NCBI GenBank assembly: GCA_965219345.1
Contig: OZ244732.1
Coordinates: forward strand, 992,001 to 1,056,000
Reading direction: 5' to 3'
DNA length: 64,000 nt
Source: Nitrosopumilus sp.
GTDB taxonomy: Archaea > Thermoproteota > Nitrososphaeria > Nitrososphaerales > Nitrosopumilaceae
In this document: piece after piece, positions 1 through 64,000 of the stretch
Numbering within the stretch: position 1 is the first letter of the stretch
How the letters are laid out: each line of letters starts with the position of its first letter
Program-made: the position numbers and the translations under genes
The notes under the pieces: generated by a model
Database searches by the model: none
The model's input: only the letters and a program-made list of their open reading frames with translations
Told to the model about the DNA's origin: nothing

Positions 1-342
1 CTGAGGGCCAATTACATGGACAATTCCTTGATTAGGACTGTTAATATCAAATAATTTGATTCCAAAGTCTTTACAGTTTTTTTCCAAAGTCTGGATTTGT
101 ACTGCAGAAGATTGATCTAATATTGGAAGAGACCTATCATTTGTTGGAACATTATGATCCATTGTGGCAATGGTAAGATCAGTTCTTCTAACTTTTCTTT
201 GATTCAAACGTAATCCATCAAATGCTTGAGGAGAGGTTACTTCATGTACAAGATGTCTGTCAACATAGATTAGAGAAGGGCCATTTTGTTTTTCAACAAC
301 AACATGAGAATTCCATACTTTTTCAAAAAGAGTTTGTCCCAT
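1..342 (-). CDS. leuC: 3-isopropylmalate dehydratase large subunit (bacterial-type), 5' part; runs off window
   Basis: Manual translation from ATG at 342 gives [15 protein letters not shown]...[21 protein letters not shown], the characteristic LeuC N-terminus. Not in ORF track. Confidence 0.9.
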
Positions 343-343
343 T

Positions 344-835
344 TCAATCCTGATCTGGCTTGTACTTGAAGAGACCACCAGCAGTGATTATCTTTCCAAT
401 AATTTCCGAAAAAGGTTTCATTTTGTATGTCTGATTTTTGGTAATGTTTTTAATTTCATTGGTAGATAGTGTAATTTCTATTTCATCACCTTCAGAAATT
501 CCATCATATGCATCCCCATCAATCTCAATTGGTAGTAAAAATGCCCCATCAACTGCATTTCGATAAAAAATTCTGGCAAAAGATAATGCAAGTACAGCCT
601 TTACTCCAGAGTGAGACAAAGCAATGGGAGCATGTTCACGAGATGAACCACATCCAAAATTTCTTCCAGATAAAATAAAATCACCTTCTTTTACCTTAGA
701 GTGAAAATCAGGATCCAATCCCTCCATGGCATGAGTGGCAAGTTCAGCATAATCATGAATTTTTAGATATTGGCCTGGAATGATTACGTCAGTATCAATA
801 TTGTCTTGTGCATATTTTATGATATTACCTTTCAT
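344..835 (-). CDS. Isopropylmalate/homoaconitate dehydratase small subunit (archaeal LeuD/HacB type)
   Basis: [10 protein letters not shown] and [11 protein letters not shown] motifs; overlaps stop of the large-subunit gene. Confidence 0.9.
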
Positions 836-2103
836 TTCAAGTCCCTTGGATCAGTAATTTTTCCAGTAACTGCTGATGCTGCTGCGACTAGAGGAGATGA
901 AAGATATGTTTGTGATTCAATATGACCCATTCTGCCTGGGAAGTTTCGATTTGTAGTACTGATACAGATTTCATCTTTTGCCAAGACACCCATATGAGCA
1001 CCACAACATGCTCCACAAGTTGGAGGTCCAACTGTTACACCAGCATCTAAGAAAATTTTCAACAGGCCATTTTCCATAGCACGTTGATAAATTGAAATTG
1101 CTGCAGGTAAAATTTCAGTTCTAATCTTTACTTTTCTTCCCTTGAGAATTTTTGCAACTGCTACCAAATCTTCGTATTTTGCACCAGTACAAGATCCAAT
1201 GTACGATTTATCCAATTCAACAGAGGGAGCTTCTCTTACAACTGAAATATTTTCAGGAGAAAATGGTTTTGCAACAACAGGTTCCATCTCTGAACTTTCA
1301 TATTCAAATACTTTGGCATATTCGGCATCGTCGTCACCATTTACCAAATTGACATTTGTAGCTCCTCTACTAGTAAGATAATCAATCACTTTTTGATCTG
1401 GTTCAACAATCCCATTCTTTGCACCTGCTTCAGTAGTCATATTACATAATGTTAGTCTGCTTTCTACAGACATTTCATCAACTCCACTTCCACCAAACTG
1501 CATGGTTCTATATGCACCGCCATCAGTTCCTATATCCCCAATTATTTTTAGGATCAAGTCTTTGGCCATGACATGATCCGGTAATTTTCCATTGATCCTA
1601 AAGTAGTAAGTTTCTGGAACCTTAAACCAAATCTTTCCATTCAACAATACATAAGCAACATCAGTATGTCCTAATCCACAAGCAAATGCACCCAAAGCAC
1701 CAGTTGTGTTAGTGTGAGAATCACCACCAACATAAACGTCACCAGGCATTACTAAAGCCTCTTCATGAGATAAGGTATGGCAAATGCCATATTGTCCCAT
1801 GCCATATTTGAAGTGTTTTTCAATTCCATAATTTTTTGTAAAGTTTGATAATTTTACAATGTTTTCTGCTGAAACTTTTTCTGCGGAAGGAACAAAGTGG
1901 TCTTCTGCTACCCAAACTTTTGTAGGATCCCATAACTTATTAACTGAAATTCCTTGATTCTTTAGTTTCTCAAATACCTTGATGACTCCTGGCCCCGAGA
2001 CATCATGAAGCATCACCTTGTCTACATTGGCAAAAACAACATCATCAGGAGAGACTTGGGTTTTTCCAGATGCGCGTGCAAGAATCTTCTCAATAATATT
2101 CAT
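832..2103 (-). CDS. Isopropylmalate/homoaconitate dehydratase large subunit (archaeal LeuC/HacA type)
   Basis: GGDSHT, IGSCTG, PTCGACCG and STTNRNFPGRMG aconitase-family motifs; ATG at 2103 preferred over track start. Confidence 0.9.
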   Translation of the reverse strand: MNIIEKILARASGKTQVSPDDVVFANVDKVMLHDVSGPGVIKVFEKLKNQGISVNKLWDPTKVWVAEDHFVPSAEKVSAENIVKLSNFTKNYGIEKHFKYGMGQYGICHTLSHEEALVMPGDVYVGGDSHTNTTGALGAFACGLGHTDVAYVLLNGKIWFKVPETYYFRINGKLPDHVMAKDLILKIIGDIGTDGGAYRTMQFGGSGVDEMSVESRLTLCNMTTEAGAKNGIVEPDQKVIDYLTSRGATNVNLVNGDDDAEYAKVFEYESSEMEPVVAKPFSPENISVVREAPSVELDKSYIGSCTGAKYEDLVAVAKILKGRKVKIRTEILPAAISIYQRAMENGLLKIFLDAGVTVGPPTCGACCGAHMGVLAKDEICISTTNRNFPGRMGHIESQTYLSSPLVAAASAVTGKITDPRDLK

Positions 2104-2176
2104 AAACAAAAAAGCTTGTTCTACAGATTAAAAGCTTTTCAGAACAATAAAAAAGAAAAGGTGGGCTCGGAATATT

Positions 2177-2953
2177 ATGCAGTTAACTGTGTTACCACTC
2201 TTAGCAGAGAGAATGGAAGAAAAATTTGATGTTTTCGAGGTCTTATTTGAAACATTAGAAAAGAACAACACAAAATTACAAGAAGGAGATGTTTTAGTAA
2301 TTTCAACAAAATACATCTCAAATTCACAGGGGAGAATTATTGAACTACAAAAAATCAAAATATCAGATGAAGGTTCAGAAATTTCAAAAAAGTTTCAGTT
2401 AAAACCCGAAATTGCTGAAATTATAATCAGGGAATCTGATAAAATTTTTGGCGGTATTGGTGGATTTGTAATTACATCAGCTGACAACATAATGGCACCA
2501 AATGCTGGAATTGATAAATCTAATGCAAAAAAAGGAAGAGTGATTCTATATCCAACTAATCCATACCTTATTGCAGAACAGATTCGTAGAAAAATTTTCT
2601 TAAAATTGTTTATTCATGTTGGTGTAATTCTAGTTGATAGTAGACTAATGCCAGCAAGGATTGGAACATCTGGAGTTGCAATAGCATGTGCTGGAATTGA
2701 ACCGGTTTTTGATATGAGATCAAAAAAAGATCTTGATGGGAATCCATTAAAAGTAACATTTCAAGCCGTAGTTGATAATCTTGCAACAATTGCAAATCAT
2801 AAGATGGGTGAAGGCGCAGAGTCAAAACCATTTGCAATAGTTAGAAATTCAGGTGCAAAACTCACTGATAGAAAAATAAATCATTCAGAGATGGCAATAT
2901 CTCCAGATCAATGTGTTTACGTTAGAGGATTATCAAATCCCGTAAAGAGTTAG
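2177..2953 (+). CDS. cofE: Coenzyme F420:L-glutamate ligase
   Basis: GDVLVISTK, PNAGIDKSN, DSR..P.R.GT.GVAI and MGEGAE motifs. Confidence 0.85.
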   Translation: MQLTVLPLLAERMEEKFDVFEVLFETLEKNNTKLQEGDVLVISTKYISNSQGRIIELQKIKISDEGSEISKKFQLKPEIAEIIIRESDKIFGGIGGFVITSADNIMAPNAGIDKSNAKKGRVILYPTNPYLIAEQIRRKIFLKLFIHVGVILVDSRLMPARIGTSGVAIACAGIEPVFDMRSKKDLDGNPLKVTFQAVVDNLATIANHKMGEGAESKPFAIVRNSGAKLTDRKINHSEMAISPDQCVYVRGLSNPVKS

Positions 2954-3000
2954 AATTCTGGTTTGTTCGACTTTAAATAGAGGTATTTTGGGAACGGATT

Positions 3001-3555
3001 ATGGAATATCTTACCACATACCCAAAAACAATTTCATTTCTTGATGGATTAAAACACAAGATTGATGTTGATAGTAAGAACGGGGTTGAACAACTTCATG
3101 TTGTGGTAAAGAAGAGTTTTGAAGAATTGATGAAAATTTTTTCAGAAGAAGGATTCACTAAAGTAAAATTAGAGCACAAGCAACCAGGACAAATTGGAAA
3201 CGGACTTAATCTAAAGTTAAAAAAACCATGGGAGATGCACATTAGAATGGTTGATCTCAAAAAAGGATTAATTGGAATTCATGCAGAAGTAGAGGTTTCA
3301 AGAGACTATCTTCAACATTTGTTCTCTCAGAGAACCCCAGTTATTTACGAGGTAGAAGAGATTCTAAAAAAATACCAAGTAGAGTCTAGCATTTGGCATG
3401 ATAAAATAAAGAAAAACGTTCATGTAATTTTAGATAACTATAAAGTGAAACTTGCAACTCCAGGTATTCCAGTATTTGCATGGAAACCAATGTTATTTGT
3501 GATTGGAACAATTGCTGCTTTTTATGGTTGGAAATATTTCAACACAATCTGGTAG
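3001..3555 (+). CDS. Hypothetical protein with C-terminal transmembrane helix
   Basis: 184-aa ORF with host-like composition and an upstream TTTAAA TATA-like element. Confidence 0.75.
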   Translation: MEYLTTYPKTISFLDGLKHKIDVDSKNGVEQLHVVVKKSFEELMKIFSEEGFTKVKLEHKQPGQIGNGLNLKLKKPWEMHIRMVDLKKGLIGIHAEVEVSRDYLQHLFSQRTPVIYEVEEILKKYQVESSIWHDKIKKNVHVILDNYKVKLATPGIPVFAWKPMLFVIGTIAAFYGWKYFNTIW

Positions 3556-3556
3556 T

Positions 3557-3982
3557 TTAAACACCCAGAGTTTCAGCTTTGCTTAATTCTAAAAATACCT
3601 TATCTCCAACTGCAAGACCCATCTCTTTGTATTCGTGCATTTCAAGTTTTAATTGAGTGATATTTCCCTGCATTCCCATACCTGGGCCCATACCGCCAGC
3701 TAACATTTTGTTCAGATCCTTCATCATGTCATTCATGTTTGTAAATCCCATGACCTTAGGGCTGCCAAAAGCAGGTGGTGGGTTTTGCGTTCCTTCTTTG
3801 AGATCTTTCATTGAGGATAATGAGACTACTACATATGGTGCTCCATCAGGTGCTGCATCAATACTTTTTACTACATATTCTTTCTTCATGTCTGAAATAA
3901 CTAACTCATGACATATAATTTTAATTTTAAGGTGAATTTGACCCAATATCACTTGGTTTGAAGCTTTAATTACAATTTTCAT
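3557..3982 (-). CDS. Hypothetical protein (true start probably internal, near MKKEYVV)
   Basis: ORF track; convergent with preceding gene. Confidence 0.65.
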   Translation of the reverse strand: MKIVIKASNQVILGQIHLKIKIICHELVISDMKKEYVVKSIDAAPDGAPYVVVSLSSMKDLKEGTQNPPPAFGSPKVMGFTNMNDMMKDLNKMLAGGMGPGMGMQGNITQLKLEMHEYKEMGLAVGDKVFLELSKAETLGV

Positions 3983-3994
3983 GATTTTAAATTA

Positions 3995-4528
3995 TTGCCA
4001 GAAAAGTTGAATACAACATTACGGTATTACGGAATTTCGCCATGGGAAATTGAAGTTCTTTATGGATATCTAAATTCTCATTTTACGATCATTCAAGATG
4101 AGATTGAACCAAACGATGAGGATTTTGTGAGTTTTTTAGAGATGGAAATTCCTCTTCCGTTTAATGAAGCATTTTTTCAATGGTTTGATTTCAAACGCTG
4201 GGAAAAAATCAAAGCAGTTTTCAAAGAGATTAAAAGAAGAAGAGGTGGTAGAAATGCTTTAAAAATTAAAATTAATTTTTCTGGAGATCCAAGAATTGTT
4301 TTTACTGTTGATAGTGAAGATAGGCATTGGTTCAATAGTGCTGTGGACAAGATTGATTTTGTTTTAGAATTATTGCCATATCACCTTAATCCTGAAAAAC
4401 TACCATCAGGAATTTCAGAAATAATTTACAAGTTTGATTCAAAATCAGGTAGATGGCGCCTTAGCACAAAATCATCTGAAAATAAGAAATATACTTTCAT
4501 AGAAGACTCCTGGAAACAGATTACTTGA
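3995..4528 (+). CDS. Hypothetical protein
   Basis: 177-aa ORF, TTG start. Confidence 0.7.
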   Translation: MPEKLNTTLRYYGISPWEIEVLYGYLNSHFTIIQDEIEPNDEDFVSFLEMEIPLPFNEAFFQWFDFKRWEKIKAVFKEIKRRRGGRNALKIKINFSGDPRIVFTVDSEDRHWFNSAVDKIDFVLELLPYHLNPEKLPSGISEIIYKFDSKSGRWRLSTKSSENKKYTFIEDSWKQIT

Positions 4529-4961
4529 GATCTTTCTGTAACGGTTCTAATAATTTATGGAGTTCTTTGTATTTTGATTCTATAAATTCCAAAGCAGAAC
4601 CTAATCTCTTGGATTTGCCATACTTGTAACGAATAAGTTCACGATGATGCCAGTATGTTTTTCCTTCATCAACTAAGAGAGTTGTAAAATAATCTGTTCC
4701 TTTCAAATTATCAGGAAGTTTTACATCATGAGGAAATAACATATCTACGATAAACCACTCATCCCCGTCAGGGTAATCAGAGCCAGTATCTACATCAAAA
4801 AATATGTGAAGTAGATCAGACTGCATTAGGCCATCATCATTGATAGAAGGATGTTTTATTGATGATTTTTTAAAATCTAGATTAATCAGCTGAGTTTCAA
4901 AGAAATACTTGATAATTGATCTTCTAAATATTTTATTTGGCTCATTTATGTTCAATAGCAA
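4521..4961 (-). CDS. Hypothetical protein
   Basis: 146-aa ORF. Confidence 0.7.
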   Translation of the reverse strand: MLLNINEPNKIFRRSIIKYFFETQLINLDFKKSSIKHPSINDDGLMQSDLLHIFFDVDTGSDYPDGDEWFIVDMLFPHDVKLPDNLKGTDYFTTLLVDEGKTYWHHRELIRYKYGKSKRLGSALEFIESKYKELHKLLEPLQKDLK

Positions 4962-5003
4962 AATAATCTACAAACTAGTCTATAACTTGTTAGGTACCTA
5001 GTT

Positions 5004-5966
5004 TCAAACTTGTAAGGAATCAAGAATTTTTGAAACATCTGTTATAGGTATTCCATTTTCTGAAATCTTTTGTTTGGCAGGAGGGTTTTCAAGATAATTT
5101 GGAATTTTATCTTTCAAACGAATTGTGAATGGAGAAATGAGTTCGTTTTGATAAAATACGCCTGTTGGTATCTTGGTTCCCCATTCTAAAGATTTGATCA
5201 GGGCTTGAGATAGTTTTTCATTTACTTCAACCTCGTTGTCATAATGCACTAAAGGATCAAACTGAGTATCCTCAAGTTTGTAAATTCTGGAATGTCTCTC
5301 TATTGATTCTTGGGCCAAATCTACGCCAGCATACCAATCTCTTGTATTGATATCATTGTAAGTAGGACATGGTTGCAAAACATCAAGAAATGCTAGGCCT
5401 TTGTGTTCTACAGCCTTAATTATCAAATCTTTGAGGTGTTTGACATCATAAGAATAACCCCTGGCAACAAATGTAAAACCACTTGCTACAGCCAAACCGA
5501 TTGGGTTGACATCATAATTTGTATTTGGAGAAGGCAATGATTTTGTCTGTTCTCCAAGTTTTAGAGTGGGAGATGCTTGGCCCTTTGTTAGCCCGTAAAC
5601 ACCATTATCAAAAATTATGTAAGTCATGTCTACATTTCGTCTTCCAGCTGCAACAAAATGACCAGCCCCTATTCCTAGCCCATCACCATCTCCACCAACT
5701 GCCACTACTGTCATCTCAGGATTTGCTAGCTTGCCACCTTGGGCAAAAGTAAGAACTCTGCCATGCAAAGTATGAACTCCGTATGTATTGATAAAGTGAG
5801 AAGTTTTTCCAGAGCATCCAATACCTGAAAAAATTGTTGCCTTGTCTCTTTCTATTCCCATTTCTGCTAATGCCATCTGTAATGCATTTACTATTCCGAA
5901 ATCCCCACAACCGGGACACCAATCATTATGTACGTCGGTTTTGTAGTCGGCAAGCTTAAGCGCCAT
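5004..5966 (-). CDS. 2-oxoacid:ferredoxin oxidoreductase beta subunit
   Basis: [18 protein letters not shown] and the TPP-binding GGDGD...N motif. Confidence 0.95.
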
Positions 5967-7863
5967 GAGTTAGAACCTCCCTCTTGTCAGCTTTGTTTTC
6001 AACAATTTTCTTAAGTGAATCATAAATTTCAGTGCTAGTCATTCCTCGTCCTGTATATTTTAGTATAAAATAATCAATATCCTTAAGGACATTTTGTTTA
6101 AAGATTTGACCTAATTGTCCTGAATGATTTGCTTCAATGTCAATTATTATTTTTGTGTCCTTGAGAAGAGAGTTTACATAATCAGTTGGAAAAGGATGAA
6201 TTAGTTTAATTTGAATAAATCCAATGTCGATTCCTTCTTTTTTTAGCATAGAGATGGCATCTAAGATAGGACCTTTTGTAGAACCCCAAGAAACTATGGT
6301 ATGTTCATGTGCACCAAAAGAGACTGCTTGCTCCTCATCAGGGATTCTTTCTAATGCTAAATCTAGTCTGGACATTCTTTTGTCCATCATCTGAATTCTC
6401 CCTACGGGATCTTCAGAGATATGGCCATATTCATCAGATTCATCGCCTGTATTCCAAAAAATACCGTTATCCAGCCCAAGGCTAGATCTAGGAGAAATGC
6501 CATCATCAGTAAAGGCAAATCTCTTGTATTCACCTTCAACTTTGTCTAGTAGTTTGCCTCTGTCAATTGTAATCTTATTTGGCTCAAATCTTTTGCATGT
6601 CACAACAGAACTTGATAGAAATTTGTCCATCATATGAATAACAGGAATTTGAAAAACATCCGCATAGTTAAAGCATCTTCCCGTATCATAGAAACTTTCT
6701 TCGATATCTCCTGAAGCATATACAATCTTTGGAAAGTCTCCAGCACCTGCATGAACTGCAAAAAGAAGATCATCCTGTCCATGTCTTGTTGGAAGACCTG
6801 TTGATGGTCCACTTCTTTGATATAGAGTAATCACAATAGGGACTTCATTAATTCCAGCCCATCCTATTGCTTCAGTCATTAATGCAAACCCGGGACCAGA
6901 AGTTGACGTTGAGGAACGTGTACCAGTTAATGCGGCACCAATCATCATTCCTATGGCAGAGATCTCATCCTCAGTCTGGATTACAGCTGTAGAACCAGGC
7001 CTGTCATCTTGAATTTGTAAAATTTCATTTGATTCCAGGTGGTTGCTTTCATCAGAAGCTGGAGTGATTGGATAATATGATTGAAATCTACAGCCTGAAA
7101 CCATTTTTCCAATTGAAGTTCCGTAATGACCCTGAACAAGAATGGTGTAAGGTTGTTTTGTGGTTCCTGTTAAACTATGTTCAAAGTTTTCAAATTTGGA
7201 AGCATAATTGTAAGAGTAGTTTGCCGCTTGTTTGTTTATCTCTGCAATTTGGGGTTTTTTTGAAAATATCGTATCAATTGAATGAAGTAAAAAATCAGAG
7301 GGCATTTTGATTAATCCCAAAGACAGTGAGACGCCAATTACATTATACATTCTAACCAGACCACGTAATTTTGGATTGTCTACCTCTTGAGCAAGGTTTT
7401 CTAGAATTTTCTTAAAAGATACCGGGTAAAGAGTGACGCCTTTTTCTTTTGCAATCTCAAGAACCCCACCTATAGTAAATGGCTTATTTTTTGATTCAAG
7501 AAATTTGTCTAGTCGTTCTTTGAATGGAGAGTCAAGGGTACGAACCCTGTCTGTATCAACATCTTCTAATTCAGAATCATAGATGATTCCACCATTAGCA
7601 GAAACTTCATCAAAATGACGAAAAATTGTTTCAGCATCAAATGACGCCATTAACGTTACATCATTAACATTTGAATGAATTTTTTGATCAGATACCCTTA
7701 CTGTAAAGTAACTGTGCTCACCTTTGATATTTGAATAAAATTCTCTTTTTCCAAATATTTGGTATCCCATCTCTGCACATACACGAGAAAAGATATTTGC
7801 ACCTGATTCTACTCCACTGCCTTGTGGACCTCCAATTAGCCATGTAAAGTCAACTAAACTCAC
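5956..7863 (-). CDS. 2-oxoacid:ferredoxin oxidoreductase alpha subunit (gamma-alpha fusion)
   Basis: GGPQGSGV N-terminus, [17 protein letters not shown] and [11 protein letters not shown]. Confidence 0.95.
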
Positions 7864-7912
7864 AGCAAGTCACCTTTATTTTGAATAGTAATAATCTGTC
7901 TTGTCAATTTGA

Positions 7913-8071
7913 TTAGCCTCCGGTTGCCGCATCAAATAATGCACATTCACATTTGTCACGTTCCCCACAATAAGGACAGACACAAGCACACTTTTCGATA
8001 GAACTTCCACATTCTACACAAATGGCAAACTCTTCTTCTTCTTCTTCTTCTTCTTTAACTTCAGAAGACAT
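7913..8071 (-). CDS. Small Cys-rich (metal-binding) protein
   Basis: ATG at 8071 gives MSSEVK-E8-FAICVECG..CACVCPYCG..CEC; 52 aa. Confidence 0.65.
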   Translation of the reverse strand: MSSEVKEEEEEEEEFAICVECGSSIEKCACVCPYCGERDKCECALFDAATGG

Positions 8072-8122
8072 GAATGATTTACAAAGAAATCGTATAAATG
8101 GTTTGAGATAAACCTGAAGTTG

Positions 8123-9091
8123 ATGAAAAAGAAAGTGTTTCTTACAAGAACATTGCATGATTTTGCATTAAAGGAATTAAAAAAAAGATATCAGATAGAA
8201 GTTCATTCTGGAAAAATTCCTATCCCTCAAACTAAGCTACGAACAAAAATTAAAGAAATTGATGGACTGATCTGCTTTCCATACGATGAAATCAATAAAG
8301 CAACAATAGACTTGGCCAAGAATCTAAAAGTGATTAGTACCTACAGTGTTGGTTTTGATCATATCGACATTAAACATGCCAAGAAAAAGAAAATTCATGT
8401 TGGTTATGCCCCAGAAGTATTAACAGATGCAACTGCTGATCTTGCATTCTCACTATTACTTGACATATTAAGAAGAGTCTCAGAAGGGGATAGAATTACT
8501 CGAAGCGGGAAATGGAAGGTAATCTATGGGGCATATGATTATGTGGGACTGGATCTTCAAGGTAAAACTCTCGGCATTTTGGGCCTGGGCAGAATTGGAA
8601 AGACTCTTGCCAAAAGAGCAAAGGCATTTGACATGAAATTAACGTATAACAGTAGGAAACGTGTCTCCAAGGCTAGAGAGAAGACATTAGGAATAAAATA
8701 CGTCTCATTTGAAAAACTAATCACACAAAGCGATATTATTTCAATTCATGTGCCGCGCACAAAAGAAACAGATCATATGTTTGATGTGAAAATTTTTAGA
8801 AAAATGAAAAAATCAGCATTTTTGATTAATACGTCCAGAGGAAAAATTGTTAATGAAAAAGATCTTGTGACGGCATTAAAGAAAAAAATGATTGCAGGAG
8901 CTGGATTAGACGTATTTGAGGCAGAGCCAATAAGTGAAAAACATCCATTGGTAAAATTACAAAATGTTGTACTGGCGCCACACATAGGAAGTTCAACAAA
9001 AGAGACTAGGGCCAAAATGGCAGAAATTACTGTTAAAAATCTGAATCTTGGAATGAATGGAAAAAGACCGATCTACTCAGTAGGGTATTGA
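8123..9091 (+). CDS. D-isomer-specific 2-hydroxyacid dehydrogenase (glyoxylate reductase type)
   Basis: GLGRIG Rossmann motif, INTSRG, GLDVFEAEP and PHIGS. Confidence 0.93.
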   Translation: MKKKVFLTRTLHDFALKELKKRYQIEVHSGKIPIPQTKLRTKIKEIDGLICFPYDEINKATIDLAKNLKVISTYSVGFDHIDIKHAKKKKIHVGYAPEVLTDATADLAFSLLLDILRRVSEGDRITRSGKWKVIYGAYDYVGLDLQGKTLGILGLGRIGKTLAKRAKAFDMKLTYNSRKRVSKAREKTLGIKYVSFEKLITQSDIISIHVPRTKETDHMFDVKIFRKMKKSAFLINTSRGKIVNEKDLVTALKKKMIAGAGLDVFEAEPISEKHPLVKLQNVVLAPHIGSSTKETRAKMAEITVKNLNLGMNGKRPIYSVGY

Positions 9092-9287
9092 TTTTCACGC
9101 ATGAGTTGCAATCAAAAAAATGTTGAGTTTTTATATCTAAATTTCAAACCAGTATTAGATTGAAAAAATTCAAACATACAAACGAAGAATTAGAATTAGC
9201 TAAGTTACAATCTGAAAAAGAGAAGAAGGAAAAAGAATCTAAAGAATAATGTTTTTTCTCCTTGTCTTTTTCAGACAAGGTTTTTTT

Positions 9288-9662
9288 TTAAAAATTAATT
9301 TTAGAAGAATATTTTTGGTTTAATTCGTCATAGACTTTTTTTCTTTCAGAAATTACTATTCTAGATTCATCGTACATTTTCGCAAAAAATGCTGCTAAAA
9401 CACGATCCTTATTCTCATTGAAGAATCTTACGCTAAAACTAGTACGTTCAGGCTTTTCTTCCCGTACAAATTCTGCTGATTTTATCAATTCTGAATCAAT
9501 ATGCATGTGTGCTGGACCATCATTATCACCAATAGTAATCCACTTTTCTTTTTGTCTAATGCCAAGAGAATTGCTTTTAACCTCGCTGACGGCACCTTCA
9601 TTTCTTACGATAAGCAAAATATCGTCAATTCTGACTAAATCAGATAATAAATCAAAAAGCAT
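9288..9662 (-). CDS. ChuX/HutX-family heme utilisation carrier-like protein
   Basis: IVRNEGAVSEV, HMHID and SFSVRFFN pattern. Confidence 0.65.
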   Translation of the reverse strand: MLFDLLSDLVRIDDILLIVRNEGAVSEVKSNSLGIRQKEKWITIGDNDGPAHMHIDSELIKSAEFVREEKPERTSFSVRFFNENKDRVLAAFFAKMYDESRIVISERKKVYDELNQKYSSKINF

Positions 9663-9701
9663 TAGATGTTCTTGAAGTTAAAGTTATTTCAGTATTTAGA
9701 A

Positions 9702-9971
9702 TTATTTCATATCAATTTGGACAAAATCATCCGTATCTGCATGAATGCAGTCAGTTCCAACTGCTTTTAGAGGTGAAAAACTAATTTTGCCATCATGAAC
9801 CTTTCCTTCATTTTGAAGAATTCCAATTTTGCCAGATACAATTTGTTTATGCTTTTCACAGGTCACTCCAACCATGTATTCATCCGGATCGGAAATAACT
9901 GATACGACAAATTCAGGAGGGTTGACACATTGTTTTCCCTCTTCTAATACTGAGCACTTGTCTGGAAGCAT
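9702..9971 (-). CDS. Hypothetical Cys-containing protein
   Basis: 89-aa ORF co-oriented with neighbours. Confidence 0.65.
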   Translation of the reverse strand: MLPDKCSVLEEGKQCVNPPEFVVSVISDPDEYMVGVTCEKHKQIVSGKIGILQNEGKVHDGKISFSPLKAVGTDCIHADTDDFVQIDMK

Positions 9972-9997
9972 AATCGAATTTCAACTGCTATGGGATA

Positions 9998-11320
9998 TTA
10001 AGCTTGATTGATTACATCATCAAAATTCCAAATGGATTCTTTAGAATTTTCCTTGTAATCTAAAAATCCTTTTTCTTGAAGTTTTTGAACGATAAAAGCA
10101 GAGTATGCTGGAGCGCCAGTTGCACCGGGAGAATTATAGTTGATTATGTTGAAGGAATGTTCATTTTCAAGCTCCATCACATCCAACAAAAATTTTCCCT
10201 GAGGGGCGATAATCGGAGAGCGAATACCTGCGGTTCCTTTTTTTGAGAAAAATTCAGGTTTTACTTTTGGAATAAACCTTTGTACGCGACTGATCATTGC
10301 AGTTTTTGAAATAGAACTGAGCCATTCTTTTGAAATTAGGGACAAGAATTCAGGATTAGAAAATAGTTTTTTTGCATTACCGGCAACCACATCTTTCAGT
10401 TTTGAAAGTGAGGTCCCTAAATCTCCAATGTACCCTTCATAAGTTTCTGGGCTTGGGACTGGAACTGCATTTGGACCGACCTCTGCTTGACCATTTGCTT
10501 TTTTTATCCAATGTGGGTCCAAGAACGGATATCCTTTGAATTCTGCCACGGTGTAAATTGATGTTTTTACAAGGTCACTGTATTGAGGATCTGCAATCCA
10601 ATATTCGCCTCTAAAATGAAGATCAGAGTATTCTGTTGCAAGACCTAGCATCTGTGCAACATCTAAAGAATTTCCCCCTGCACAATTAATCACAAGATTT
10701 GCAGAAACATTTGAACCATCATTAAAAATTATTGAAGAATCTTTTTCATTTCTTTTAATGTCTTTCACATTTTTTTCTAAAAGAAAATTTGTTCCTAGTT
10801 TTTCTGATTCTTTTTTTATTTCATTTGTAAATATGCCAAAGTCAGAAGACACCTCACGCTTACAATAAACTGCAGAGTGACACTCTACATTAGGTTCCAT
10901 TTTAGAAACGTCTTTGCCATCTAAAAGTTCTAGATCTTGCGAAGGAATTCGGTTTTCATCACCCCATTGCATAAATTCTTCAAGACTTTTGTGTTGTTCC
11001 TCATTTAGTGCTAATTCCAGTACGCCAGTTCTTTCCCATGGAACATTTGCTTTTTTTGCAAGTTTTTCCCACATATCATAGGAGATTAGAGCTGATTTTG
11101 CAAGAACTTTTTTTGTTTTAGGATCAAGATAAAATGGAGAATGCACTACACCAGTATTTCTGCTGCTTGCATGCATAGAAACATTTGACTCCTTTTCAAT
11201 TACACACAAATTTACGTCATAAAGTGATGAAATCCAATAAGAGATACTAGTACCTAAGATACCTCCACCGATAATGGCAATATCATATTTTGACACAACT
11301 AAATCAGATAATCCAGACAT
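9998..11320 (-). CDS. FAD-dependent oxidoreductase, L-2-hydroxyglutarate oxidase (LhgO)-like
   Basis: IIGGGILG, HASSRNTGVVH, FRGEY and SPGAT motifs. Confidence 0.85.
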   Translation of the reverse strand: MSGLSDLVVSKYDIAIIGGGILGTSISYWISSLYDVNLCVIEKESNVSMHASSRNTGVVHSPFYLDPKTKKVLAKSALISYDMWEKLAKKANVPWERTGVLELALNEEQHKSLEEFMQWGDENRIPSQDLELLDGKDVSKMEPNVECHSAVYCKREVSSDFGIFTNEIKKESEKLGTNFLLEKNVKDIKRNEKDSSIIFNDGSNVSANLVINCAGGNSLDVAQMLGLATEYSDLHFRGEYWIADPQYSDLVKTSIYTVAEFKGYPFLDPHWIKKANGQAEVGPNAVPVPSPETYEGYIGDLGTSLSKLKDVVAGNAKKLFSNPEFLSLISKEWLSSISKTAMISRVQRFIPKVKPEFFSKKGTAGIRSPIIAPQGKFLLDVMELENEHSFNIINYNSPGATGAPAYSAFIVQKLQEKGFLDYKENSKESIWNFDDVINQA

Positions 11321-11398
11321 TAATGGATTTTGAAATTAAGAATGGTGTTGGGAGGGAGATCTGTCACCTTTCCCAAACCAAAGGTAACAGAAACACAA

Positions 11399-12000
11399 TC
11401 ATCGCCGTGACAATTGGAATGCAGATAAGATCAAACGGAAGTCGTATCGAACCATCTGCTTTATTGATACATACCCGCTTCCAATGGCAATTGCATTTGG
11501 TGTAGCAGTTCCAACTGGCATCCAATCAAAGAAAATTATCTCACCTCCTGCAATCGAATCACCTAGAGAAACAAAAAGTGCATCAGGTGCAGTACCAATC
11601 AGAGTTGCCATCCCTCCCAGACTGGCAGCATATGCAACACACAGTATCAGACATGTTGCAAATCTTTTTTTTGTGTAACATTTACTTGTGATATCACGGC
11701 AATTGCAATTGGAAGGATTAGCAAGGTGGTTGCGGTGTTTGTAATCCAAGCACTCATGCATCCCGTGACAATTATGAATCCTAAAACGATATTTTTTGGT
11801 TTTGTTCCTACTATTTTCAGAGTGTTTAATGCAAATCGCTTGTGAAGATTTACTTTTTCTATTGTCTTTGCAGTCAGAAACCCACCCATCAGTAAAAATA
11901 CCAACCTGTCATCATACGCAGAAATTACCTTGTCAATGTCTGCCACATTAAGCAGTGGAAATACAAATAATGGAATTGGCGCAGTAACATAAAATGGGAT
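11399..12000 (-). pseudogene. SLC13/DASS sodium:dicarboxylate/sulfate symporter remnant (frameshifted, internally deleted, 5' truncated)
   Basis: Fragments IPFYVTAPIPLFVFPLL, FLLMGGF..A..IEKVNLHKRFAL, SAWITNTATT, AYAASLGGMATLIGTAP and PNAIAIGSG lie in different frames. Confidence 0.85.
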
Positions 12001-12474
12001 GGTAAGTTATCTACTGCAGTATTGAATCTGTCGGTAGCTTCAAGACCAGTTTCAACAGCTAAACGGTATTTTCTATCATATGTACCAATAGTGGCAAAGT
12101 ATGAACGCTCAGAAGTACTAGAATCTTGGGAATAACTTGCATCAACTTCAGCATCAACTTCAGCATCAACTGCAGGTGAAGAATAAGACAGTCCTGCTGA
12201 AACAGACAGACTACTAGATAGTTCTTTAATTGACATATGCACATGTTTAATCACTTGATAATCATCAGTACTATCAAGGACCAAACTTTCAGATACAAGG
12301 TAATGACTGTCACCGATTTGCACTTCAATAATATCATCATTATCAAAATCAAATAACGCAATTGGAACTGGATTATCTTTGGAAATTCCTAGTTATGTCA
12401 ACACCATAAAATTGACTGATTCTAGGTATTAGAAGAGCGTCAGAAGTTGAAACAGAATCTAGTTCGGTATTCAT
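12001..12474 (-). pseudogene. MACPF (perforin-like) domain N-terminal remnant, frameshifted and truncated
   Basis: Joined frames read FYGVDIT-GISKDNPVPIALFDFD...IGDSHYLV...SIKELSSSLSVSAGLSY...YRLAV...FNTAVDNLP. Recognised by eye; the GTH signature is absent because of truncation. Confidence 0.5.
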
Positions 12475-12640
12475 GACTGGCGCAGAACTTTTCAAACAAG
12501 TGGAAAAAATGATAGAAAAAAATAACCAGGAAATAAACTCATTACGTCCAAACTATCACCCATTTTAACAGATTCTGCGAAATTAATATATGATGTTAAT
12601 TAAAACATAATTTGAAAGAAATTATAGTAGTTCTCAAAGT

Positions 12641-13183
12641 TTATTGTTGAACTGATGATTTAATTAATTCAGGAAATCCTGCCTGTTTTAGTCCTATATC
12701 ATTTTGTAACTGTTGTATTCTAGAGGCATAATGAAATGCATTTTTGTAATCACGATCTAATTGGGCTTTTTTGTATTCTGCCCAGCATTCCTGTAACTCA
12801 TTCCATATTTCACTAATATCAAAGCCAGATTTTGTTTGAATTGGTTTATCGAATTTGATCATAGTTTCGATGAAAAAAATACTATCCTTTGTCAAGTGTA
12901 AAATTTGATTAAGTAATTCGTCAAAATGAAAATTATTGAGCGGAATTTTTTTATTAAATTCAGTTAAAAAATAAAATTTTGAAAAACCAACTTCTGGAAT
13001 CCTATATCTAGTTGAATGTGACTTTCCCAATTCTTCCAAATTGTTTAACGAGTCTTGTACCTGTCTTGGAGAATAATGATTTTCCAATATGATTTCAATT
13101 GCCGCTTCATGTCTCGGAGTTATTTTTGGGCGATTTGATGAATCATAGAATATTTTTAGAATTTCTTGTTCAATTTCTCGCAT
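12641..13183 (-). CDS. Hypothetical protein (possibly two fused fragments)
   Basis: 180-aa ORF; internal ATG (MIKFDKP) may start a separate 73-aa gene. Confidence 0.5.
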   Translation of the reverse strand: MREIEQEILKIFYDSSNRPKITPRHEAAIEIILENHYSPRQVQDSLNNLEELGKSHSTRYRIPEVGFSKFYFLTEFNKKIPLNNFHFDELLNQILHLTKDSIFFIETMIKFDKPIQTKSGFDISEIWNELQECWAEYKKAQLDRDYKNAFHYASRIQQLQNDIGLKQAGFPELIKSSVQQ

Positions 13184-13362
13184 TATTTAATTGACATTTT
13201 ATTTAAAGTTGAATTTTTCGCAAAAAATTTCTATTTTTCATACCTAATTCTTTACTTTTTACGTTGAGCTAGGTTTTTATGCTTTAATCCGTGAGCAATG
13301 TATAGTCAGTTCATAGATCTATGTATACTAGGATCTTTGATCTAACTAGAGGTTGATCATAG

Positions 13363-13959
13363 ATGGTAAAATTCAAAACAAAAGAAGAAAATATGCAATT
13401 ACGGTACATGCTAGAGAATCCAGCATTTACTCAAAGACAGATGTCTAGAGATATTGGCATCAATCATGGGGCAAGAATTAGTAGTTTTGTAAGATGGCTT
13501 GAGAGTTTCAAATTTGTTAAAAAAACAATTGACGAGAAAGGAAAACCAATTTACCAAGTTCCATCCAGACAAGCATTACTAGCTTTCTACAATCGATTTC
13601 GAGATATGCAAAATGAAAAAATTGGAACTTATACCATTGGTCCTGATCCGGATTTTACAATGAAATATCTAAGTAAAAATGGAGGAATAATGTGTTTAAC
13701 AAGTGCACTGAAATTTTATGATGATTATGCAAGAGATCCTGAATTACATGCATATGTAGAAAATCCATCATTACTTGAAGAAGTCCAGTCTTCAGAAGGC
13801 AAAATAAAAGTTCATCTATATTGGTACAAATATCCTGACGATTCAAGAATGGAAGACGAAGTTAAGATTACATCACCAACTAGAACAATAATGGATCTTT
13901 ATTGTAGCAATATGGCATATTTGGCTGAGCGTTTAATCTCCCGAAAGTGGTATCTATGA
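13363..13959 (+). CDS. AbiEi-like antitoxin: N-terminal winged helix plus C-terminal ITSPTRTIMDLY domain
   Basis: HTH-like FTQRQMSRDIGI, LTSAL..Y and the AbiEi-type C-terminal motif; ATGA overlap with next gene. Confidence 0.65.
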   Translation: MVKFKTKEENMQLRYMLENPAFTQRQMSRDIGINHGARISSFVRWLESFKFVKKTIDEKGKPIYQVPSRQALLAFYNRFRDMQNEKIGTYTIGPDPDFTMKYLSKNGGIMCLTSALKFYDDYARDPELHAYVENPSLLEEVQSSEGKIKVHLYWYKYPDDSRMEDEVKITSPTRTIMDLYCSNMAYLAERLISRKWYL

Positions 13960-14684
13960 GTTATGATGATTATGATAAAAAATTTACGGATGTAAGCTTT
14001 GATGAATTAAAAAAATTTTTGAGATGGATGAATGAAAAGAAGGGGATATACCCCATAATTATTGGAGGTTGGGCAGTATACGCCTACAAACAGGCACTAG
14101 GTTCAAAGGATATAGATGTAGTAATGCCAACAGACAAAGATCTTAATGACGTACTATTAACGGAATATTTTCCTGCTAACGGATATGATGTAAAAAAAGA
14201 TCAATTTTTCAATCCAAAATATTATGTAAAAGAAGTAGAAGATAAAGGCAGGACAAAAGAAATTATTGTGGATGTATTTATCGGCAATTTTTCAAAAGAG
14301 GATGAAGAAGGATTAGGAATAAAATTCCACTGGGAAGAAGTTATGAAACATCAAGAGCTGAAGGAATTGGGAAGTCTTTCGTTATACGTCCCAAAGCTCG
14401 AATTATTGGTATTTTTGAAGGTTGTAGCCTCACTAGAACGTACTTCAAAGTATGATAAAACAGGCGATCCCAATATTCCTTCAAAAATTTGGAAGGATTA
14501 TTATGACATTGCAATATTGATTTCATTGAACAAGTTAGACAAGGAATTATTAAGTAAATTTCTACAAGAGTCTAATGTTCAACAATATGTAGAAAGGTTT
14601 CTTTTGGGATACAAAACAGATTATTCTAAAATTTTAGATGATTTAGGCATGACATATCAAAATTTAGAGGGTTGTTTCAATTAA
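13956..14684 (+). CDS. AbiEii-like nucleotidyltransferase toxin
   Basis: IIGGWAV...SKDIDVV polymerase-beta motif, LK..S..R and KDYYDI; translationally coupled to the upstream gene. Confidence 0.7.
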   Translation: MSYDDYDKKFTDVSFDELKKFLRWMNEKKGIYPIIIGGWAVYAYKQALGSKDIDVVMPTDKDLNDVLLTEYFPANGYDVKKDQFFNPKYYVKEVEDKGRTKEIIVDVFIGNFSKEDEEGLGIKFHWEEVMKHQELKELGSLSLYVPKLELLVFLKVVASLERTSKYDKTGDPNIPSKIWKDYYDIAILISLNKLDKELLSKFLQESNVQQYVERFLLGYKTDYSKILDDLGMTYQNLEGCFN

Positions 14685-15343
14685 AGCAAAGAAGCTTTCA
14701 ATGTAATTGTTAGGTGTATATCAATAACGTGCACGGGATTTAAAAGAATAGTTTGACACCTTCAATGTATTTTCATATCGGAACTGGGGAGTTAACGGGA
14801 TCTGATTCCTCCTGGGAAACGTTGGGAGCTGGAACAAGGAATCTGCAAGCCCCAACTTTACACTGCCACCTTTGTAAAATATTACGTTCTGCATTGGTAT
14901 CACTTATTGCAGGAATGAAGAATAAAATCAGTAATGGGATACTATTTTTTATTCAATTCATCAAGAGTCTATAATATCCAAATAGATTGTATCATCAGAA
15001 CGAGAATACATTGCTTTGTAGTCCTTATTGCTTCCCATTATAGCTCCTTGTGCATTCATGACTTCTTCTTCTTCTGTTGCATCAGCATCTAAAAATTTCA
15101 ACCATACACGATTAAAACAAAGCATAAAGTGTTCTTGACTTCTAATTCGTGAAATTTAGATCTAAAATCTTTTGGTTTTTCTAGATTAACCATCTCTGAG
15201 CTCGGCTACAAAATCTTTAAAACAATTTGACTTTGTAGTAGCCTCTCCTAGTGTTTTTTTGAAAGCTTCTAATTCTTCTTTTGTGCTGGATTCAAATATT
15301 TCTCGCATATTGTGTATTATTCCAGTAGTCGGAAATATGCCTC

Positions 15344-15878
15344 TTAGGCAGATCCTCCGACATCATACGGTTGACCCGCCATCCTGCATAATTCCAACGC
15401 AGCCATTGCCGTAGCATATGCGACAAGTGCCAGGGTTACCCGATCATAATTTGAATCTGTTCGGTACTGCTCCACTGCCCATGCATTGTACATGAACATC
15501 GAGACGTGAAACATGATTCCCCTAAATGACGCATTGCGGCTTGTTGTCCTCGGACGCACCTGCTCGACCTGCTTGTATCCTGTCTCTATTCCCCACCTAC
15601 TCTTGTACTCATCTGGAAGCGTCTCAATCTCTTCTAATGCCTTGGCTGGGGAAAGGTTGGTGGCAAAGACATTGTATCTTTCCGTGATGTCAGCATCAGG
15701 ATCGTCTATCTTTTTTGATGGCGTGATTATCAATGTAAATGTGGCAGACTGACCTGCTGCGTTTCTGATGGCGTACTGTGAGACTGCCTTGCGTGATTTA
15801 TCGTGGTGCTCCCGTATCATCCTCTTTATCCCCGCGTTCTTGACTGCAGGCATCAGGAACTTGCATCTATGTTCTGAT
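15344..15878 (-). pseudogene. ISH3-type transposase, C-terminal half
   Basis: FLMPAVKN, FATNL and YKSRWGIETGYK (YREK-like motif); continues in frame from the N-terminal half once the insert is removed. Confidence 0.88.
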
Positions 15879-15952
15879 GGTTCTGTAACGTTATCGTTAC
15901 CTGAAAACACGATCTTCTAAGGATTGAGATTTTACAAGCTAAAATGATGATA

Positions 15953-17080
15953 TTATTGATATTGACTAAGTGAGGCGTTTTGAATGATGGTCTTCCACTT
16001 GTTATTTCCATCAACTAGAATACCAGCTAATTCGGCTGGAGTCTTCTTGCCAATTCCACCATGCTTCTTTGAGAAATTGTAAAATGTCTGAAATCCGTCA
16101 AAGAGAGGACTGTCCATCTTTTTTATTCCCCTGTATGATACTTCCCTGTCTCTGATTGTACCGTTCAATCGCTCCATTCTGTTGTTGTTTTTGTCGCCTT
16201 TCATGTGGATATGGCGTATATGTTTCGTGTCTTTACATAGGAAATTCTTGGCCTTGTAGTTATTTTTCCATGCCTCATGGAAATTATGAGCTCCATCAGA
16301 GATTAGGGTTTTTGGTATCTTGTCTGCAATCATCATGGCTTCCCTGAACATTGGGTTTACATTTTCAGTACCTTTTGTATTTGCCACATATTGGGTAATC
16401 ATAAATCTGGTCTCATGGTCTAACATGGAATACTGGAGTTTCATATTGCCTTTTATCTTCATAAAAATCTCATCTGTTCTCCAAGTTTCAGATACCCTTG
16501 GAACTATGCCCTTTACGTAATCTGCAACCATCTTAGAGTATTTTTCAATCCATCTGTATACTGTCATGTGAGATACCTTGATGTCCTCCTGTTCAAAAGC
16601 ATCTGCAATATCCCTGACACTCATTCCTGCAAAGTACGATTGTAAGGCACGTGTAATTAGTACGTCCTTTGATCTCATTTTCTCAAAACCTAAATTTAGT
16701 GTGAATATCTTCTTACAATCCTTGCATTTGTATTGCTGGGTATTGCCTTTCCTGTTTTTTCTGATTCCCTTTTTGGTTAACCTGCCTGATGAACAGAACT
16801 TGCATAATGGGAGTTTTGACTGATCCATCATTCTAAATTCCTGTCTGGTATTACTTTGATTCTTTTTGATTAGTTCCAGTACAATCTTGATGTGCTTGCA
16901 GTCTGATTTTCTTTTGATGTGGTCTGGACAATCGCAAATTAACCCACCATCTGTCCTTGATATGATATAGTGAATCTGTGGTATGCTTTGTGATCTTACG
17001 CTGAATTTTTCAGGACTGAACTGTTTTACACAGTTTGGTTTTTCCATCATTTGTCTGGCTCTCTGGGTTCTTGGGTTCAT
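15953..17080 (-). CDS. IS6-family DDE transposase with N-terminal SWIM and Zn-ribbon domains
   Basis: CDCPDH..CKH (SWIM), CKFC..CKDC, TVYRWI (HTH), WRTDE, ISDG and NNRMERLNGTIR; ATG at 17080 preferred. Confidence 0.9.
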   Translation of the reverse strand: MNPRTQRARQMMEKPNCVKQFSPEKFSVRSQSIPQIHYIISRTDGGLICDCPDHIKRKSDCKHIKIVLELIKKNQSNTRQEFRMMDQSKLPLCKFCSSGRLTKKGIRKNRKGNTQQYKCKDCKKIFTLNLGFEKMRSKDVLITRALQSYFAGMSVRDIADAFEQEDIKVSHMTVYRWIEKYSKMVADYVKGIVPRVSETWRTDEIFMKIKGNMKLQYSMLDHETRFMITQYVANTKGTENVNPMFREAMMIADKIPKTLISDGAHNFHEAWKNNYKAKNFLCKDTKHIRHIHMKGDKNNNRMERLNGTIRDREVSYRGIKKMDSPLFDGFQTFYNFSKKHGGIGKKTPAELAGILVDGNNKWKTIIQNASLSQYQ

Positions 17081-17181
17081 ACAATAAGGTATCATTTACG
17101 GTAATATAAACATAAGGTAATAATTAAGGTATCAATACAATAAGGTAATAATAAATACCAGTACCTTATTTGATACCTTAT
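17081..17181. promoter_or_regulatory. Divergent promoter region with repeated TAAGGTA boxes (putative operators)
   Basis: Four TAAGGTA and two inverted TACCTTA copies within about 100 bp. Confidence 0.6.
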
Positions 17182-17347
17182 GGTAGAGTCTACAAAACTG
17201 CAAGCTGCAAATATAGCCAAGTCACTTAGAGCTACTGTGCCTATGTCAATAGTCAAACAACTTGAATTGAACGAAGGCGATTATCTCGAATGGGATTTGG
17301 ACAAAGACAGTAAGGGTTGGGTTGTCAAGGTGAGGAGGAGAAAGTGA
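17180..17347 (+). CDS. AbrB/MazE/SpoVT-like small regulator (55 aa)
   Basis: Manual translation MVESTKLQAANIAKSLRATVPMSIVKQLELNEGDYLEWDLDKDSKGWVVKVRRRK; paralogue at 43147-43329. Below ORF-track cutoff. Confidence 0.85.
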   Translation: MVESTKLQAANIAKSLRATVPMSIVKQLELNEGDYLEWDLDKDSKGWVVKVRRRK

Positions 17348-17354
17348 GATCAAT

Positions 17355-18224
17355 TTGATCAATTCAAAACTTAAACGTAAAGGAGTAAGGGTAAATGTAA
17401 CATTGAGACAAAAGACAAAACTCAAAGTTGATTTGGATAAAATCTACAATGAGAACTGTCTTAAGACGATGGCAAAAATGCCTGATAATTTTCTAGACCT
17501 TGTGATTACATCTCCTCCTTATGATAACATGAGACGATATGATGGCAATACCTTTTGTGAGTTTGAGCAGATAGCTGCGGAATTGTATCGTGTAATAAAA
17601 GTAGGCGGAGTCGTTGTATGGGTTGTAGGTGATCAGACTAAGAGTGGTGACGAAAGCGGGTCATCGTTCAAACACGCTTTGTATTTTAAAAAAATTGGTT
17701 TTAACCTGTTTGATACGATGATATATCTAAAACCCCCTCGTGGTGCAGTGGGAAATAACAAGACATACTGGCAGACATTCGAGTACATGTTTGTATTGTC
17801 AAAAGGACTGCCTAAAACAATCAATCTGCTAATGGACAGAGAAAACAAGGATGCAAGAGATGGTGATAACGGCACAAAGCGTCTGCATAACGGCAATCTG
17901 AAAAAACTAAGACGTGGAGGATATGAAAAAAATGGCAGAAGAACCAACGTATGGCAGTATAATATCGGCAATGGACATTCCGCAACCGACAGTTTCGCAC
18001 ACAAACACCCTGCAATCTTTCCTGAAAGTCTGGCAGAAGATCATATTTTGTCGTGGAGTGATAAGAACGATATCGTGTATGATCCATTTATGGGATCAGG
18101 AACCACTGCAAAGATGGTAATGCTAAACAAGCGTCACTATATTGGCAGTGAGATAAGCAAGGATTATTACAAGCTCGCAAATGACCGAATAAAGGATTGT
18201 CAGACCCAGATGCGACTAAGTTAA
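17355..18224 (+). CDS. Beta-class amino (N4-C/N6-A) DNA methyltransferase
   Basis: ITSPPY precedes HPAIFP and VYDPFMGSGTT; exact start uncertain. Confidence 0.92.
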   Translation: MINSKLKRKGVRVNVTLRQKTKLKVDLDKIYNENCLKTMAKMPDNFLDLVITSPPYDNMRRYDGNTFCEFEQIAAELYRVIKVGGVVVWVVGDQTKSGDESGSSFKHALYFKKIGFNLFDTMIYLKPPRGAVGNNKTYWQTFEYMFVLSKGLPKTINLLMDRENKDARDGDNGTKRLHNGNLKKLRRGGYEKNGRRTNVWQYNIGNGHSATDSFAHKHPAIFPESLAEDHILSWSDKNDIVYDPFMGSGTTAKMVMLNKRHYIGSEISKDYYKLANDRIKDCQTQMRLS

Positions 18225-18616
18225 AATGGTGTCGAGAGTGCAAACGGGATAAACTGGGAATACATTTTGCCAAGAACCAGTTTGGAAAAGATAACAGAAT
18301 ACTACGCAGACCTGTCTGCAAGGAATGTTATGCCAAAAAGAAGACAATAGACCCAAAGCTAAGGCGTGAATATTTAAAAAAACATCCTGCACCTGCAATA
18401 GGCAAGAGATTTACCTGTCCAATATGTCAAAAATCAAAAATCAGGGAACACAATAACGAGGTAAACCTTGATCATAACCATAAAACAGGCAAGATTAGGG
18501 GATGGATATGTAGCAGCTGTAACACAAGCATAGGCAAATTCAATGAGGATGTGAACGTCCTTGAAAGGGCAATCAAGTGGCTAAAGGGAACATTGCTGTC
18601 CTTCTTCTTCTTGTGA
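18197..18616 (+). CDS. Hpy99I-like betabetaalpha-Me (EndoVII/HNH) restriction endonuclease
   Basis: CxxC..F.KNQ..RPVCKEC..FTCPIC..LDHNHKTG..RGWICSSCN..IG.F layout; overlaps the methyltransferase stop. Confidence 0.8.
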   Translation: MSDPDATKLKWCRECKRDKLGIHFAKNQFGKDNRILRRPVCKECYAKKKTIDPKLRREYLKKHPAPAIGKRFTCPICQKSKIREHNNEVNLDHNHKTGKIRGWICSSCNTSIGKFNEDVNVLERAIKWLKGTLLSFFFL

Positions 18617-18720
18617 AGCGACGGTACTTAACACGGATAATCAGGCGACGCTAACTTAGCAATACCTTGAATCAATCCTTAGAAGATCGTGTTTTCAGGT
18701 AACGATAACGTTACAGAACC

Positions 18721-19435
18721 GTTCTGATACAAGATTGATTATTTCAGTAGAGTAGAACTCGCGGTCCATCAGCAGCAGCCGGGCCCGTATCCTGTAACCC
18801 TTGAGTTTTTGTACGAATTTACGCACAAAATCGGCATCATCCACGCTGCGCGTTACCTGCATGCACTCCAAAATGGCAGGAACCCGTTCTGCTACCACAT
18901 GCATTGTTGCGTAACACTCGAACTTACTTGTACCGCCCTTTGGTTTGGATCTTGTCAAATGTGACATGTTGTCCTTGTCATGCCTTGGTATCAGGTGCTT
19001 GTCTATTGCTACTAGTACGCCTCCCTTGTATCGGCATGTATTCTTGGCAAGTCTTGCGGTGCGTGTGAGCATGTCCCTGCAGAGTTTGTCTGCACTGCCT
19101 GATCCCAGCGAGTTTATCCTGTTGCGAAACCACTTGGGTGATGGCATCTTCTTTTCTGCGTGCTTGAGAAGCCTGATTGCTTCCTCGGAAGCTATGTTGG
19201 ATTCAGACATCTTCATCAGTATGGCTACAAACTCGCTTACCCCATATTGAGCATTCTTCCTAGTAGAGAATCCTATGGATGAAGACTCTAGTATTGCTGA
19301 CAAGGTATTAAGTATCCTTTCTCCAATCTTGTTACGGTGTACCTGCCCACCTTTTTGCACTAACACTAAGGTGGGTAAGGGCACTGTAGATAATAGATCT
19401 GTATGATCGAAAAATGTTAACGCATCAGAGAGCAT
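18721..19435 (-). pseudogene. ISH3-type transposase, N-terminal half
   Basis: VAIDKH, GGTSKF.YAT and LLMDREFYS motifs; cut by element A. Confidence 0.88.
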
Positions 19436-19537
19436 CTGTTGGCTGGTTTTATGGGGACATTTCCGACTACTGCATTCAATATAGGGTTAATAAATATGAA
19501 CCACTTTCCTTGATAAAGAGACTAATTAATTCTCATC

Positions 19538-20313
19538 TTTGAGTGTCTTGACTGTAAAAAGAAATTCTCTACAAACTTTGGATTTGAAAATATGAGATAT
19601 GACTATACCGTCATAACAGGAGCTCTACAAATGTACTATTCAGGTATGAGTGTAAGAGACATTGAAAATCACTATGAAATGCTGGGAATTGAAGTAGACC
19701 ACAGTTCTATCATGATTGGATTTGTAAATATTCTATAATGGTTAGCAAGTATCCAAATGAGATAGTTCCTAGAACCAACGAAAGAGTAATGGTAAGAGCC
19801 GATGAGGTTTGGATTAAGGTAAATGGCAAACAGAATTATTTGTTTGCCTCAATGGAAGATGATAGTCGTCATTGGCTAGCTAGCGATATGGCAGATACAA
19901 AGTTTCAACACAATGCAGACAATCTATTAAAGCTCACAAAGGAAGCAATAGGCAGAAATCCAGTTTATTTTGTAACTGACGGATTACCAGCTTGTTGTAT
20001 GAAATCATCAAAGAAAGTGTTTGGAAAAAAGACACTTCATACTAGGCATATTCACATTCAAAAGGATATGAACAACAACAAAATGGAGAGGATGAACGGA
20101 GAAATCAGAGACAGAGAGAAAGTATTCAGAAGTCTTAAGAAGATTGATACACCTATCATTGATGGTATGAAAGCCTATTACAATTTCACAAAAAAACATG
20201 GTATATTGAAAGGAAAAACTCCAAGTGAGGAAGCCTTGATTAAAGTAGATGGGAAAAATAGATGGAAAGCTATCATTGAGAACGCTAGTCTTTACAGGGA
20301 GAATTCGGTCTGA
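19538..20313 (+). pseudogene. IS6-family transposase remnant (5' truncated, frameshift near 19710)
   Basis: FECLDCKKKF..GALQMYYSGMSVRDI in one frame, then RADE, VTDG and NNKMERMNGEIRDRE. Confidence 0.88.
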
Positions 20314-20317
20314 TTTA

Positions 20318-20340
20318 CCACTTGATAACCCAACAAAACC
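20318..20340. repeat. Probable right TIR of the IS6 remnant
   Basis: Reverse complement GGTTTTGTTGGGTTATCAAG resembles the GGTTCTGT...GTTATC ends of elements A and B; partner end is missing. Confidence 0.6.
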
Positions 20341-20380
20341 AAAGAATATGATTAATATAGCTATATTTTCTGAGAAATAT

Positions 20381-23300
20381 GTGAATATTAATTACAAAAA
20401 CATATTGTGCCTTATGGCGCTGCTTTTTGTAGTGTATGGCACGACGACACTAACTGTATATGCTCAAACTGATAACCCACCGACAATCATCGCAGCTTCT
20501 GTGACCTCGACTACCGAGATAGTCCTGACGTACAGCGAGAACATAGAGGTCCCAACCACAAACGGCACGGGATTCGCCCTTTCCACCGGAGGAACGGTGA
20601 CGGCAAACACTGATCCCGCCGGCTCGGGCAACGTCATAACGCTTACCGTCTCCGGCATCACCAACACATCCGATACTCCGGCCATAACCTACACCGAATC
20701 ACTTGGCACCGTGGCAGACAGTGCATCAAACCAGGCGGCAGACCAGATCTTTGACCGCACAACCGATGACGCGCCGCCAACGGTATCTTCCATTGCAACT
20801 TCCGGCACATCAACAGTTGACGTCATACTGTCCGAAGACGTCATATACAACTTGGCAGCACCCGAAGATTTTGTGCTGTTTGTGCAGTCTGGCAACACGC
20901 TCACCTCCATGACTATAGGTGAAATCACGGCCGTTGACAACACGCTTACCCTTGACCATGACGCTACGCTTGCTAGTGATGATGTCATCAATCTGGAATA
21001 CAACAAAGCCACGGGCAGCATAGATGACATTATTCGTCCATCCTTTGTCGACTCTTTCTCAGTGGCATCACAAGAATTGTTCCCGCGAGATCTGGCCTTC
21101 TCCAACAACGGTACCAGGATGTTTGTTACGGGTGATGACGGCAATGACGTAAACGAGTACGCATTATCCGCCCCATTTGACATATCCCCCGCCACCTTTG
21201 TCGACTCTTTCTCGGTGGCAGATGAGGACCAAACCCCGATAGGCCTGGCCTTCTCTGCTAACGGAACCAGGATGTTTGTCGTGGGTGATGACAGCAATGA
21301 AGTATACCAGTACACACTAGCCGCCCCCTTTGACGTATCCAATGTCACCTCTGACAGCTCCTTCCTAGTGTCAACAGAAACGACATCCCCGCGGGGCCTG
21401 GCCTTCTCCAACGACGGAACAAAGATGTTTGTCCTGAGTTTCGCTGACAGTGTCGTATACCAGTACACACTAACCACCCCCTTTGACGTATCCACTGCCG
21501 TCTCTAGCTCCTTTTTCTCAGCGGCTTCACAGGACTCAATCCTAATTGGCCTGGCCTTCTCTGCCGACGGTACCAGGATGTTTGTTGCGGGTAGTCATAA
21601 CGATAAAGTATACCAGTACGCGCTGACTGCCGCCTTTGACGTAGGCACTGCCACCTTTGTCGACTCCTTCTCAGTACGTTCACAGGATGGCACCCCGCGG
21701 GGCCTGGCCTTCTCTGCTGACGGAGCAAGGATGTTTGTAGTGGGTGATGATAACGATAACATAAACGAGTACGCGCTGCCAAAACCATTTACGTTGTTCC
21801 CACAGCCAAACTCGCTTGCCAGCTTTACGGCAACCTTGGTCGAAAACAACATTCCATCAGATACGACCCCGCCAACAATCACCGCAGCTTCTGTGACCTC
21901 GGCTACCGAGATAACCCTGACATACAGCGAGAACATAGACGCCGACAGCACGGACGGCGCAGGATTCACCCTCTCCGTCGGACAAGTGACGGCAAACACC
22001 GATCCCGGAGGTTCGGGCAACACCATAACACTTACCGTCTCCGGCATCACCAACACATCCGATACTCCGGTCATAACCTATGCCGAATCACTTGGCACCG
22101 TGATAGACACCGCATCAAACCCGGCAGCAGACCAGACCTTTGACCACACAACCGATGACGCGCCGCCAACCGTGTCCTCCATTGCAACTGCCACGATGTC
22201 AATAATTGACATCGTGCTGTCCGAGAACGTCGCATACAACTCCGCGGCACCAGAAGACTTTGTGCTGTCTGGCACCATATCCCCAGACTCGGCCGTGACC
22301 GCAATCGCAGTCATTGCAGACACGGTCACCCTTTTCCTTGACGGCATGCTTGCTCATGATGATGTCATTAACCTGGCATACACCAGAACCACGGGCAGCA
22401 TAAATGACATTCCTTCTCCTCCGTCCTTTGTTGACTCTTTCTCCGTGTCCTCACAAGACGGAAGACCGCAGGGTCTGGCCTTCTCCAACGACGGAACAAA
22501 GATGTTTGTTGTGGGTGATGATAACGATGAGATAAACGAGTACACACTATCCATCCCCTTTGACGTATCCACCGCCACCTTTGTCGACTTTTTCCCAGCG
22601 GCTTCACAGGACTCATCCCCGCAGGGTCTGGCCTTCTCCAACGACGGAACCAAGATGTTTGTAGTGGGCAATATCGGCGATGAGATAAACGAGTACACAC
22701 TATCCATCCCCTTTGACGTATCCACCGCCACCTTTGTCGACTTTTTCCCAGTGGATTCACAGGATACAATACCGCGAGACATAGCCTTCTCCAACGACGG
22801 AACAAAGATGTTTGTTGTGGGCAATGACGACAATGACATAAACGAGTACACACTGTCCGCCCCCTTTGACGTATCCACCGCCACCTTTGTCGACTCTTTC
22901 CCAGTGGCATTACACGCATCATCCCCGCGGGGTCTGGCCTTCTCTGATGACGGACACGGGATGTTTGTTGTGGGTCACATCAATGTCGTAGTCAAGTACG
23001 AATTAACCGCCCCCTTTGACGTATCCACTGCCTCCCATGTCACCTCCTTCTCCGTGAAATCACAGGACGGCGTGCCATCGGGCCTGGCCTTCTCCAACGA
23101 TGGTACCAGGATGTTTGTTCTAGACAATGGCAACGATGCCGTACGCGAGTACGCGCTGTCGGATCCATTTACGTTGTTCCCACAGCCAAACTCGCTTGCC
23201 AGCTTTGCGGCAACCTTGGTCAAAAACAACATTGCACCACCAGATACGACCCCGCCAACAATCACCGCAGCTGCCGTGACCTCCCTTACCGAGATAGTCC

Positions 23301-26300
23301 TGACGTACAGCGAGAACATAGACGTCACAACCACGGACGGCCAGGGATTCACCCTCTCTGACGGGCAAGTGACGGCAAACACCGATCCCGCAGGTTCGGG
23401 CAACACCATAACCCTTACCGTCTCCGGCATCACCAACGCATCCGATGCTCCAAACGTGATTTACAACGCATCCGACGGCACCGTAGCAGACGGCGCATCA
23501 AACCAGGCAGCGAACCAGACATTTACCGATACGACCGACAGTACAGCTCCGACCGTGTCCTCCATTGGCACTGCCGGCATATCAACAATTGATATCGTGC
23601 TGTCCAAAAACGTCACAATAAACGGTGCGGCACCCGGAGACTTTGCGCTGTCCGGCACCATATCCACGGATCCGGCTGTAACTGGAATCACGGCCCTTAA
23701 CGACACGGTCACCCTTTCCCTTGACGATATGCTTGATGGCAATGATGTCATTAACCTGACATACGACAAGACCACGGGCAGCATAGATGACATTCCCGTC
23801 CCTCCGTCCTTTGTCACCTCCTTCCCGGTATCCTCGCAGGACTTGACCCCGCAGGGCCTGGCCTTATCCGCTGACGGAACAAGGATGTTTGTCTTGGGCA
23901 GCGGAGGCGGTGCCGTACACCAGCACACGTTGACTGCTCCCTTTGACTTGTCGACTGCCAGCTATGACAACATAGCGTTCTCAGTGACAGATCAGGAACC
24001 AGCCCCGCGGGACGTGGCCTTCTCCAACGACGGAACCAAGATGTTTGTCCTGGGTGACGGAAACAATGACATAAACGAGTACGCATTATCCGCCGCCTTT
24101 GACATATCCAATGTCGCCGGCACATCGGATGTCTCCAATGTCACCTCCTTCTCCGTGGCATCACAGGAATCATCCCCGCAGGGCCTGACCTTCTCTGCCG
24201 ACGGATCCAAGATGTTTGTAACGGGTTTTAACGGCGGTGACGTACTCCAGTACGCATTATCCGCCCCCTTTGACGTATCCACTGCCAGCTATGACAACAT
24301 CTCCTTCACGGTATCCCTCCAAGACTCAGACCCGCGGGACGTGGCCTTCTCTGCTGACGGATCCAAGATGTTTGTAGTGGGTTCCAGCAGTGACTCGGTT
24401 CACGAGTACACACTAACCGCCCCCTTTGACGTATCCACTGCCTCCCATGCCGACTCCTTCTCCGTGGAATCACAGGACGGCGCGCCATCGGGCCTGGCCT
24501 TCTCCGGTGACGGTACCAGGATGTTTGTCACGGGCGATGACAACGATGCCGTATACGAATACTCGGTATCCGAACCGTTTACTTTATTCCTACAGCCAAA
24601 CTCGCTTGCCAGCTTTGCGGCAACCCCGGTCAAAAACAACATTTCACCGTTTACAATCATTGCATCCTCCCTGACCTCGGCTACCGAGATAGTCCTTACG
24701 TATGACGAGAACATAGACGTCAACGCCACAGACGGCACCGGATTCTCCCTCTCCGTCGGGCAAGTGACGGCAAACTCCGATCCCGCCGGTTCGGACAACA
24801 CCATAACCCTTACCGTCTCCGGCATCGCCGCCGGCTCCGATACGCCGGATGTGACCTATACCGCATCCGACGGCACCGTGACGGACAATGAATCAAACCC
24901 GGCACCAGACCAGACCTTTATCGATACGACCGGCGGTACGACGCTGGCCGTGTCCTCCGCTGCAACTGCCGGCACATCAACAATTCACGTCACGCTGTCC
25001 GAAGACGTCACAATAAACGGTGCGGCACCCGGAGACTTTGCGCTGTCCGGCGACATATCCACAGACCCAACCGTGACCGGAATCGCCGCCATTGCCAACA
25101 CGGTCACCCTTTCCCTTGACGATACGCTTGATCATGACGATGCCATCAGCCTGACATACGACAAAACCACGGGCAGCATAGATTACATTCCTCTTCCGCC
25201 CTTTGCCGGCTCCTTCCCAGTAGATTCACAGGACAGGACCCCGGTAGGCCTGGCCTTCTCCAACGACGGAACAAAGATGTTCGTCACAGGCAGTCAAAAA
25301 GATAGGGTATACCAGTACGCGCTGACTGAACCGTTTGACGTATCTTCTGCCAGCTACAGTAGCAAGTCGTTCTCCGTGGAATCACAGGACGAAGATCCGC
25401 GGGGCCTGGCCTTCTCCAACGACGGAACAAAGATGTTTGTTTCGGGTGATGACGGCAATGACATAAACGAGTACGCGCTATCCGCCCCCTTTGACGTATC
25501 CACTGCCTCCCATGCCGACTCCTTCTCGGTATCCTCGCAGGACAATTCCGTGCGGGGCCTGGCCTTTTCTGCCAACGGAACAAAGATGTTTGTTGTGGGT
25601 GATGGCAACAATGCCGTATACCAGTACGCGCTGTCCGCCCCATTTGACGTATCGAATGTCACCGGCACATCGGATGTCTCCTTTGTCACCTCCTTCTCCG
25701 TGTCTTCACAGGAGAAATTCCCATTTGGCCTGGCCTTCTCCGATGACGGAACCAGGATGTTTGTAGTGGGTAATGACATAAACGAGTACATACTGTCCGC
25801 CCCCTTTGACGTATCCACTGCCCGCTTTGACAGATCCTTCCCGATAGATTCACAGGACTCGGAACAGACCGACCTGGCCTTCTCTGCTGACGGAACAAGG
25901 ATATTTGTAGTGGGTAATGGCAATGATTCCGTATACCAGTACGCGCTATCGGATCCATTTACGCTATCCCCACAGCCAGACTCGCTTGCCAGCTTTGCGG
26001 CAATTTCAGTTACAAACGACATTCCGGACACCACCCCGCCAGCAATCACCGCGGCCGCCGTGACCTCGGCTACCGAGATACTCCTGACGTACAGCGAGAA
26101 CATAGACGTCGCAACCACGGACGGCCAGGGATTCACCCTCTCTGACGGAGGAACGGTGACGGCAAACACCAATCCCGCCGGTACGGGCAACACCATAACC
26201 CTTACCGTCTCCGGCATCACAGCATCCGATGCTCCAGCTATAACCTATACCGCTCCACCTGGCTCCGTAGCAGACACCGCATCAAACCAGGCGGCAGACC

Positions 26301-29300
26301 AGACCTTTACTGGCACCACCCCGCTGCCGGATGATACCCCGCCAGCAATCACCGCGGCCGCCGTGACCTCGGCTACCGAGATACTCCTGACGTACAGCGA
26401 GAACATAGACGTCAGCACCACAAACGGCACGGGATTCTCCCTCTCTGACGGACAAGTGTCGGCAAACACCGATCCCGCCGGTACGGACAACACCATAACC
26501 CTTACCGTCTCCGACATTACCGACACATCCGATGCTCCGGCCATAACCTATACCGCTCCACCTGGCACCGTGACAGACACCGCGTCAAACCCTGCAGCAA
26601 ACCAGACCTTTACCGGCACAACCGATGACGCCCCCCCAACCGTGTCCTCCATTGGCACTGCCGGCATATCAACAATTGACATCGTGCTGTCCAAAAACGT
26701 CACAATAAACGGTGCGGCACCGGAAGACTTTGTGCTGTCTGGTAACATAACCGCAGACCCGGTCGTAACCGGAATCACCGCCGTTGCCAACACGGTCACC
26801 CTTTCCCTTGACGACACGCTTGATCATGACGATGACATCCTCCTGGCATACACCAGAACCACGGGCAGCATAGACGAAGGTCCTTTCGCCACCTTTGACA
26901 GCTCCCTCCCGGTGGCATCACAGGACATAATGCCGTTTGGCATAGCCTTCTCCAATGACGGTATGAGGATGTTTGTTTCGGGTGTCCATAACAGCGCCAT
27001 AAGCGAATACGCGCTAACCGCCCCCTTTGACGTATCCACTGCCACCTTTGACAGCTCCCTCTCGGTGGCCTCCGAGGATCTGACCCCACACGGCCTGACA
27101 TTCTCCAACGACGGTACCAGTATGTTTGTCGTAGGTTCCTTTGATCAGGACATAAACGAGTACGAATTAACCGCCCCCTTTGACATATCCGATGCCACCT
27201 TTGTTGATTCTCTCCCAATAGTCTCAAAAGACGCAGAGCCACAGGACCTGGCCTTCTCCAATGACGGTACCAGGCTGTTTGTCACGGGCAGTGACAACGA
27301 TGCCGTACACCAGTACGCGCTGGACACCGCCTTTGACATATCGACTGCCTCTGCTGCCTCCTCCAGTTTAATCTCTTTTTCGGTGGAATCACAGGACGAC
27401 TTCCCGATAGGCCTAACCTTCTCCAATGACGGATACGGGATGTTTGTAGTGGGCAGTACCGGCGGCAACGTACACCAGTACGCACTAACCGCCCCATTTG
27501 ACATATCGACTGCCTCCCATGCCGGCTCCTTCCAGCTAGGTTCCCAGGGCACATTACCCAGGGGCCTAACCTTCTCCGATGACGGATCCAGGATGTTTGT
27601 AGTGAGTGATGCCGTACACGGGTACGCCCTGTCCGAACCGTTCAAGCTGTTCTCACAGTCGGCCTCCCTTGCCAGCTTTGCGGCAACTATAGTTACAAAC
27701 AACATTCCGCCGGACACTATTCCGCCAGCAATCACCGCGGCTGCCGTGACCTCGGCTGCCAGCATAACCCTGACGTACAGCGAGGACATAGATGTCAGCA
27801 CCACAAACGGCATGGGATTCGCCCTTTCCACCACCGGAGGAACGGTAACGGCAAACACCGATCCCGCCGGTACGGACAACACCATAACCCTTACGATCTC
27901 CGGCATTACCGACACATCCGATACTCCGGATATAACCTACACCGCATCCGACGGCACCGTGGCAGACAACGCATCAAACCCGGCGGCAGACCAGACCTTT
28001 GCCGGCACAACCGATGACGCCCCCCCAACCGTGTCCTCCATTGCAACTTCCGGCACATCGACAAGTGCAATTGACATCATACTGTCCGAAGACGTTACAA
28101 TAAACGGTGCGGCACCCGGAGACTTTGTGCTGTCTGGTAACATAACCGCAGATCCGGTCGTGACCGGCATCACGGTTGCCGCCGCAGCTGCCGACACGGT
28201 CACCCTTTCCCTTGACGGCACGCTTGATCATGATGATGTCATCCTCCTGGCATACACCAGAACCACGGGCAGCATAGGTGACGGTCCTGCCGCCCACCTT
28301 GCCGGCTCCTTCCCGATAGACTTACAAGACTCATCCCCAATAGGCCTGGCCTTCTCTACTGACGGAACCAGGATGTTTGTCGTAGATCTCTCTGACAATG
28401 CCGTATACCAGTACGCATTAACCACCCACTTTGACGTATCGACTGCCACCTCTGTCACCTCCTTCTCCGTGTCCTCACAGGACATAAATCCGCGGGGCCT
28501 GACCTTCTCTGCCACCGGAACAAAGATGTTTGTTCTGGGCAGTGCCGGCGGCGGTAACGTACACCAGTACGCATTAGCCGCCCCATTTGACATATCCAAT
28601 GTCGCCGGCACATCGGATGTCTCCTTTGTCACCTCCTTCTCGATATCCTCACAGGACATAAATCCGCGGGACCTGGCCTTCTCTGCTGACGGAACCAGGA
28701 TGTTTGTCGCAGGCATTGGCAACAGTGCCGTATACCAGTACGCATTAACCGCCCCCTTTGACGTATCGTCTGCCAGCTTTGACGACACCTCCTTCCCGGT
28801 AGTCCGACAGGACAGAAACCCGACCGGCCTGGCCTTCTCTGCCAACGGAATGCAGATGTTTGTCACGGGCGATGACGGCAATGACATAAACGAGTACGCG
28901 CTGGACACCGCCTTTGACGTATCCGATGCCGACTTTGTCGGCTCCTTCTCTGTGGAATCACATGACTCATCCCCGGCAGGCCTGACCTTCTCCGGTGACG
29001 GAATGCAGATGTTTGTCGCAGGCAGTGACAGCAATGCCGTATACCGGTACGCGCTGCCCGAGCCGTTTATGCTATTCTCACAGCCAAACTCGCTTGCCAG
29101 CTTTGCGGCAACTACAGTTACAAACAACATTGCATCGCCATCGCCACCACCGGATGGCACTGATCCCCCAATAGATGATACCGTTCCACCGGAAATCACC
29201 GCGGCCGCCGTGACCTCGGCTACCGAGATACTCCTGACGTACAGCGAGGACATAGACGTCACAACCACAAACGGCGAAGGATTCACCCTCTCTGACGGAG

Positions 29301-32300
29301 GAACGGTGACGGCAAACACCAATCCCGCCGGTACGGACGACACCATAACCCTTACCGTCTCTGGCATCACAACATCCGATGCTCCAGTTATAACTTACAT
29401 CGCTCCACCTGGCACCGTGGTTGACGCGGAATCAAACCCGGCAGCAGACCAGACCTTTACCGGCACAACCGATGACGCGCCTCCAACCGTGTCCTCCATT
29501 GCAACTGCCAGCACATCAACAATTAACATCGTGCTGTCCGAAAACGTCACAATAAACGGTGCGGCACCGGAAGACTTTGCGCTGTCCAGCACCATATCCA
29601 CAGACCCGGCCGTGACCGGAATCACCGCTGTTACAAACAACACGGTAGCCCTTGCCCTTGACGATACGCTTGACAGCAATGATGTCATCCTCCTGGCATA
29701 CACCAAGACCACGGGCAGCATAGATGACATCCCTCTTCCGCCCCTTCTCAGCTCCTTCCCAGTAGGTATGCAAGACCAGGCACCAACCGGCATGGCCTTC
29801 TCTAATGACGGAACAAGGATGTTTGTAGTGAGTATTGGTAGTGATAGCGATAACGATGCCGTACACCAGTACACACTAACCGCCGCCTTTGACGTGTCCA
29901 CTGCTACCTTTGTCGACTCTTTCTCAGTAGGTTCACAAGACACAGTCCCGCGAGGCGTGGCCTTCTCTGCTGACGGAACAAAGATGTTTGTTGTGGGTAG
30001 TTTCGACAATAACATAAACGAGTACACACTAACCGCCGCCTTTGACGTGTCCACCGCCGCCTTTGTCGACTCTTTCTCAGTGGCATCACAAGACATACTC
30101 CCGCTAGACATGGCCTTCTCTGGTGACGGAACAAAGATGTTTGTCTTGGGCGGTGCTGGCGATGACATAAACGAGTACACGCTATCCGCCCCCTTTGACG
30201 TATCGAATGTCGCCGGCACATCGGATGTCACCTTTGTCGACTCTTTCCCAGTGGCATCACAAGACAGATCCACGCAGGGCCTAACCTTCTCTGCTGACGG
30301 AACGAGGATGTTTGTAGTGGGTAGTATCAACGGTGCCGTATACGGGTACGCACTAACCGCCCCCTTTGACGTGTCCACTGCCACCTTTGTCGACTCTTTC
30401 TCAGTGACATCACAAGACAGATTCCCGCGGGGCCTGGCCTTCTCTGCTGACGGAACGAGGATATTTGTCTTGGGTAGTGACAGCGAGAACGTACACCAGT
30501 ACGCGCTATCTGAACCATTTACGCTATTCCAACAGCCAAACTCGCTTGCCAGCTTTGAGGCAACCCTGGTCACAAACAACATTGGATCGCCACCACCGGA
30601 TGACATTGATCCCCCAATAGATGATACCGTTCCACCGGAAATCATCGCGGCTGCCGTGACCTCCCTTACCGAGATAACCCTGACGTACAGCGAGGACATA
30701 GACGTCACAACCACAGACGGCCAAGGATTCACCCTCTCTGACGGACAAGTGACGGCAAACACCAATCCCGCCGGTACGGACAATACCATAACCCTTACCG
30801 TCTCCGGCATCACGGCATCCGATGCTCCAGCTATAACCTATACCGCTCCACCTGGCACCGTGGTTGACAGCGCATTAAACCCTGCAGCGAGCCAGACCTT
30901 TACTGACACCACCCCGCTGCCGGATGACACCGTTGCCCCAGCAATTACCGCAGCTGCCGTGACCTCGACTACCAGCATAACCCTGACGTACAGCGAGGAC
31001 ATAGACGTCACAACCACGGACGGCCAGGGATTCACCCTCTCCGTCGGACAAGTGACGGCAAACACCAATCCCGCCGGTACGGGCAACACCATAACCCTTA
31101 CCGTCTCCGGCATCACGGCATCCGATGCTCCAGCTATAACCTATACCGCTCCACCTGGCACCGTGGTTGACAGCGCATTAAACCCTGCAGCAAACCAGAC
31201 CTTTACTGACACCACCCCGCTGCCAGATGACACCACCCCGCTGCCGGATGACACCGTTCCGCCAACGCTGACCGTGTCCTCCATTGCAACTGCCGGCACA
31301 TCGGCAATTGATATCGTGCTGTCCGAAGACGTCACAATAAACGGTGCGGCACCCGGAGACTTTGCGCTGTCCGGCGACATATCCGCAGACCCAACCGTAA
31401 CTGCAGTTGCCGCCGCCGCAGACACGGTCACCCTTACCCTTGACGGCACGCTTGATCATGACGATGTCATCCTCCTGGCATACACCAGAACCACGGGCAG
31501 CATAGATGACATTCCTGCCGCTTCTGCCTTCCCTGACGGCTCCTTCTCGGTACGTTCACAAGACCCAACACCAAACGGCCTGGCCTTCTCTGCTGACGGA
31601 ACAAGGATGTTCGTCACGGGCAATAACTTCAATGCCGTATACCAGTACGCATTAACCGCCCCATTTGACGTGTCCAATGTCACCGGCACATCGGATGTCT
31701 CCCATGTCGACCGTTTCCTGGTAGGCTCACAGGACACATCCCCGCGGGACGTGGCCTTCTCTGCTGACGGAACAAAGATGTTTGTAGTGGGTTCCAGCAG
31801 TGACTCGGTTCACGAATACGCATTAACCACCGCCTTTGACGTATCTACTGCCACCATTGTCACCTCCTTCTCCGTGGAATCACAGGACACATCCCCGCGG
31901 GGCCTGGCCTTCTCTGCCAACGGAACAAAGATGTTTGTCGTGGGTTCCAGCAGTGCCTCAGTTCACGAATACGCATTAACCACCGCCTTTGACGTATCGT
32001 CTGCCACCATTGACAGCTCCTTCTCCGTGGAATCACAGGACTCATCCCCGCGGGGCCTGGCCTTCTCTGCCAACGGAACAAAGATGTTCGTCACAGGCAA
32101 TGACAATGCAGCCGTATACGAGTACGCGCTGACTACCCCCTTTGACGTATCTACTGCCTCCTTTGGCAGCTCCTTCTCCGTGGAATCACAGGACTCATCC
32201 CCGGCAGGCCTGGCCTTCTCCGGTGACGGTACCGGCATGTTTGTCCTGGGTTTTGATGGCGCGAACGTACACCAGTACGCGCTGTCCGAGCCGTTTACCT

Positions 32301-35300
32301 TGCTTCCGCAGCCAAACTCGCTTGCCAGCTTTGAGGCAATTCCAGTTACAAACAACATTGCATCGCCATCACCACCGGATGGCACTGATCCCCCACCGGA
32401 TGATACCGTTGCCCCAGCAATCACCGCGGCTGCCGTGACCTCGGCTACCGAGATACTCCTGACGTACAGCGAGAACATAGACGTCACAACCACAGACGGC
32501 CAGGGATTCACCCTCTCCGTCGGACAAGTGACGGCAAACACCAATCCCGCCGGTACGGACAATACCATAACCCTTACCGTCTCCGGCATCACGGCATCCG
32601 ATGCCCCAGCTATAACCTATACCGCTCCACCTGGCACCGTGGTTGACACCGCGTCAAACTCTGCAGCGAGCCAGACCTTTACTGACACCACCCCGCTGCC
32701 GGATGACACCACCCCGCTGCCGGATGACACCGTTCCGCCAACGCTGACCGTGTCCTCCGTTGCAACTGCCGGCACATCGGCAATTGACATCGTGCTGTCC
32801 AAAGACGTTACAATAAACGGTGCGGCACCCGGAGACTTTGCGCTGTCCGGCGACATATCCACAGACCCAACCGTAACTGGAATCACGGCCGCCGCAGACA
32901 CGGTCACCCTTACCCTCAATGATACGCTTGATCATGACGATGTCATCCTCCTGGCATACGACAAAACCACGGGCAGCATAGATGACATTCCTCTTCCGTC
33001 CCTTGCAAGCTCTTTTTCGGTAGCCTTGGAAGACACATTCCCACACGGTCTGGCCTTCTCTGATGACGGAACAAGGATGTTTGTAATGGGTAGTGGTAAC
33101 GATGCCGTATACCAGTACGCGCTAACTACCCCCTTTGACGTATCGACTGCCTCCTTTGACGTATCGACTGCCTCCATTGACGACTTTTCACTAAGCCCAA
33201 GATCATTAGGCCTGGCCTTCTCTGCTAACGGAACAGGGATGTTTGTCGTAGGTCATGACATATACCAGTATACACTAGCCGCCCCCTTTGACGTATCGAC
33301 TGCCTCCCTTGACAGCTCCTTCTCAGTGGAATCACAAGAGTCATTCCCACAAAGCCTGGCCTTCTCTGATGACGGAACAGGGATGTTTGTCGTAGGTGAT
33401 GACATATACCAGTATACACTATCCACCCCCTTTGACATATTGACTGCCTCCTATGATGACATCTCCTTCTCAGTATCCTCACAAGAGTCATCCCTGCGGG
33501 ACGTGGCCTTCTCTGCTGACGGAACAAGGATGTTTGTCGTAGGTGATGACATATACCAGTACGCGCTGACTACCCCCTTTGACATATCGACTGCCAGCCA
33601 TGACAGCTCCTTCTCAGTATCCTCACAAGAGTCATCCCCGCGAGGACTGGCCTTCTCTGATGACGGAACAAGGATGTTTGTCGCAGGCATTGACAACAGT
33701 GCCGTATACCAGTACACACTGCCCGAGCCGTTTACGCTATTCTCACAGCCAAACTCGCTTGCCAGCTTTGCGGCAACCCTGGTTACAAACAACATTTCAT
33801 CAGATACCGTTGCCCCAACAATTACCGCAGCTGCCGTGACCTCGGCTACCAGCATAACCCTGACGTACAGCGAGAACATAGACGTCACAACCACAGACGG
33901 CCAGGGATTCACCCTCTCCGTCGGGCAAGTGACGGCAAACACCAATCCCGCCGGTACGGACAACACCATAACCCTTACCGTCTCCGGCATCACGGCATCC
34001 GATGCCCCAGCTATAACCTATACCGCTCCACCTGGCACCGTGGTTGACAGCGCATTAAACCCTGCAGCGAGCCAGACCTTTACTGACACCACCCCGCTGC
34101 CGGATGACACCACCCCGCTGCCGGATGACACCGTTCCGCCAACGCTGACCGTGTCCTCCGTTGCAACTGCCGGCACATCGGCAATTGATATCGTGCTGTC
34201 CAAAGACGTTACAATAAACGGTGCGGCACCCGGAGACTTTGTGCTGTCCGGCGACATATCCGCAGACCCAACCGTAACTGGAATCACGGCCGCCGCAGAC
34301 ACGGTCACCCTTACCCTCAATGATACGCTTGATCATGACGATGTCATCCTCCTGGCATACACCAGAACCACGGGCAGCATAGATGACATTCCTGCCGCTT
34401 CTGCCTTCCCTGACGGCTCCTTCTCGGTACGTTCACAAGACCCAACACCAAACGGCCTGGCCTTCTCTGCTGACGGAACAAGGATGTTCGTCACGGGCAA
34501 TAACTTCAATGCCGTATACGAGTACACATTGGCCGCCCCATTTGACGTGTCCAATGTCACCGGCACATCGGATGTCTCCCATGTCGACCGTTTCCTGGTA
34601 GACTCACAGGAATCATCCCCGCGGGGCCTGGCCTTCTCTGCTGACGGAACAAAGATGTTTGTCGTGGGTTCCAGCAGTGACTCGGTTCACGAATACGCAT
34701 TAACCACCGCCTTTGACGTATCTACTGCCACCATTGACAGCTCCTTCTCCGTGGAATCACAGGACTCATCCCCGCGGGGCCTGGCCTTCTCTGCTGACGG
34801 AACAAAGATGTTTGTCGTGGGTTCCAGCAGTGCCTCGGTTCACGAATACGCATTAACCTCCGCCTTTGACGTATCGTCTGCCACCATTGACAGCTCCTTC
34901 TCCGTGGAATCACAGGACTCATCCCCGCGGGGCCTGGCCTTCTCTGCTGACGGAACAAAGATGTTTGTAGTGGGTTCCAGCAGTGACTCGGTTCACGAAT
35001 ACGCATTAACCACCGCCTTTGACGTATCTACTGCCACCATTGACAGCTCCTTCTCCGTGGAATCACAGGACTCATCCCCGGCAGGCCTGGCCTTCTCCGG
35101 TGACGGTACCAGCATGTTTGTCCTGGGTTTTGATGGCGCGAACGTACACCAGTACGCGCTGTCCGAGCCGTTTACCTTGCTTCCGCAGCCAAACTCGCTT
35201 GCCAGCTTTGAGGCAATGTCGGTCACAAACAACATTGCACAGTCAGGTGACATTGATACAACAGTTACCATTGTGGATGATACGGAGGAACCAGAACCTG

Positions 35301-35899
35301 AACCTGAAAGAAAGCCCGAAAAGAGCGGCAGAAGCGGCGGTGGCGGTGGTGGTGGCGGCGGCCGTACCGGCGTCAGTACAGGCGGAGGAGGAGAACCCCT
35401 GTCCGACATTGAACTTTACGGCGTTTCATGGAACTGTGAGACGGGCCTAGTCAGAATAATAACCGGTGATGACTCGTCTACGCTGTCGGTATCCGTCAGA
35501 ACCTCCATTGGCGGCCTGGCCGAGGCCAGTTTATCCGATGAAAGCATACCCGGCAGCAAGGTATTCACATCCCACATAGGGCCTTCCGAGACATACCTTG
35601 GCATACTGCTGGTGGACATAGCGGGACGGGACAGCAACATTAGAAACGAAAGCATTGCCATAAAGCAGTGCGTTGGCGAGAAGACATATGACGATGATGA
35701 TGACGATGACATGTCAGATACGCCAAAGTCCACATCCCAGTCCCAGTCCGATAGTAGCAGCGACGTATCCAAAGGCGACATGGAATGCAAGCCTGGCTTT
35801 ACGATGGTCAAGAACCTGAGAGATGATCTTGCCTGCCTCTTTGACCGCTCGGTACAGCCATTGATGGAACGCGGCTGGGTAGAATCAATAGTAGGATAG
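20381..35899 (+). CDS. Giant secreted/surface protein (~5172 aa): SwmB-like Ig repeats and ten groups of five beta-propeller-type repeats
   Basis: GTG start at 20381 gives a signal peptide ending VYAQ; 50 FSxDGTxMFV-type repeats; ten SLASF module ends; Gly tract; C-terminal C..G...AC...LMERGW tail. Confidence 0.92.
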   Translation: MNINYKNILCLMALLFVVYGTTTLTVYAQTDNPPTIIAASVTSTTEIVLTYSENIEVPTTNGTGFALSTGGTVTANTDPAGSGNVITLTVSGITNTSDTPAITYTESLGTVADSASNQAADQIFDRTTDDAPPTVSSIATSGTSTVDVILSEDVIYNLAAPEDFVLFVQSGNTLTSMTIGEITAVDNTLTLDHDATLASDDVINLEYNKATGSIDDIIRPSFVDSFSVASQELFPRDLAFSNNGTRMFVTGDDGNDVNEYALSAPFDISPATFVDSFSVADEDQTPIGLAFSANGTRMFVVGDDSNEVYQYTLAAPFDVSNVTSDSSFLVSTETTSPRGLAFSNDGTKMFVLSFADSVVYQYTLTTPFDVSTAVSSSFFSAASQDSILIGLAFSADGTRMFVAGSHNDKVYQYALTAAFDVGTATFVDSFSVRSQDGTPRGLAFSADGARMFVVGDDNDNINEYALPKPFTLFPQPNSLASFTATLVENNIPSDTTPPTITAASVTSATEITLTYSENIDADSTDGAGFTLSVGQVTANTDPGGSGNTITLTVSGITNTSDTPVITYAESLGTVIDTASNPAADQTFDHTTDDAPPTVSSIATATMSIIDIVLSENVAYNSAAPEDFVLSGTISPDSAVTAIAVIADTVTLFLDGMLAHDDVINLAYTRTTGSINDIPSPPSFVDSFSVSSQDGRPQGLAFSNDGTKMFVVGDDNDEINEYTLSIPFDVSTATFVDFFPAASQDSSPQGLAFSNDGTKMFVVGNIGDEINEYTLSIPFDVSTATFVDFFPVDSQDTIPRDIAFSNDGTKMFVVGNDDNDINEYTLSAPFDVSTATFVDSFPVALHASSPRGLAFSDDGHGMFVVGHINVVVKYELTAPFDVSTASHVTSFSVKSQDGVPSGLAFSNDGTRMFVLDNGNDAVREYALSDPFTLFPQPNSLASFAATLVKNNIAPPDTTPPTITAAAVTSLTEIVLTYSENIDVTTTDGQGFTLSDGQVTANTDPAGSGNTITLTVSGITNASDAPNVIYNASDGTVADGASNQAANQTFTDTTDSTAPTVSSIGTAGISTIDIVLSKNVTINGAAPGDFALSGTISTDPAVTGITALNDTVTLSLDDMLDGNDVINLTYDKTTGSIDDIPVPPSFVTSFPVSSQDLTPQGLALSADGTRMFVLGSGGGAVHQHTLTAPFDLSTASYDNIAFSVTDQEPAPRDVAFSNDGTKMFVLGDGNNDINEYALSAAFDISNVAGTSDVSNVTSFSVASQESSPQGLTFSADGSKMFVTGFNGGDVLQYALSAPFDVSTASYDNISFTVSLQDSDPRDVAFSADGSKMFVVGSSSDSVHEYTLTAPFDVSTASHADSFSVESQDGAPSGLAFSGDGTRMFVTGDDNDAVYEYSVSEPFTLFLQPNSLASFAATPVKNNISPFTIIASSLTSATEIVLTYDENIDVNATDGTGFSLSVGQVTANSDPAGSDNTITLTVSGIAAGSDTPDVTYTASDGTVTDNESNPAPDQTFIDTTGGTTLAVSSAATAGTSTIHVTLSEDVTINGAAPGDFALSGDISTDPTVTGIAAIANTVTLSLDDTLDHDDAISLTYDKTTGSIDYIPLPPFAGSFPVDSQDRTPVGLAFSNDGTKMFVTGSQKDRVYQYALTEPFDVSSASYSSKSFSVESQDEDPRGLAFSNDGTKMFVSGDDGNDINEYALSAPFDVSTASHADSFSVSSQDNSVRGLAFSANGTKMFVVGDGNNAVYQYALSAPFDVSNVTGTSDVSFVTSFSVSSQEKFPFGLAFSDDGTRMFVVGNDINEYILSAPFDVSTARFDRSFPIDSQDSEQTDLAFSADGTRIFVVGNGNDSVYQYALSDPFTLSPQPDSLASFAAISVTNDIPDTTPPAITAAAVTSATEILLTYSENIDVATTDGQGFTLSDGGTVTANTNPAGTGNTITLTVSGITASDAPAITYTAPPGSVADTASNQAADQTFTGTTPLPDDTPPAITAAAVTSATEILLTYSENIDVSTTNGTGFSLSDGQVSANTDPAGTDNTITLTVSDITDTSDAPAITYTAPPGTVTDTASNPAANQTFTGTTDDAPPTVSSIGTAGISTIDIVLSKNVTINGAAPEDFVLSGNITADPVVTGITAVANTVTLSLDDTLDHDDDILLAYTRTTGSIDEGPFATFDSSLPVASQDIMPFGIAFSNDGMRMFVSGVHNSAISEYALTAPFDVSTATFDSSLSVASEDLTPHGLTFSNDGTSMFVVGSFDQDINEYELTAPFDISDATFVDSLPIVSKDAEPQDLAFSNDGTRLFVTGSDNDAVHQYALDTAFDISTASAASSSLISFSVESQDDFPIGLTFSNDGYGMFVVGSTGGNVHQYALTAPFDISTASHAGSFQLGSQGTLPRGLTFSDDGSRMFVVSDAVHGYALSEPFKLFSQSASLASFAATIVTNNIPPDTIPPAITAAAVTSAASITLTYSEDIDVSTTNGMGFALSTTGGTVTANTDPAGTDNTITLTISGITDTSDTPDITYTASDGTVADNASNPAADQTFAGTTDDAPPTVSSIATSGTSTSAIDIILSEDVTINGAAPGDFVLSGNITADPVVTGITVAAAAADTVTLSLDGTLDHDDVILLAYTRTTGSIGDGPAAHLAGSFPIDLQDSSPIGLAFSTDGTRMFVVDLSDNAVYQYALTTHFDVSTATSVTSFSVSSQDINPRGLTFSATGTKMFVLGSAGGGNVHQYALAAPFDISNVAGTSDVSFVTSFSISSQDINPRDLAFSADGTRMFVAGIGNSAVYQYALTAPFDVSSASFDDTSFPVVRQDRNPTGLAFSANGMQMFVTGDDGNDINEYALDTAFDVSDADFVGSFSVESHDSSPAGLTFSGDGMQMFVAGSDSNAVYRYALPEPFMLFSQPNSLASFAATTVTNNIASPSPPPDGTDPPIDDTVPPEITAAAVTSATEILLTYSEDIDVTTTNGEGFTLSDGGTVTANTNPAGTDDTITLTVSGITTSDAPVITYIAPPGTVVDAESNPAADQTFTGTTDDAPPTVSSIATASTSTINIVLSENVTINGAAPEDFALSSTISTDPAVTGITAVTNNTVALALDDTLDSNDVILLAYTKTTGSIDDIPLPPLLSSFPVGMQDQAPTGMAFSNDGTRMFVVSIGSDSDNDAVHQYTLTAAFDVSTATFVDSFSVGSQDTVPRGVAFSADGTKMFVVGSFDNNINEYTLTAAFDVSTAAFVDSFSVASQDILPLDMAFSGDGTKMFVLGGAGDDINEYTLSAPFDVSNVAGTSDVTFVDSFPVASQDRSTQGLTFSADGTRMFVVGSINGAVYGYALTAPFDVSTATFVDSFSVTSQDRFPRGLAFSADGTRIFVLGSDSENVHQYALSEPFTLFQQPNSLASFEATLVTNNIGSPPPDDIDPPIDDTVPPEIIAAAVTSLTEITLTYSEDIDVTTTDGQGFTLSDGQVTANTNPAGTDNTITLTVSGITASDAPAITYTAPPGTVVDSALNPAASQTFTDTTPLPDDTVAPAITAAAVTSTTSITLTYSEDIDVTTTDGQGFTLSVGQVTANTNPAGTGNTITLTVSGITASDAPAITYTAPPGTVVDSALNPAANQTFTDTTPLPDDTTPLPDDTVPPTLTVSSIATAGTSAIDIVLSEDVTINGAAPGDFALSGDISADPTVTAVAAAADTVTLTLDGTLDHDDVILLAYTRTTGSIDDIPAASAFPDGSFSVRSQDPTPNGLAFSADGTRMFVTGNNFNAVYQYALTAPFDVSNVTGTSDVSHVDRFLVGSQDTSPRDVAFSADGTKMFVVGSSSDSVHEYALTTAFDVSTATIVTSFSVESQDTSPRGLAFSANGTKMFVVGSSSASVHEYALTTAFDVSSATIDSSFSVESQDSSPRGLAFSANGTKMFVTGNDNAAVYEYALTTPFDVSTASFGSSFSVESQDSSPAGLAFSGDGTGMFVLGFDGANVHQYALSEPFTLLPQPNSLASFEAIPVTNNIASPSPPDGTDPPPDDTVAPAITAAAVTSATEILLTYSENIDVTTTDGQGFTLSVGQVTANTNPAGTDNTITLTVSGITASDAPAITYTAPPGTVVDTASNSAASQTFTDTTPLPDDTTPLPDDTVPPTLTVSSVATAGTSAIDIVLSKDVTINGAAPGDFALSGDISTDPTVTGITAAADTVTLTLNDTLDHDDVILLAYDKTTGSIDDIPLPSLASSFSVALEDTFPHGLAFSDDGTRMFVMGSGNDAVYQYALTTPFDVSTASFDVSTASIDDFSLSPRSLGLAFSANGTGMFVVGHDIYQYTLAAPFDVSTASLDSSFSVESQESFPQSLAFSDDGTGMFVVGDDIYQYTLSTPFDILTASYDDISFSVSSQESSLRDVAFSADGTRMFVVGDDIYQYALTTPFDISTASHDSSFSVSSQESSPRGLAFSDDGTRMFVAGIDNSAVYQYTLPEPFTLFSQPNSLASFAATLVTNNISSDTVAPTITAAAVTSATSITLTYSENIDVTTTDGQGFTLSVGQVTANTNPAGTDNTITLTVSGITASDAPAITYTAPPGTVVDSALNPAASQTFTDTTPLPDDTTPLPDDTVPPTLTVSSVATAGTSAIDIVLSKDVTINGAAPGDFVLSGDISADPTVTGITAAADTVTLTLNDTLDHDDVILLAYTRTTGSIDDIPAASAFPDGSFSVRSQDPTPNGLAFSADGTRMFVTGNNFNAVYEYTLAAPFDVSNVTGTSDVSHVDRFLVDSQESSPRGLAFSADGTKMFVVGSSSDSVHEYALTTAFDVSTATIDSSFSVESQDSSPRGLAFSADGTKMFVVGSSSASVHEYALTSAFDVSSATIDSSFSVESQDSSPRGLAFSADGTKMFVVGSSSDSVHEYALTTAFDVSTATIDSSFSVESQDSSPAGLAFSGDGTSMFVLGFDGANVHQYALSEPFTLLPQPNSLASFEAMSVTNNIAQSGDIDTTVTIVDDTEEPEPEPERKPEKSGRSGGGGGGGGGRTGVSTGGGGEPLSDIELYGVSWNCETGLVRIITGDDSSTLSVSVRTSIGGLAEASLSDESIPGSKVFTSHIGPSETYLGILLVDIAGRDSNIRNESIAIKQCVGEKTYDDDDDDDMSDTPKSTSQSQSDSSSDVSKGDMECKPGFTMVKNLRDDLACLFDRSVQPLMERGWVESIVG

Positions 35900-35998
35900 T
35901 ACGTGTGTGCGTGTACGGTAGTGAGACAAAGCCGCAATCGCGTTTGCCTGTATGGTTATGTCACGCATGACAAAGTCTTTGGTCTGGTAGTCTCATCG

Positions 35999-37087
35999 TT
36001 ATGGATGATATTTTTTTCGTATCTTGTAGACTATAAATGCCGGAGATATAACATACACCCCTACCAGCAGCCCTATAGTTGATACTCCAAAGAATATCAC
36101 TGATTCATTTGTAGGCTCTGCCATATTCATTATGTTTAGAATATGTATTCCCGGAGTTATTGTTATTTTTACAAATTCCTTGAATAGTATGTTTTCTCTT
36201 TGCCAGTCAGCTATGGCTGGTGCAAATGTATAGTATACTGTGTTAAACCCGCTCATAAAAGAGACCCCTGATGTTGTAGATAATAGCGTATTGTCCCGTA
36301 TCTGGCGCAAGTGCTGTACTTGCGGTGCAAGCTCTGTTCCGTATGCCGCAGTTGCAATCAAACAACTACCGCCATTAGTTGGCTCTGCATCAACTTCAAT
36401 TACTTTGCAAAAACCATTAATCAGTTCTGTACCAGGACCGCAAACTCTTGTTGGCTCAACTGGCATGTCATTTGTAATAGTCAAGCCTGCAACAGTTTTA
36501 GAATTGTCAGTTGTTTCTTTTGATTCTTGCGGGTCTATTAGTTCCGATGTTGTAGACTCTGTAACGTTTTTGGAAGACTCTATTATTGTAGGTTCTTCTT
36601 CCATCACCGGTTCTTCTTCTGTTGCGGACTCTGGTGTTTTTGGTTGAATGTCTTGTTTGTCCTCATCTGCAAATTTCCCTATTGCGGTTATTGTAGATTT
36701 TGCCTTTACCGCTTCATTGAGTATTATGGTACCTGATGTGTCATCTGATAGTAACGTGACTGTAATCCATTGTTTCTGTGTTTTAAATCCATCATAATCT
36801 GCAGGAAGTGTCACTCTGATTGGTATTTTGTTTACGCCTTCCTGTGCTATGTGTTTTGATTCATATTCATAATATTCAGAACCTGGCCCTGTAACCTCTA
36901 CTGTTAATGTAGAGCCTGGTCTGGCATCTACAACGTTAAAACTAAACTCTTTTGATTGTCCTGGTGCCAGCTCTACATTGTATCTATCAGGCAAGTTATG
37001 ATATCCTAAACCGTATGCTGTCATAGGTGTGAACAAGAAAAATGCAAAAATTATTACAAATATTTTTATTAAAGATTTGTCTTTCAT
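35999..37087 (-). CDS. Secreted protein with CFI-box-CTERM domain
   Basis: Signal peptide, CGPGTELINGFC and GGSCLIATAAYGTELAPQVQ.LR.IRDN, C-terminal transmembrane helix with basic tail; start uncertain (37087 or 37108). Confidence 0.85.
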   Translation of the reverse strand: MKDKSLIKIFVIIFAFFLFTPMTAYGLGYHNLPDRYNVELAPGQSKEFSFNVVDARPGSTLTVEVTGPGSEYYEYESKHIAQEGVNKIPIRVTLPADYDGFKTQKQWITVTLLSDDTSGTIILNEAVKAKSTITAIGKFADEDKQDIQPKTPESATEEEPVMEEEPTIIESSKNVTESTTSELIDPQESKETTDNSKTVAGLTITNDMPVEPTRVCGPGTELINGFCKVIEVDAEPTNGGSCLIATAAYGTELAPQVQHLRQIRDNTLLSTTSGVSFMSGFNTVYYTFAPAIADWQRENILFKEFVKITITPGIHILNIMNMAEPTNESVIFFGVSTIGLLVGVYVISPAFIVYKIRKKYHP

Positions 37088-37413
37088 TGTATTTCTGTTG
37101 TTATGCACATTTATAATCTTATTATTTATAAATAATATGATGTAATGATGACTAGCATAAATGATTTAATAGGCTTACTATGCGCTGCTTTGTTAAGTTA
37201 GTGGGAGTTTTTACTGCTTTGTCAAGTTAGGGTGTTTTCAGGGATCAGGCATGGATTTCTGAACTGGCTCAGAAATCAAAGGTGAGATAATAAAAAATAT
37301 TCACATCGTAACAATGTCATTATTAGCACTATCAGTTTTTGATTTTTTTTATGTTGGGTTTACTGGGCCAATTCACTAAAAATATTCATTCTGGCCCAGT
37401 TACCATTATTCTT

Positions 37414-37537
37414 GGTTCTGTGTAATCTTCGGGTGCCGATTTTCTCAAAAAAATTACTCAGCAGCCGTACTGAGTGAGGCGTTTTGGATTATGGTTTTCC
37501 ACTTGTTAACCCCATCAACCGAAGATTACACAGAACC
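37414..37537. mobile_element. 124-bp MITE-like IS6 deletion derivative
   Basis: 19-bp TIRs GGTTCTGTGTAATCTTCGG; interior encodes VDGVNKWKTIIQNASLSTAAE* on the minus strand (IS6 transposase C-terminus); no TSD. Confidence 0.88.
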
Positions 37538-37582
37538 ACTATATATGATATATTTTTATATCCGTGGGAATCTAGTAAATAT

Positions 37583-40015
37583 GTGAATATTAATTACAAA
37601 ACATATTGCATTGTGGCATTACTTTTTTCAGTGTCTGGAATGTCGACAATGACCGTACATGCCCAAACCAGTAATGAATTATCTATCACGTCACCATCTG
37701 ATGGTCATCTTACTTCAAACCACCAAATTACAATATCCGGTACTGCCCAAACTAACAGCCAAGTGGATGTGATGATCTTCATAACGCTAATAAATGCCCT
37801 CGGAGAGGCAGTCACTGCCCAAACTAACAGCCAAATAGTTACTGCAGACTCGCAAGGCGAGTGGAGTATTGATGCCTTACTTGCAGAAGGTGATAATATG
37901 ATCACCGTATCTAACGATGGCGCATCCGTATCTGTCACAGTTACATTGGATACTAGGCCACCAACAATTACACTACTGGGAGATGACCCGCAGATTATTG
38001 AATTGGGAGCAGGATATACTGAATTAGGAGCTACAGCTGATGATGGTTCTGAGGTTTTCTCATTATGGCAGCGTACATTTGCGGATGTGATAGGCAAACG
38101 TATCCTCATTGAATATCATGCTATGGATGAAGCCGGAAATGTTGGAGTTGCACATAGACATGTAAATGTTGTTCTCCCGGCAGTTGATATATTGCCGCCT
38201 ACTATTGTATTACCAGGATATGATAGTGTAAACAGCAGGGATAACATAGCATCCATATCCATACTGTTTCACAATTATTTTTATGACCTCAGTTATTGTG
38301 AAGATCTTCATGATGAAAATCCGGAACTTAGCTATACCATACTGGATCGCTTTACCGGCGAATATATAGATGCCATTGAATATCCCATACTTGAATACTC
38401 TTCATATATTCTATCTTATACTTGCACTGATGAATCTGGACTTGAAGCAGAACCTTGGACTAGCAGAGTCCTCTTTGTTGGACCAAGAGAAACATCTGCA
38501 TCAGAACAAAGAGAAACATCTGCATCAGAACAAAGAGAAACATCTGCATCAGAACAAAGAGAAACATCTGCATCAGAACAAAGAGAAACATCTGCATCAG
38601 AACAAAGAGAAACATCTGCATCAGAACAAAGAGAAACATCTGCATCAGAACAAAGAGAAACATCTGCATCAGAACAAAGAGAAACATCTGCATCAGAACA
38701 AAGAGAAACATCTGCATCAGAACAAAGAGAAACATCTGCATCAGAACAAAGAGAAACATCTGCATCAGAACAAAGAGAAACATCTGCATCAGAACAAAGA
38801 GAAACATCTGCATCAGAACAAAGAGAAACATCTGCACCAGAATCATCGGCTGGCAAAGCCTCCTTTGTTGGACCTAGAGAAACATCTGCATCAGAACAAA
38901 GAGAAACATCTGCATCAGAACAAAGAGAAACATCTGCATCCGAATCATCGGCTGGCAAAGCCTCCTTTGTTGGACCTAGAGAAACATCTGCATCAGAACA
39001 AAGAGAAACATCTGCACCAGACCAGTACCCACCATCTTTAGAAAATAATGATAAAAAAATGGGCGGTGGAGACAGCAATGATTGGGAGAAAAAACCAACC
39101 TTTGGCAAGTCTTTTTATACACATGCCCAAATTGTAGAGGATGGATTCTCATTTAACGGGCTAACTTTAGACATTACTGATAACTGGCACACAGACTTTG
39201 ACAAAACTAGCAGTATTATTGGTGAAACCAACCATGTTGAATTAAAAGTGTATGCTGATACAAGCCTCAGATCTGTTACTTTACAATTAGGTATTCCAGA
39301 GATTGGGCAATCACATTATGCTGAGACTGGAATCCACGTATTACTCTCAAGAAACTATACCAATCCAAATAACTATGATATTACAGATGTAATTCATGAA
39401 CAAAAAGAACCATTAATTAATGAAAAAAAATCTAGCGCATCCATAATTCCGTCAAAGTGTACCTCCAGTGATAGAAGCATGGATGAGCGCTGTCATACCA
39501 TATCATTTGACTTTACAATGATGGCACCTCTCAAATGGGATGTTGTTGCCATTAAAGCATCAGATTTTGACAGATATTCTACCACTACATTTATCAATGA
39601 AGGTGTAGAATTTACTGGAGAATCACTGCTTTCTCCTAAAACCCACACGCTGATGGAGAAAACATCAGCCCAAGAAAGACACACAGTTCTGGAATTAACA
39701 CAAATGGATAGAAGACATGCTGTGTATGAAGATCAGTTTGGTAATATTTGGGAACATAACGATTATGGAACTTGGAAAAAGGTCACACCTGATAAGATAG
39801 TCAGGGATAAAGACCCCGCTACAAATGTTATGACACGGTACCATTCATCATTTGACAGTTTAGTTTTACATGAAATTGGCAAAGCTACCAAAATATTTGA
39901 CAGTGATATGATTCAAAGCCAAGTTGGTGATAGTTTCACCTATGAGTATCCAACCGGAGATGGCTCTAGGACCATGTTTCTCAAAGAAAATAATATGATG
40001 TGGATTAGAGGCTAG
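37583..40015 (+). CDS. Secreted/surface protein (~810 aa) with Ig-like (DUF5011-type) domains, RETSASEQ repeat stalk and PTFG-containing C-terminal domain
   Basis: GTG start at 37583 gives a signal peptide ending VHAQ; DTRPPTITLLGDDPQIIELGAGYTELGATA. Confidence 0.85.
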   Translation: MNINYKTYCIVALLFSVSGMSTMTVHAQTSNELSITSPSDGHLTSNHQITISGTAQTNSQVDVMIFITLINALGEAVTAQTNSQIVTADSQGEWSIDALLAEGDNMITVSNDGASVSVTVTLDTRPPTITLLGDDPQIIELGAGYTELGATADDGSEVFSLWQRTFADVIGKRILIEYHAMDEAGNVGVAHRHVNVVLPAVDILPPTIVLPGYDSVNSRDNIASISILFHNYFYDLSYCEDLHDENPELSYTILDRFTGEYIDAIEYPILEYSSYILSYTCTDESGLEAEPWTSRVLFVGPRETSASEQRETSASEQRETSASEQRETSASEQRETSASEQRETSASEQRETSASEQRETSASEQRETSASEQRETSASEQRETSASEQRETSASEQRETSASEQRETSASEQRETSAPESSAGKASFVGPRETSASEQRETSASEQRETSASESSAGKASFVGPRETSASEQRETSAPDQYPPSLENNDKKMGGGDSNDWEKKPTFGKSFYTHAQIVEDGFSFNGLTLDITDNWHTDFDKTSSIIGETNHVELKVYADTSLRSVTLQLGIPEIGQSHYAETGIHVLLSRNYTNPNNYDITDVIHEQKEPLINEKKSSASIIPSKCTSSDRSMDERCHTISFDFTMMAPLKWDVVAIKASDFDRYSTTTFINEGVEFTGESLLSPKTHTLMEKTSAQERHTVLELTQMDRRHAVYEDQFGNIWEHNDYGTWKKVTPDKIVRDKDPATNVMTRYHSSFDSLVLHEIGKATKIFDSDMIQSQVGDSFTYEYPTGDGSRTMFLKENNMMWIRG
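38486..39020 (+). repeat. Coding 24-bp tandem repeat AGAGAAACATCTGCATCAGAACAA
   Basis: 14 perfect copies at 38486-38821, then two shorter blocks (2 and 1 full copies) separated by duplicated ESSAGKASFVGP linkers. Confidence 0.97.
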
Positions 40016-40408
40016 TTTCTACAATTATTTTTCATTTTTATTCCAAATAAATACAAGTAGCCTTACAACATATTACATCAGGGCAGGCGGATGGGATTAG
40101 ACATTATTTCTTTTGTCTAACTATCTGCAAAATAATTTTCCTCAGCTAGGCATTGCTCTTAGCGACCCGTTGAATTTCCCATATTGCCATATTAATCTAT
40201 TACAAAAAGGAAAAAAAGTTACCACCCCCAGATGGCATGATCCAATGCTTTGGACAACATGATGGTGTCAACTAAAAATTCAGGTGCCTTGCACATGGAC
40301 AGTTTTTTTAATGCATGGGATTGTATTGCTTTATTTGGCCCGGAACTTCACTCTGTCAAAACAAGAAGTCCAAAATTAACTTTTAAATCCTGAAAATATC
40401 CAGTAAGC

Positions 40409-40864
40409 ATGTTGGCAGATACAACAATCCGTAAAGCTACGTATGATGATATTGATTACATTTTGGAACTACTGTATGATCTAGGACGATTACATCCACA
40501 AAACGATTCAGATGCCCACGGCTTTGCTGATATGGTAAAACAGTACGTTGCGGATACGGACAAGGAAATTCTTGTAGCTAAAATTGGCAATGACATAGTC
40601 GGCATGACAAGTATGATGTTTTTACCAAGGCTTAATCGTCTTACACCGGAGATGTATATCCCAGAGCTGATTGTCTTACCAAAATATCAAAGGCATGGGA
40701 TAGGAAACAAGCTCATGTCTGAATGTGTCAATATGGCACATGAGAAAAAATGCCATAGAATGAGGCTAGAGTCCGGGTATGCAAGAACTGCCGCACATCA
40801 ATTTTACACACATTTGGGGTTTGTAGATAATGCAAGGTCGTTTGTATTGGAATTAGTGTGCTAG
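40409..40864 (+). CDS. GNAT-family acetyltransferase
   Basis: V.PKYQRHGIG acetyl-CoA motif and AHQFYTHLGF. Confidence 0.9.
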   Translation: MLADTTIRKATYDDIDYILELLYDLGRLHPQNDSDAHGFADMVKQYVADTDKEILVAKIGNDIVGMTSMMFLPRLNRLTPEMYIPELIVLPKYQRHGIGNKLMSECVNMAHEKKCHRMRLESGYARTAAHQFYTHLGFVDNARSFVLELVC

Positions 40865-41006
40865 TCAGTACATCACAAGCTAAATTGCAGGAGATAGGCT
40901 GTAACATGCTGACATGTACTACACCATTGTATGCCATGATGATAATATCCTATGGTATGGTACTTTTGACATGTGTAATAATTGTGATGAAAGTACATCT
41001 GATATC

Positions 41007-41360
41007 TTATCTTGTAAAGTTCAGTGGTGGCTTGTAAGTTCCTAATAACATACATTCAGTAAAGCATCTTTCCCTGTAATTGTCTATCTTGATATATTTT
41101 ACACGATACCATTCTATTTTTTGTGATAGACTAGATCGTCTCTTTACTTTGCTGCATAGATTGCCTGTACCAATATTTAGCATATGTTCCTCACATCTTT
41201 TTTTCAATGAGTTTGTTTGGCCGATATATTGTAAAATCCCTTTTGGATCACTAATTAAATACACTCCAGGAATGTCAAAACCATCTCTATTTGCAATGTA
41301 TGATATTAGATGAGGCTTTGAATTTTCTATTATTTTTTGTATTCTATACCATGATATCAA
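41007..41360 (-). CDS. GIY-YIG nuclease-family protein
   Basis: PGVYLI...YIGQT.SL.KR..EH, conserved E and PPLN. Confidence 0.85.
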   Translation of the reverse strand: MISWYRIQKIIENSKPHLISYIANRDGFDIPGVYLISDPKGILQYIGQTNSLKKRCEEHMLNIGTGNLCSKVKRRSSLSQKIEWYRVKYIKIDNYRERCFTECMLLGTYKPPLNFTR

Positions 41361-41500
41361 AATTATACTTTATTGGCGATTTTGTTTTAAAGTGTTGCTA
41401 ATGATGGTTCTGTGAAGTTATCGTGTGTTAGCATGAAATGCGGATCTTCTCTGAATTGAATGAAGATTATGATACCTGACTATCTGGGTTTTTGGAAATT

Positions 41501-41722
41501 TTAAATTCTTTTGGAATATTTCTCACTAAACTTGATTTCATGTTTATGCCTATTTTTGGAATGTCGGGGCTTGTGTTTTAGATATGTCTCACAACAGGGA
41601 CATTTATGATTCCCACTCCATTCCAAAAAAACATCACAACTTGGACAATATTTAGAATTCGCTGTGTCGTACTGCCGTCTTGATTTCTTATATTTGCTAC
41701 AAAATCCATCACAAGACATCAT
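41501..41722 (-). CDS. Small Cys-rich Zn-finger-like protein (cargo of element B)
   Basis: CDGFC...CPSC..F.EW.G..CPCC...LKHKPR. Confidence 0.7.
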   Translation of the reverse strand: MMSCDGFCSKYKKSRRQYDTANSKYCPSCDVFLEWSGNHKCPCCETYLKHKPRHSKNRHKHEIKFSEKYSKRI

Positions 41723-41730
41723 GCATCACA

Positions 41731-42267
41731 TTACGGTTCAATCATTATAATTTTGACAGGAACTGACGGAACAGATCTATTCAGACGTTCAATGTCATAT
41801 TCTAACTGTTCACCATAAGACACGCCACTTGACATCTCCCTCATCATGCTGTATGTTGGAACAATTTCCACACCAACATCTATTTTTCCAGCATTGTAAA
41901 AATGTTGAAATTTTGACATATCATAAAACATGAAAGCATATTTGCCAAATTGAACCTCTACGTTAACTTTGTCCTTGTTGTAATCAATTTGCTTATATGA
42001 TGATATTTCCTTGTTTTTTGATATAGGTATGGTATAGTTGAGACGTATTTCTCGGAATCGCCTACTGGAAAAATTCGCTTGAAAGCTATCGTTTAACTCT
42101 CTTGGATTATACAGTTGTTTTCCTTTTCTGTTTTTTTCTTTTGAGATTTTTGTCTTAAATGGAGATACATCTGAAATTATGTCATTTATCTCACTGTTAA
42201 TTTCAGAAAATCTAGCAGCTAATATTTCACTCCCACCCAAATGAGAATACGTCTTTTTTATTTTCAT
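41731..42267 (-). CDS. BglII/BstYI-family type II restriction endonuclease
   Basis: YSHLGG, KQIDYNKDKVNVEVQFGKYAF and MSSGVSYGE motifs; ATG at 42267 overlaps the methyltransferase TGA (ATGA). Confidence 0.88.
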   Translation of the reverse strand: MKIKKTYSHLGGSEILAARFSEINSEINDIISDVSPFKTKISKEKNRKGKQLYNPRELNDSFQANFSSRRFREIRLNYTIPISKNKEISSYKQIDYNKDKVNVEVQFGKYAFMFYDMSKFQHFYNAGKIDVGVEIVPTYSMMREMSSGVSYGEQLEYDIERLNRSVPSVPVKIIMIEP

Positions 42268-43114
42268 GTTTGCATTCCGTATATTGGCCTGTTCATAGGT
42301 CTCGTTCGTAGTTTGTTTGTGGCAAGAAGCCTCAATCTGCTGCACAATATAGTAACATACTTTTGCTCTTTCTCAGAACCCAAACAATTTCTACCATGTT
42401 TCAGAGATGCGATTGCGGTAGTACCAGAGCCAATGTATGGATCATATACCATGTCTCCTTTATCAGTAAGTGCCAAGACGAGCCTCTCAACCAGTTCAAC
42501 AGGGAATTGTGCAGGATGTGAAGTTTTTTCAACATGGTTGTGTTTTACATTTGGGATTTCCCAGACATCAGATGGATTTTTTCCAAGTGGATTGCAACTT
42601 AGTTCCCCTTTTTTCTTACCTGAAAAATAATGTTTGGATGGATACTTTTGTGGAATGCGTATTGGATCAAGATTGAATGTGTAATTATCAGATTTTGTAA
42701 ACCATAATATTGTTTCATATCTGCCAGAAAGACGCTTTGAGCAATGTAATCCATGTCCAAAATGCCAAATTATCCTATTTCTTAGAAATAAATTCATGTC
42801 AGTAAAAATAGGATACAATACCATGTCCAATGGTGTGATCATTCCATTTTCTACAAAATTACCTACCTGCCAGCAGATCGAACCAGTAATTTTTAATTTC
42901 CTGACACATTCCCGTATTACTAGTTTTTGGTTTTTGATGTATTCATTCAATCCTTGTTTCTTTTCATATTCTTTGCCCAGATTGTATGGTGGTGATGTTA
43001 CAATTAATTGAATTGAATTGTTTGGTATTCTCTTAAGACAGTCTAGACAATCACCTGTGAAGATGGTGTTAGATACAGTTTGTTTGGAAGTATTCTTCCC
43101 CCCCCCTCATTCAT
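42264..43114 (-). CDS. Beta-class amino DNA methyltransferase, frameshifted at a 5' G9 tract
   Basis: Frame open from 43106 contains FTGDCLD, VTSPPYN, HPAQFP and YDPYIGSGTT; both upstream ATGs (43110, 43114) are out of frame across G9. Confidence 0.88.
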
Positions 43115-43146
43115 TTTGTATTTTGTCGTTTTTTTCATTGTATTAA

Positions 43147-43329
43147 TCACTCTTTCTTAGTTATCTTGGCTAACCAAGTTTTACCATCCTTATCTAATTG
43201 CCAGTTGAGATGATCTCCATCCTCTAACCCGATTTGCTGAACTACAAAAACTGGTATTGTGGTTCTCAGTGACTTGCTCTTTGATGTTGCAGGTGTGCAT
43301 ACTGTTTCTGTTCCCTCTAATCTTCCCAT
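43147..43329 (-). CDS. AbrB/MazE/SpoVT-like small regulator
   Basis: KSLRTTIPVFVVQQIGLEDGDHLNWQLDKD; paralogue of 17180-17347. Confidence 0.85.
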   Translation of the reverse strand: MGRLEGTETVCTPATSKSKSLRTTIPVFVVQQIGLEDGDHLNWQLDKDGKTWLAKITKKE

Positions 43330-43426
43330 ATAGGTAAATTAATTTAAACATATATTAATTTACCTATATTACAGATTTACCTATATATTTACCAATATTT
43401 ATATATGCAATTAGTTTACCTATATT
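43328..43426. promoter_or_regulatory. Divergent promoter region with repeated TTTACCTATA boxes (putative operators)
   Basis: Three TTTACCTATA, one TTTACCAATA and one inverted TATAGGTAAA. Confidence 0.6.
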
Positions 43427-43443
43427 ATGAATCAAAGAGAAAT

Positions 43444-43506
43444 GAGGGCAATGATGAGACCTACGACTTCTGACTCTATGATGAGTGAGATGACCTCTGA
43501 GCCCTC
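43444..43506 (+). ncRNA. Archaeal box C/D sRNA-like element
   Basis: C ATGATGA 43451-57; 12-nt guide; D' CTGA 43470-73; C' ATGATGA 43478-84; 12-nt guide; D CTGA 43497-500; closing stem GAGGGC/GCCCTC. Confidence 0.82.
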
Positions 43507-43554
43507 ATCTTTTGATTCATTTGATTCTATATTAATTTTCGAGGTGCAGTATGT

Positions 43555-44679
43555 ATGAACTCCAGAACTTAAAGAGCCAAACAAATGATGGAACTGCCAA
43601 ACTGCGCAGTACAGTTTAGCCCAGAAAAATTTAGCGTGAGATCACAAAGCATGCCACAAATTCACTATATCGTATCAAAGACAGATGGTGGGTTAATTTG
43701 TGATTGTCCAGATCACATCAAAAGAAAATCAGACTGCAAGCACATCAAGATAGTCTTGGAGCTAATCAGGAAAAATCAATGCAAGACTCAAGAGTTTAGA
43801 ATGATGGATAGGTCGAATTTCAATCTATGTAAATTCTGTGACTCTGGCAGACTGAAAAAGGATGGAATTAGAAAAAACAAGAAAGGTGATGTCCAGCAAT
43901 ACAAATGCCAAGACTGTAAAAAGAGATTTGTCTTGAACCTTGGATTTGAGAAAATGCGTTATGATCCTGTCTTAATCACTAGAGCTTTACAAATGTATTT
44001 TTCAGGTATGAGTATCAGGGATATTGCAGATTGCTTTGAGCAGGAAGAAATCAAAGTGTCTTATAGAGCAGTTTATGATTGGATTGACAAATATTCTCAA
44101 ATGGTTACAGATTATGTAAAAGGAATCGTGCCAAGAGTATCTGAAACATGGAGAACAGATGAAATCTTTATGAAAATTAGCGGTGTTCAAAAACTACAGT
44201 ATTCCATGCTTGACCATGAAACTAGATTTATGATTACCCAATTTGTAGCCAATACTAAAGGCACGGAAAATGTCGAGCCAATGTTTAGAGAAGCCATAAT
44301 GATTGCAGATAAAATCCCAACTACATTAATCTCTGATGGTGCAAAGAACTTTCACAAGGCTTGGAAAGATAATTACAAAGCCAAGAATCCATTATGGAAA
44401 GACACGGAACATATACGCCACATTCACATGAAAGGCGATAAAAACAATAATCGCATGGAAAGATTGAATGGGACTATCAGAGATCGTGAAGTTGCATATA
44501 GAGGAATAAAAAAGATGAATAGTCCTCTTTTTAATGGATTCCAAGCATTTTACAATTTCTCAAAAAAACATGGTGGAATTGACAAGAAAACTCCAGCAGA
44601 AAAAGCAGGTATTTTGGTTGATGGAGATAACAAATGGAAGACCTTGATTCAAAATACCTCACTTAGTCAATATCAATAA
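43555..44679 (+). CDS. IS6-family DDE transposase with SWIM and Zn-ribbon domains; TAA at codon 6, open from ATG 43585
   Basis: Closely similar to 15953-17080; ATG AAC TCC AGA ACT TAA aligns with MNPRTQ of element A. Confidence 0.9.
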
Positions 44680-44921
44680 TCATTATTTTAGGAATCTTTG
44701 TTTTAGAACTTGTAAATTTCAGGCAGATTTTTCAATCTTTAGAAGATCCGCATTTCATGCTAACACACGATAACTTCACAGAACCTAATGATTATGATGT
44801 ATGTAGAGATAGTTTTTGTGATCGCCATCGTATTATAATTTTTATTACTATAATTTGTAATGACTTTAAGAAATGTAAAAACAATTGTGTACTCTAACTT
44901 TTTTTTATTTTCATTACATAT

Positions 44922-45251
44922 ATGAAAATACATATGCTTCTCTTTACTCTTTTGATCATAGTTTTTTTAACTGTAGAAAATGTATTTGCCCAATTAGATG
45001 TAGGTGTAGTTTGTGATTCTGATCAAGATGTTTCAAAATGTTTAGATAATACACCACATGTTTCAATAGATGGAATATCGATCATAGAATTGGTTCCATT
45101 TATTTTACCAGGTTTAATTTTTGTAATTATAGTTATTATTTTAGTCACAGTTATTATTTACAGAAAAAAAAGAATATGTCAGCACAACCCTAACACAACT
45201 TGCGATCTAATATCTGATAGATTTTTGATCGCCATGGTGAAAAGGAGATAG
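44922..45251 (+). CDS. Small membrane protein (signal peptide plus one transmembrane helix)
   Basis: Hydrophobic N-terminus ending VFAQ and a second hydrophobic helix followed by YRKKR. Confidence 0.6.
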   Translation: MKIHMLLFTLLIIVFLTVENVFAQLDVGVVCDSDQDVSKCLDNTPHVSIDGISIIELVPFILPGLIFVIIVIILVTVIIYRKKRICQHNPNTTCDLISDRFLIAMVKRR

Positions 45252-45453
45252 AGAATATGGCCAATATTATAATTTACATGATATAATGGAAATGCAAGGT
45301 AAGTAAAACATTTGGTAACTTCAGCAGTTTTTGTGATATTACTAGGTTCGTGATTAATTATGGTAAAAATCTAATAATCATCTAAAAATTATATACATTA
45401 TTGTATAGTATCATGTAGTATCAAAAATATTTTACTAATAAATATAATGTATT

Positions 45454-46498
45454 ATGTTAAAAATGAAAAAGACACAACAAATCACTCCAATGAAAATCCA
45501 AATTCAGATTAGTAAGGACAACACTATCTTAGTAGAACTACAGCATATTCCTCTATCAGAAATTCTGTTAGATCCAAAGAATGTTCGATTCAAACATCTC
45601 GATAGAACATTGTCTGATCAAGAAATTGAAAAATGGATTTCTGATGAAGGTGATACCAAAAGTCTAATTTCATGAAATAAGATTCTCAGGAGGATTATCA
45701 GAAAAACCTTTTGTTCAAGATTTAGAAAATGGAAAATTTAAGGCAGTAGAAGGAAATCGAAGAATTGTTTGTTTAAGAAAAATTGCTCAGGAGATTAAAT
45801 CAGGAAAAGAAAAAGAAATTTCTTTAGATATGATTGATTCAGTTCAATGTATAGTAATTCCCAAATCTGTTACGGATAAATCATTAGCTGTTTTTCTTGC
45901 ACGTATTCACGTAAGTGGAAAGAAAGACTGGGCTGCATTAAATCAAAGTGCTCATGTTTATGATCTAATCAGAAAACATGATTTTGACCAAGACGATGTA
46001 GCACATGCAATAAGCATTAGTAAGACCAAAGTGAATAATATGATAAAATCATATGAAGTTACTCTCAAGTATAAAGAGAAATTTCCTGATGATGATTTAT
46101 GGTTAAGGAGATATTCCCATTTTGAAGAGTTGTTCAAGAAAAAAGCTTTGAAAGAATGGGTCAATGATCCGTTGAATTTGGATTTGTTTATGAAATGGAT
46201 TTACAATAATCAATTTCCAATGGCAATCAAAGTTAGAAAGCTTGATGGAATTGTTCAAGATGGTAAAGACGCATACAAAGCTATGAAGAAAGGTGTTACG
46301 ATTGATGAAGCAAATAAAATTTTGCAACAAAATCAAATACAAACATTAACTACAAAAATTGCTAGCGATGTAGAGAATAAAGTCAAAGACTTTCAAGAAC
46401 TCTTACAGAATTTCCCTAGAGGTAAAATGAAAGAATTTTCCAAAGATAAACATAAGATGAAAGAATTCGAAGAGTTGTACGATGACTGGGGGGTATAA
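45454..46498 (+). pseudogene. ParB/Sulfiredoxin N-terminal domain protein, frameshifted near 45670
   Basis: LDPKNVRF in the first frame; GGLSEKPFV...AVEGNRRIVCL and an HTH-like segment in the second; one extra base joins them. Confidence 0.78.
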
Positions 46499-46938
46499 TT
46501 AAAGATATAAGATTGATGGAAAGTGGTGATTCTAAATAGTTTTTATTCTTTAGAATCTATAAACTTGTATTATTGATATGAAATGATTTTTCTATGTATT
46601 CAAAACAACAAGGAATTATTCATTGAACAGGTAATGAGCTGAAATCAATTTTCAAGGTAGACATTTCTAAAGAATATATTTTCTTTTAAAAGACTTTTTG
46701 GGCTCAATTATATGACAAAACTATACGGGTTTAGAGTATATATAAACAAATTATTTTATGTGTCTATTTATATGATCCAAATTCTTAAATTAGTATCTTG
46801 TAAAAGTATATTTGAAAATTAAATTAAGGTATGGTTTTTACCTCCTTGTTTCTTTTTCATTCAGTGGACTAGGTATAGGTCAAAACTTGCGAGACAACCT
46901 AGTACCATTTTTATTATTAATAATTAGATGATTTTTGG

Positions 46939-47023
46939 GCAGAGATCGCCTAGTTTGGTAGGGCGTTTGACTTATGATCAAATGTTTCGCAAGGACCCGC
47001 GGGTTCAAATCCCATTCTCTGCG
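46939..47023 (+). tRNA. Atypical class II (long variable arm) tRNA with TAT anticodon; possible pseudo-tRNA
   Basis: Acceptor GCAGAGA/TCTCTGC, D arm GCC..GG..GGC, anticodon stem TTTGA/TCAAA with loop CTTATGA, T loop GGGTTCAAATCCC; C-A mismatch in the T stem. Confidence 0.8.
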
Positions 47024-47031
47024 TTTTACGA

Positions 47032-47531
47032 GGTTCTGTGTAATCTTCGGTTCATGGATCTTATTCCAAATTTTCCCTCGGAAGCGAGGCGTTTTGAATT
47101 ACTGTCCTCCACTTGTTAGGACCATCAACCTCAATCATTGAGGCCTGTGCCGGAGTCCTGCCTTTCAAGGCTCCATGCTTTTTTGTGAAATTATAGTAGA
47201 CTCTCATGCCCTCAATGACTGCGGTGTCCATTCTTTTCAAGCCTCTGAATACCTTTTCCCTGTCCCTGATTTCACCGTTCAGCCTTTCCATCTTGTTGTT
47301 GTTCATATCCCCCTTTAGGTGAATGTGTCTCACGTGGTTTGTCTTTTTTCCAAAAACTTTCTTACTTGATTTCATATATGCTGGTAATCCATCAGTAATG
47401 AAATTTTTAGGATTCTTTCCAACTTGAAGCTTGGTCATTAATAATAGATTGTCTGCATTGTGCTGAAATTTAGTACTGGCAATATCTGAAGCCAGCCAGT
47501 AACGTGTATCATCATCCATAGAGGCAAATAT
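47032..47531 (-). mobile_element. Truncated IS6 element: one TIR plus transposase C-terminal half
   Basis: GGTTCTGTGTAATCTTCGG at 47032 (same as the MITE TIR); FASMDDDTRYW, ITDG and NNKMERLNGEIRDRE. Confidence 0.88.
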
Positions 47532-48082
47532 TGGTCGAAATTCTTTAGAGTCCCTTGATGACACTTCTATTGGATCTAATACTTCCAGTTCAGAAAATAA
47601 TCAAACTACTGAATCATCTTTTACACTTGATATGAATGCCTCTTTTCCTATTATTATAAAAACTAATAATCGTGATTTTGAATGGGATATACAAACCAAT
47701 GAGGATTGGGCGGTAATTGATTCGGTCATCACTTCAATCAAAAAAGGATGGGATGCAAACCTGCCAAAGGAGGATGACAATTAAAGAATAATTTTCTTCA
47801 GAATCGATAAACCATTTTTAGGTGAGTCTAGGCAGGAATCTAAAGTTCGCTAAAAGCCTTTAGATTTTTGTTGAACAAATCATGAGTTGAGCTCATCTAA
47901 AATAGGTCGCATATTCTGGAGGGATTATTCTTTATTTAAATATGCTACTTCTATCTAAATTATACAATCAAATTAGTTAATTCAACTACGATTACTATCA
48001 AAATATTATTATATTTGGTAATCAAAATATTTGGTAATTCAGCCAGATATTATGTAATAACTCTATTATGGATGTGATGTGA

Positions 48083-48490
48083 TTGCTAAAAAAAATAGCT
48101 GCTATTGGAGTAATTGGAATAATAATTCTTGTAATTATTGGAGTATCGTTACCAAATATTACAAGTGATGACACTAAAGAAACGGAGTCGACTGTTACAG
48201 GGGACGTAATAATGCCTACAAAAGTTTCTCGTCCTGGATGTGAAGAGATTGATAGATGTTACATGCCATCTATGATTGTTGTTGATTCAGGAAATCAAGT
48301 TACTTGGGTTAATGAAGATTCAGCCTTTCACAGTGTTACTTCTGGTTTTTATGGTGCACCTACTGAACTTTTTGACAGTGGACATTTAGATCCATTTGAA
48401 TCCTACACTCTTACTTTTGATGAAACAGGAATCTATGATTACCATTGTACGTTACATCCTTGGATGAAAGGACAAGTCATAGTAGAATAA
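48083..48490 (+). CDS. Plastocyanin/azurin-family blue copper protein
   Basis: N-terminal transmembrane anchor; HSVTSG and YHCTLHPWMKG copper ligands. Confidence 0.92.
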   Translation: MLKKIAAIGVIGIIILVIIGVSLPNITSDDTKETESTVTGDVIMPTKVSRPGCEEIDRCYMPSMIVVDSGNQVTWVNEDSAFHSVTSGFYGAPTELFDSGHLDPFESYTLTFDETGIYDYHCTLHPWMKGQVIVE

Positions 48491-48561
48491 GGTACCCGAG
48501 GGAGTCGAACCCCCTTGTATAGGCTTTGCAGGCCCACGCATAACCGTTCTGCCAGAGTACC
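48490..48561 (-). tRNA. tRNA-Cys (GCA)
   Basis: GGTACTC/GGGTACC acceptor, loop CTGCAAA, GGTTCGACTCC, U73. Confidence 0.95.
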
Positions 48562-48600
48562 ATTCTCAAAACAACAAAATGAATAATTAAACTCTTCAGA

Positions 48601-48822
48601 TTAGAACTTGTTAAACGGCTTTGAAGCCAATTTAACATCTTCGGCTTTTACAGTTTTTCTTCCTGCATGAGAAGTCATATCAACTGCACTCTTTGCAATA
48701 CTGTCTGCAAGTTCTTCAATTATCCTTCTTAATTCATTTGCTGATTCGTCACTAACCCTCTCGGCTCCTGCCTTTTTCAAAATTCTATACATGGCAGATA
48801 GTCCTAGCTCTGATGATTTCAT
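48601..48822 (-). CDS. Archaeal histone
   Basis: RILKKAGAERVS...HAGRKTVKAEDV histone fold. Confidence 0.93.
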   Translation of the reverse strand: MKSSELGLSAMYRILKKAGAERVSDESANELRRIIEELADSIAKSAVDMTSHAGRKTVKAEDVKLASKPFNKF

Positions 48823-48918
48823 GAATTTTATTTCAGTTTTTTCCGAAAAAAGCTAACGAATGAAAAAATATCACTAAGGAATCGATTTATACAGACTATT
48901 TTAAGAATTGATAAAGAA

Positions 48919-49674
48919 ATGACGTGGTATTTTGATTCTCACATACACTTGTCTGATCCTGCATATTCTTCTGATATGCAGTTTATCCTAAAGGAAATGG
49001 AACATCTGAAAATTAAAGCATGTTGTGTCTCAATGGATAATGAAAATTCTTTACAAACTTTAAAACTGGCAAAAAAAAGCAATCTAGTTTTACCCTTCAT
49101 CGGAATTCATCCTGAATGTGTACACAACGAACTTGAACAAATGACAAATATGATAGAAGAGAACTACCAAAATCTTTCTGGAATAGGAGAAATAGGACTA
49201 GATCCAACTTTTGTCAACAGTGACGAAGATTCTAAAAGACAAATTCATGTTTTTGAAACATTATTGTCACTTGCAGAAAAATTCAACAAGCCAGTTTCTA
49301 TTCATTCAAGAAAAAGCATTGATGATGTCTTTCAAATAATGACTTCCTATGACACTGAACATGCTTTACTCCACTGGTTTGACGGTAGTAAAAAACAACT
49401 TCAAAAAGCCATGGATATGGGATTTTTTGTGTCATACGGACCTGTAACGGTCTATGCAAATGACAAGCAGACATTACTGTCTAAAACAGATGAATCGAAA
49501 ATTCTTGTTGAAACTGATGGTCCTGTAAGATTTTCTAGGTGTTTTGAAATGAAATCTGGACAAATTAGCTTTATTCCTAGCGTAATTTTTTGTGCTTCAA
49601 AAATTCTAAGAAAAACGTTTGATGAAATGACATCCTTATTAGAAAACAACTCAAAATCATTCCTTGGAATATAG
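48919..49674 (+). CDS. tatD: TatD-family hydrolase
   Basis: DSHIHL, GIHP, IGEIGLD, SIHSR and LVETDGP. Confidence 0.92.
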   Translation: MTWYFDSHIHLSDPAYSSDMQFILKEMEHLKIKACCVSMDNENSLQTLKLAKKSNLVLPFIGIHPECVHNELEQMTNMIEENYQNLSGIGEIGLDPTFVNSDEDSKRQIHVFETLLSLAEKFNKPVSIHSRKSIDDVFQIMTSYDTEHALLHWFDGSKKQLQKAMDMGFFVSYGPVTVYANDKQTLLSKTDESKILVETDGPVRFSRCFEMKSGQISFIPSVIFCASKILRKTFDEMTSLLENNSKSFLGI

Positions 49675-49705
49675 GTATAAAACACCCTCATTCATCAGAC
49701 CAAGA

Positions 49706-50059
49706 GTGGATAGAATAAAACGTATTTCATATGAGGTTCTAGACAAACACAAATCTAGGTTTGGCGAAGATTTTGCTGATAATAAAAAAATTTTAGATGA
49801 AGTTTCTATCGTACGTTCTAAAGGCCTAAAAAACAAAATAGCAGGATATATCACTAAATTTATCAAAAAAGAGATTCGTGAAGAAAAAGCCAAACAAACA
49901 CAAATTGCATCCTCACAATCTGAGGAACCCATAGAGGCACAGGTTCAACCAGAAACTCCTGAATCTGCCCCTGCTTCTGAAGAAACTCCATCTGAAACCG
50001 TTCCAGAAACAACTCCTGTAAAAGAAACGAATGAAACTACAGAAGAGAAAACTGAATAA
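49706..50059 (+). CDS. rps17e: 30S ribosomal protein S17e with acidic C-terminal extension
   Basis: F..DFADNKK..SKGLKNKIAGYIT; GTG at 49706 preferred. Confidence 0.9.
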   Translation: MDRIKRISYEVLDKHKSRFGEDFADNKKILDEVSIVRSKGLKNKIAGYITKFIKKEIREEKAKQTQIASSQSEEPIEAQVQPETPESAPASEETPSETVPETTPVKETNETTEEKTE

Positions 50060-50099
50060 TAAATAAGATATTAATTTTCCAAATTTAGAATTAGACAGT

Positions 50100-50873
50100 A
50101 TGATTACTGTAAAACTTGTTGGCGGTGCAAAAAAATCTTTTTCAACAGGACAATTACAGATTGATAAATATGATATCTCCATTCAGGAATTACTTGATTT
50201 ATTGTTAGAATTAAAACCCGCTAATACTCCTGATCTGGATACTGAAAACATCTTGATTGCAATAAATGGTTCTGATTCCTCTGCAATGGAAGGAAAATCT
50301 ACTAAGATAAAAAACAATGATCTTGTAAGCATTATACCTGTAATTCATGGCGGCTCACCCAAAAAACTAACTTTCCAAGTATTAAAAAAACAAATTCAAA
50401 TAATTGAGATTACAGGTCAAATAACAATTGATGTAAAGTTCCTTGATAATTTAAGAAAAAGATACCCAAAAATCAAACTTCAGGCAGTATCAAGTAATTT
50501 TGTCTTGAATAATTATCATTTAAAAAAAATTTTATCTTTATCTTTAGAATCAGAAAAAAATGATATTTTACTTTCAAATAAACTCGAAACTGATATTTTG
50601 ATGCGTTTTGCATTGACTAAACAAATTTCTGAAGCAATAATAAATGCTGGAATAAAGCCAAAAACTAATTTTATTTTGATTGCAGTTGGAAATAAAAAAA
50701 TATTAAATTCATTATACGAAGAATTATTACCATTGTCAGTAAACCTATTTTTAAAAAATAATGATTTGTTTCTAAAAAAATATTTTAAGATTACAAAAAA
50801 ACAACTTGATTCAGTTTATTCAAAAAATTCTCTGGAAGATATTTTGGTAGAAAAGGCGGCAATTTTACTCTGA
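50100..50873 (+). CDS. MoaD/ThiS ubiquitin-like domain fused to a KEOPS Cgi121-like domain
   Basis: Internal IIPVIHGG; C-terminal KLETDILMRFA.TKQISEAI..AG. Confidence 0.8.
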   Translation: MITVKLVGGAKKSFSTGQLQIDKYDISIQELLDLLLELKPANTPDLDTENILIAINGSDSSAMEGKSTKIKNNDLVSIIPVIHGGSPKKLTFQVLKKQIQIIEITGQITIDVKFLDNLRKRYPKIKLQAVSSNFVLNNYHLKKILSLSLESEKNDILLSNKLETDILMRFALTKQISEAIINAGIKPKTNFILIAVGNKKILNSLYEELLPLSVNLFLKNNDLFLKKYFKITKKQLDSVYSKNSLEDILVEKAAILL

Positions 50874-51386
50874 GATACTACGTTTAGTCTTTTCAACGCT
50901 TAACACATCTGCTTTTTTTAATATAGAAATCCCTGTTTTATCACCTAAGATTTCAATTAAGATAACTTTGTCGGAAAATTCAAGTGATACTTTATTTTTT
51001 ATTTTACTTGCTATTTTTGAAATAATTTCTTGACTGGACAAATCTGAATTTCTTTTTTCTATTGATATTCTGTATGTTTCTTCCTTAGAAATTTGTTCGG
51101 ATATGCCTGTAACAGTTTTTTCTATTTCTTCAATTTTTGTTTTAATGACTTTTTGAATTGGTATGATTCTTAGACAATATCTGATACTCCAAGGTTCTTC
51201 AAGAAGCATTTCTTTAATTTTTCTTACAACCTTAATCGGTTCGAGCTTTGTTTCAGCAGTCAAAATTCCTGACATGTTTGTGATTGAAACTTTAGCATCA
51301 GAATCTCCCAACTCTTCCAGAACATCCCTTAATTCTTTCTCAGTTTCTGGTTCAAGATGCCTTGCACAAGTAACGATCAAATTCAT
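50865..51386 (-). CDS. THUMP domain RNA-binding protein
   Basis: LRIIPIQ, TYRISIEKR and V.LE..DKVILIEILG. Confidence 0.85.
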   Translation of the reverse strand: MNLIVTCARHLEPETEKELRDVLEELGDSDAKVSITNMSGILTAETKLEPIKVVRKIKEMLLEEPWSIRYCLRIIPIQKVIKTKIEEIEKTVTGISEQISKEETYRISIEKRNSDLSSQEIISKIASKIKNKVSLEFSDKVILIEILGDKTGISILKKADVLSVEKTKRSISE

Positions 51387-51979
51387 AATTCCAAAATCTC
51401 CTCGTAACTTAATGAGCCTTCTCGAATAATTTTGATCTCACTATTTTCTATCTCAATTATGGTTGATTCTCCTTTGCCAGTTATTATTCCTCCATCAACA
51501 AAAACATCGTATTTTCTAAAATTATTGAAACATTCATCAGGCCTGGTAAATGATGGATGTTCAGAAACATTTGCGCTAGTACCTACAAGAAAATTACATT
51601 TTTTCAATAATTCTAATGTACATTTATGATTAGGAACTCTTACAGCAATTTTGTCTGTTATATTCAATGATTCTTTTAGCTTTTCATCAGTTAATTTTAG
51701 AATTATTGTCAGTGGTCCTGGCCAAAATCTTTCTACAATTTTTTTAGCAAACTCATCAAAAAAAGCAATCCCTTCTGCAATATCTTTTGAATATGCTAAA
51801 ACTGGAAATGGTTTTGAAATATTTCTGGATTTAATATCATAAATTTTTCTCACTGAATCTTTGTTGTATGGATCACATCCTACTCCATATACTGTATCTG
51901 TTGGGAAAACAACAATCCCCCCTTGATTAATAATTTGAGATGCCTTTTCAATTCCCTCTTTATCGCAATTTACTTTCAA
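51383..51979 (-). CDS. tsaC: L-threonylcarbamoyladenylate synthase (TsaC/Sua5/YrdC)
   Basis: FPTDTVYG, K.R...KP, FWPGPLT and GTSAN. Confidence 0.92.
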   Translation of the reverse strand: MKVNCDKEGIEKASQIINQGGIVVFPTDTVYGVGCDPYNKDSVRKIYDIKSRNISKPFPVLAYSKDIAEGIAFFDEFAKKIVERFWPGPLTIILKLTDEKLKESLNITDKIAVRVPNHKCTLELLKKCNFLVGTSANVSEHPSFTRPDECFNNFRKYDVFVDGGIITGKGESTIIEIENSEIKIIREGSLSYEEILEL

Positions 51980-52060
51980 TATCTATCCTAATCTTTTTTG
52001 TTTAATTATCATTTACTTTTGAATAAGTTTTTAACAGTAGAAAATTTTCATTTGTAAAGT

Positions 52061-52141
52061 ATGTCCAAACCTTCTACCAATCATGAGGACACAGATTTTG
52101 AAGATGATTTTGATGATGAATTAGATGAAATAGAAGACTAG
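52061..52141 (+). CDS. Possible tiny acidic peptide (26 aa)
   Basis: MSKPSTNHEDTDFEDDFDDELDEIED*, with an upstream TTTTTAA; length too short for certainty. Confidence 0.3.
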   Translation: MSKPSTNHEDTDFEDDFDDELDEIED

Positions 52142-52425
52142 ATGCTTAATCCAAAACTATCTGCAAAGTTTGTAAAAGTATAATATGCTTGAAGAAATTC
52201 TCTACCCGATTGACTAATTTTATATTTATTTGAACCTTGAGAATCAACTCGTTCTAAAAGCCCTTGAGATACTAGGGTTTTCAAAATTCTTGAAATTCTG
52301 GAATGAGAAATGTTTGCTTTTCTAATAAGATAAGTAACTGATGCCCCGTTCTCATCTTGTAAATCATCTTGAGTTGTTGATAGGATATCCCCAATAATTT
52401 TCATATGAGTCCGATATTCTGTCAT
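52138..52425 (-). CDS. Winged-helix transcription regulator
   Basis: YRT...IIGDIL..TYLIRKANISH..L...GLL..Y.I...G..FL. Confidence 0.85.
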   Translation of the reverse strand: MTEYRTHMKIIGDILSTTQDDLQDENGASVTYLIRKANISHSRISRILKTLVSQGLLERVDSQGSNKYKISQSGREFLQAYYTFTNFADSFGLSI

Positions 52426-52545
52426 TTTCTCTACACATAATATGTCAGATTTCTATGAGAGGGCAATGATATTTTCCAATATACTAAAAAGATAAAAGAA
52501 ATTGACAAATTTTTAGCAATTAAAAATTTTGAGCCTGTGTTAAAA

Positions 52546-53187
52546 TTATTCTAATCCTTCATCAAATTTTATCTTAGCAAAGGGTACCTTGCTCACAGGA
52601 ATGAATAATGCAATCAACCCTCCAATTTTGATTGTAATTGATATATAATATAGAATTGATTCTGGGAACAGAAAAGAATACCATCCCAAAAATTCCCCTA
52701 ATGCTAAGAGTGATAGTCCAACAGAAACTGATATTGTATCTTTTTTTCTATTATCAAAATACGATAACATTGTTTCAATGGCACCATATGCCAACAAAAT
52801 AAACGAAACTGCTCTGAAAATATGTTCTATCTGAACAGAAGAAATTAGGAATAATGGAAAAACTCCAATTGATCTAAAGTATCTGGATTTTGGAAAAAAT
52901 GATTTTATACTATGTGAAAACGCAATGAAAAAGTACCCAACTGTTTGAATTGCAATTCCCAAAGTTTGAACCCATCTCTCTATGCTTCCAGATTTTATAA
53001 CAAAGTCTTCTGTCAGGTATCCCAACCATATTACAAAAAATCCGAAACTTATCGAAAAAAATGCAATTGTTAATCTGAATAATGTGGGACTTCCTGTATT
53101 TCTAAATCCAATTAGTGACATTATTCCTATAACCAGTCCTACTAAAAATCCTATCAAGTTAAGTACATTTTCCAATAAAAATTCCAA
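52546..53187 (-). CDS. Multi-pass membrane protein
   Basis: About seven hydrophobic segments. Confidence 0.8.
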   Translation of the reverse strand: MEFLLENVLNLIGFLVGLVIGIMSLIGFRNTGSPTLFRLTIAFFSISFGFFVIWLGYLTEDFVIKSGSIERWVQTLGIAIQTVGYFFIAFSHSIKSFFPKSRYFRSIGVFPLFLISSVQIEHIFRAVSFILLAYGAIETMLSYFDNRKKDTISVSVGLSLLALGEFLGWYSFLFPESILYYISITIKIGGLIALFIPVSKVPFAKIKFDEGLE

Positions 53188-53247
53188 TGATGTTTAGAAA
53201 CCTGTTAAACTAATTATTTTAATCTGATGAATGATTTCACCATGTTG

Positions 53248-53457
53248 TTAATCCCATTCATCCAATGAACCTGAAGATTGGCCCTCTGTGCTACCTGTAT
53301 AATCTCCAAGAATATCTGAGTATCTAGCTTCATTATGCGCTACAAATTTTACATATTCTCCATAACTCATTTCAAAATCACAAGAACCACATTTTACTAA
53401 GGAAAAATCCATTGTCAATTCAGCATCTTCCTTGCATTTTGGGCATTTTATCTTCAT
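53248..53457 (-). CDS. Small Zn-ribbon protein
   Basis: CPKC...CGSC. Confidence 0.75.
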   Translation of the reverse strand: MKIKCPKCKEDAELTMDFSLVKCGSCDFEMSYGEYVKFVAHNEARYSDILGDYTGSTEGQSSGSLDEWD

Positions 53458-53534
53458 GAAGAGTTTTGTCTTTGTTAATTATTATTGCTTTATAATCAAT
53501 AAAAGATAAAAGGAGTTCATTATTGTTAATTTTC

Positions 53535-53816
53535 ATGAGTCGTATCTGCACAAAATGTAAGAATTCTATTGCTGATAATGAAGAACTTGGAATTGTTGCT
53601 GAGAAATACCCTACTTGCAATAAATGTTGGGCTGAATGGAAAGAATACCAAGTGATGGTAATGAATGAAATGAAACTCGATATGTCTATGGCAGATCATA
53701 GAAAATTATTGAAAAAACACGAAAAGATCTTTGTAGGTGTATTGTCTCCTGAAGGAGAAATTATTGATTATACAAATGAAGATAACAGAAAACCTGATGA
53801 ACCTACAGGTACCTAA
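53535..53816 (+). CDS. YggX-like Fe(II)-trafficking / Fe-S protection protein
   Basis: CWAEWKEYQVMVMNEMKLDM...HRKLL. Confidence 0.75.
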   Translation: MSRICTKCKNSIADNEELGIVAEKYPTCNKCWAEWKEYQVMVMNEMKLDMSMADHRKLLKKHEKIFVGVLSPEGEIIDYTNEDNRKPDEPTGT

Positions 53817-54274
53817 AACTTCAACTGTTTTTTAGCATTATCTGGTATTATTATCAAAATTTTTCTTTTTCCTTCCTCATTTAGATTATTGATGATATTT
53901 TTAATTGTATTAGAAAGAGTTTCTTTTTCATTTTCCTCTAATGTTAAAAATATTTCTAGAATCCCATCCAAATTGAATGTGATTAATTTTCGTGGAGATT
54001 GTGACACCTCTGTGATGTATGCTGAAAACAATCCTGTTCTTTGCTCTTCTGAGAGAGCTGCTAAAATTTTAAGCCACGTTTTGAAAAGCTTTGAAAAGTT
54101 GGGAAATGGAACAGTTGGACCTGCTTCTAATGCATTGTTTATAACCTCTTTTTGTTCTGCTTCAGACAATGAAAAAAATTCTACCATTCTCTTTTTCAAA
54201 ATTGGATTTCTTAGAAAGTCTGGAAGACTAGCCAGGTTAATTATGATATTTCCAGCAAAATTTTCTCCTACCAT
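53813..54274 (-). CDS. Hypothetical protein
   Basis: 153-aa ORF with host-like composition. Confidence 0.75.
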   Translation of the reverse strand: MVGENFAGNIIINLASLPDFLRNPILKKRMVEFFSLSEAEQKEVINNALEAGPTVPFPNFSKLFKTWLKILAALSEEQRTGLFSAYITEVSQSPRKLITFNLDGILEIFLTLEENEKETLSNTIKNIINNLNEEGKRKILIIIPDNAKKQLKF

Positions 54275-54356
54275 AGATCTAAAAGAATTACTATTGGGTA
54301 TAAAATCAATTGCAAATACTTTAGCTTAAATAAACGAAATAAAACTTCAACAGCAC

Positions 54357-55358
54357 ATGACATCAACTGTAGTTGTTGGCGGATTTTTTGGAGACGAAGG
54401 TAAAGGAAAGATTATCTCATATTTGGCAATCAAAGACAATCCAAAAATTGTAGTACGAGGTGGTGCCGGTCCAAATGCTGGCCATACAATTAGAGATGGT
54501 GATAAAGTATACAAAGTTAGAATGCTTCCAAGCGGTTTTCTCAATAAAGATGCTAAAGTAATGATTGGCCCTGGAGTCGTTGTCAATCCTGATATTCTGA
54601 AAAAAGAAATTCAAGATTTTAATGCGTCAGGACGCTCATTTATTGATAGACACTGTGGTATTATTGAAGAAACCCATCAAATACAAGATTCTAAGGGTGA
54701 ATTAAAAGAAAAAATTGGAAGTACTGGCTCTGGCACAGGTCCTGCTAATGCCGATAGGGCTATGAGAGTTTTAAAATTGGCAAAAGACACTGAATCTTTA
54801 TCTTCACTTGTTATAGATGTCCCTCATGAGATAAATTCCGCACTTTCTGCAAATGAGAATGTACTAGTGGAGGGCACACAAGGAACTTTTCTTTCCTTAT
54901 GGCATGGAACATATCCATTTGTGACCTCAAAAGATGTCACTGCATCTGGAATATGTGCTGATGTTGGTCTTGGTCCTACCAAGGTTGATGAGGTAATTGT
55001 TGTTTTCAAATCATATGTTACGCGTGTTGGAACTGGTCCTCTTGAGAACGAACTCTCACTGGAGGAGGCAGAAAAAAAAGGATGGTCAGAATTTGGTACT
55101 GTAACTGGTCGTCAGAGACGTGCTGCTAATTTTGATTTTGATTTAGCTAGGCGTGCAATCATGCTTAATGGTGCAACCCAAATCTCTATAACAAAATTAG
55201 ATGTTCTTTTTCCTGATTGTGCTAGTAAAAATTCATTTGATGATCTATCTATAGATGCAAAAGCATTCATAAAAAATATTGAAGATGAATTAAATACGCC
55301 TGTAACAATTATTGGAACTGGTCCAGACATTATTGATGTCATTGATAGAAGAAGCTAG
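54357..55358 (+). CDS. purA: Adenylosuccinate synthetase (short archaeal form)
   Basis: FGDEGKGK, GPNAGHT, EGTQG and EFGTVTGRQRR. Confidence 0.97.
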   Translation: MTSTVVVGGFFGDEGKGKIISYLAIKDNPKIVVRGGAGPNAGHTIRDGDKVYKVRMLPSGFLNKDAKVMIGPGVVVNPDILKKEIQDFNASGRSFIDRHCGIIEETHQIQDSKGELKEKIGSTGSGTGPANADRAMRVLKLAKDTESLSSLVIDVPHEINSALSANENVLVEGTQGTFLSLWHGTYPFVTSKDVTASGICADVGLGPTKVDEVIVVFKSYVTRVGTGPLENELSLEEAEKKGWSEFGTVTGRQRRAANFDFDLARRAIMLNGATQISITKLDVLFPDCASKNSFDDLSIDAKAFIKNIEDELNTPVTIIGTGPDIIDVIDRRS

Positions 55359-55407
55359 GCTCCAAAGTTTTGGATAAGTTTAATTTGATAACTGACAGAA
55401 AATCTTT

Positions 55408-56094
55408 GTGGACAAATTACAAAATGCCTCTAATGATAAATTACCACGTTACATACAAGTAAATTCAACTTTAGAATTCTCTAGACTTGTTTGTGCACTC
55501 GAGCGTGCACCACGTGTATCTTTTTTACATGATTATGATGGGCAGAAAATTTTGTCTGTACAAATGGATGTCCTTAAAGAAAAACCAATTGTTTACTATA
55601 CCCCTCTGGAATATAGTGGTCATTATCTTTGCTATGGATTAAAAAAAGGAAAAGAAGAGTCTGAAATTGCTGATACCGCCTCTGATACTAGCAAACTATA
55701 TTCCCCTATAGTTCGAATTAAATCTCTTCCAAAAACTTTGAGACCGGGTAATGGAACTCTTGATAGATATCAACCAATTGAATTAGAAGATATGTCAAGT
55801 CTTGCAAAACTTACTTGGGGTTTTGATGAAATTCCTTTTCCACTATTTCTATTTCCACGCAATGACAAATGGCTTATTGGAGTTTTCATGAATTTCAACG
55901 AAGAAGGGACATCTTACTTTTGTCATGTAGTTTTAGATAACGATCCACAAAAGCCGTTCATGAAATTTTCATCAAACAATGGCTCTGAACCCATTTTTGT
56001 AGAAAATCCCTCTGAACACGGTTATTCATATGTCAAAATAATAAAATTAAAAGACACACATCCGTTAGTTGATTATGGTCACCTTCAAAACTAG
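55408..56094 (+). CDS. Hypothetical protein
   Basis: 228-aa ORF between purA and pyrF. Confidence 0.78.
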   Translation: MDKLQNASNDKLPRYIQVNSTLEFSRLVCALERAPRVSFLHDYDGQKILSVQMDVLKEKPIVYYTPLEYSGHYLCYGLKKGKEESEIADTASDTSKLYSPIVRIKSLPKTLRPGNGTLDRYQPIELEDMSSLAKLTWGFDEIPFPLFLFPRNDKWLIGVFMNFNEEGTSYFCHVVLDNDPQKPFMKFSSNNGSEPIFVENPSEHGYSYVKIIKLKDTHPLVDYGHLQN

Positions 56095-56815
56095 ACTTTC
56101 AAAATCCTCAAAAACAAACGGAAACGTAATTCTTGCTAATGATTATGATCACTCAGTCAAAAATTTAGAAGCAAAAACTATTGAAAATATCAAACAATTA
56201 CATCCTTTTCTATGTGGAATTAAACTAAATTTTCATTTACTCCTTCCTTTGAGCGGTAAAGAAATTCTCAAAATCAACAAAACAGCCCATCGATATGGTT
56301 TACAAACAATTGCAGACATCAAAATTAATGATATTGGAAATACTAATCGAGTAACAACAGAGAATCTTTGGAATTTAGGATTTGATGCAGTCATTGCAAA
56401 TCCTATAATGGGTCTTGATAGTTTGAAAAATCTTGTAAAATCTGCCCATAAACATGACAAAGGTGTAATTACTTTATGTCATATGAGTGCGCCAGAAGCT
56501 AAGTTATCCTATGATATGGAGGTAAAAATGGGGAAAAAGCAGCAATTATACCAATTATTTTTGAATTGGGCTCTAACTGCCAGAGTTGATGGTATTGTAG
56601 TAGGAGCTACTTTTCCAAAAATTATTCGGTACTGCTCTAAAAAAGCAGGAAAAAACTTGAGCATATTCTCTCCAGGTGTTGGTACTCAGGGTGGAAGTGC
56701 AAATGAAGTAATATCATCTGGGACTAATTATCTGATTGTTGGTAGAACTATCCTCAATGCTAAAAATCCTATAACTGCAGCAAAGAAATTACAGCTACAA
56801 AGTCTTGGTAAGTAG
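56075..56815 (+). CDS. pyrF: Orotidine 5'-phosphate decarboxylase
   Basis: DIKINDIGNT, VGAT, SPGVGTQGG and IVGRTI. Confidence 0.95.
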   Translation: MVTFKTRLSKSSKTNGNVILANDYDHSVKNLEAKTIENIKQLHPFLCGIKLNFHLLLPLSGKEILKINKTAHRYGLQTIADIKINDIGNTNRVTTENLWNLGFDAVIANPIMGLDSLKNLVKSAHKHDKGVITLCHMSAPEAKLSYDMEVKMGKKQQLYQLFLNWALTARVDGIVVGATFPKIIRYCSKKAGKNLSIFSPGVGTQGGSANEVISSGTNYLIVGRTILNAKNPITAAKKLQLQSLGK

Positions 56816-57214
56816 CATTTGTGCTCTTGTTAACACAGTTTTTGCATTATCAAATGTAGTTTTTTCCATGGATGTGCTATAATCCATCCAAGTATAATCA
56901 AGATGTTCGTGTGAAATCATAACTTTTTTAGTTTTTGTTTCAGCTAAGAAAAACACTACCTTCTTGCAAACTAATTCTCCCTGATACTGAAATTCATATT
57001 TAATCCATTCTTCAAAATTTTCTAAAAATGTAATGTCTGTAATTCCAGTCTCTTCTTTAGCTTCTCTAATTGCAGTTTCATGAGTTGATTCACCTTCTTC
57101 CATTTTTCCTTTTACAAAATCCCAATGTCCAGAAGGATAGTGTAAAAGTAAAAATAAGATTTTTGAATCTTCTTTTCTAAATAATACCATCCCAGCAGAA
57201 GTTTCTTCTATCAT
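56795..57214 (-). CDS. NUDIX hydrolase, Ap4A tetraphosphatase-like
   Basis: HWDFVKG..E.GE....AIREAKEETG and SHEH. Confidence 0.9.
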   Translation of the reverse strand: MIEETSAGMVLFRKEDSKILFLLLHYPSGHWDFVKGKMEEGESTHETAIREAKEETGITDITFLENFEEWIKYEFQYQGELVCKKVVFFLAETKTKKVMISHEHLDYTWMDYSTSMEKTTFDNAKTVLTRAQMLLTKTL

Positions 57215-58002
57215 TTTCCTAATCTTCTTTTTCTTTCTTGAAAAGTTCTAATTGCTCTCATTAAATCAATTTTTCTAAATTCTGGCCAAAAAATATCCAT
57301 GAAGACCAATTCACTATAAGCACTTTGCCACATAAGGAATCCACTTAATCTCTTTTCTCCTGATGTTCGTAAAATCATATCTGGGGATGATTGTGGCAAG
57401 TGTGATGTGTAAAGATTTGACTCAATCTCCTTTTTGTTAATATCATCTATCTTCAGAGAACCATCCTTGATTTTTTCTCCTATTTTCTTAATTGCATCTA
57501 CTAACTCATATTGTCCTCCATATGCTAATGCAATATTCAGAAAATGATTGTCATAATTTTTTGTAGCATCATCTAATCGTTTTAAAATATCTTTGATTGA
57601 ATTTGGCAGTAGCTCAATTCTTCCAATACCTTTGACTCTCATTTTACATCTATGTATTCTAGGATCATTGTATAATTTCTCAAGTCTCATACGAATTAAT
57701 TCATAGATATATTCTAATTCCTTATCCTTTCTATTCAAATTCTCAGCTGAAAGTGCGTATAATGTAATAATTTTAATATCAAACTCTTCACACCAATCAA
57801 GAAGATTTTCTACTGCATCAGCTCCTTTCCAATGACCTTTTTCTGCTATTGTTAAATGTCTCTTAGCCCATCTTCTGTTTCCGTCTAAGATTAAAGCAAC
57901 ATGATTAGGAATGTCTCCATTTTGAATTTCATTTTCTAGCCTTTTTCCATAGATCTTATAGATTCCTGTTAACTGAAAGATTATTTCTATTATTTTACTA
58001 AT
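57211..58002 (-). CDS. uppS: cis-Prenyltransferase (polyprenyl diphosphate synthase)
   Basis: Frame extends well upstream of the track start and includes PNHVALILDGNRRW, YALSAENL and RTSGEKRLSGF; no canonical start codon in frame. Confidence 0.92.
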   Translation of the reverse strand: MSKIIEIIFQLTGIYKIYGKRLENEIQNGDIPNHVALILDGNRRWAKRHLTIAEKGHWKGADAVENLLDWCEEFDIKIITLYALSAENLNRKDKELEYIYELIRMRLEKLYNDPRIHRCKMRVKGIGRIELLPNSIKDILKRLDDATKNYDNHFLNIALAYGGQYELVDAIKKIGEKIKDGSLKIDDINKKEIESNLYTSHLPQSSPDMILRTSGEKRLSGFLMWQSAYSELVFMDIFWPEFRKIDLMRAIRTFQERKRRLGK

Positions 58003-58088
58003 ATTTTCTCACCTTTGATGATTAGTACACAATTGAAGATATCAGTGTTTTCTGAAATTAATTTTTTATTATAGATTTAGGCTTAAAT

Positions 58089-59234
58089 TTAGTCTGAAAC
58101 CATCTCTTGATCTTTATGTTTTCTGTATTTCTTAAAGAGAATAGTAGCTGAAACTAAAGTTGCTGCTAGTCCTCCTAATAGGGGAGGAATCAACGTAAAT
58201 GAGCTTTCATCATAAATCATTATGTTGGTAAATTGAAATATAGTAGGATACAGTGCTACTAATACAATAATTCTTAGAATATCTGTTATTTGTCTAGGAA
58301 CTCCTCCAATCCAATTACTAAGAAGTGTTCCAGCTACTATAGCTCCCATCCCAATCCATAATATTGGTAAAATTCCTGCAACAAATTGTCCAATGATTAC
58401 TTTGTTGGAAATTAACACAACTAGTTCTGCATTCTCTTCAATCAACTCAGAATCAACTGCATTTATTCCAGCTGGTACTGAAGAAAGAATTAGTAATATC
58501 CCTGCAACCATTGTAAAAATTCTGATAAAACCCATCGGAGTTGGTTTTGACCAATTTGACCATGCTCTATCAATATCAAATGCCCTAATCAAGAATGCAC
58601 CGCCCAAAATACTTACAAGAACAGCAAATATTTCTGCACTAAAATCAAATACAGTTGCAATTCCACCAATTAACAAAAGAATTCCTGGAACACCTAAAAA
58701 GAACTTTGAATATCTTGAATCATAAGCAATCATTTTAAGATATTTTCCAAAAACTGCATAAGAGTACTCTACACTTCTACTCACTTTCATTACAACACGT
58801 TGTACAGAGACAACTGGTAGAACATTTTGAATTACTGGAATAACACTTTCATCATCTTCACCATCAGAAACAATAACTGCGCCATTTGCGGAAAACTTTT
58901 CTAAAACCTTTCTTGTTTCAGCAAGAATTTTTTCATCTGCATGTATTCCTCTATTTTTAACTCCTGCAACAGTTACTACTTCAACTTTGTATCCTTTGCT
59001 AATTAAATCCTCATATGTTTTAATTGCCGCAAAAATTGAATTTGAATCCGCATCTTCAGGATCTTCTAAAGCTAATCTTTGTGCTGCCTCAATACATGCG
59101 TTTCTACCTATGACTGGTGTGATGATTCCTGCTTTTTCCCCTACATCATTGTCTCTATCGATACAAATTACAAGTAATTTGTTTGCGGTGGATGCATTAA
59201 CATCTTTTTCCACCTTTCCAGACTGTTGAGACAT
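58089..59234 (-). CDS. DUF373-family membrane protein
   Basis: LVICIDRDNDVG, DPEDADSN, VSDGEDDE and C-terminal transmembrane helices. Confidence 0.88.
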   Translation of the reverse strand: MSQQSGKVEKDVNASTANKLLVICIDRDNDVGEKAGIITPVIGRNACIEAAQRLALEDPEDADSNSIFAAIKTYEDLISKGYKVEVVTVAGVKNRGIHADEKILAETRKVLEKFSANGAVIVSDGEDDESVIPVIQNVLPVVSVQRVVMKVSRSVEYSYAVFGKYLKMIAYDSRYSKFFLGVPGILLLIGGIATVFDFSAEIFAVLVSILGGAFLIRAFDIDRAWSNWSKPTPMGFIRIFTMVAGILLILSSVPAGINAVDSELIEENAELVVLISNKVIIGQFVAGILPILWIGMGAIVAGTLLSNWIGGVPRQITDILRIIVLVALYPTIFQFTNIMIYDESSFTLIPPLLGGLAATLVSATILFKKYRKHKDQEMVSD

Positions 59235-59305
59235 TCTAATTATTATTATAAAATTGCTTTTTAATGATTTCCAACAACTATAATTAGTAAAATTCGGTTT
59301 TGAGG

Positions 59306-59803
59306 CTAGGGTCTTAATTCATCAGATATTCTGACATATTCCAAATATTCCATTTTTAATATCTCTATTTTTAGCATAGTTTCTGACATCTCTCTTTCAA
59401 AACTTTCTTTTTCAATCAAATTTGCCACAACTTTGGTTTCTACAATATACTCATTAAATTTTTTCAACGCATCCATGTAAGTAATGTAACTATCTTGCCA
59501 TTCTTCAGAAGGTTTTGATGTGACAAATTCACTAATTTGTGAAGTTACTTGTGATGATGTTACTTCAGCTATTGATATGTAATCACTTGGAGAAATATTC
59601 CCGTTGTGAAGGTTTTGATATTCTATGTCAATTGACTCTTGTAAGACTTCATGAATATTTTTCACTCCATCAATGTACTTACCATAATCAGATATCACAA
59701 ATGTTGTTTCATTATTTTCTGGAATTACCCATGACAGGAAACTTGCACCCGTGATTATGGCTAATATTGTGACAGTGATTATAATTCCCTTTTTTGATGC
59801 CAT
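59306..59803 (-). CDS. Hypothetical membrane-anchored protein
   Basis: N-terminal hydrophobic helix. Confidence 0.75.
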   Translation of the reverse strand: MASKKGIIITVTILAIITGASFLSWVIPENNETTFVISDYGKYIDGVKNIHEVLQESIDIEYQNLHNGNISPSDYISIAEVTSSQVTSQISEFVTSKPSEEWQDSYITYMDALKKFNEYIVETKVVANLIEKESFEREMSETMLKIEILKMEYLEYVRISDELRP

Positions 59804-60054
59804 TTTGTAACTTAATGATTAAGGAGCTTATAACTGGTAATCTTCTAAAAAATCATTATTTATTAAATGAATGTTAGAAAAAAAAACTCTTATTGTATAA
59901 TTCTAACCAAAATTTTTTGAAAAATACTTACATTCATTAAATTTTTTAAAATTATCACTTTTTTATGCCTAAAAAAATTTACGTACATCTAGTCTATAGT
60001 TAAATAATTTTCACAGCCTCTTCCTAAATACCACAAAGGTTGACAAATTTTAGA

Positions 60055-60201
60055 ATGGTTACAGCATATTGCGTAAAATGCAGAGCTAAAAGGGACATCA
60101 AAGATCCTAAGGAAACTAAACTAAAGAATGGACGCCCTGCCGTAAAAGGTACGTGCCCTCAATGTGGAACTAAAGTTTTCCGTATAGGCAAGATGGAATA
60201 A
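60055..60201 (+). CDS. Small basic Zn-ribbon protein (DUF5679-like)
   Basis: Manual translation MVTAYCVKCRAKRDIKDPKETKLKNGRPAVKGTCPQCGTKVFRIGKME; below ORF-track cutoff. Confidence 0.85.
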   Translation: MVTAYCVKCRAKRDIKDPKETKLKNGRPAVKGTCPQCGTKVFRIGKME

Positions 60202-60267
60202 CCTACAAAAAATCCACACGATTTCTCTTTTTCAAAACCCATATAGGGCTACCATGTACAATTTTTT

Positions 60268-60690
60268 GTGACTAAAGCAGAATATGAGAACCTACTCAAA
60301 CGTATTCAAGATAAACTAGGCAACACCAAAAAAGAATCCTCTACTCGATTCGAACTTCCTGTTGTAGATGTTATGTGGGAAGGTCAAAAGACTTTCTTGC
60401 GTAATTTTTCAGAATTCCCAAAGGTTCTACGAAGAGATCCAGATAAAGTTCTTCAATACCTTTCAAAAGAATTTGCAGTTCCTGCTGAAAGACTAGGCGA
60501 CAAGGCAATGTTTGTAGGAAGACGAGCTCCTGACGACTTTACCAGATTATTTCAAATTTATGTAAAAGATTATCTTGAATGTCGTACATGCAAAAGTCCT
60601 GACACAAAAATTATCAAAGAAAATCGTATATCATTTTTAATCTGTGAGGCTTGTGGTGCAAAATCTACTCTAAAAGGCAAGTATGCATAA
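60268..60690 (+). CDS. Translation initiation factor aIF-2 beta subunit
   Basis: RFELP, T.LRNF, LRRDP and CRTCKSPDT..CEACGA. Confidence 0.93.
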   Translation: MTKAEYENLLKRIQDKLGNTKKESSTRFELPVVDVMWEGQKTFLRNFSEFPKVLRRDPDKVLQYLSKEFAVPAERLGDKAMFVGRRAPDDFTRLFQIYVKDYLECRTCKSPDTKIIKENRISFLICEACGAKSTLKGKYA

Positions 60691-60986
60691 TGCAATTTTC
60701 GGTAAAAGTTTCTAATTATCAAAAAAATTCAACGTTGAATATCTGTGATATTAAACTATTAGGGAAAAAAATTATTCAAGATGAATTGAATATGCATATT
60801 AGTGAAAGCTATTATGGAGAAAAATTAGTTGAAAAAGAAGAGGCAAAATCATTATTAAAAAATTCTTCAATTATTAACATGGTCGGACAAGATACAATTT
60901 CTCTATCAATAGAACTTGGAATTGGTTCCGAAAATGGAATTAAAACAATCTCCGGCGTTCCTTTTCTAATTGTTTTTAAAATATAG
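60690..60986 (+). CDS. DUF424-family protein
   Basis: NICD..LLGK, I.ESYYG and IINMVG. Confidence 0.85.
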   Translation: MQFSVKVSNYQKNSTLNICDIKLLGKKIIQDELNMHISESYYGEKLVEKEEAKSLLKNSSIINMVGQDTISLSIELGIGSENGIKTISGVPFLIVFKI

Positions 60987-61070
60987 TGTGTAATTTGGTT
61001 TCATTCTTGATTCATACATTTTTTCATTCCATAAGAAATCCATTTTATCTAGTGGGAGTAAAATTATTTG

Positions 61071-64000: not shown

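Follow-up and report, generated by a model that had tools for sequence, protein, structure and literature searches.

Evidence for a family of unit transposons with one transposase gene and exchangeable defence cargo in Nitrosopumilaceae

Introduction

Do a transposase gene and the restriction-modification (R-M) genes beside it, enclosed together by long terminal inverted repeats (TIRs), move as one transposon, and can the enclosed genes be exchanged? The question is raised by two loci, element A (15879-18720) and element B (41406-44785), in the window analysed here, 64,000 nucleotides from the genome of an ammonia-oxidising archaeon, Nitrosopumilus sp. (assembly GCA_965219345.1, contig OZ244732.1, positions 992,001 to 1,056,000). 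The initial annotation saw in them a family of IS6 transposons, each with a single transposase, that shuttle interchangeable R-M systems. Our analysis confirms the observation and finds the interpretation largely right: the existence of a real family of unit transposons with exchangeable defence cargo is hardly in doubt, and the best explanation overall, which we hold with good confidence, is that A and B are autonomous IS6-type unit transposons in the ISfinder sense ('transporter IS'). In the excerpts available of reviews of this transposase family, such a layout (one transposase, a tiny regulator, swappable R-M or defence cargo) is barely recorded.

Results

Element A is a 2.8-kb unit bounded by TIRs that a repeat search found to be 100% complementary over 49 nt; the copy at the 3' end of the transposase gene (15879-15927), whose first letters are GGTTCTGT, pairs with the distal copy at 18672-18720. 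The transposase is encoded on the minus strand (15953-17095) by a 380-aa ORF, the start common to its relatives probably being Met6 at 17080, and contains CxC..CxH and CxxC motifs, an HTH and a DDE domain (PF13610 DDE_Tnp_IS240, E 2.7e-13). The divergent promoter spacer (17081-17179) has a TATA-like box, TTTATATT, upstream of the transposase start, and six copies of TAAGGTA, four direct and two inverted, in 102 nt against 0.007 expected from genome-wide frequency. On the plus strand follow a small AbrB/SpoVT-MazE-like protein of 55 aa, of type cl4 (17180-17347; PF04014 SpoVT/AbrB-MazE, 27.2 bits, cut-off 24.7), a DNA methyltransferase of the N4/N6 class with an SPPY motif (17355-18224; PF01555, E 5.1e-39) and an HNH restriction endonuclease (18197-18616; PF02945, E 1.3e-18) that is Hpy99I-like as proposed (3fc3, E 3.5e-18).

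The layout of element B is the mirror image of that of A, and ORFs, repeats and Pfam matches all bear out the common plan. Its TIRs (41406-41460, distal, and 44731-44785, at the 3' end of the transposase gene) came out of the repeat search as 55 nt long and 93% matched, and they too begin GGTTCTGT. The minus strand encodes a 73-aa zinc-ribbon ORF (41501-41722), extra relative to A and with no Pfam match, a homologue of which adjoins a type II nuclease in element L097 (cluster 9); a BstYI/BglII-like restriction endonuclease (41731-42345; PF09195, E 3.1e-22), which matches BstYI strongly (1sdo, E 7e-36) and BglII weakly, in line with the fold assigned earlier; an N4/N6 methyltransferase with an SPPY motif (42264-43138; PF01555, E 2.3e-47); and a 60-aa AbrB/SpoVT-like protein, again cl4 (43147-43329; PF04014, 23.3 bits, just below the cut-off of 24.7). 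The methyltransferase gene is there as annotated, but its reading frame is not intact: the ATG at 43138 and the rest of the gene stand in different frames owing to a frameshift in a G9 run (43098-43106), and short-read contigs of three runs that span this run show no indel. The spacer (43330-43440) holds four copies of ATAGGTAAA in 111 nt against 0.002 expected on the same basis, so that operator-rich spacers were rightly noted in both elements. Upstream of the transposase gene lies a C/D-box sRNA-like module (43447-43502, plus strand; RF01152 sR1, 36.9 bits, E 5.7e-8, under the gathering score of 45), which also matches many other C/D families, and after it a TATA-like block (about 43526-43544) that is conserved in an alignment with five other elements. 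The transposase follows on the plus strand (43585-44679; 364-aa ORF, PF13610 E 5.1e-13), lacking through an in-frame TAA the N-terminal 15 or so codons common to its relatives. The transposases of A and B are closely similar, as had been stated (84% identity, 305/365), and the small proteins are 41% identical (22/54). Its frameshifted methylase gene, the stop codon close to where the transposase begins and the 93% match of its repeats make element B look decayed.

The ends of element A record its arrival. The octamer GTTCTGAT directly abuts both of them (15871-15878 and 18721-18728; 8/8), and the element splits a host insertion sequence of about 1.3 kb (15344-19435, minus strand; ORF halves 18695-19435 and 15344-15910). 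Joined with one copy of the duplication, the flanks align straight through the junction with three intact IS copies in the same genome (1301-1317 bp, 99.5-100%); these copies represent the exact empty site, and the whole 2.8-kb element thus moved together. At element B the 7-nt TAATGAT lies on either side (41399-41405 and 44786-44792), and the duplication becomes the 8-nt CTAATGAT when 41398 is counted and the C that ends the right repeat is assigned to the target.

Mining of other genomes, suggested at the outset, delimited 47 elements in all: A, B, four more in the same genome (C-F) and 41 of 1.9-7 kb in other Nitrosopumilaceae. Homologous transposases do enclose a small regulator gene and cargo within TIRs, the point on which the test set beforehand turned. 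Perfect 8-bp duplications flank 30 of the 47 elements, among them C (4570 bp, TTGACGAG) and E (3244 bp, TCATATCA), and the other 17 lack a perfect one; D (3978 bp, 58-nt repeats) and F (4169 bp, 29-nt repeats) have no duplication. In a set of 38 curated loci chosen by eye, 35 were anchored, with an 8/8 duplication in 23 and 7/8 in two; a further six loci were anchored, four with 8/8. Of 57 loci at which the transposase match was near-full, 18 yielded no repeat pair. One genome carries the same element twice, at separate loci and without a single difference (L036 and L037, 2557/2557 nt), and L059 and L081 are likewise one element, in one case holding a nested 1.4-kb IS. The whole unit, then, inserts with an 8-bp target duplication and is present as identical copies at separate loci; the evidence for its movement is direct and consists of the empty site of A, the 30 duplications and the identical 2557-bp pair. 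The element family is common in Nitrosopumilaceae: a search with the N-terminal 150 aa of the transposase matched 144 of 401 family genomes, spread over 20 of 27 genera (138 of 395 without six unpublished genomes), and, in a sample of the phylum, 23 of 43 genomes from this family versus 10 of 257 from other families.

The elements are ordered as distal TIR (about 50 nt), cargo slot, small gene, repeat-filled divergent spacer, transposase gene and proximal TIR. Their conserved backbone consists of only the two repeats and the transposase gene, and interiors differ among elements whose transposase genes are 80-96% identical in DNA. As the notion of a variable cargo slot implied, DNA homology between closest elements breaks off no more than 1-2 nt from the transposase start codon, to return only in the distal repeat. 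Element A is homologous to its five closest relatives only at its positions ~1638-2842 and in its first 47-49 nt; L056 and L058, from one genome, are 96% identical over 1186 nt from the ATG and share 122 nt at the far end, with different interiors between.

R-M cargo was confirmed in 24 of the 47 elements, but it is not the sole cargo. The R-M parts are of several types: MmeI-family, type IIG, HsdM with HsdS, type III Mod with Res, MunI with MT-A70, CfrBI with a methylase, an EcoRI-type methylase with GmrSD_N-HNH, GmrSD and Mrr, and several N4/N6 methylases paired with PADLOC REase_II partners. A few elements carry a TIR-domain effector, a Panacea-domain protein (L044), NurA or proteins of unknown nature. 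Homologues of the methylase-nuclease pair of A in four other genomes include none inside an intact element: three have no repeat pair, and one lies in a decayed element that retains the AbrB-operator-methylase-nuclease block of A behind a different repeat subtype. The pattern of DNA homology between closest elements supports cargo that is interchangeable; interiors may have been swapped through recombination in the common transposase gene and the distal repeat.

The AbrB regulator of the initial annotation stands as a divergent small gene and falls as one fixed AbrB gene. Exactly one small gene occurs in 35 of the 47 elements (13 cl2, 17 cl3, 5 cl4), always on the strand opposite to the transposase gene (35/35), and none of the three types was found in the other 12. 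Two types look AbrB-like. The cl3 fold is beta-alpha-beta-beta, with MraZ and AbrB as best PDB matches and a nearest Atlas cluster named AbrB/MazE/SpoVT (0.90), and its profile compares weakly with that of cl4 (E 0.041, probability 1.3%). The third type, cl2, combines a three-stranded beta-sheet with a 31-residue coiled-coil helix (pLDDT 95) and best resembles arm-type integrase domains and AP2; the best Foldseek E values for the small-protein folds, 0.7 and 2.3, are not significant. The type changes 12 times on the transposase tree, against a mean of 11.5 after shuffling, and since it does not track the tree, the small gene is a swappable module whose three types exchange freely among near-identical transposases. 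In the window's genome each of the 12 small-gene matches is located within elements A-F, next to a degenerate transposase gene or amid IS debris. The spacers carry element-specific repeats or palindromes, which frequently lie upstream of the transposase ATG, after a TATA-like box. Cargo and small gene converge in roughly half of the cases checked (D, L051, L055, L062), and control of the cargo through a common operon cannot therefore be the rule.

The transposases of the family are 365-390 aa long, with Cys/His N-terminal motifs, an HTH and DDE+R. In six aligned sequences D208, D267, E308 and R315 (element A numbering) are invariant, as are the last three ligands of the CxC...CxH pattern (C54, C66, H68), its first Cys being Tyr in one of the six (element F). 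This pattern is all that we recovered of the SWIM domain first ascribed to these proteins, Pfam giving no SWIM match at E <= 0.01. The elements have GG tips, a CTGT motif and the 8-bp duplication, matching the hallmarks given for the IS6 family in a 2021 review (PMC7986276).

Discussion

We infer transposition, DNA binding and repression in these elements, and the following scheme is offered in that spirit. By analogy with IS6/IS26, the transposase would bind both repeats and copy the unit into a target via a cointegrate that host recombination resolves; this route, which we consider fairly probable, would account for the elements without duplications. Once an insert parts the left repeat from the transposase gene, that gene would be cut off from its end-borne promoter, so that a working element would need a new one, and the anatomy suggests that the divergent promoter of the small protein provides it. 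The small protein is predicted to bind the repeats of its own spacer and would repress both the transposase and its own transcript, which extends to the methyltransferase and the nuclease wherever their genes point the same way, as they do in A and B. Expression would burst in a naive cell and then shut down, like the C-protein control of R-M systems. We lean towards such a repressor of divergent promoters, with some reserve.

Could the repeat pairs be chance or composite arrangements, such as an ordinary IS that happens to have a solo end or a MITE as its neighbour, enclosing ordinary genes that never moved with the transposase? IS6-type fragments and GGTTCTGT ends are strewn across the genome (53 and 59 occurrences, where 20 would be expected), and tandem or additional left ends exist in some elements (L037, L053, L099). 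However, the exact empty site of A, the 30 perfect duplications, each with a chance of about 1.5e-5, and a whole element 100% identical at two loci contradict this reading and leave it scarcely credible. The classification as IS6 is more debatable. According to the text available of Harmer and Hall (2019), archaeal 'IS6' transposases are at most 25% identical to bacterial ones, have longer repeats and are best left out of the IS6/IS26 family (PMC6807381), which makes borrowing the IS26 mechanism a stretch; the repeats here measure 30-60 nt and the transposases are extended at the N-terminus by about 150 residues. That the elements form an archaeal family of their own, related in its DDE fold and perhaps moving by cut-and-paste, is a possibility to keep in view, albeit an unlikely one: the Pfam IS240/IS6 domain scores 50.7 and 49.8 bits in A and B against a cut-off of 27, an R seven residues past the catalytic E joins the tips, motif and duplication on the family list of the 2021 review as excerpted, and the identical copies L036 and L037 fit copy-in transposition.

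As to the small protein, it may belong to the cargo as an archaeal non-HTH analogue of the R-M C (controller) protein that sets the timing of methylase and nuclease expression and affects the transposase, if at all, only incidentally. In A, B, L069, L077 and L070 its gene is the first in a methylase/nuclease string of one orientation, with gaps of 4-9 nt or overlaps; gene and repeats sit in the variable interior, outside the conserved backbone; its type is uncoupled from the transposase tree; and the decayed element keeps the block of A behind another repeat subtype. Yet minimal elements of 1.86-2.3 kb (L050, L087, L038, L083, L043) have the small gene and no recognisable R-M genes, convergent cargo allows no operon with it, it always adjoins and diverges from the transposase gene whichever way the cargo points, and in the window's genome none of its 12 homologues lies away from IS6-type transposase genes, fragments or TIR-like ends. 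We regard this alternative as rather improbable. Still less probable is that the AbrB/MazE-like proteins are antitoxin-like addiction parts that stabilise the element, with the nuclease or an unrecognised toxin as partner, and not regulators of the transposase. The family behind PF04014 is that of the MazE/AbrB antitoxins, some minimal elements have another small ORF downstream in the same orientation (L050, 67 aa) and L044 has its Panacea-domain gene, but no toxin family was detected beside the small proteins, one third of them (cl2, 13/35) have a different fold and the dense element-specific repeats point to DNA binding. Antitoxins of the AbrB/MazE fold are moreover DNA-binding autorepressors, so that the addiction and regulator readings overlap.

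In C-protein type II R-M systems a small DNA-binding protein, of the helix-turn-helix kind, likewise heads an operon, and its own promoter contains operator boxes in several copies. The small proteins of the present elements have either an AbrB/SpoVT-like fold or a beta-sheet with a coiled coil, and their promoter region also faces the transposase gene.

As far as our searches reach, the family is undescribed: the literature yielded only single precedents for such transposons, ISfinder entries and paper supplements lying outside the search. The pseudo-compound transposons of IS26/IS6 share with our elements DDE+K/R, GG tips, the 8-bp duplication and mobilised passenger genes, but there two directly repeated IS copies flank the cargo, which moves by cointegrate resolution (PMC7986276, in the portion available), whereas in the present elements it lies between a single transposase gene and a distal repeat of 50 nt. 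The R-M units of Furuta, Abe and Kobayashi (2010) also have imperfect inverted repeats, 8-bp duplications and empty sites, and one in Neisseria gonorrhoeae, with 26-bp repeats, a transposase-like gene as well. In the available part of that paper they are, however, isolated bacterial cases, one without a transposase and the other with a transposase of unknown role; no archaeal case survived the screen, and no regulator module, family or evidence of cargo exchange is described (PMC2853133). Tn7-like transposons carry diverse exchangeable defence systems, but are large, choose their target site and use a multi-gene machinery according to the excerpt of Benler et al. (2021) (PMC8649781), unlike the single DDE transposase and 2-7 kb of the elements here. 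A further close relation is with ISDsp3 of Dehalococcoides sp. BAV1, which the accessible passages of two reviews (PMC7986276, PMC6807381) give as the sole transporter IS in the IS6 family and where one IS6-type transposase and a passenger gene lie inside inverted repeats with an 8-bp duplication, and repeats (28/36) and size (1456 bp) also exceed those of typical IS6. By its description there, ISDsp3 stands apart as a bacterial single copy with one hypothetical passenger and a 319-aa transposase, whereas the archaeal family has many members of 1.9-7 kb, a regulator module and defence cargo.

Results

Elements A (15879-18720) and B (41406-44785), the two transposons of the window, are delimited by long inverted repeats. 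The repeat search recovered both pairs proposed by the initial annotation, 15879-15927 with 18672-18720 in A (49 nt, 100% complementary) and 41406-41460 with 44731-44785 in B (55 nt, 93%). When the end sequences are read, GTTCTGAT abuts element A directly at both outer ends, and element B is flanked on both sides by the 7-nt TAATGAT, or by CTAATGAT, 8 nt long, if the final C of the right-hand repeat is assigned to the target. Element A encodes a transposase (15953-17095, minus strand, PF13610) and, on the plus strand, a 55-aa small protein (17180-17347, PF04014, SpoVT/AbrB-MazE), an N4/N6 methyltransferase (17355-18224) and an HNH nuclease (18197-18616), the latter two also assigned by Pfam. 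ORFs and Pfam matches bear out the layout said to be shared by the two elements: B mirrors A and holds one more ORF, a 73-aa zinc ribbon. Identity between A and B is 84% for the transposases and 41% for the small proteins; against PF04014 (cut-off 24.7 bits) the small protein of A scores 27.2 bits and that of B 23.3 bits, just below the cut-off. The spacers, described as operator-rich, each contain one word far above chance: TAAGGTA occurs six times in 102 nt in A (0.007 expected) and ATAGGTAAA four times in 111 nt in B (0.002 expected).

The two nuclease assignments, Hpy99I-like HNH in A and BglII/BstYI-like in B, agree with matches to solved structures. Residues 10-130 of the A nuclease match chain residues 76-196 of Hpy99I (3fc3, E 3.5e-18), that is, the catalytic and zinc region; the N-terminal ~70 residues of Hpy99I are missing from A. 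The B nuclease matches PF09195 (E 3.1e-22) and BstYI (1sdo, E 7e-36). The description of the transposases as SWIM-domain proteins was borne out in part: the CxC..CxH pattern is present (of its four ligand residues the first, a Cys, is replaced by Tyr in element F, and the other three do not vary among the six transposases aligned from the window's genome), and Pfam gave no SWIM match at E <= 0.01.

Element A interrupts a transposase-like ORF, whose halves lie at 18695-19435 and 15344-15910 on the minus strand; Pfam found no family match for either half. We fused the flanks of A, keeping one copy of the duplication between them, and used the product to query the window's own genome, where three other loci match across the junction with 99.5-100% identity over 1301-1317 bp (G000:C1:1516950-1518250, 1788257-1789571 and 1303248-1304555). 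The target is thus an insertion sequence of ~1.3 kb present in at least four copies, with its window parts at 15344-15878 and 18721-19435 (minus strand), and the three intact copies are the exact empty site of element A. Because these loci are continuous across the junction, the 2842-bp unit, including the restriction-modification genes, inserted whole with an 8-bp duplication. The insertion is recent, as judged from its perfect repeats and from flanks that do not differ from a sister copy.

The window's genome (1.91 Mb, 2 contigs) contains 40 matches to the A transposase, and a repeat search around the longer ones delimited four further elements. Element C (4570 bp, 52-nt repeats, duplication TTGACGAG) carries a 906-aa MmeI-family enzyme; D (3978 bp, 58-nt repeats, no duplication) an N4/N6 methylase and a 428-aa unknown protein; E (3244 bp, repeats of ~47 nt, duplication TCATATCA) a broken N4/N6 methylase; and F (4169 bp, 29-nt repeats, no duplication) an EcoRI-type methylase with a GmrSD_N-HNH nuclease. 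D208, D267, E308 and R315 are invariant in all six aligned transposases. Scanning one genome per species with this alignment gave 78 loci, all in records of Nitrosopumilus, Nitrosopumilaceae, Thaumarchaeota or Nitrososphaerales. Hand curation of the repeat output left 38 candidates, 35 of them anchored on GGTTCTGT-type tips (L042, L049 and L082 could not be anchored); the duplication is 8/8 in 23 of these, 7/8 in 2 and less in 10. The 24 loci with near-full matches that remained were searched again, which added six elements, four with 8/8; in all, the search left 18 of the 57 near-full transposase loci without a repeat pair. The resulting set comprises 47 elements including A-F, 1855-7034 bp long, of which 30 have a perfect 8/8 duplication. 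One 2557-bp element occurs at two loci of one genome with 100% identity (L036, L037), and L059 and L081 represent a single element, one of the two copies containing a nested IS. IS5-like insertions (DDE_Tnp_4) are nested in L066 (5574-6737), L081 (6639-7835) and L097 (8723-10069); one of the three splits an MmeI-family gene and one an IS6-type transposase gene.

Within the same family, 144 of 401 genomes, from 20 of 27 genera, contain a match to the N-terminal 150 residues of the transposase, a part absent from classical IS6 transposases; this count includes six unpublished genomes (G228, G206, G077, G258, G093, G092), and it becomes 138 of 395 when they are left out. In a phylum-wide sample the match was found in 23 of 43 genomes of the same family versus 10 of 257 from other families. 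A scan of viral contigs returned one short transposase fragment and no element.

Comparison of A with every element by BLAST separates a conserved part from a variable one. Element A shares 77.9-80.2% DNA identity with its five closest relatives, limited to positions ~1638-2842 (from the transposase gene to the end) and the first 47-49 nt, and in five of six close pairs homology breaks within 1-2 nt of the transposase ATG. The break is sharpest between two elements of one genome, L056 and L058: from the ATG on they have 96% identity across 1186 nt, at the far end they have 122 nt in common, and their interiors differ. Homology being confined to the ends and the transposase gene, the backbone consists of the two repeats and that gene; the interior, spacer and small gene included, is replaceable. 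The initial proposal of a modular transporter IS with a variable cargo slot is thus upheld by unit insertion, conserved backbone and differing interiors.

The cargo had been described as restriction-modification systems, and Pfam and PADLOC identify parts of such systems in 24 of the 47 elements. They include MmeI-family enzymes (C, L066), type IIG enzymes (L051, and a fragment in L098), HsdM with HsdS (L062), type III Mod and Res (L060, L070), MunI with MT-A70 (L069), CfrBI with a methylase (L074), Mrr (L092), an EcoRI-type methylase with GmrSD_N-HNH (F and L056, the latter also with a 707-aa GmrSD) and, in twelve elements, an N4/N6 methylase with a type II nuclease or unknown partner (A, B, D, E, L052, L055, L058, L063, L073, L077, L078, L097). 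The claim does not extend to elements with other cargo: three carry defence- or addiction-like domains, namely CAP12/Pycsar TIR (L046), SocA/Panacea (L044) and NurA (L057), and three encode DUF4760 (L036, L037, L100). The other 17 contain unassigned or very small ORFs only. PADLOC had no match for 5 of 10 partner proteins without assignment, and Pfam none for all ten further small cargo ORFs.

Homologues of the A nuclease occur in 9 of the 401 family genomes. Four of these loci were fetched; none lies inside an intact element, and the repeat search returned no pair. Three are without a repeat pair, and one, in genome G274, is a decayed element that retains the same AbrB-operator-methylase-nuclease block behind a different repeat subtype. 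What persists in this relative of A (L125, G274:C1, ~6012-7560) is the solo repeat, nuclease, methylase, a frameshifted AbrB gene, AAGGTA operators and the first transposase codons, after which similarity stops.

The initial annotation saw an AbrB-like regulator as part of the layout, which holds for A, where PF04014 is above cut-off, and not as a fixed part, since three types of small protein exist. Clustering followed by profile searches of six-frame translations of the 47 elements assigned a single small protein to each of 35; its gene invariably runs opposite to that of the transposase and mostly lies directly upstream of it. The AbrB-like type of A and B (cl4) is present in 5 elements, cl3 ('WKKDETEF...RIPKPI') in 17 and cl2 ('KEYLYYxYYDNGKK..YCG' followed by a long helix) in 13. 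The cl3 model is beta-alpha-beta-beta (pLDDT 73), with MraZ and AbrB as top, non-significant PDB matches; its nearest Atlas cluster is named AbrB/MazE/SpoVT. For the cl2 model (pLDDT 95) the top matches, arm-type integrase domains and AP2, are likewise not significant, and Foldseek against the PDB gave nothing at E <= 0.001 for either model; these top matches and the Atlas scores of 0.85-0.90 serve as leads only. No Pfam family matches cl3, whose profile resembles cl4 weakly (E 0.041, probability 1.3%); cl2 has no match to cl4. On the transposase tree (33 sequences; 8 of 41 shorter than 300 aa were left out) small-protein type needs 12 changes versus a shuffled mean of 11.5, and is thus as free as a random label. 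In L056 (~7743-7970) and L092 (~7266-7970), two elements that have none of the three types, the space immediately upstream of the transposase gene is occupied by long tandem arrays of a 21-nt repeat, one frame of which reads 'SGVWCLV'.

The small gene of A and B also heads the methylase-nuclease string, and it could accordingly be taken for a controller of the cargo. Its surroundings across the family point elsewhere. Besides the divergent placement, repeats or palindromes peculiar to the element occur in every spacer, in many cases placed between a TATA-like box and the start of the transposase gene; the 12 matches to the three profiles in the window's genome are mostly bound to IS contexts (6 in A-F, 2 beside degenerate transposase genes, 3 in IS debris or near a solo end, 1 weak); and minimal elements such as L050 (1855 bp) retain the small gene in the absence of a recognisable restriction-modification gene. 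Our reading is therefore that the small gene is a repressor module linked with the promoter region of the transposase; a cargo-side controller is a rather improbable alternative.

Element B differs from A in its state. The ATG of its methylase gene (43138) is out of frame with the body owing to a G9 run at 43098-43106 (minus-strand G9), and an in-frame TAA removes the first ~15 codons of its transposase; no damage is apparent in the BstYI-like nuclease ORF. Across the G9, short-read contigs from three runs show no indel, so the frameshift is a true feature of the dominant population rather than an error of long reads. Neither run X5, in which several bins including that of the G9 (42994-43114) are uncovered, nor the fact that none of the short-read contigs joins across element B was counted as evidence. 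B may be decaying; alternatively, its G run may act as a slippage switch.

A C/D-box sRNA-like module lies in B at 43447-43502 (plus strand), with C, D', C' and D boxes, guides of ~12 nt and a terminal stem. Six elements have such a module ~75 nt upstream of the transposase ATG, the others being L032 (~4660-4740), L037 (~7900-7960), L038 (~7875-7960), L052 (~2700-2765) and L077 (~7875-7950), and the conserved promoter-like block TTCTATATTAATTTTCAAGGGG follows it. In Rfam the module scores highest against sR1 (36.9 bits, E 5.7e-8), short of the gathering score of 45; the strict pattern is found in 2 of the 47 elements, and the other four were recognised by alignment. The guides vary from copy to copy, and a search of the genome for 12-nt complements to the two guides of B returned only their own antisense.

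The window holds further traces of mobile elements and unusual genes. A 126-bp MITE-like element (37413-37538) with GGTTCTGTGTAATCTTCGG inverted ends surrounds a 3'-terminal remnant of an IS6-type transposase gene; the same ends bound IS6 copies of classical size (983 and 985 bp; L011/L012) elsewhere in the genome. Two broken short IS6-type transposase genes in inverted orientation (19592-20313, plus; 47061-47564, minus, the second matching PF13610) bracket a 27-kb stretch with element B and a giant gene, a 5216-aa ORF (20249-35899, plus) of ~153-nt and ~1.4-kb repeats with beta-propeller and SWM-repeat matches. It is followed by an 843-aa ORF (37484-40015, plus) with ~20 tandem 24-nt repeats (RETSASEQ), and a 117-aa GIY-YIG nuclease-domain ORF (41007-41360, minus) lies directly outside the left end of B.

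Discussion

The finding is real, and its initial interpretation is sound after three corrections. A unit with exchangeable defence cargo stands; a single regulator type, cargo of restriction-modification systems only and the intactness of both members do not, B being apparently decayed. In this family the units insert whole with 8-bp duplications, identical copies occur, and replaceable interiors go with a conserved backbone.

We propose that the elements would transpose by a copy-in route through cointegrates resolved by host recombination, by analogy with the IS6 family (PMC7986276), a route that would also yield copies lacking duplications; the identical duplicate copies and the elements that lack duplications bear on it indirectly. 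An insert between the left repeat and the transposase gene would cut the gene off from an end-borne promoter, and a viable element would therefore need a new one, which, judging from the anatomy, the divergent small-gene promoter may supply. Interiors may be swapped when elements recombine within the transposase gene and the distal repeat that they share. We think it unlikely, if conceivable, that the regulator-operator cassette is a swappable 'immunity' module, with sibling transposons coexisting without cross-repression and a burst of transposase and restriction-modification expression in a naive cell; that such self-regulating addiction transposons are the main route of defence turnover in ammonia-oxidising archaea; and that the element-borne C/D-box RNA of a subset adds a second, RNA-level control via L7Ae/k-turn binding or guided methylation.

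Ammonia-oxidising archaea are abundant and genetically hard to manipulate. The elements offer a concrete and testable means by which restriction-modification systems could have become unevenly spread among them, a compact natural gene-delivery chassis for these organisms, a set of small archaeal putative repressors with their operators, and what may be a C/D-box RNA carried within a transposon. They also flag many restriction enzyme types for discovery, including partner proteins without a family match.

The family runs against the usual description of IS6 elements. Accounts of IS6/IS26 have passengers moved only between two IS copies, and a 2021 review lists one transporter IS; in this archaeal lineage, one IS6-type transposase and long ends carry a regulator and a defence cassette as a unit, and the cassette is reshuffled between near-identical backbones. 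Our literature searches, which covered neither ISfinder nor the supplementary tables of PMC6563490 (thaumarchaeal IS) and of the two IS6 papers, found no description of this element family; those tables may already list some of the transposases. As far as the parts of these sources available to us go, IS6 members are ~800 bp long with short repeats and an 8-bp duplication, the single passenger carrier being ISDsp3 (PMC7986276), of 1456 bp, and the place of archaeal members in the family has been questioned (Harmer and Hall 2019, PMC6807381); IS-like transposons of the thaumarchaeal mobilome have 1-2 genes (PMC6563490); and passengers are not mentioned in a 2026 survey of archaeal IS (PMC13343696). 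In the corresponding part of Furuta et al. 2010, isolated bacterial restriction-modification units have inverted repeats and 8-bp duplications, and one of them includes a transposase-like gene (PMC2853133).

Several properties of the elements are those of IS6: matches to PF13610, the IS240/IS6-type DDE domain (50.7 and 49.8 bits, cut-off 27), with R315 seven residues after E308; the perfect 8-bp duplication of the 30 elements; and GGTTCTGT tips (in a few cases GATTCTGT or GGTACTGT) with the GG and cTGTt motif of the family. Their organisation is not the simple one of IS6, which is ~700-900 bp (up to 1.76 kb in long clades) with 14-20 bp repeats and one near-full-length ORF: they are 1855-7034 bp long, with repeats of 22-60 nt and 1-5 extra genes. 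A pseudo-compound transposon has its cargo between two direct IS copies, whereas each of these elements has one transposase gene and its distal end is a 50-120-nt repeat only. A transporter IS has passengers unrelated to transposition between the inverted repeats of one IS, with a target duplication around the whole; the present elements have this arrangement and are transporter IS or, in other terms, transposons carrying defence genes.

What the first reader, a model, noticed from the sequence alone, without database searches (positions are those of the whole stretch)
43444..43506. A canonical box C/D guide RNA carried inside a transposon, in the transposase leader
Seen: ATGATGA-[GACCTACGACTT]-CTGA-ctct-ATGATGA-[GTGAGATGACCT]-CTGA. 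All four boxes are perfect, both guides are 12 nt, and a closing stem is present. Known: this is the architecture of archaeal sRNAs bound by L7Ae, Nop5 and fibrillarin, which methylate the base paired to the fifth nucleotide upstream of D/D'. The guides share GACCT, so their complements merge into one 19-nt sequence, AAGTCGTAGGTCATCTCAC. I found no full target in the window. Inference: the element may mobilise an RNA-modification guide, recruit host C/D proteins to control its own mRNA, or use them for guided targeting. No Nop-domain gene is present in the element.
Basis: partly seen in the sequence, partly recalled or inferred. Interest (0 to 1): 0.9.

Follow-up and report, generated by a model that had tools for sequence, protein, structure and literature searches.

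The report
Methylation-guide RNA inside an archaeal transposon
A textbook box C/D guide RNA gene sits in a fixed slot just upstream of the transposase inside a 3.4-kb cargo-carrying jumping gene of an ammonia-oxidising archaeon, and sister elements keep the same slot filled with other guide RNAs or a tRNA.

Summary
Window 43444-43506 holds a perfect double box C/D sRNA: C, D', C' and D boxes, two 12-nt guides and a covarying closing stem. Only two such patterns exist in the 1.91-Mb genome, and both lie upstream of paralogous IS6-type transposase genes.

It lies inside a real transposon, window 41406-44785. The transposon has 45-bp perfect terminal inverted repeats and a 7-bp target duplication. 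Its cargo is a BglII-like restriction-modification pair and an AbrB-like regulator.

The RNA belongs to a family (stem GAGGGC/GCCCTC) that occurs in related genomes without any transposase, often in tandem arrays. In transposons it is part of a roughly 150-nt cassette: RNA, T-tract, conserved linker, Shine-Dalgarno-like motif. All 9 cassette-bearing transposase starts have the linker and the SD-like motif. Of 10 cassette-less, apparently leaderless starts, none has the linker. Two sister elements carry a tRNA-Leu gene in the same slot.

Guides differ between lineages but are conserved between orthologues (22/24 and 24/24 nt). I found no rRNA, tRNA or own-element target for this copy.

Most likely it is a captured, functional host-type guide RNA that doubles as a processed stable-RNA leader of the transposase transcript. 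Expression is untested. RNA-guided transposition is unsupported.

The parts
41406..41450 (+). Left terminal inverted repeat of the transposon (45 bp, starts GGTTCTG)
   Evidence: identical over 45 nt to the reverse complement of 44741-44785.
44741..44785 (-). Right terminal inverted repeat
   Evidence: Similarity among own, L007, L008 and L009 ends here.
41399..41405 (.). Target-site duplication TAATGAT (left copy; right copy at 44786-44792)
   Evidence: flanks. Sister elements L007, L008 and L010 show 8-bp duplications, read from the flanks printed.
41731..42345 (-). Cargo: BglII-like restriction endonuclease
   Evidence: PF09195, E 3.1e-22.
42264..42950 (-). Cargo: N4/N6 DNA methyltransferase
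   Evidence: PF01555, E 2.3e-47.
43147..43329 (-). Divergent small SpoVT/AbrB (MazE-like) regulator gene
   Evidence: PF04014 at 23.3 bits, just under the 24.7 cut-off. A homologous gene sits in the same place in element L008.
43328..43427 (.). Divergent promoter region with four copies of ATTTACCTATAT (operator-like) and a TATA-like TTTATATA at 43398-43405
   Evidence: (D3, D8, I3, I4, I12). The roles as operator and TATA box are inferred.
43444..43506 (+). Box C/D sRNA core: stem, C box, 12-nt D' guide, D', 5-nt loop, C', 12-nt D guide, D, stem
   Evidence: covariation; R1 78.5 bits, E 2e-18.
43427..43521 (+). Extended imperfect hairpin enclosing the sRNA (AUGAAUCAA pairs with UUGAUUCAU)
   Evidence: A similar outer pairing is visible in G581a, G581b and L021el (read by eye from the sequences printed, not scored).
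43427..43558 (+). 43-codon open frame running through the sRNA. Its ATG resembles the transposase start, and its TGA overlaps the transposase ATG (ATGA)
   Evidence: open in 6 of 7 transposase-linked copies. The C' box sits in a different frame in L013el, so the boxes are selected as RNA.
43507..43554 (+). Conserved linker: T-tract (43510-43513), TATATTAATTTT (43528-43539), SD-like GAGGTG (43542-43547)
   Evidence: present in 9 of 9 cassette-bearing copies and 0 of 10 cassette-less copies.
43555..44679 (+). IS6-type DDE transposase. The conserved ATGAAC start is at 43555, an in-frame TAA is at 43570-43572, and the intact 364-aa ORF starts at 43585
   Evidence: (PF13610, E 5.1e-13, 49.8 bits).

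Best explanation
This is a genuine archaeal box C/D sRNA gene of a family native to this genus. The record titles of the nearest transposase relatives read Nitrosopumilus sp. The gene has been captured into an IS6-family cargo transposon.

The gene is the first part of a roughly 150-nt cassette: sRNA in a long hairpin, a T-tract, a conserved linker and a Shine-Dalgarno-like motif. The cassette sits between the element's regulated promoter (operator-like repeats next to a divergent AbrB-like gene) and the transposase start codon.

Proposed mechanism (inferred):
1. Transcription starts near 43427.
2. Host L7Ae, Nop5 and fibrillarin assemble on the two kink-turn motifs of the nascent leader, and the sRNP is trimmed out as a stable guide RNA.
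3. Only transcripts that read through the T-tract carry the transposase ORF. That ORF is no longer leaderless, so it is translated from the SD-like motif.
4. The cassette therefore both delivers a trans-acting methylation guide and throttles or uncouples transposase expression.

The same slot can be filled by a tRNA gene, so what the slot requires is a processed stable RNA rather than a particular guide.

Shown here: the motif, the family, the covariation, the transposon borders, the cassette-SD linkage and guide conservation between orthologues.
Inferred: transcription start, co-transcription, processing, protein binding and any methylation.
For: Motif
- All boxes are perfect, with 12-nt guides.
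- There are only 2 genome-wide hits. The pattern occurs in 8 of 401 genomes of the order against 0 for the reversed control.
- There are 51 Rfam sub-threshold hits, all to C/D families.

Stem
- On 11 sequences, 98.9% of cells are paired, 3 of 8 pairs change on both sides, and 0 of 500 shuffles reach the covariation score.

Host machinery
- Fibrillarin, Nop5 and L7Ae are present.

Family
- Model R1 finds the family in 17 of 151 genomes of the family sample and 14 of 151 of the genus sample.
- Most copies lack a transposase, and several are in tandem arrays.
- In the own genome the 3 strong R1 hits are all transposase-linked.

Transposon
- 45-bp perfect TIRs plus a TAATGAT duplication.
- DDE_Tnp_IS240 transposase.

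Slot
- C/D sRNAs with different guides sit at the same distance from the transposase ATG in own, L013el, L021el, G340, G582, G581a and G581b.
- C/D-like RNAs occupy the slot in L100, L101/L102 and L110.
- A tRNA-Leu(CAG) occupies it in L010 and L012. This tRNA is unlike the host's own tRNA-Leu(CAG).

Cassette
- The linker and SD-like motif are present in 9 of 9 cassette-bearing starts. Among 10 cassette-less starts, 0 have the linker and 1 has an SD-like match.
- SD 5-mers precede only 5.9% of 764 crude ORF starts genome-wide, against 2.9% background.

Guides under constraint
- Own versus G581a: core 60/63 identical and guides 22/24, while the flanks are 62% and 77% identical.
- G340 versus G582: the printed guide strings are the same, 24/24.

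Literature
- Sense sRNAs overlapping 5' ends of ORFs are thought to be co-transcribed and usually have orphan guides (PMC6009581, section 24 read).
Against: - No RNA run holds the locus, so there is no evidence on expression, transcript ends or processing. laid DNA contigs only.
- Neither guide of this copy has rRNA, tRNA or own-element complementarity above shuffled guides. Methylation function is therefore unproven here.
- rRNA complementarity of sister guides is only mildly enriched: 5 of 44 guide-by-rRNA tests have a shuffle fraction of 0.05 or less.
- The linker holds a TATA-like TATATTAA about 20-27 nt upstream of the transposase ATG, and a T4 tract follows the sRNA. Two separate transcription units remain possible.
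- The cassette is dispensable for mobility. L007 and L008 (84% aa identity) have intact TIRs and 8-bp duplications without it.
- This copy's transposase has a TAA at codon 6 after the conserved start, so the element may be impaired.
- Partner TIRs of L013el and L021el were not found.
Confidence: 0.55

Rival explanations
1. Independent passenger gene. The sRNA is ordinary cargo with its own promoter and oligo-T terminator. The transposase is transcribed separately from the TATA-like box in the linker. The fixed position reflects only shared ancestry of the cassette, and there is no functional coupling.
For: - There is a TATA-like TATATTAA at 43528-43535 and a T-tract after the stem. L021el and G340 have T6 tracts.
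- The same sRNA family lives without any transposase in other genomes.
- In G581a the sRNA core is 60/63 identical to this copy although only a 35-aa C-terminal stretch of the transposase is matched there.
Against: - The SD-like motif is strictly linked to the cassette (9 of 9, against 1 of 10 without it). It would lie upstream of a transcript started from the linker TATA, so its conservation would be unexplained.
- The linker TATA is about 7 nt closer to the ATG than the TATA of the leaderless copies L007 and L008.
- A tRNA in the very same slot with the same linker suggests a constraint on the position.
Confidence: 0.3
2. Kink-turn riboregulator. The C/D motifs matter mainly as L7Ae/Nop5 binding sites on the transposase leader. 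Either RNP assembly competes with translation of the 43-codon leaderless frame that ends in the ATGA overlap, or it acts as a protective 5' end. Transposase output would then track the host's free C/D protein pool, and the guides would be irrelevant.
For: - The frame from ATGAAT to the ATGA overlap is open in 6 of 7 linked copies, and cassette lengths differ by 0 or 3 nt.
- Its ATG lies about 22-30 nt downstream of the TATA-like box, as for a leaderless mRNA.
- This copy's guides are orphans.
- Recalled, not checked here: L7Ae represses translation through 5'-UTR K-turns in Sulfolobus.
- L7Ae-binding K-turn RNAs linked to transposase ORFs are reported in Pyrococcus abyssi and Sulfolobus solfataricus (PMC3124441, passages read).
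Against: - Guides are conserved between orthologues well above the flanks (22/24 and 24/24). A pure protein-binding role would not require this.
- tRNA-bearing elements have no such frame.
- With 12-nt guides the C/D architecture leaves that frame free of box-derived stops anyway. The one interrupted frame (L021el) is broken inside a guide, as chance would give.
- The ATG is lost in G582 and G581a.
Confidence: 0.12
3. RNA-guided transposition. The element uses the C/D RNP or the RNA itself to choose insertion sites, by analogy with IS110 bridge RNA, TnpB omega RNA or TIGR-Tas.
For: Only the general analogy: structural kinship of Nop-domain RNPs, IS110 and TIGR-Tas (PMC12045711, passages read), plus two programmable 12-nt guides next to a transposase.
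Against: - The transposase is a DDE IS240/IS6 type with ordinary TIRs and target duplications.
- There is no Nop-domain gene in the element.
- The flanks of the insertion show no complementarity to either guide, and the guide complements occur nowhere else in the genome at 0 mismatches.
- Close paralogues transposed without any RNA cassette.
- A tRNA can replace the sRNA.
Confidence: 0.02
4. Chance motif, or purely a small protein-coding gene whose Met-Met and Ser-Asp/Glu codons mimic the boxes.
For: An open 43-codon frame exists.
Against: - By my own arithmetic from base composition, the expected number of chance genome-wide hits is well under 0.01, and 2 are observed. The reversed control gives 0 in 401 genomes.
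- In L013el the C' box is perfectly kept but shifted by one base relative to the frame (MMS becomes RDE), and the stem change is compensatory. This is selection on RNA, not on a peptide.
Confidence: 0.01

Closest known systems
Archaeal box C/D sRNAs co-transcribed with a downstream ORF (category 1 of Lui et al. 2018, PMC6009581, section 24 read; Tripp et al. 2017 known to me only through citations in PMC6009581 and PMC12045711)
   Same: A sense-strand C/D sRNA sits at the 5' side of a protein gene. Its guides are mostly orphans. Maturation is thought to depend only on the kink-turns, with the sRNA rescued from the mRNA precursor.
   Different: - Here the downstream gene is a transposase and the whole unit is mobile.
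- The sRNA does not overlap the ORF but is joined to it by a conserved linker with an SD-like motif.
- The slot is alternatively filled by a tRNA.
- The host is a mesophilic ammonia oxidiser, not a hyperthermophile.
MITE-like sRNA elements of Pyrobaculum calidifontis (PMC6009581, section 22 read)
   Same: C/D sRNA-like sequences are flanked by conserved inverted repeats and are multiplied within a genome. The guides are orphan or poorly conserved. The authors proposed a role in spreading sRNA genes.
   Different: - Those are non-autonomous, have no transposase and have degenerate C'/D' boxes.
- Here the sRNA has four perfect boxes and rides inside an autonomous DDE transposon with cargo genes.
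- The inverted repeat next to the sRNA here is the RNA's own stem, not the transposon end.
IS6 family insertion sequences
   Same: The transposase has a DDE_Tnp_IS240 domain. The TIRs begin with GG, and sister copies make 8-bp target duplications.
   Different: Classical members are recalled as about 0.8 kb with one gene. This element is 3.4 kb with a restriction-modification pair, a regulator and an RNA gene, and its transposase has a long N-terminal Cys/His-rich extension (seen in the translation).
Dicistronic tRNA-snoRNA genes of plants and Nanoarchaeum (as cited in passages of PMC6009581 and PMC12045711)
   Same: Stable RNAs are processed out of a shared precursor, and tRNA and C/D RNA are interchangeable neighbours.
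   Different: There the partner is another stable RNA. Here it is an mRNA for a transposase, and tRNA and sRNA are alternatives for one slot rather than neighbours.
L7Ae-binding kink-turn RNAs linked to OrfB (IS200/605/607) transposase genes in Pyrococcus abyssi and Sulfolobus solfataricus (PMC3124441, passages read)
   Same: Small kink-turn RNAs are physically linked to archaeal transposase genes.
   Different: Those lie at or in the 3' end of OrfB genes and are not dual-guide C/D RNAs. This one is a canonical C/D sRNA 5' of a DDE transposase.
TIGR-Tas arrays and IS110 bridge RNA (PMC12045711, passages read)
   Same: Dual-spacer guide RNAs, and evolutionary kinship with box C/D RNPs.
   Different: The element has no Nop-domain effector and no DEDD recombinase. 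It carries a single unit, not an array, and there is no guide-to-insertion-site match.

Membership tests
Archaeal box C/D sRNA | Box C (RUGAUGA) near the 5' end and box D (CUGA) near the 3' end, able to form a kink-turn closed by a terminal stem | tested here: met
   A-UGAUGA and CUGA are flanked by GAGGGC/GCCCTC, with a 3-nt bulge (AAU) before the G.A pairs. Stem covariation is shown.
Archaeal box C/D sRNA | Internal D' and C' boxes forming a K-loop | tested here: met
   CTGA, then CTCTA, then TGATGA, both boxes perfect.
Archaeal box C/D sRNA | Guide spacers of about 12 nt between C-D' and C'-D | tested here: met
   12 and 12 nt. Sisters have 11-12 nt.
Archaeal box C/D sRNA | Host encodes L7Ae, Nop5 and fibrillarin | tested here: met
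   each is over its Pfam cut-off.
Archaeal box C/D sRNA | Guide complementarity to rRNA or tRNA placing a target nucleotide at the fifth position from D/D' | tested here: not met
   the best scores are 9-10.5 of 12, and shuffled guides do as well. The best case is tRNA-Val, matched or beaten by 5 of 60 shuffles. Some sister guides do better, for example G286a D' with 11 contiguous pairs on 23S, reached by 2 of 100 shuffles. Orphan guides are common in accepted sRNAs (PMC6009581, passages).
Archaeal box C/D sRNA | Expressed as a stable small RNA bound by L7Ae, Nop5 and fibrillarin | not testable with these tools
   No RNA run holds the locus.
IS6-family transposon | DDE transposase of the IS240/IS26 type | tested here: met
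   PF13610, 49.8 bits (cut-off 27).
IS6-family transposon | Terminal inverted repeats and a target-site duplication (8 bp is the recalled family norm) | tested here: met
   45-bp perfect TIRs. The duplication is 7 bp here and 8 bp in L007, L008 and L010 (flanks).
IS6-family transposon | Single-gene element of under 1 kb that moves by cointegrate formation (recalled) | tested here: not met
   The element is 3380 bp with at least four genes plus the sRNA. The transposition mechanism is not testable here.
TIGR-Tas / bridge-RNA type guided mobile system | A Nop-domain (Tas) or DEDD (IS110) effector encoded next to the guide RNA | tested here: not met
   the only Nop hit in the genome is host Nop5, outside the element; the transposase is a DDE type.
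Translated upstream ORF coupled to the transposase | Conserved open frame with a start codon, ending at or overlapping the downstream start | tested here: inconclusive
   the frame is open in 6 of 7, an ATG is at the conserved place in 5 of 7, and an ATGA overlap is present in those that keep the transposase ATG. However, the conserved residues all map to RNA motifs, and the C' box changes frame in L013el.

The most novel reading that the evidence does not exclude
A family of archaeal DDE transposons has a dedicated 'stable-RNA slot' in the transposase leader. Assembly of the host's own C/D methylation machinery (or tRNA processing) on the nascent leader decides whether a transcript becomes a guide RNA or a translatable transposase mRNA. 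This would tie transposition to the host's RNP-assembly state. At the same time the elements would act as vehicles that move functional 2'-O-methylation guides, some with conserved non-rRNA targets, between Nitrosopumilus genomes.
Probability: 0.2. Interest if true: 0.85.

Novelty: new variant of a known kind. Interest (0 to 1): 0.62.

Why it matters
Box C/D guide RNAs are regarded as chromosomal housekeeping genes. How their repertoires turn over so fast in archaea is an open question.

This case shows a canonical guide RNA as a conserved module of an autonomous transposon family, with lineage-specific guides that are conserved between orthologues. That gives a concrete route for horizontal spread and duplication of methylation guides. 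It is also a natural case where a mobile element may use host snoRNP-type assembly, or tRNA processing, to shape transposase expression.

It also documents C/D sRNAs, including tandem arrays, in mesophilic ammonia-oxidising archaea. My literature searches found no description of them in these organisms.

The cassette/no-cassette pairs of closely related transposases make the regulatory idea directly testable with reporters.

Tried and rejected
Targets
- The exact or near-exact complement of six guides was sought in the whole genome. Only the genes' own antisense strands match perfectly for this copy's guides, and the 1-mismatch hits are at chance level.
- rRNA scans with G:U pairs allowed and shuffled-guide controls, tRNA scans with 15-nt flanks and a scan of both strands of the element itself gave nothing above shuffles for this copy. 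The best cis hit is 10 of 12 inside the AbrB-like mRNA, reached by 21 of 100 shuffles.
- The merged 19-mer had 0 matches in IMG/VR.
- I did not scan RNase P RNA, SRP RNA, 5S rRNA or metagenome contigs.

Expression
- No RNA holder was listed for the locus.
- Laying four runs gave DNA contigs only. They cover the sRNA without change (X1, X6) but say nothing on transcripts.

Rfam at gathering thresholds finds only two tRNAs in the window.

Element ends
- I rejected the weak 27-nt inverted repeat (42651/44731) as the element ends once the perfect 45-bp TIRs were found.
- Partner TIRs for L013el and L021el were not found.

Other relatives
- G581a and G581b are scrambled remnants.
- Model R1 on 22 relatives' loci gave only 4 weak hits. 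By eye these are variant C/D-like RNAs.

Slips and closures
- One search used wrong coordinates for one row (my slip) and was redone.
- Supplementary tables were not open. Those that may bear on this are Lui 2018 S6/S7 and Krupovic 2019 S1, which may list IS6 copies.

Literature
- Searches for C/D sRNAs with transposase or insertion sequence, or in Nitrosopumilus, Nitrososphaera or Thaumarchaeota, found no description of a C/D sRNA inside an IS6-type transposon. The library is open-access only, so this does not prove that none is in print.
Full report
**1. The observation**

Reading window 43000-44000 confirms the finding letter for letter. The elements are:
- GAGGGC (43444-43449), then AA
- box C TGATGA (43452-43457)
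- a 12-nt spacer GACCTACGACTT
- box D' CTGA
- CTCTA
- box C' TGATGA (43479-43484)
- a 12-nt spacer GTGAGATGACCT
- box D CTGA (43497-43500)
- GCCCTC (43501-43506)

The closing stem is really 8 bp (ATGAGGGC/GCCCTCAT). It continues as an imperfect hairpin out to 43427-43521. The 106-nt stretch folds at -31.9 kcal/mol, z = -4.27, and 0 of 200 shuffles are as stable.

The motif is not a chance event:
- A relaxed regex (spacers 10-13, loop 2-10) hits only two places in the 1.91-Mb genome.
- The exact pattern hits 8 of 401 genomes of the order (10 places), while the reversed-pattern control hits none.
- Rfam has no family that reaches its gathering score. The permissive search returns 51 sub-threshold matches, every one a C/D-box family on the + strand at these coordinates. 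The best is sR1 at 36.9 bits, E 3.3e-8.

**2. The host**

The window is C1:992001-1056000 of a 1.91-Mb, 36% G+C genome. The genome encodes archaeal AmoA, fibrillarin, Nop5 and L7Ae, and has one rRNA operon. The nearest relatives of the transposase in the species collection carry record titles reading Nitrosopumilus sp.. The machinery that a C/D sRNA needs is therefore present, but it is encoded outside the element.

**3. The RNA is inside a transposon**

The 364-aa ORF downstream (43585-44679) has a DDE_Tnp_IS240 domain. The genome holds 38 stretches similar to it, 7 of them full length without stops.

Aligning the 3' flanks of the closest copies shows that similarity ends at ...ACAGAACC. Searching for its reverse complement found an exact copy at C1:1033406 on the + strand and at C1:1036785 on the - strand. 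The two ends are identical for 45 nt and are flanked by TAATGAT on both sides.

The element is therefore window 41406-44785, 3380 bp. It carries:
- a BglII-like endonuclease gene (41731-42345, -)
- an N4/N6 methyltransferase gene (42264-42950, -)
- a small SpoVT/AbrB-like gene (43147-43329, -)
- the sRNA
- the transposase

Sister elements with their own perfect end pairs and 8-bp duplications are visible: L007, L008 and L010.

Between the AbrB-like gene and the sRNA lie four copies of ATTTACCTATAT. Element L008 has the same arrangement, with a homologous small gene and repeats of its own. I read these as operators of an element-encoded repressor. This is an inference.

**4. Sister elements keep the boxes and vary the guides**

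I examined the upstream 300 nt of 14 paralogues:
- Two distant paralogues (36-39% aa identity) have a C/D sRNA at the same place, with the same stem and unrelated guides. L013el has all four boxes perfect. L021el has box C as TAATGA, and its transposase is broken by stops.
- L009 has a remnant: box C, then 12 nt, then CAGA.
- L010 and L012 have an 87-nt tRNA-Leu(CAG) gene in the slot. It is quite unlike the host's own tRNA-Leu(CAG), and in L010 it lies inside that element's TIRs.
- L014 keeps only the linker.
- The other seven, including the two closest paralogues L007 and L008 (84% aa), have no RNA gene.

L013el and L021el are 73.5% identical over 1.2 kb including the sRNA, yet their guides are unrelated. 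L013el has the stem as GAGGGG/CCCCTC, a compensatory change.

**5. The RNA family**

An 11-sequence alignment from five genomes gave these figures:
- 98.9% of cells paired in the 8-bp stem
- 3 of 8 pairs with changes on both sides
- a covariation score reached by 0 of 500 shuffles
- slid controls at 20-65% paired

The covariance model R1 gave these results:
- In the window it finds only this locus.
- In the own genome it finds three strong hits, all transposase-linked, plus four weak ones at E 6.5e-4 to 0.88. Three of the weak ones look like host C/D sRNAs with degenerate inner boxes.
- In a sample of the family, 17 of 151 genomes have a hit at E <= 1e-5. Of the 30 loci fetched, only the three from this genome contain a transposase homologue.
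- In the genus, 14 of 151 genomes have a hit at E <= 1e-6. Of the 27 loci fetched, four contain a transposase homologue: G340 and G582 (full length, 47.5-47.8% aa) and two remnants in G581.

Elsewhere the family occurs without a transposase, strikingly as tandem arrays:
- 7 and 6 units at two places in G286, with a period of about 130-146 nt
- 9 hits within 1.6 kb in G437
- smaller clusters in G570, G564 and G145

So the RNA is a host-type family, and the transposon copies are captured members (or the reverse; the direction is not settled).

**6. The cassette**

In all seven transposase-linked copies the distance from the start of the stem to the end of the stop that overlaps the transposase ATG is 115 nt, or 118 nt in one.

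Between the RNA and the ATG lies a linker that is the best-conserved non-coding piece among elements whose transposases are only about 50% identical (82% over 51 nt for own versus L010). It holds a T-tract, then TATATTAATTTT, then GAGGTG eight bases before the ATG.

I scored 19 full-length transposase starts from this genome, G340, G582 and the species collection:
- All 9 with an RNA gene in the slot (8 C/D or C/D-like, 1 tRNA) have the linker and an SD-like motif.
- Of the 10 without, none has the linker. One has an SD-like match, and that match lies in its own operator repeat.
- The cassette-less copies have a TATA-like box about 26-35 nt before the ATG, as leaderless genes do.

Genome-wide, SD 5-mers precede only 5.9% of 764 crudely called ORF starts, against 2.9% at random positions. 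An SD that appears exactly when an RNA gene is placed in front of the ORF is what one expects if the ORF is then internal to a longer transcript. This is my main argument for co-transcription, and it is indirect. A TATA-like box inside the linker and the T-tract keep the two-unit alternative alive.

**7. The open frame**

A 43-codon frame runs from ATGAAT at 43427, through the sRNA, to a TGA that overlaps the transposase ATG.
- Its first codons resemble the transposase's own start.
- It lies about 22-30 nt downstream of TTTATATA (43398-43405).
- It is open in 6 of 7 linked copies.
- The ATG is kept in 5 of 7.

The flanking short direct repeat (ATGAAY..AGA at both starts) suggests how the cassette arose, and how it can be lost precisely.

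The boxes are nevertheless selected as RNA. In L013el the C' box is intact but shifted by one base relative to the frame, and an 11-nt guide restores the register. The stem change alters two codons in a compensatory way. With 12-nt guides the architecture by itself keeps that frame free of box stops, and the only interrupted frame is broken within a guide. Translation of the frame is therefore possible but unproven.

**8. The guides**

For this copy I found no target:
- Genome-wide, only the gene's own antisense strand matches exactly.
- On rRNA the best score is 9-9.5 of 12, and shuffled guides do as well in 43-90% of trials.
- On tRNAs the best is tRNA-Val(CAC), with 9 Watson-Crick plus 3 G:U pairs, matched or beaten by 5 of 60 shuffles.
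- Nothing turned up in the element's own transcripts, and the 19-mer is absent from IMG/VR.

Oddly, the D guide is identical in 11 of 12 positions to the sense strand of 16S, seen as the antisense-strand hit.

Among sister guides, 5 of 44 guide-by-rRNA tests reach a shuffle fraction of 0.05 or less. Examples are G286a D' with 11 contiguous pairs on 23S at position 2062, G145a D' on 23S at position 857, and L021el D on 16S at position 1001. This is a mild enrichment, not proof. L013el's D' guide differs from G286a's by one base.

Guides of the type CTGGCGTT(G)AT recur in G286, G437, G565, G571 and the L009 remnant, and pair with 16S at about 904-914.

Guides are also conserved between orthologous transposon copies:
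- Own versus G581a: core 60/63 and guides 22/24, while the 5' flank is 62% identical and the 3' flank 77%.
- G340 versus G582 show the same two guide strings, 24/24, while the sequences printed on either side of the sRNA visibly differ (not scored).

This argues that the guides do something in trans, even where I cannot name the target.

**9. Comparison with what is known**

- Lui et al. 2018 (PMC6009581; sections 22 and 24 and passages read) describe sense sRNAs at the 5' ends of ORFs. These are probably co-transcribed and have mostly orphan guides. The paper also describes a MITE-like, sRNA-resembling repeat in one Pyrobaculum species, which the authors call the first such case in archaea.
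- Phok et al. 2011 (PMC3124441, passages) report L7Ae-binding kink-turn RNAs linked to OrfB transposase genes.
- The TIGR-Tas paper (PMC12045711, passages) relates C/D RNPs to IS110 and TIGR systems and notes clustered sRNA genes in archaea.
- Krupovic et al. 2019 on thaumarchaeal mobile elements (PMC6563490, passages) describes IS-like transposons as elements of one or two genes and does not use the phrase 'small RNA'.
- My searches found no report of a canonical C/D sRNA as a conserved module of an autonomous DDE transposon, nor of C/D sRNAs in Nitrosopumilus.

**10. Verdict**

The best reading is a captured host-type guide that also serves as a processed stable-RNA leader of the transposase transcript. 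Second comes an independent passenger gene, then a kink-turn/uORF switch. RNA-guided transposition is not supported.

It is a new variant of known kinds: C/D sRNA, co-transcribed sRNA and sRNA-like MITE. It is of moderate to high interest because it offers a mechanism for guide-RNA mobility and a testable link between host RNP assembly and transposase expression.

Noticed in passing
L040 (G286:C1:275360-278410) and L042 (G286:C1:450206-453256); also G437:C2:117572-119178: Tandem arrays of 6-9 C/D sRNA genes of the same family, with a period of about 130-146 nt. Units carry different guides, and some have degenerate C boxes. G286 has two near-duplicate arrays. They look like repeat-spacer arrays but use host-type C/D units.
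   Followed up: partly
L010 (C1:1730533-1730619) and L012 (C1:1220105-1220191): An 87-nt tRNA-Leu(CAG) gene, unlike the host's own at C1:491458-491544, fills the same slot upstream of the transposase in two sister elements and is followed by the same linker.
   Followed up: partly
C1:1718374-1718456 and C1:1235416-1235499: tRNA-Arg(CCT) genes lie between a transposase remnant and the right IS6-type end in two elements, so these transposons also carry tRNA genes at their other end.
   Followed up: no
window 15879-18720; 19708-20295; 37414-37537; 47032-47531 with tRNA-Ile(TAT) at 46939-47023: The window holds further IS6-type material: a complete 2.8-kb element (L008), transposase fragments, a pair of inverted ends only 124 bp apart (MITE-like), and an end starting 9 nt after a tRNA-Ile gene.
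   Followed up: no
window 43485-43496 versus 16S (C1:1382793-1382804): The D guide equals the sense strand of 16S rRNA in 11 of 12 positions, so it cannot pair with it. L021el's D guide is antisense to the segment just upstream. This is unexplained and possibly chance.
   Followed up: partly
window 43555-43587: This copy's transposase has an in-frame TAA at codon 6 after the conserved ATGAAC start. The intact ORF begins 10 codons later at ATGATG.
   Followed up: partly
C1:447048-447117 (-) and L048, L050, L052, L053, L056: A different C/D sRNA candidate (stem GCAGGC/GCCTGC, D guide ..GGATCTTGAGTT) is conserved across several genera of the family. It is probably a core host guide, and its inner boxes are degenerate in this genome.
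   Followed up: no
window 41731-42950: The transposon's cargo is a BglII-like endonuclease plus an N4/N6 methyltransferase whose ORFs overlap by 82 nt on the minus strand. This is a mobile restriction-modification pair.
   Followed up: no
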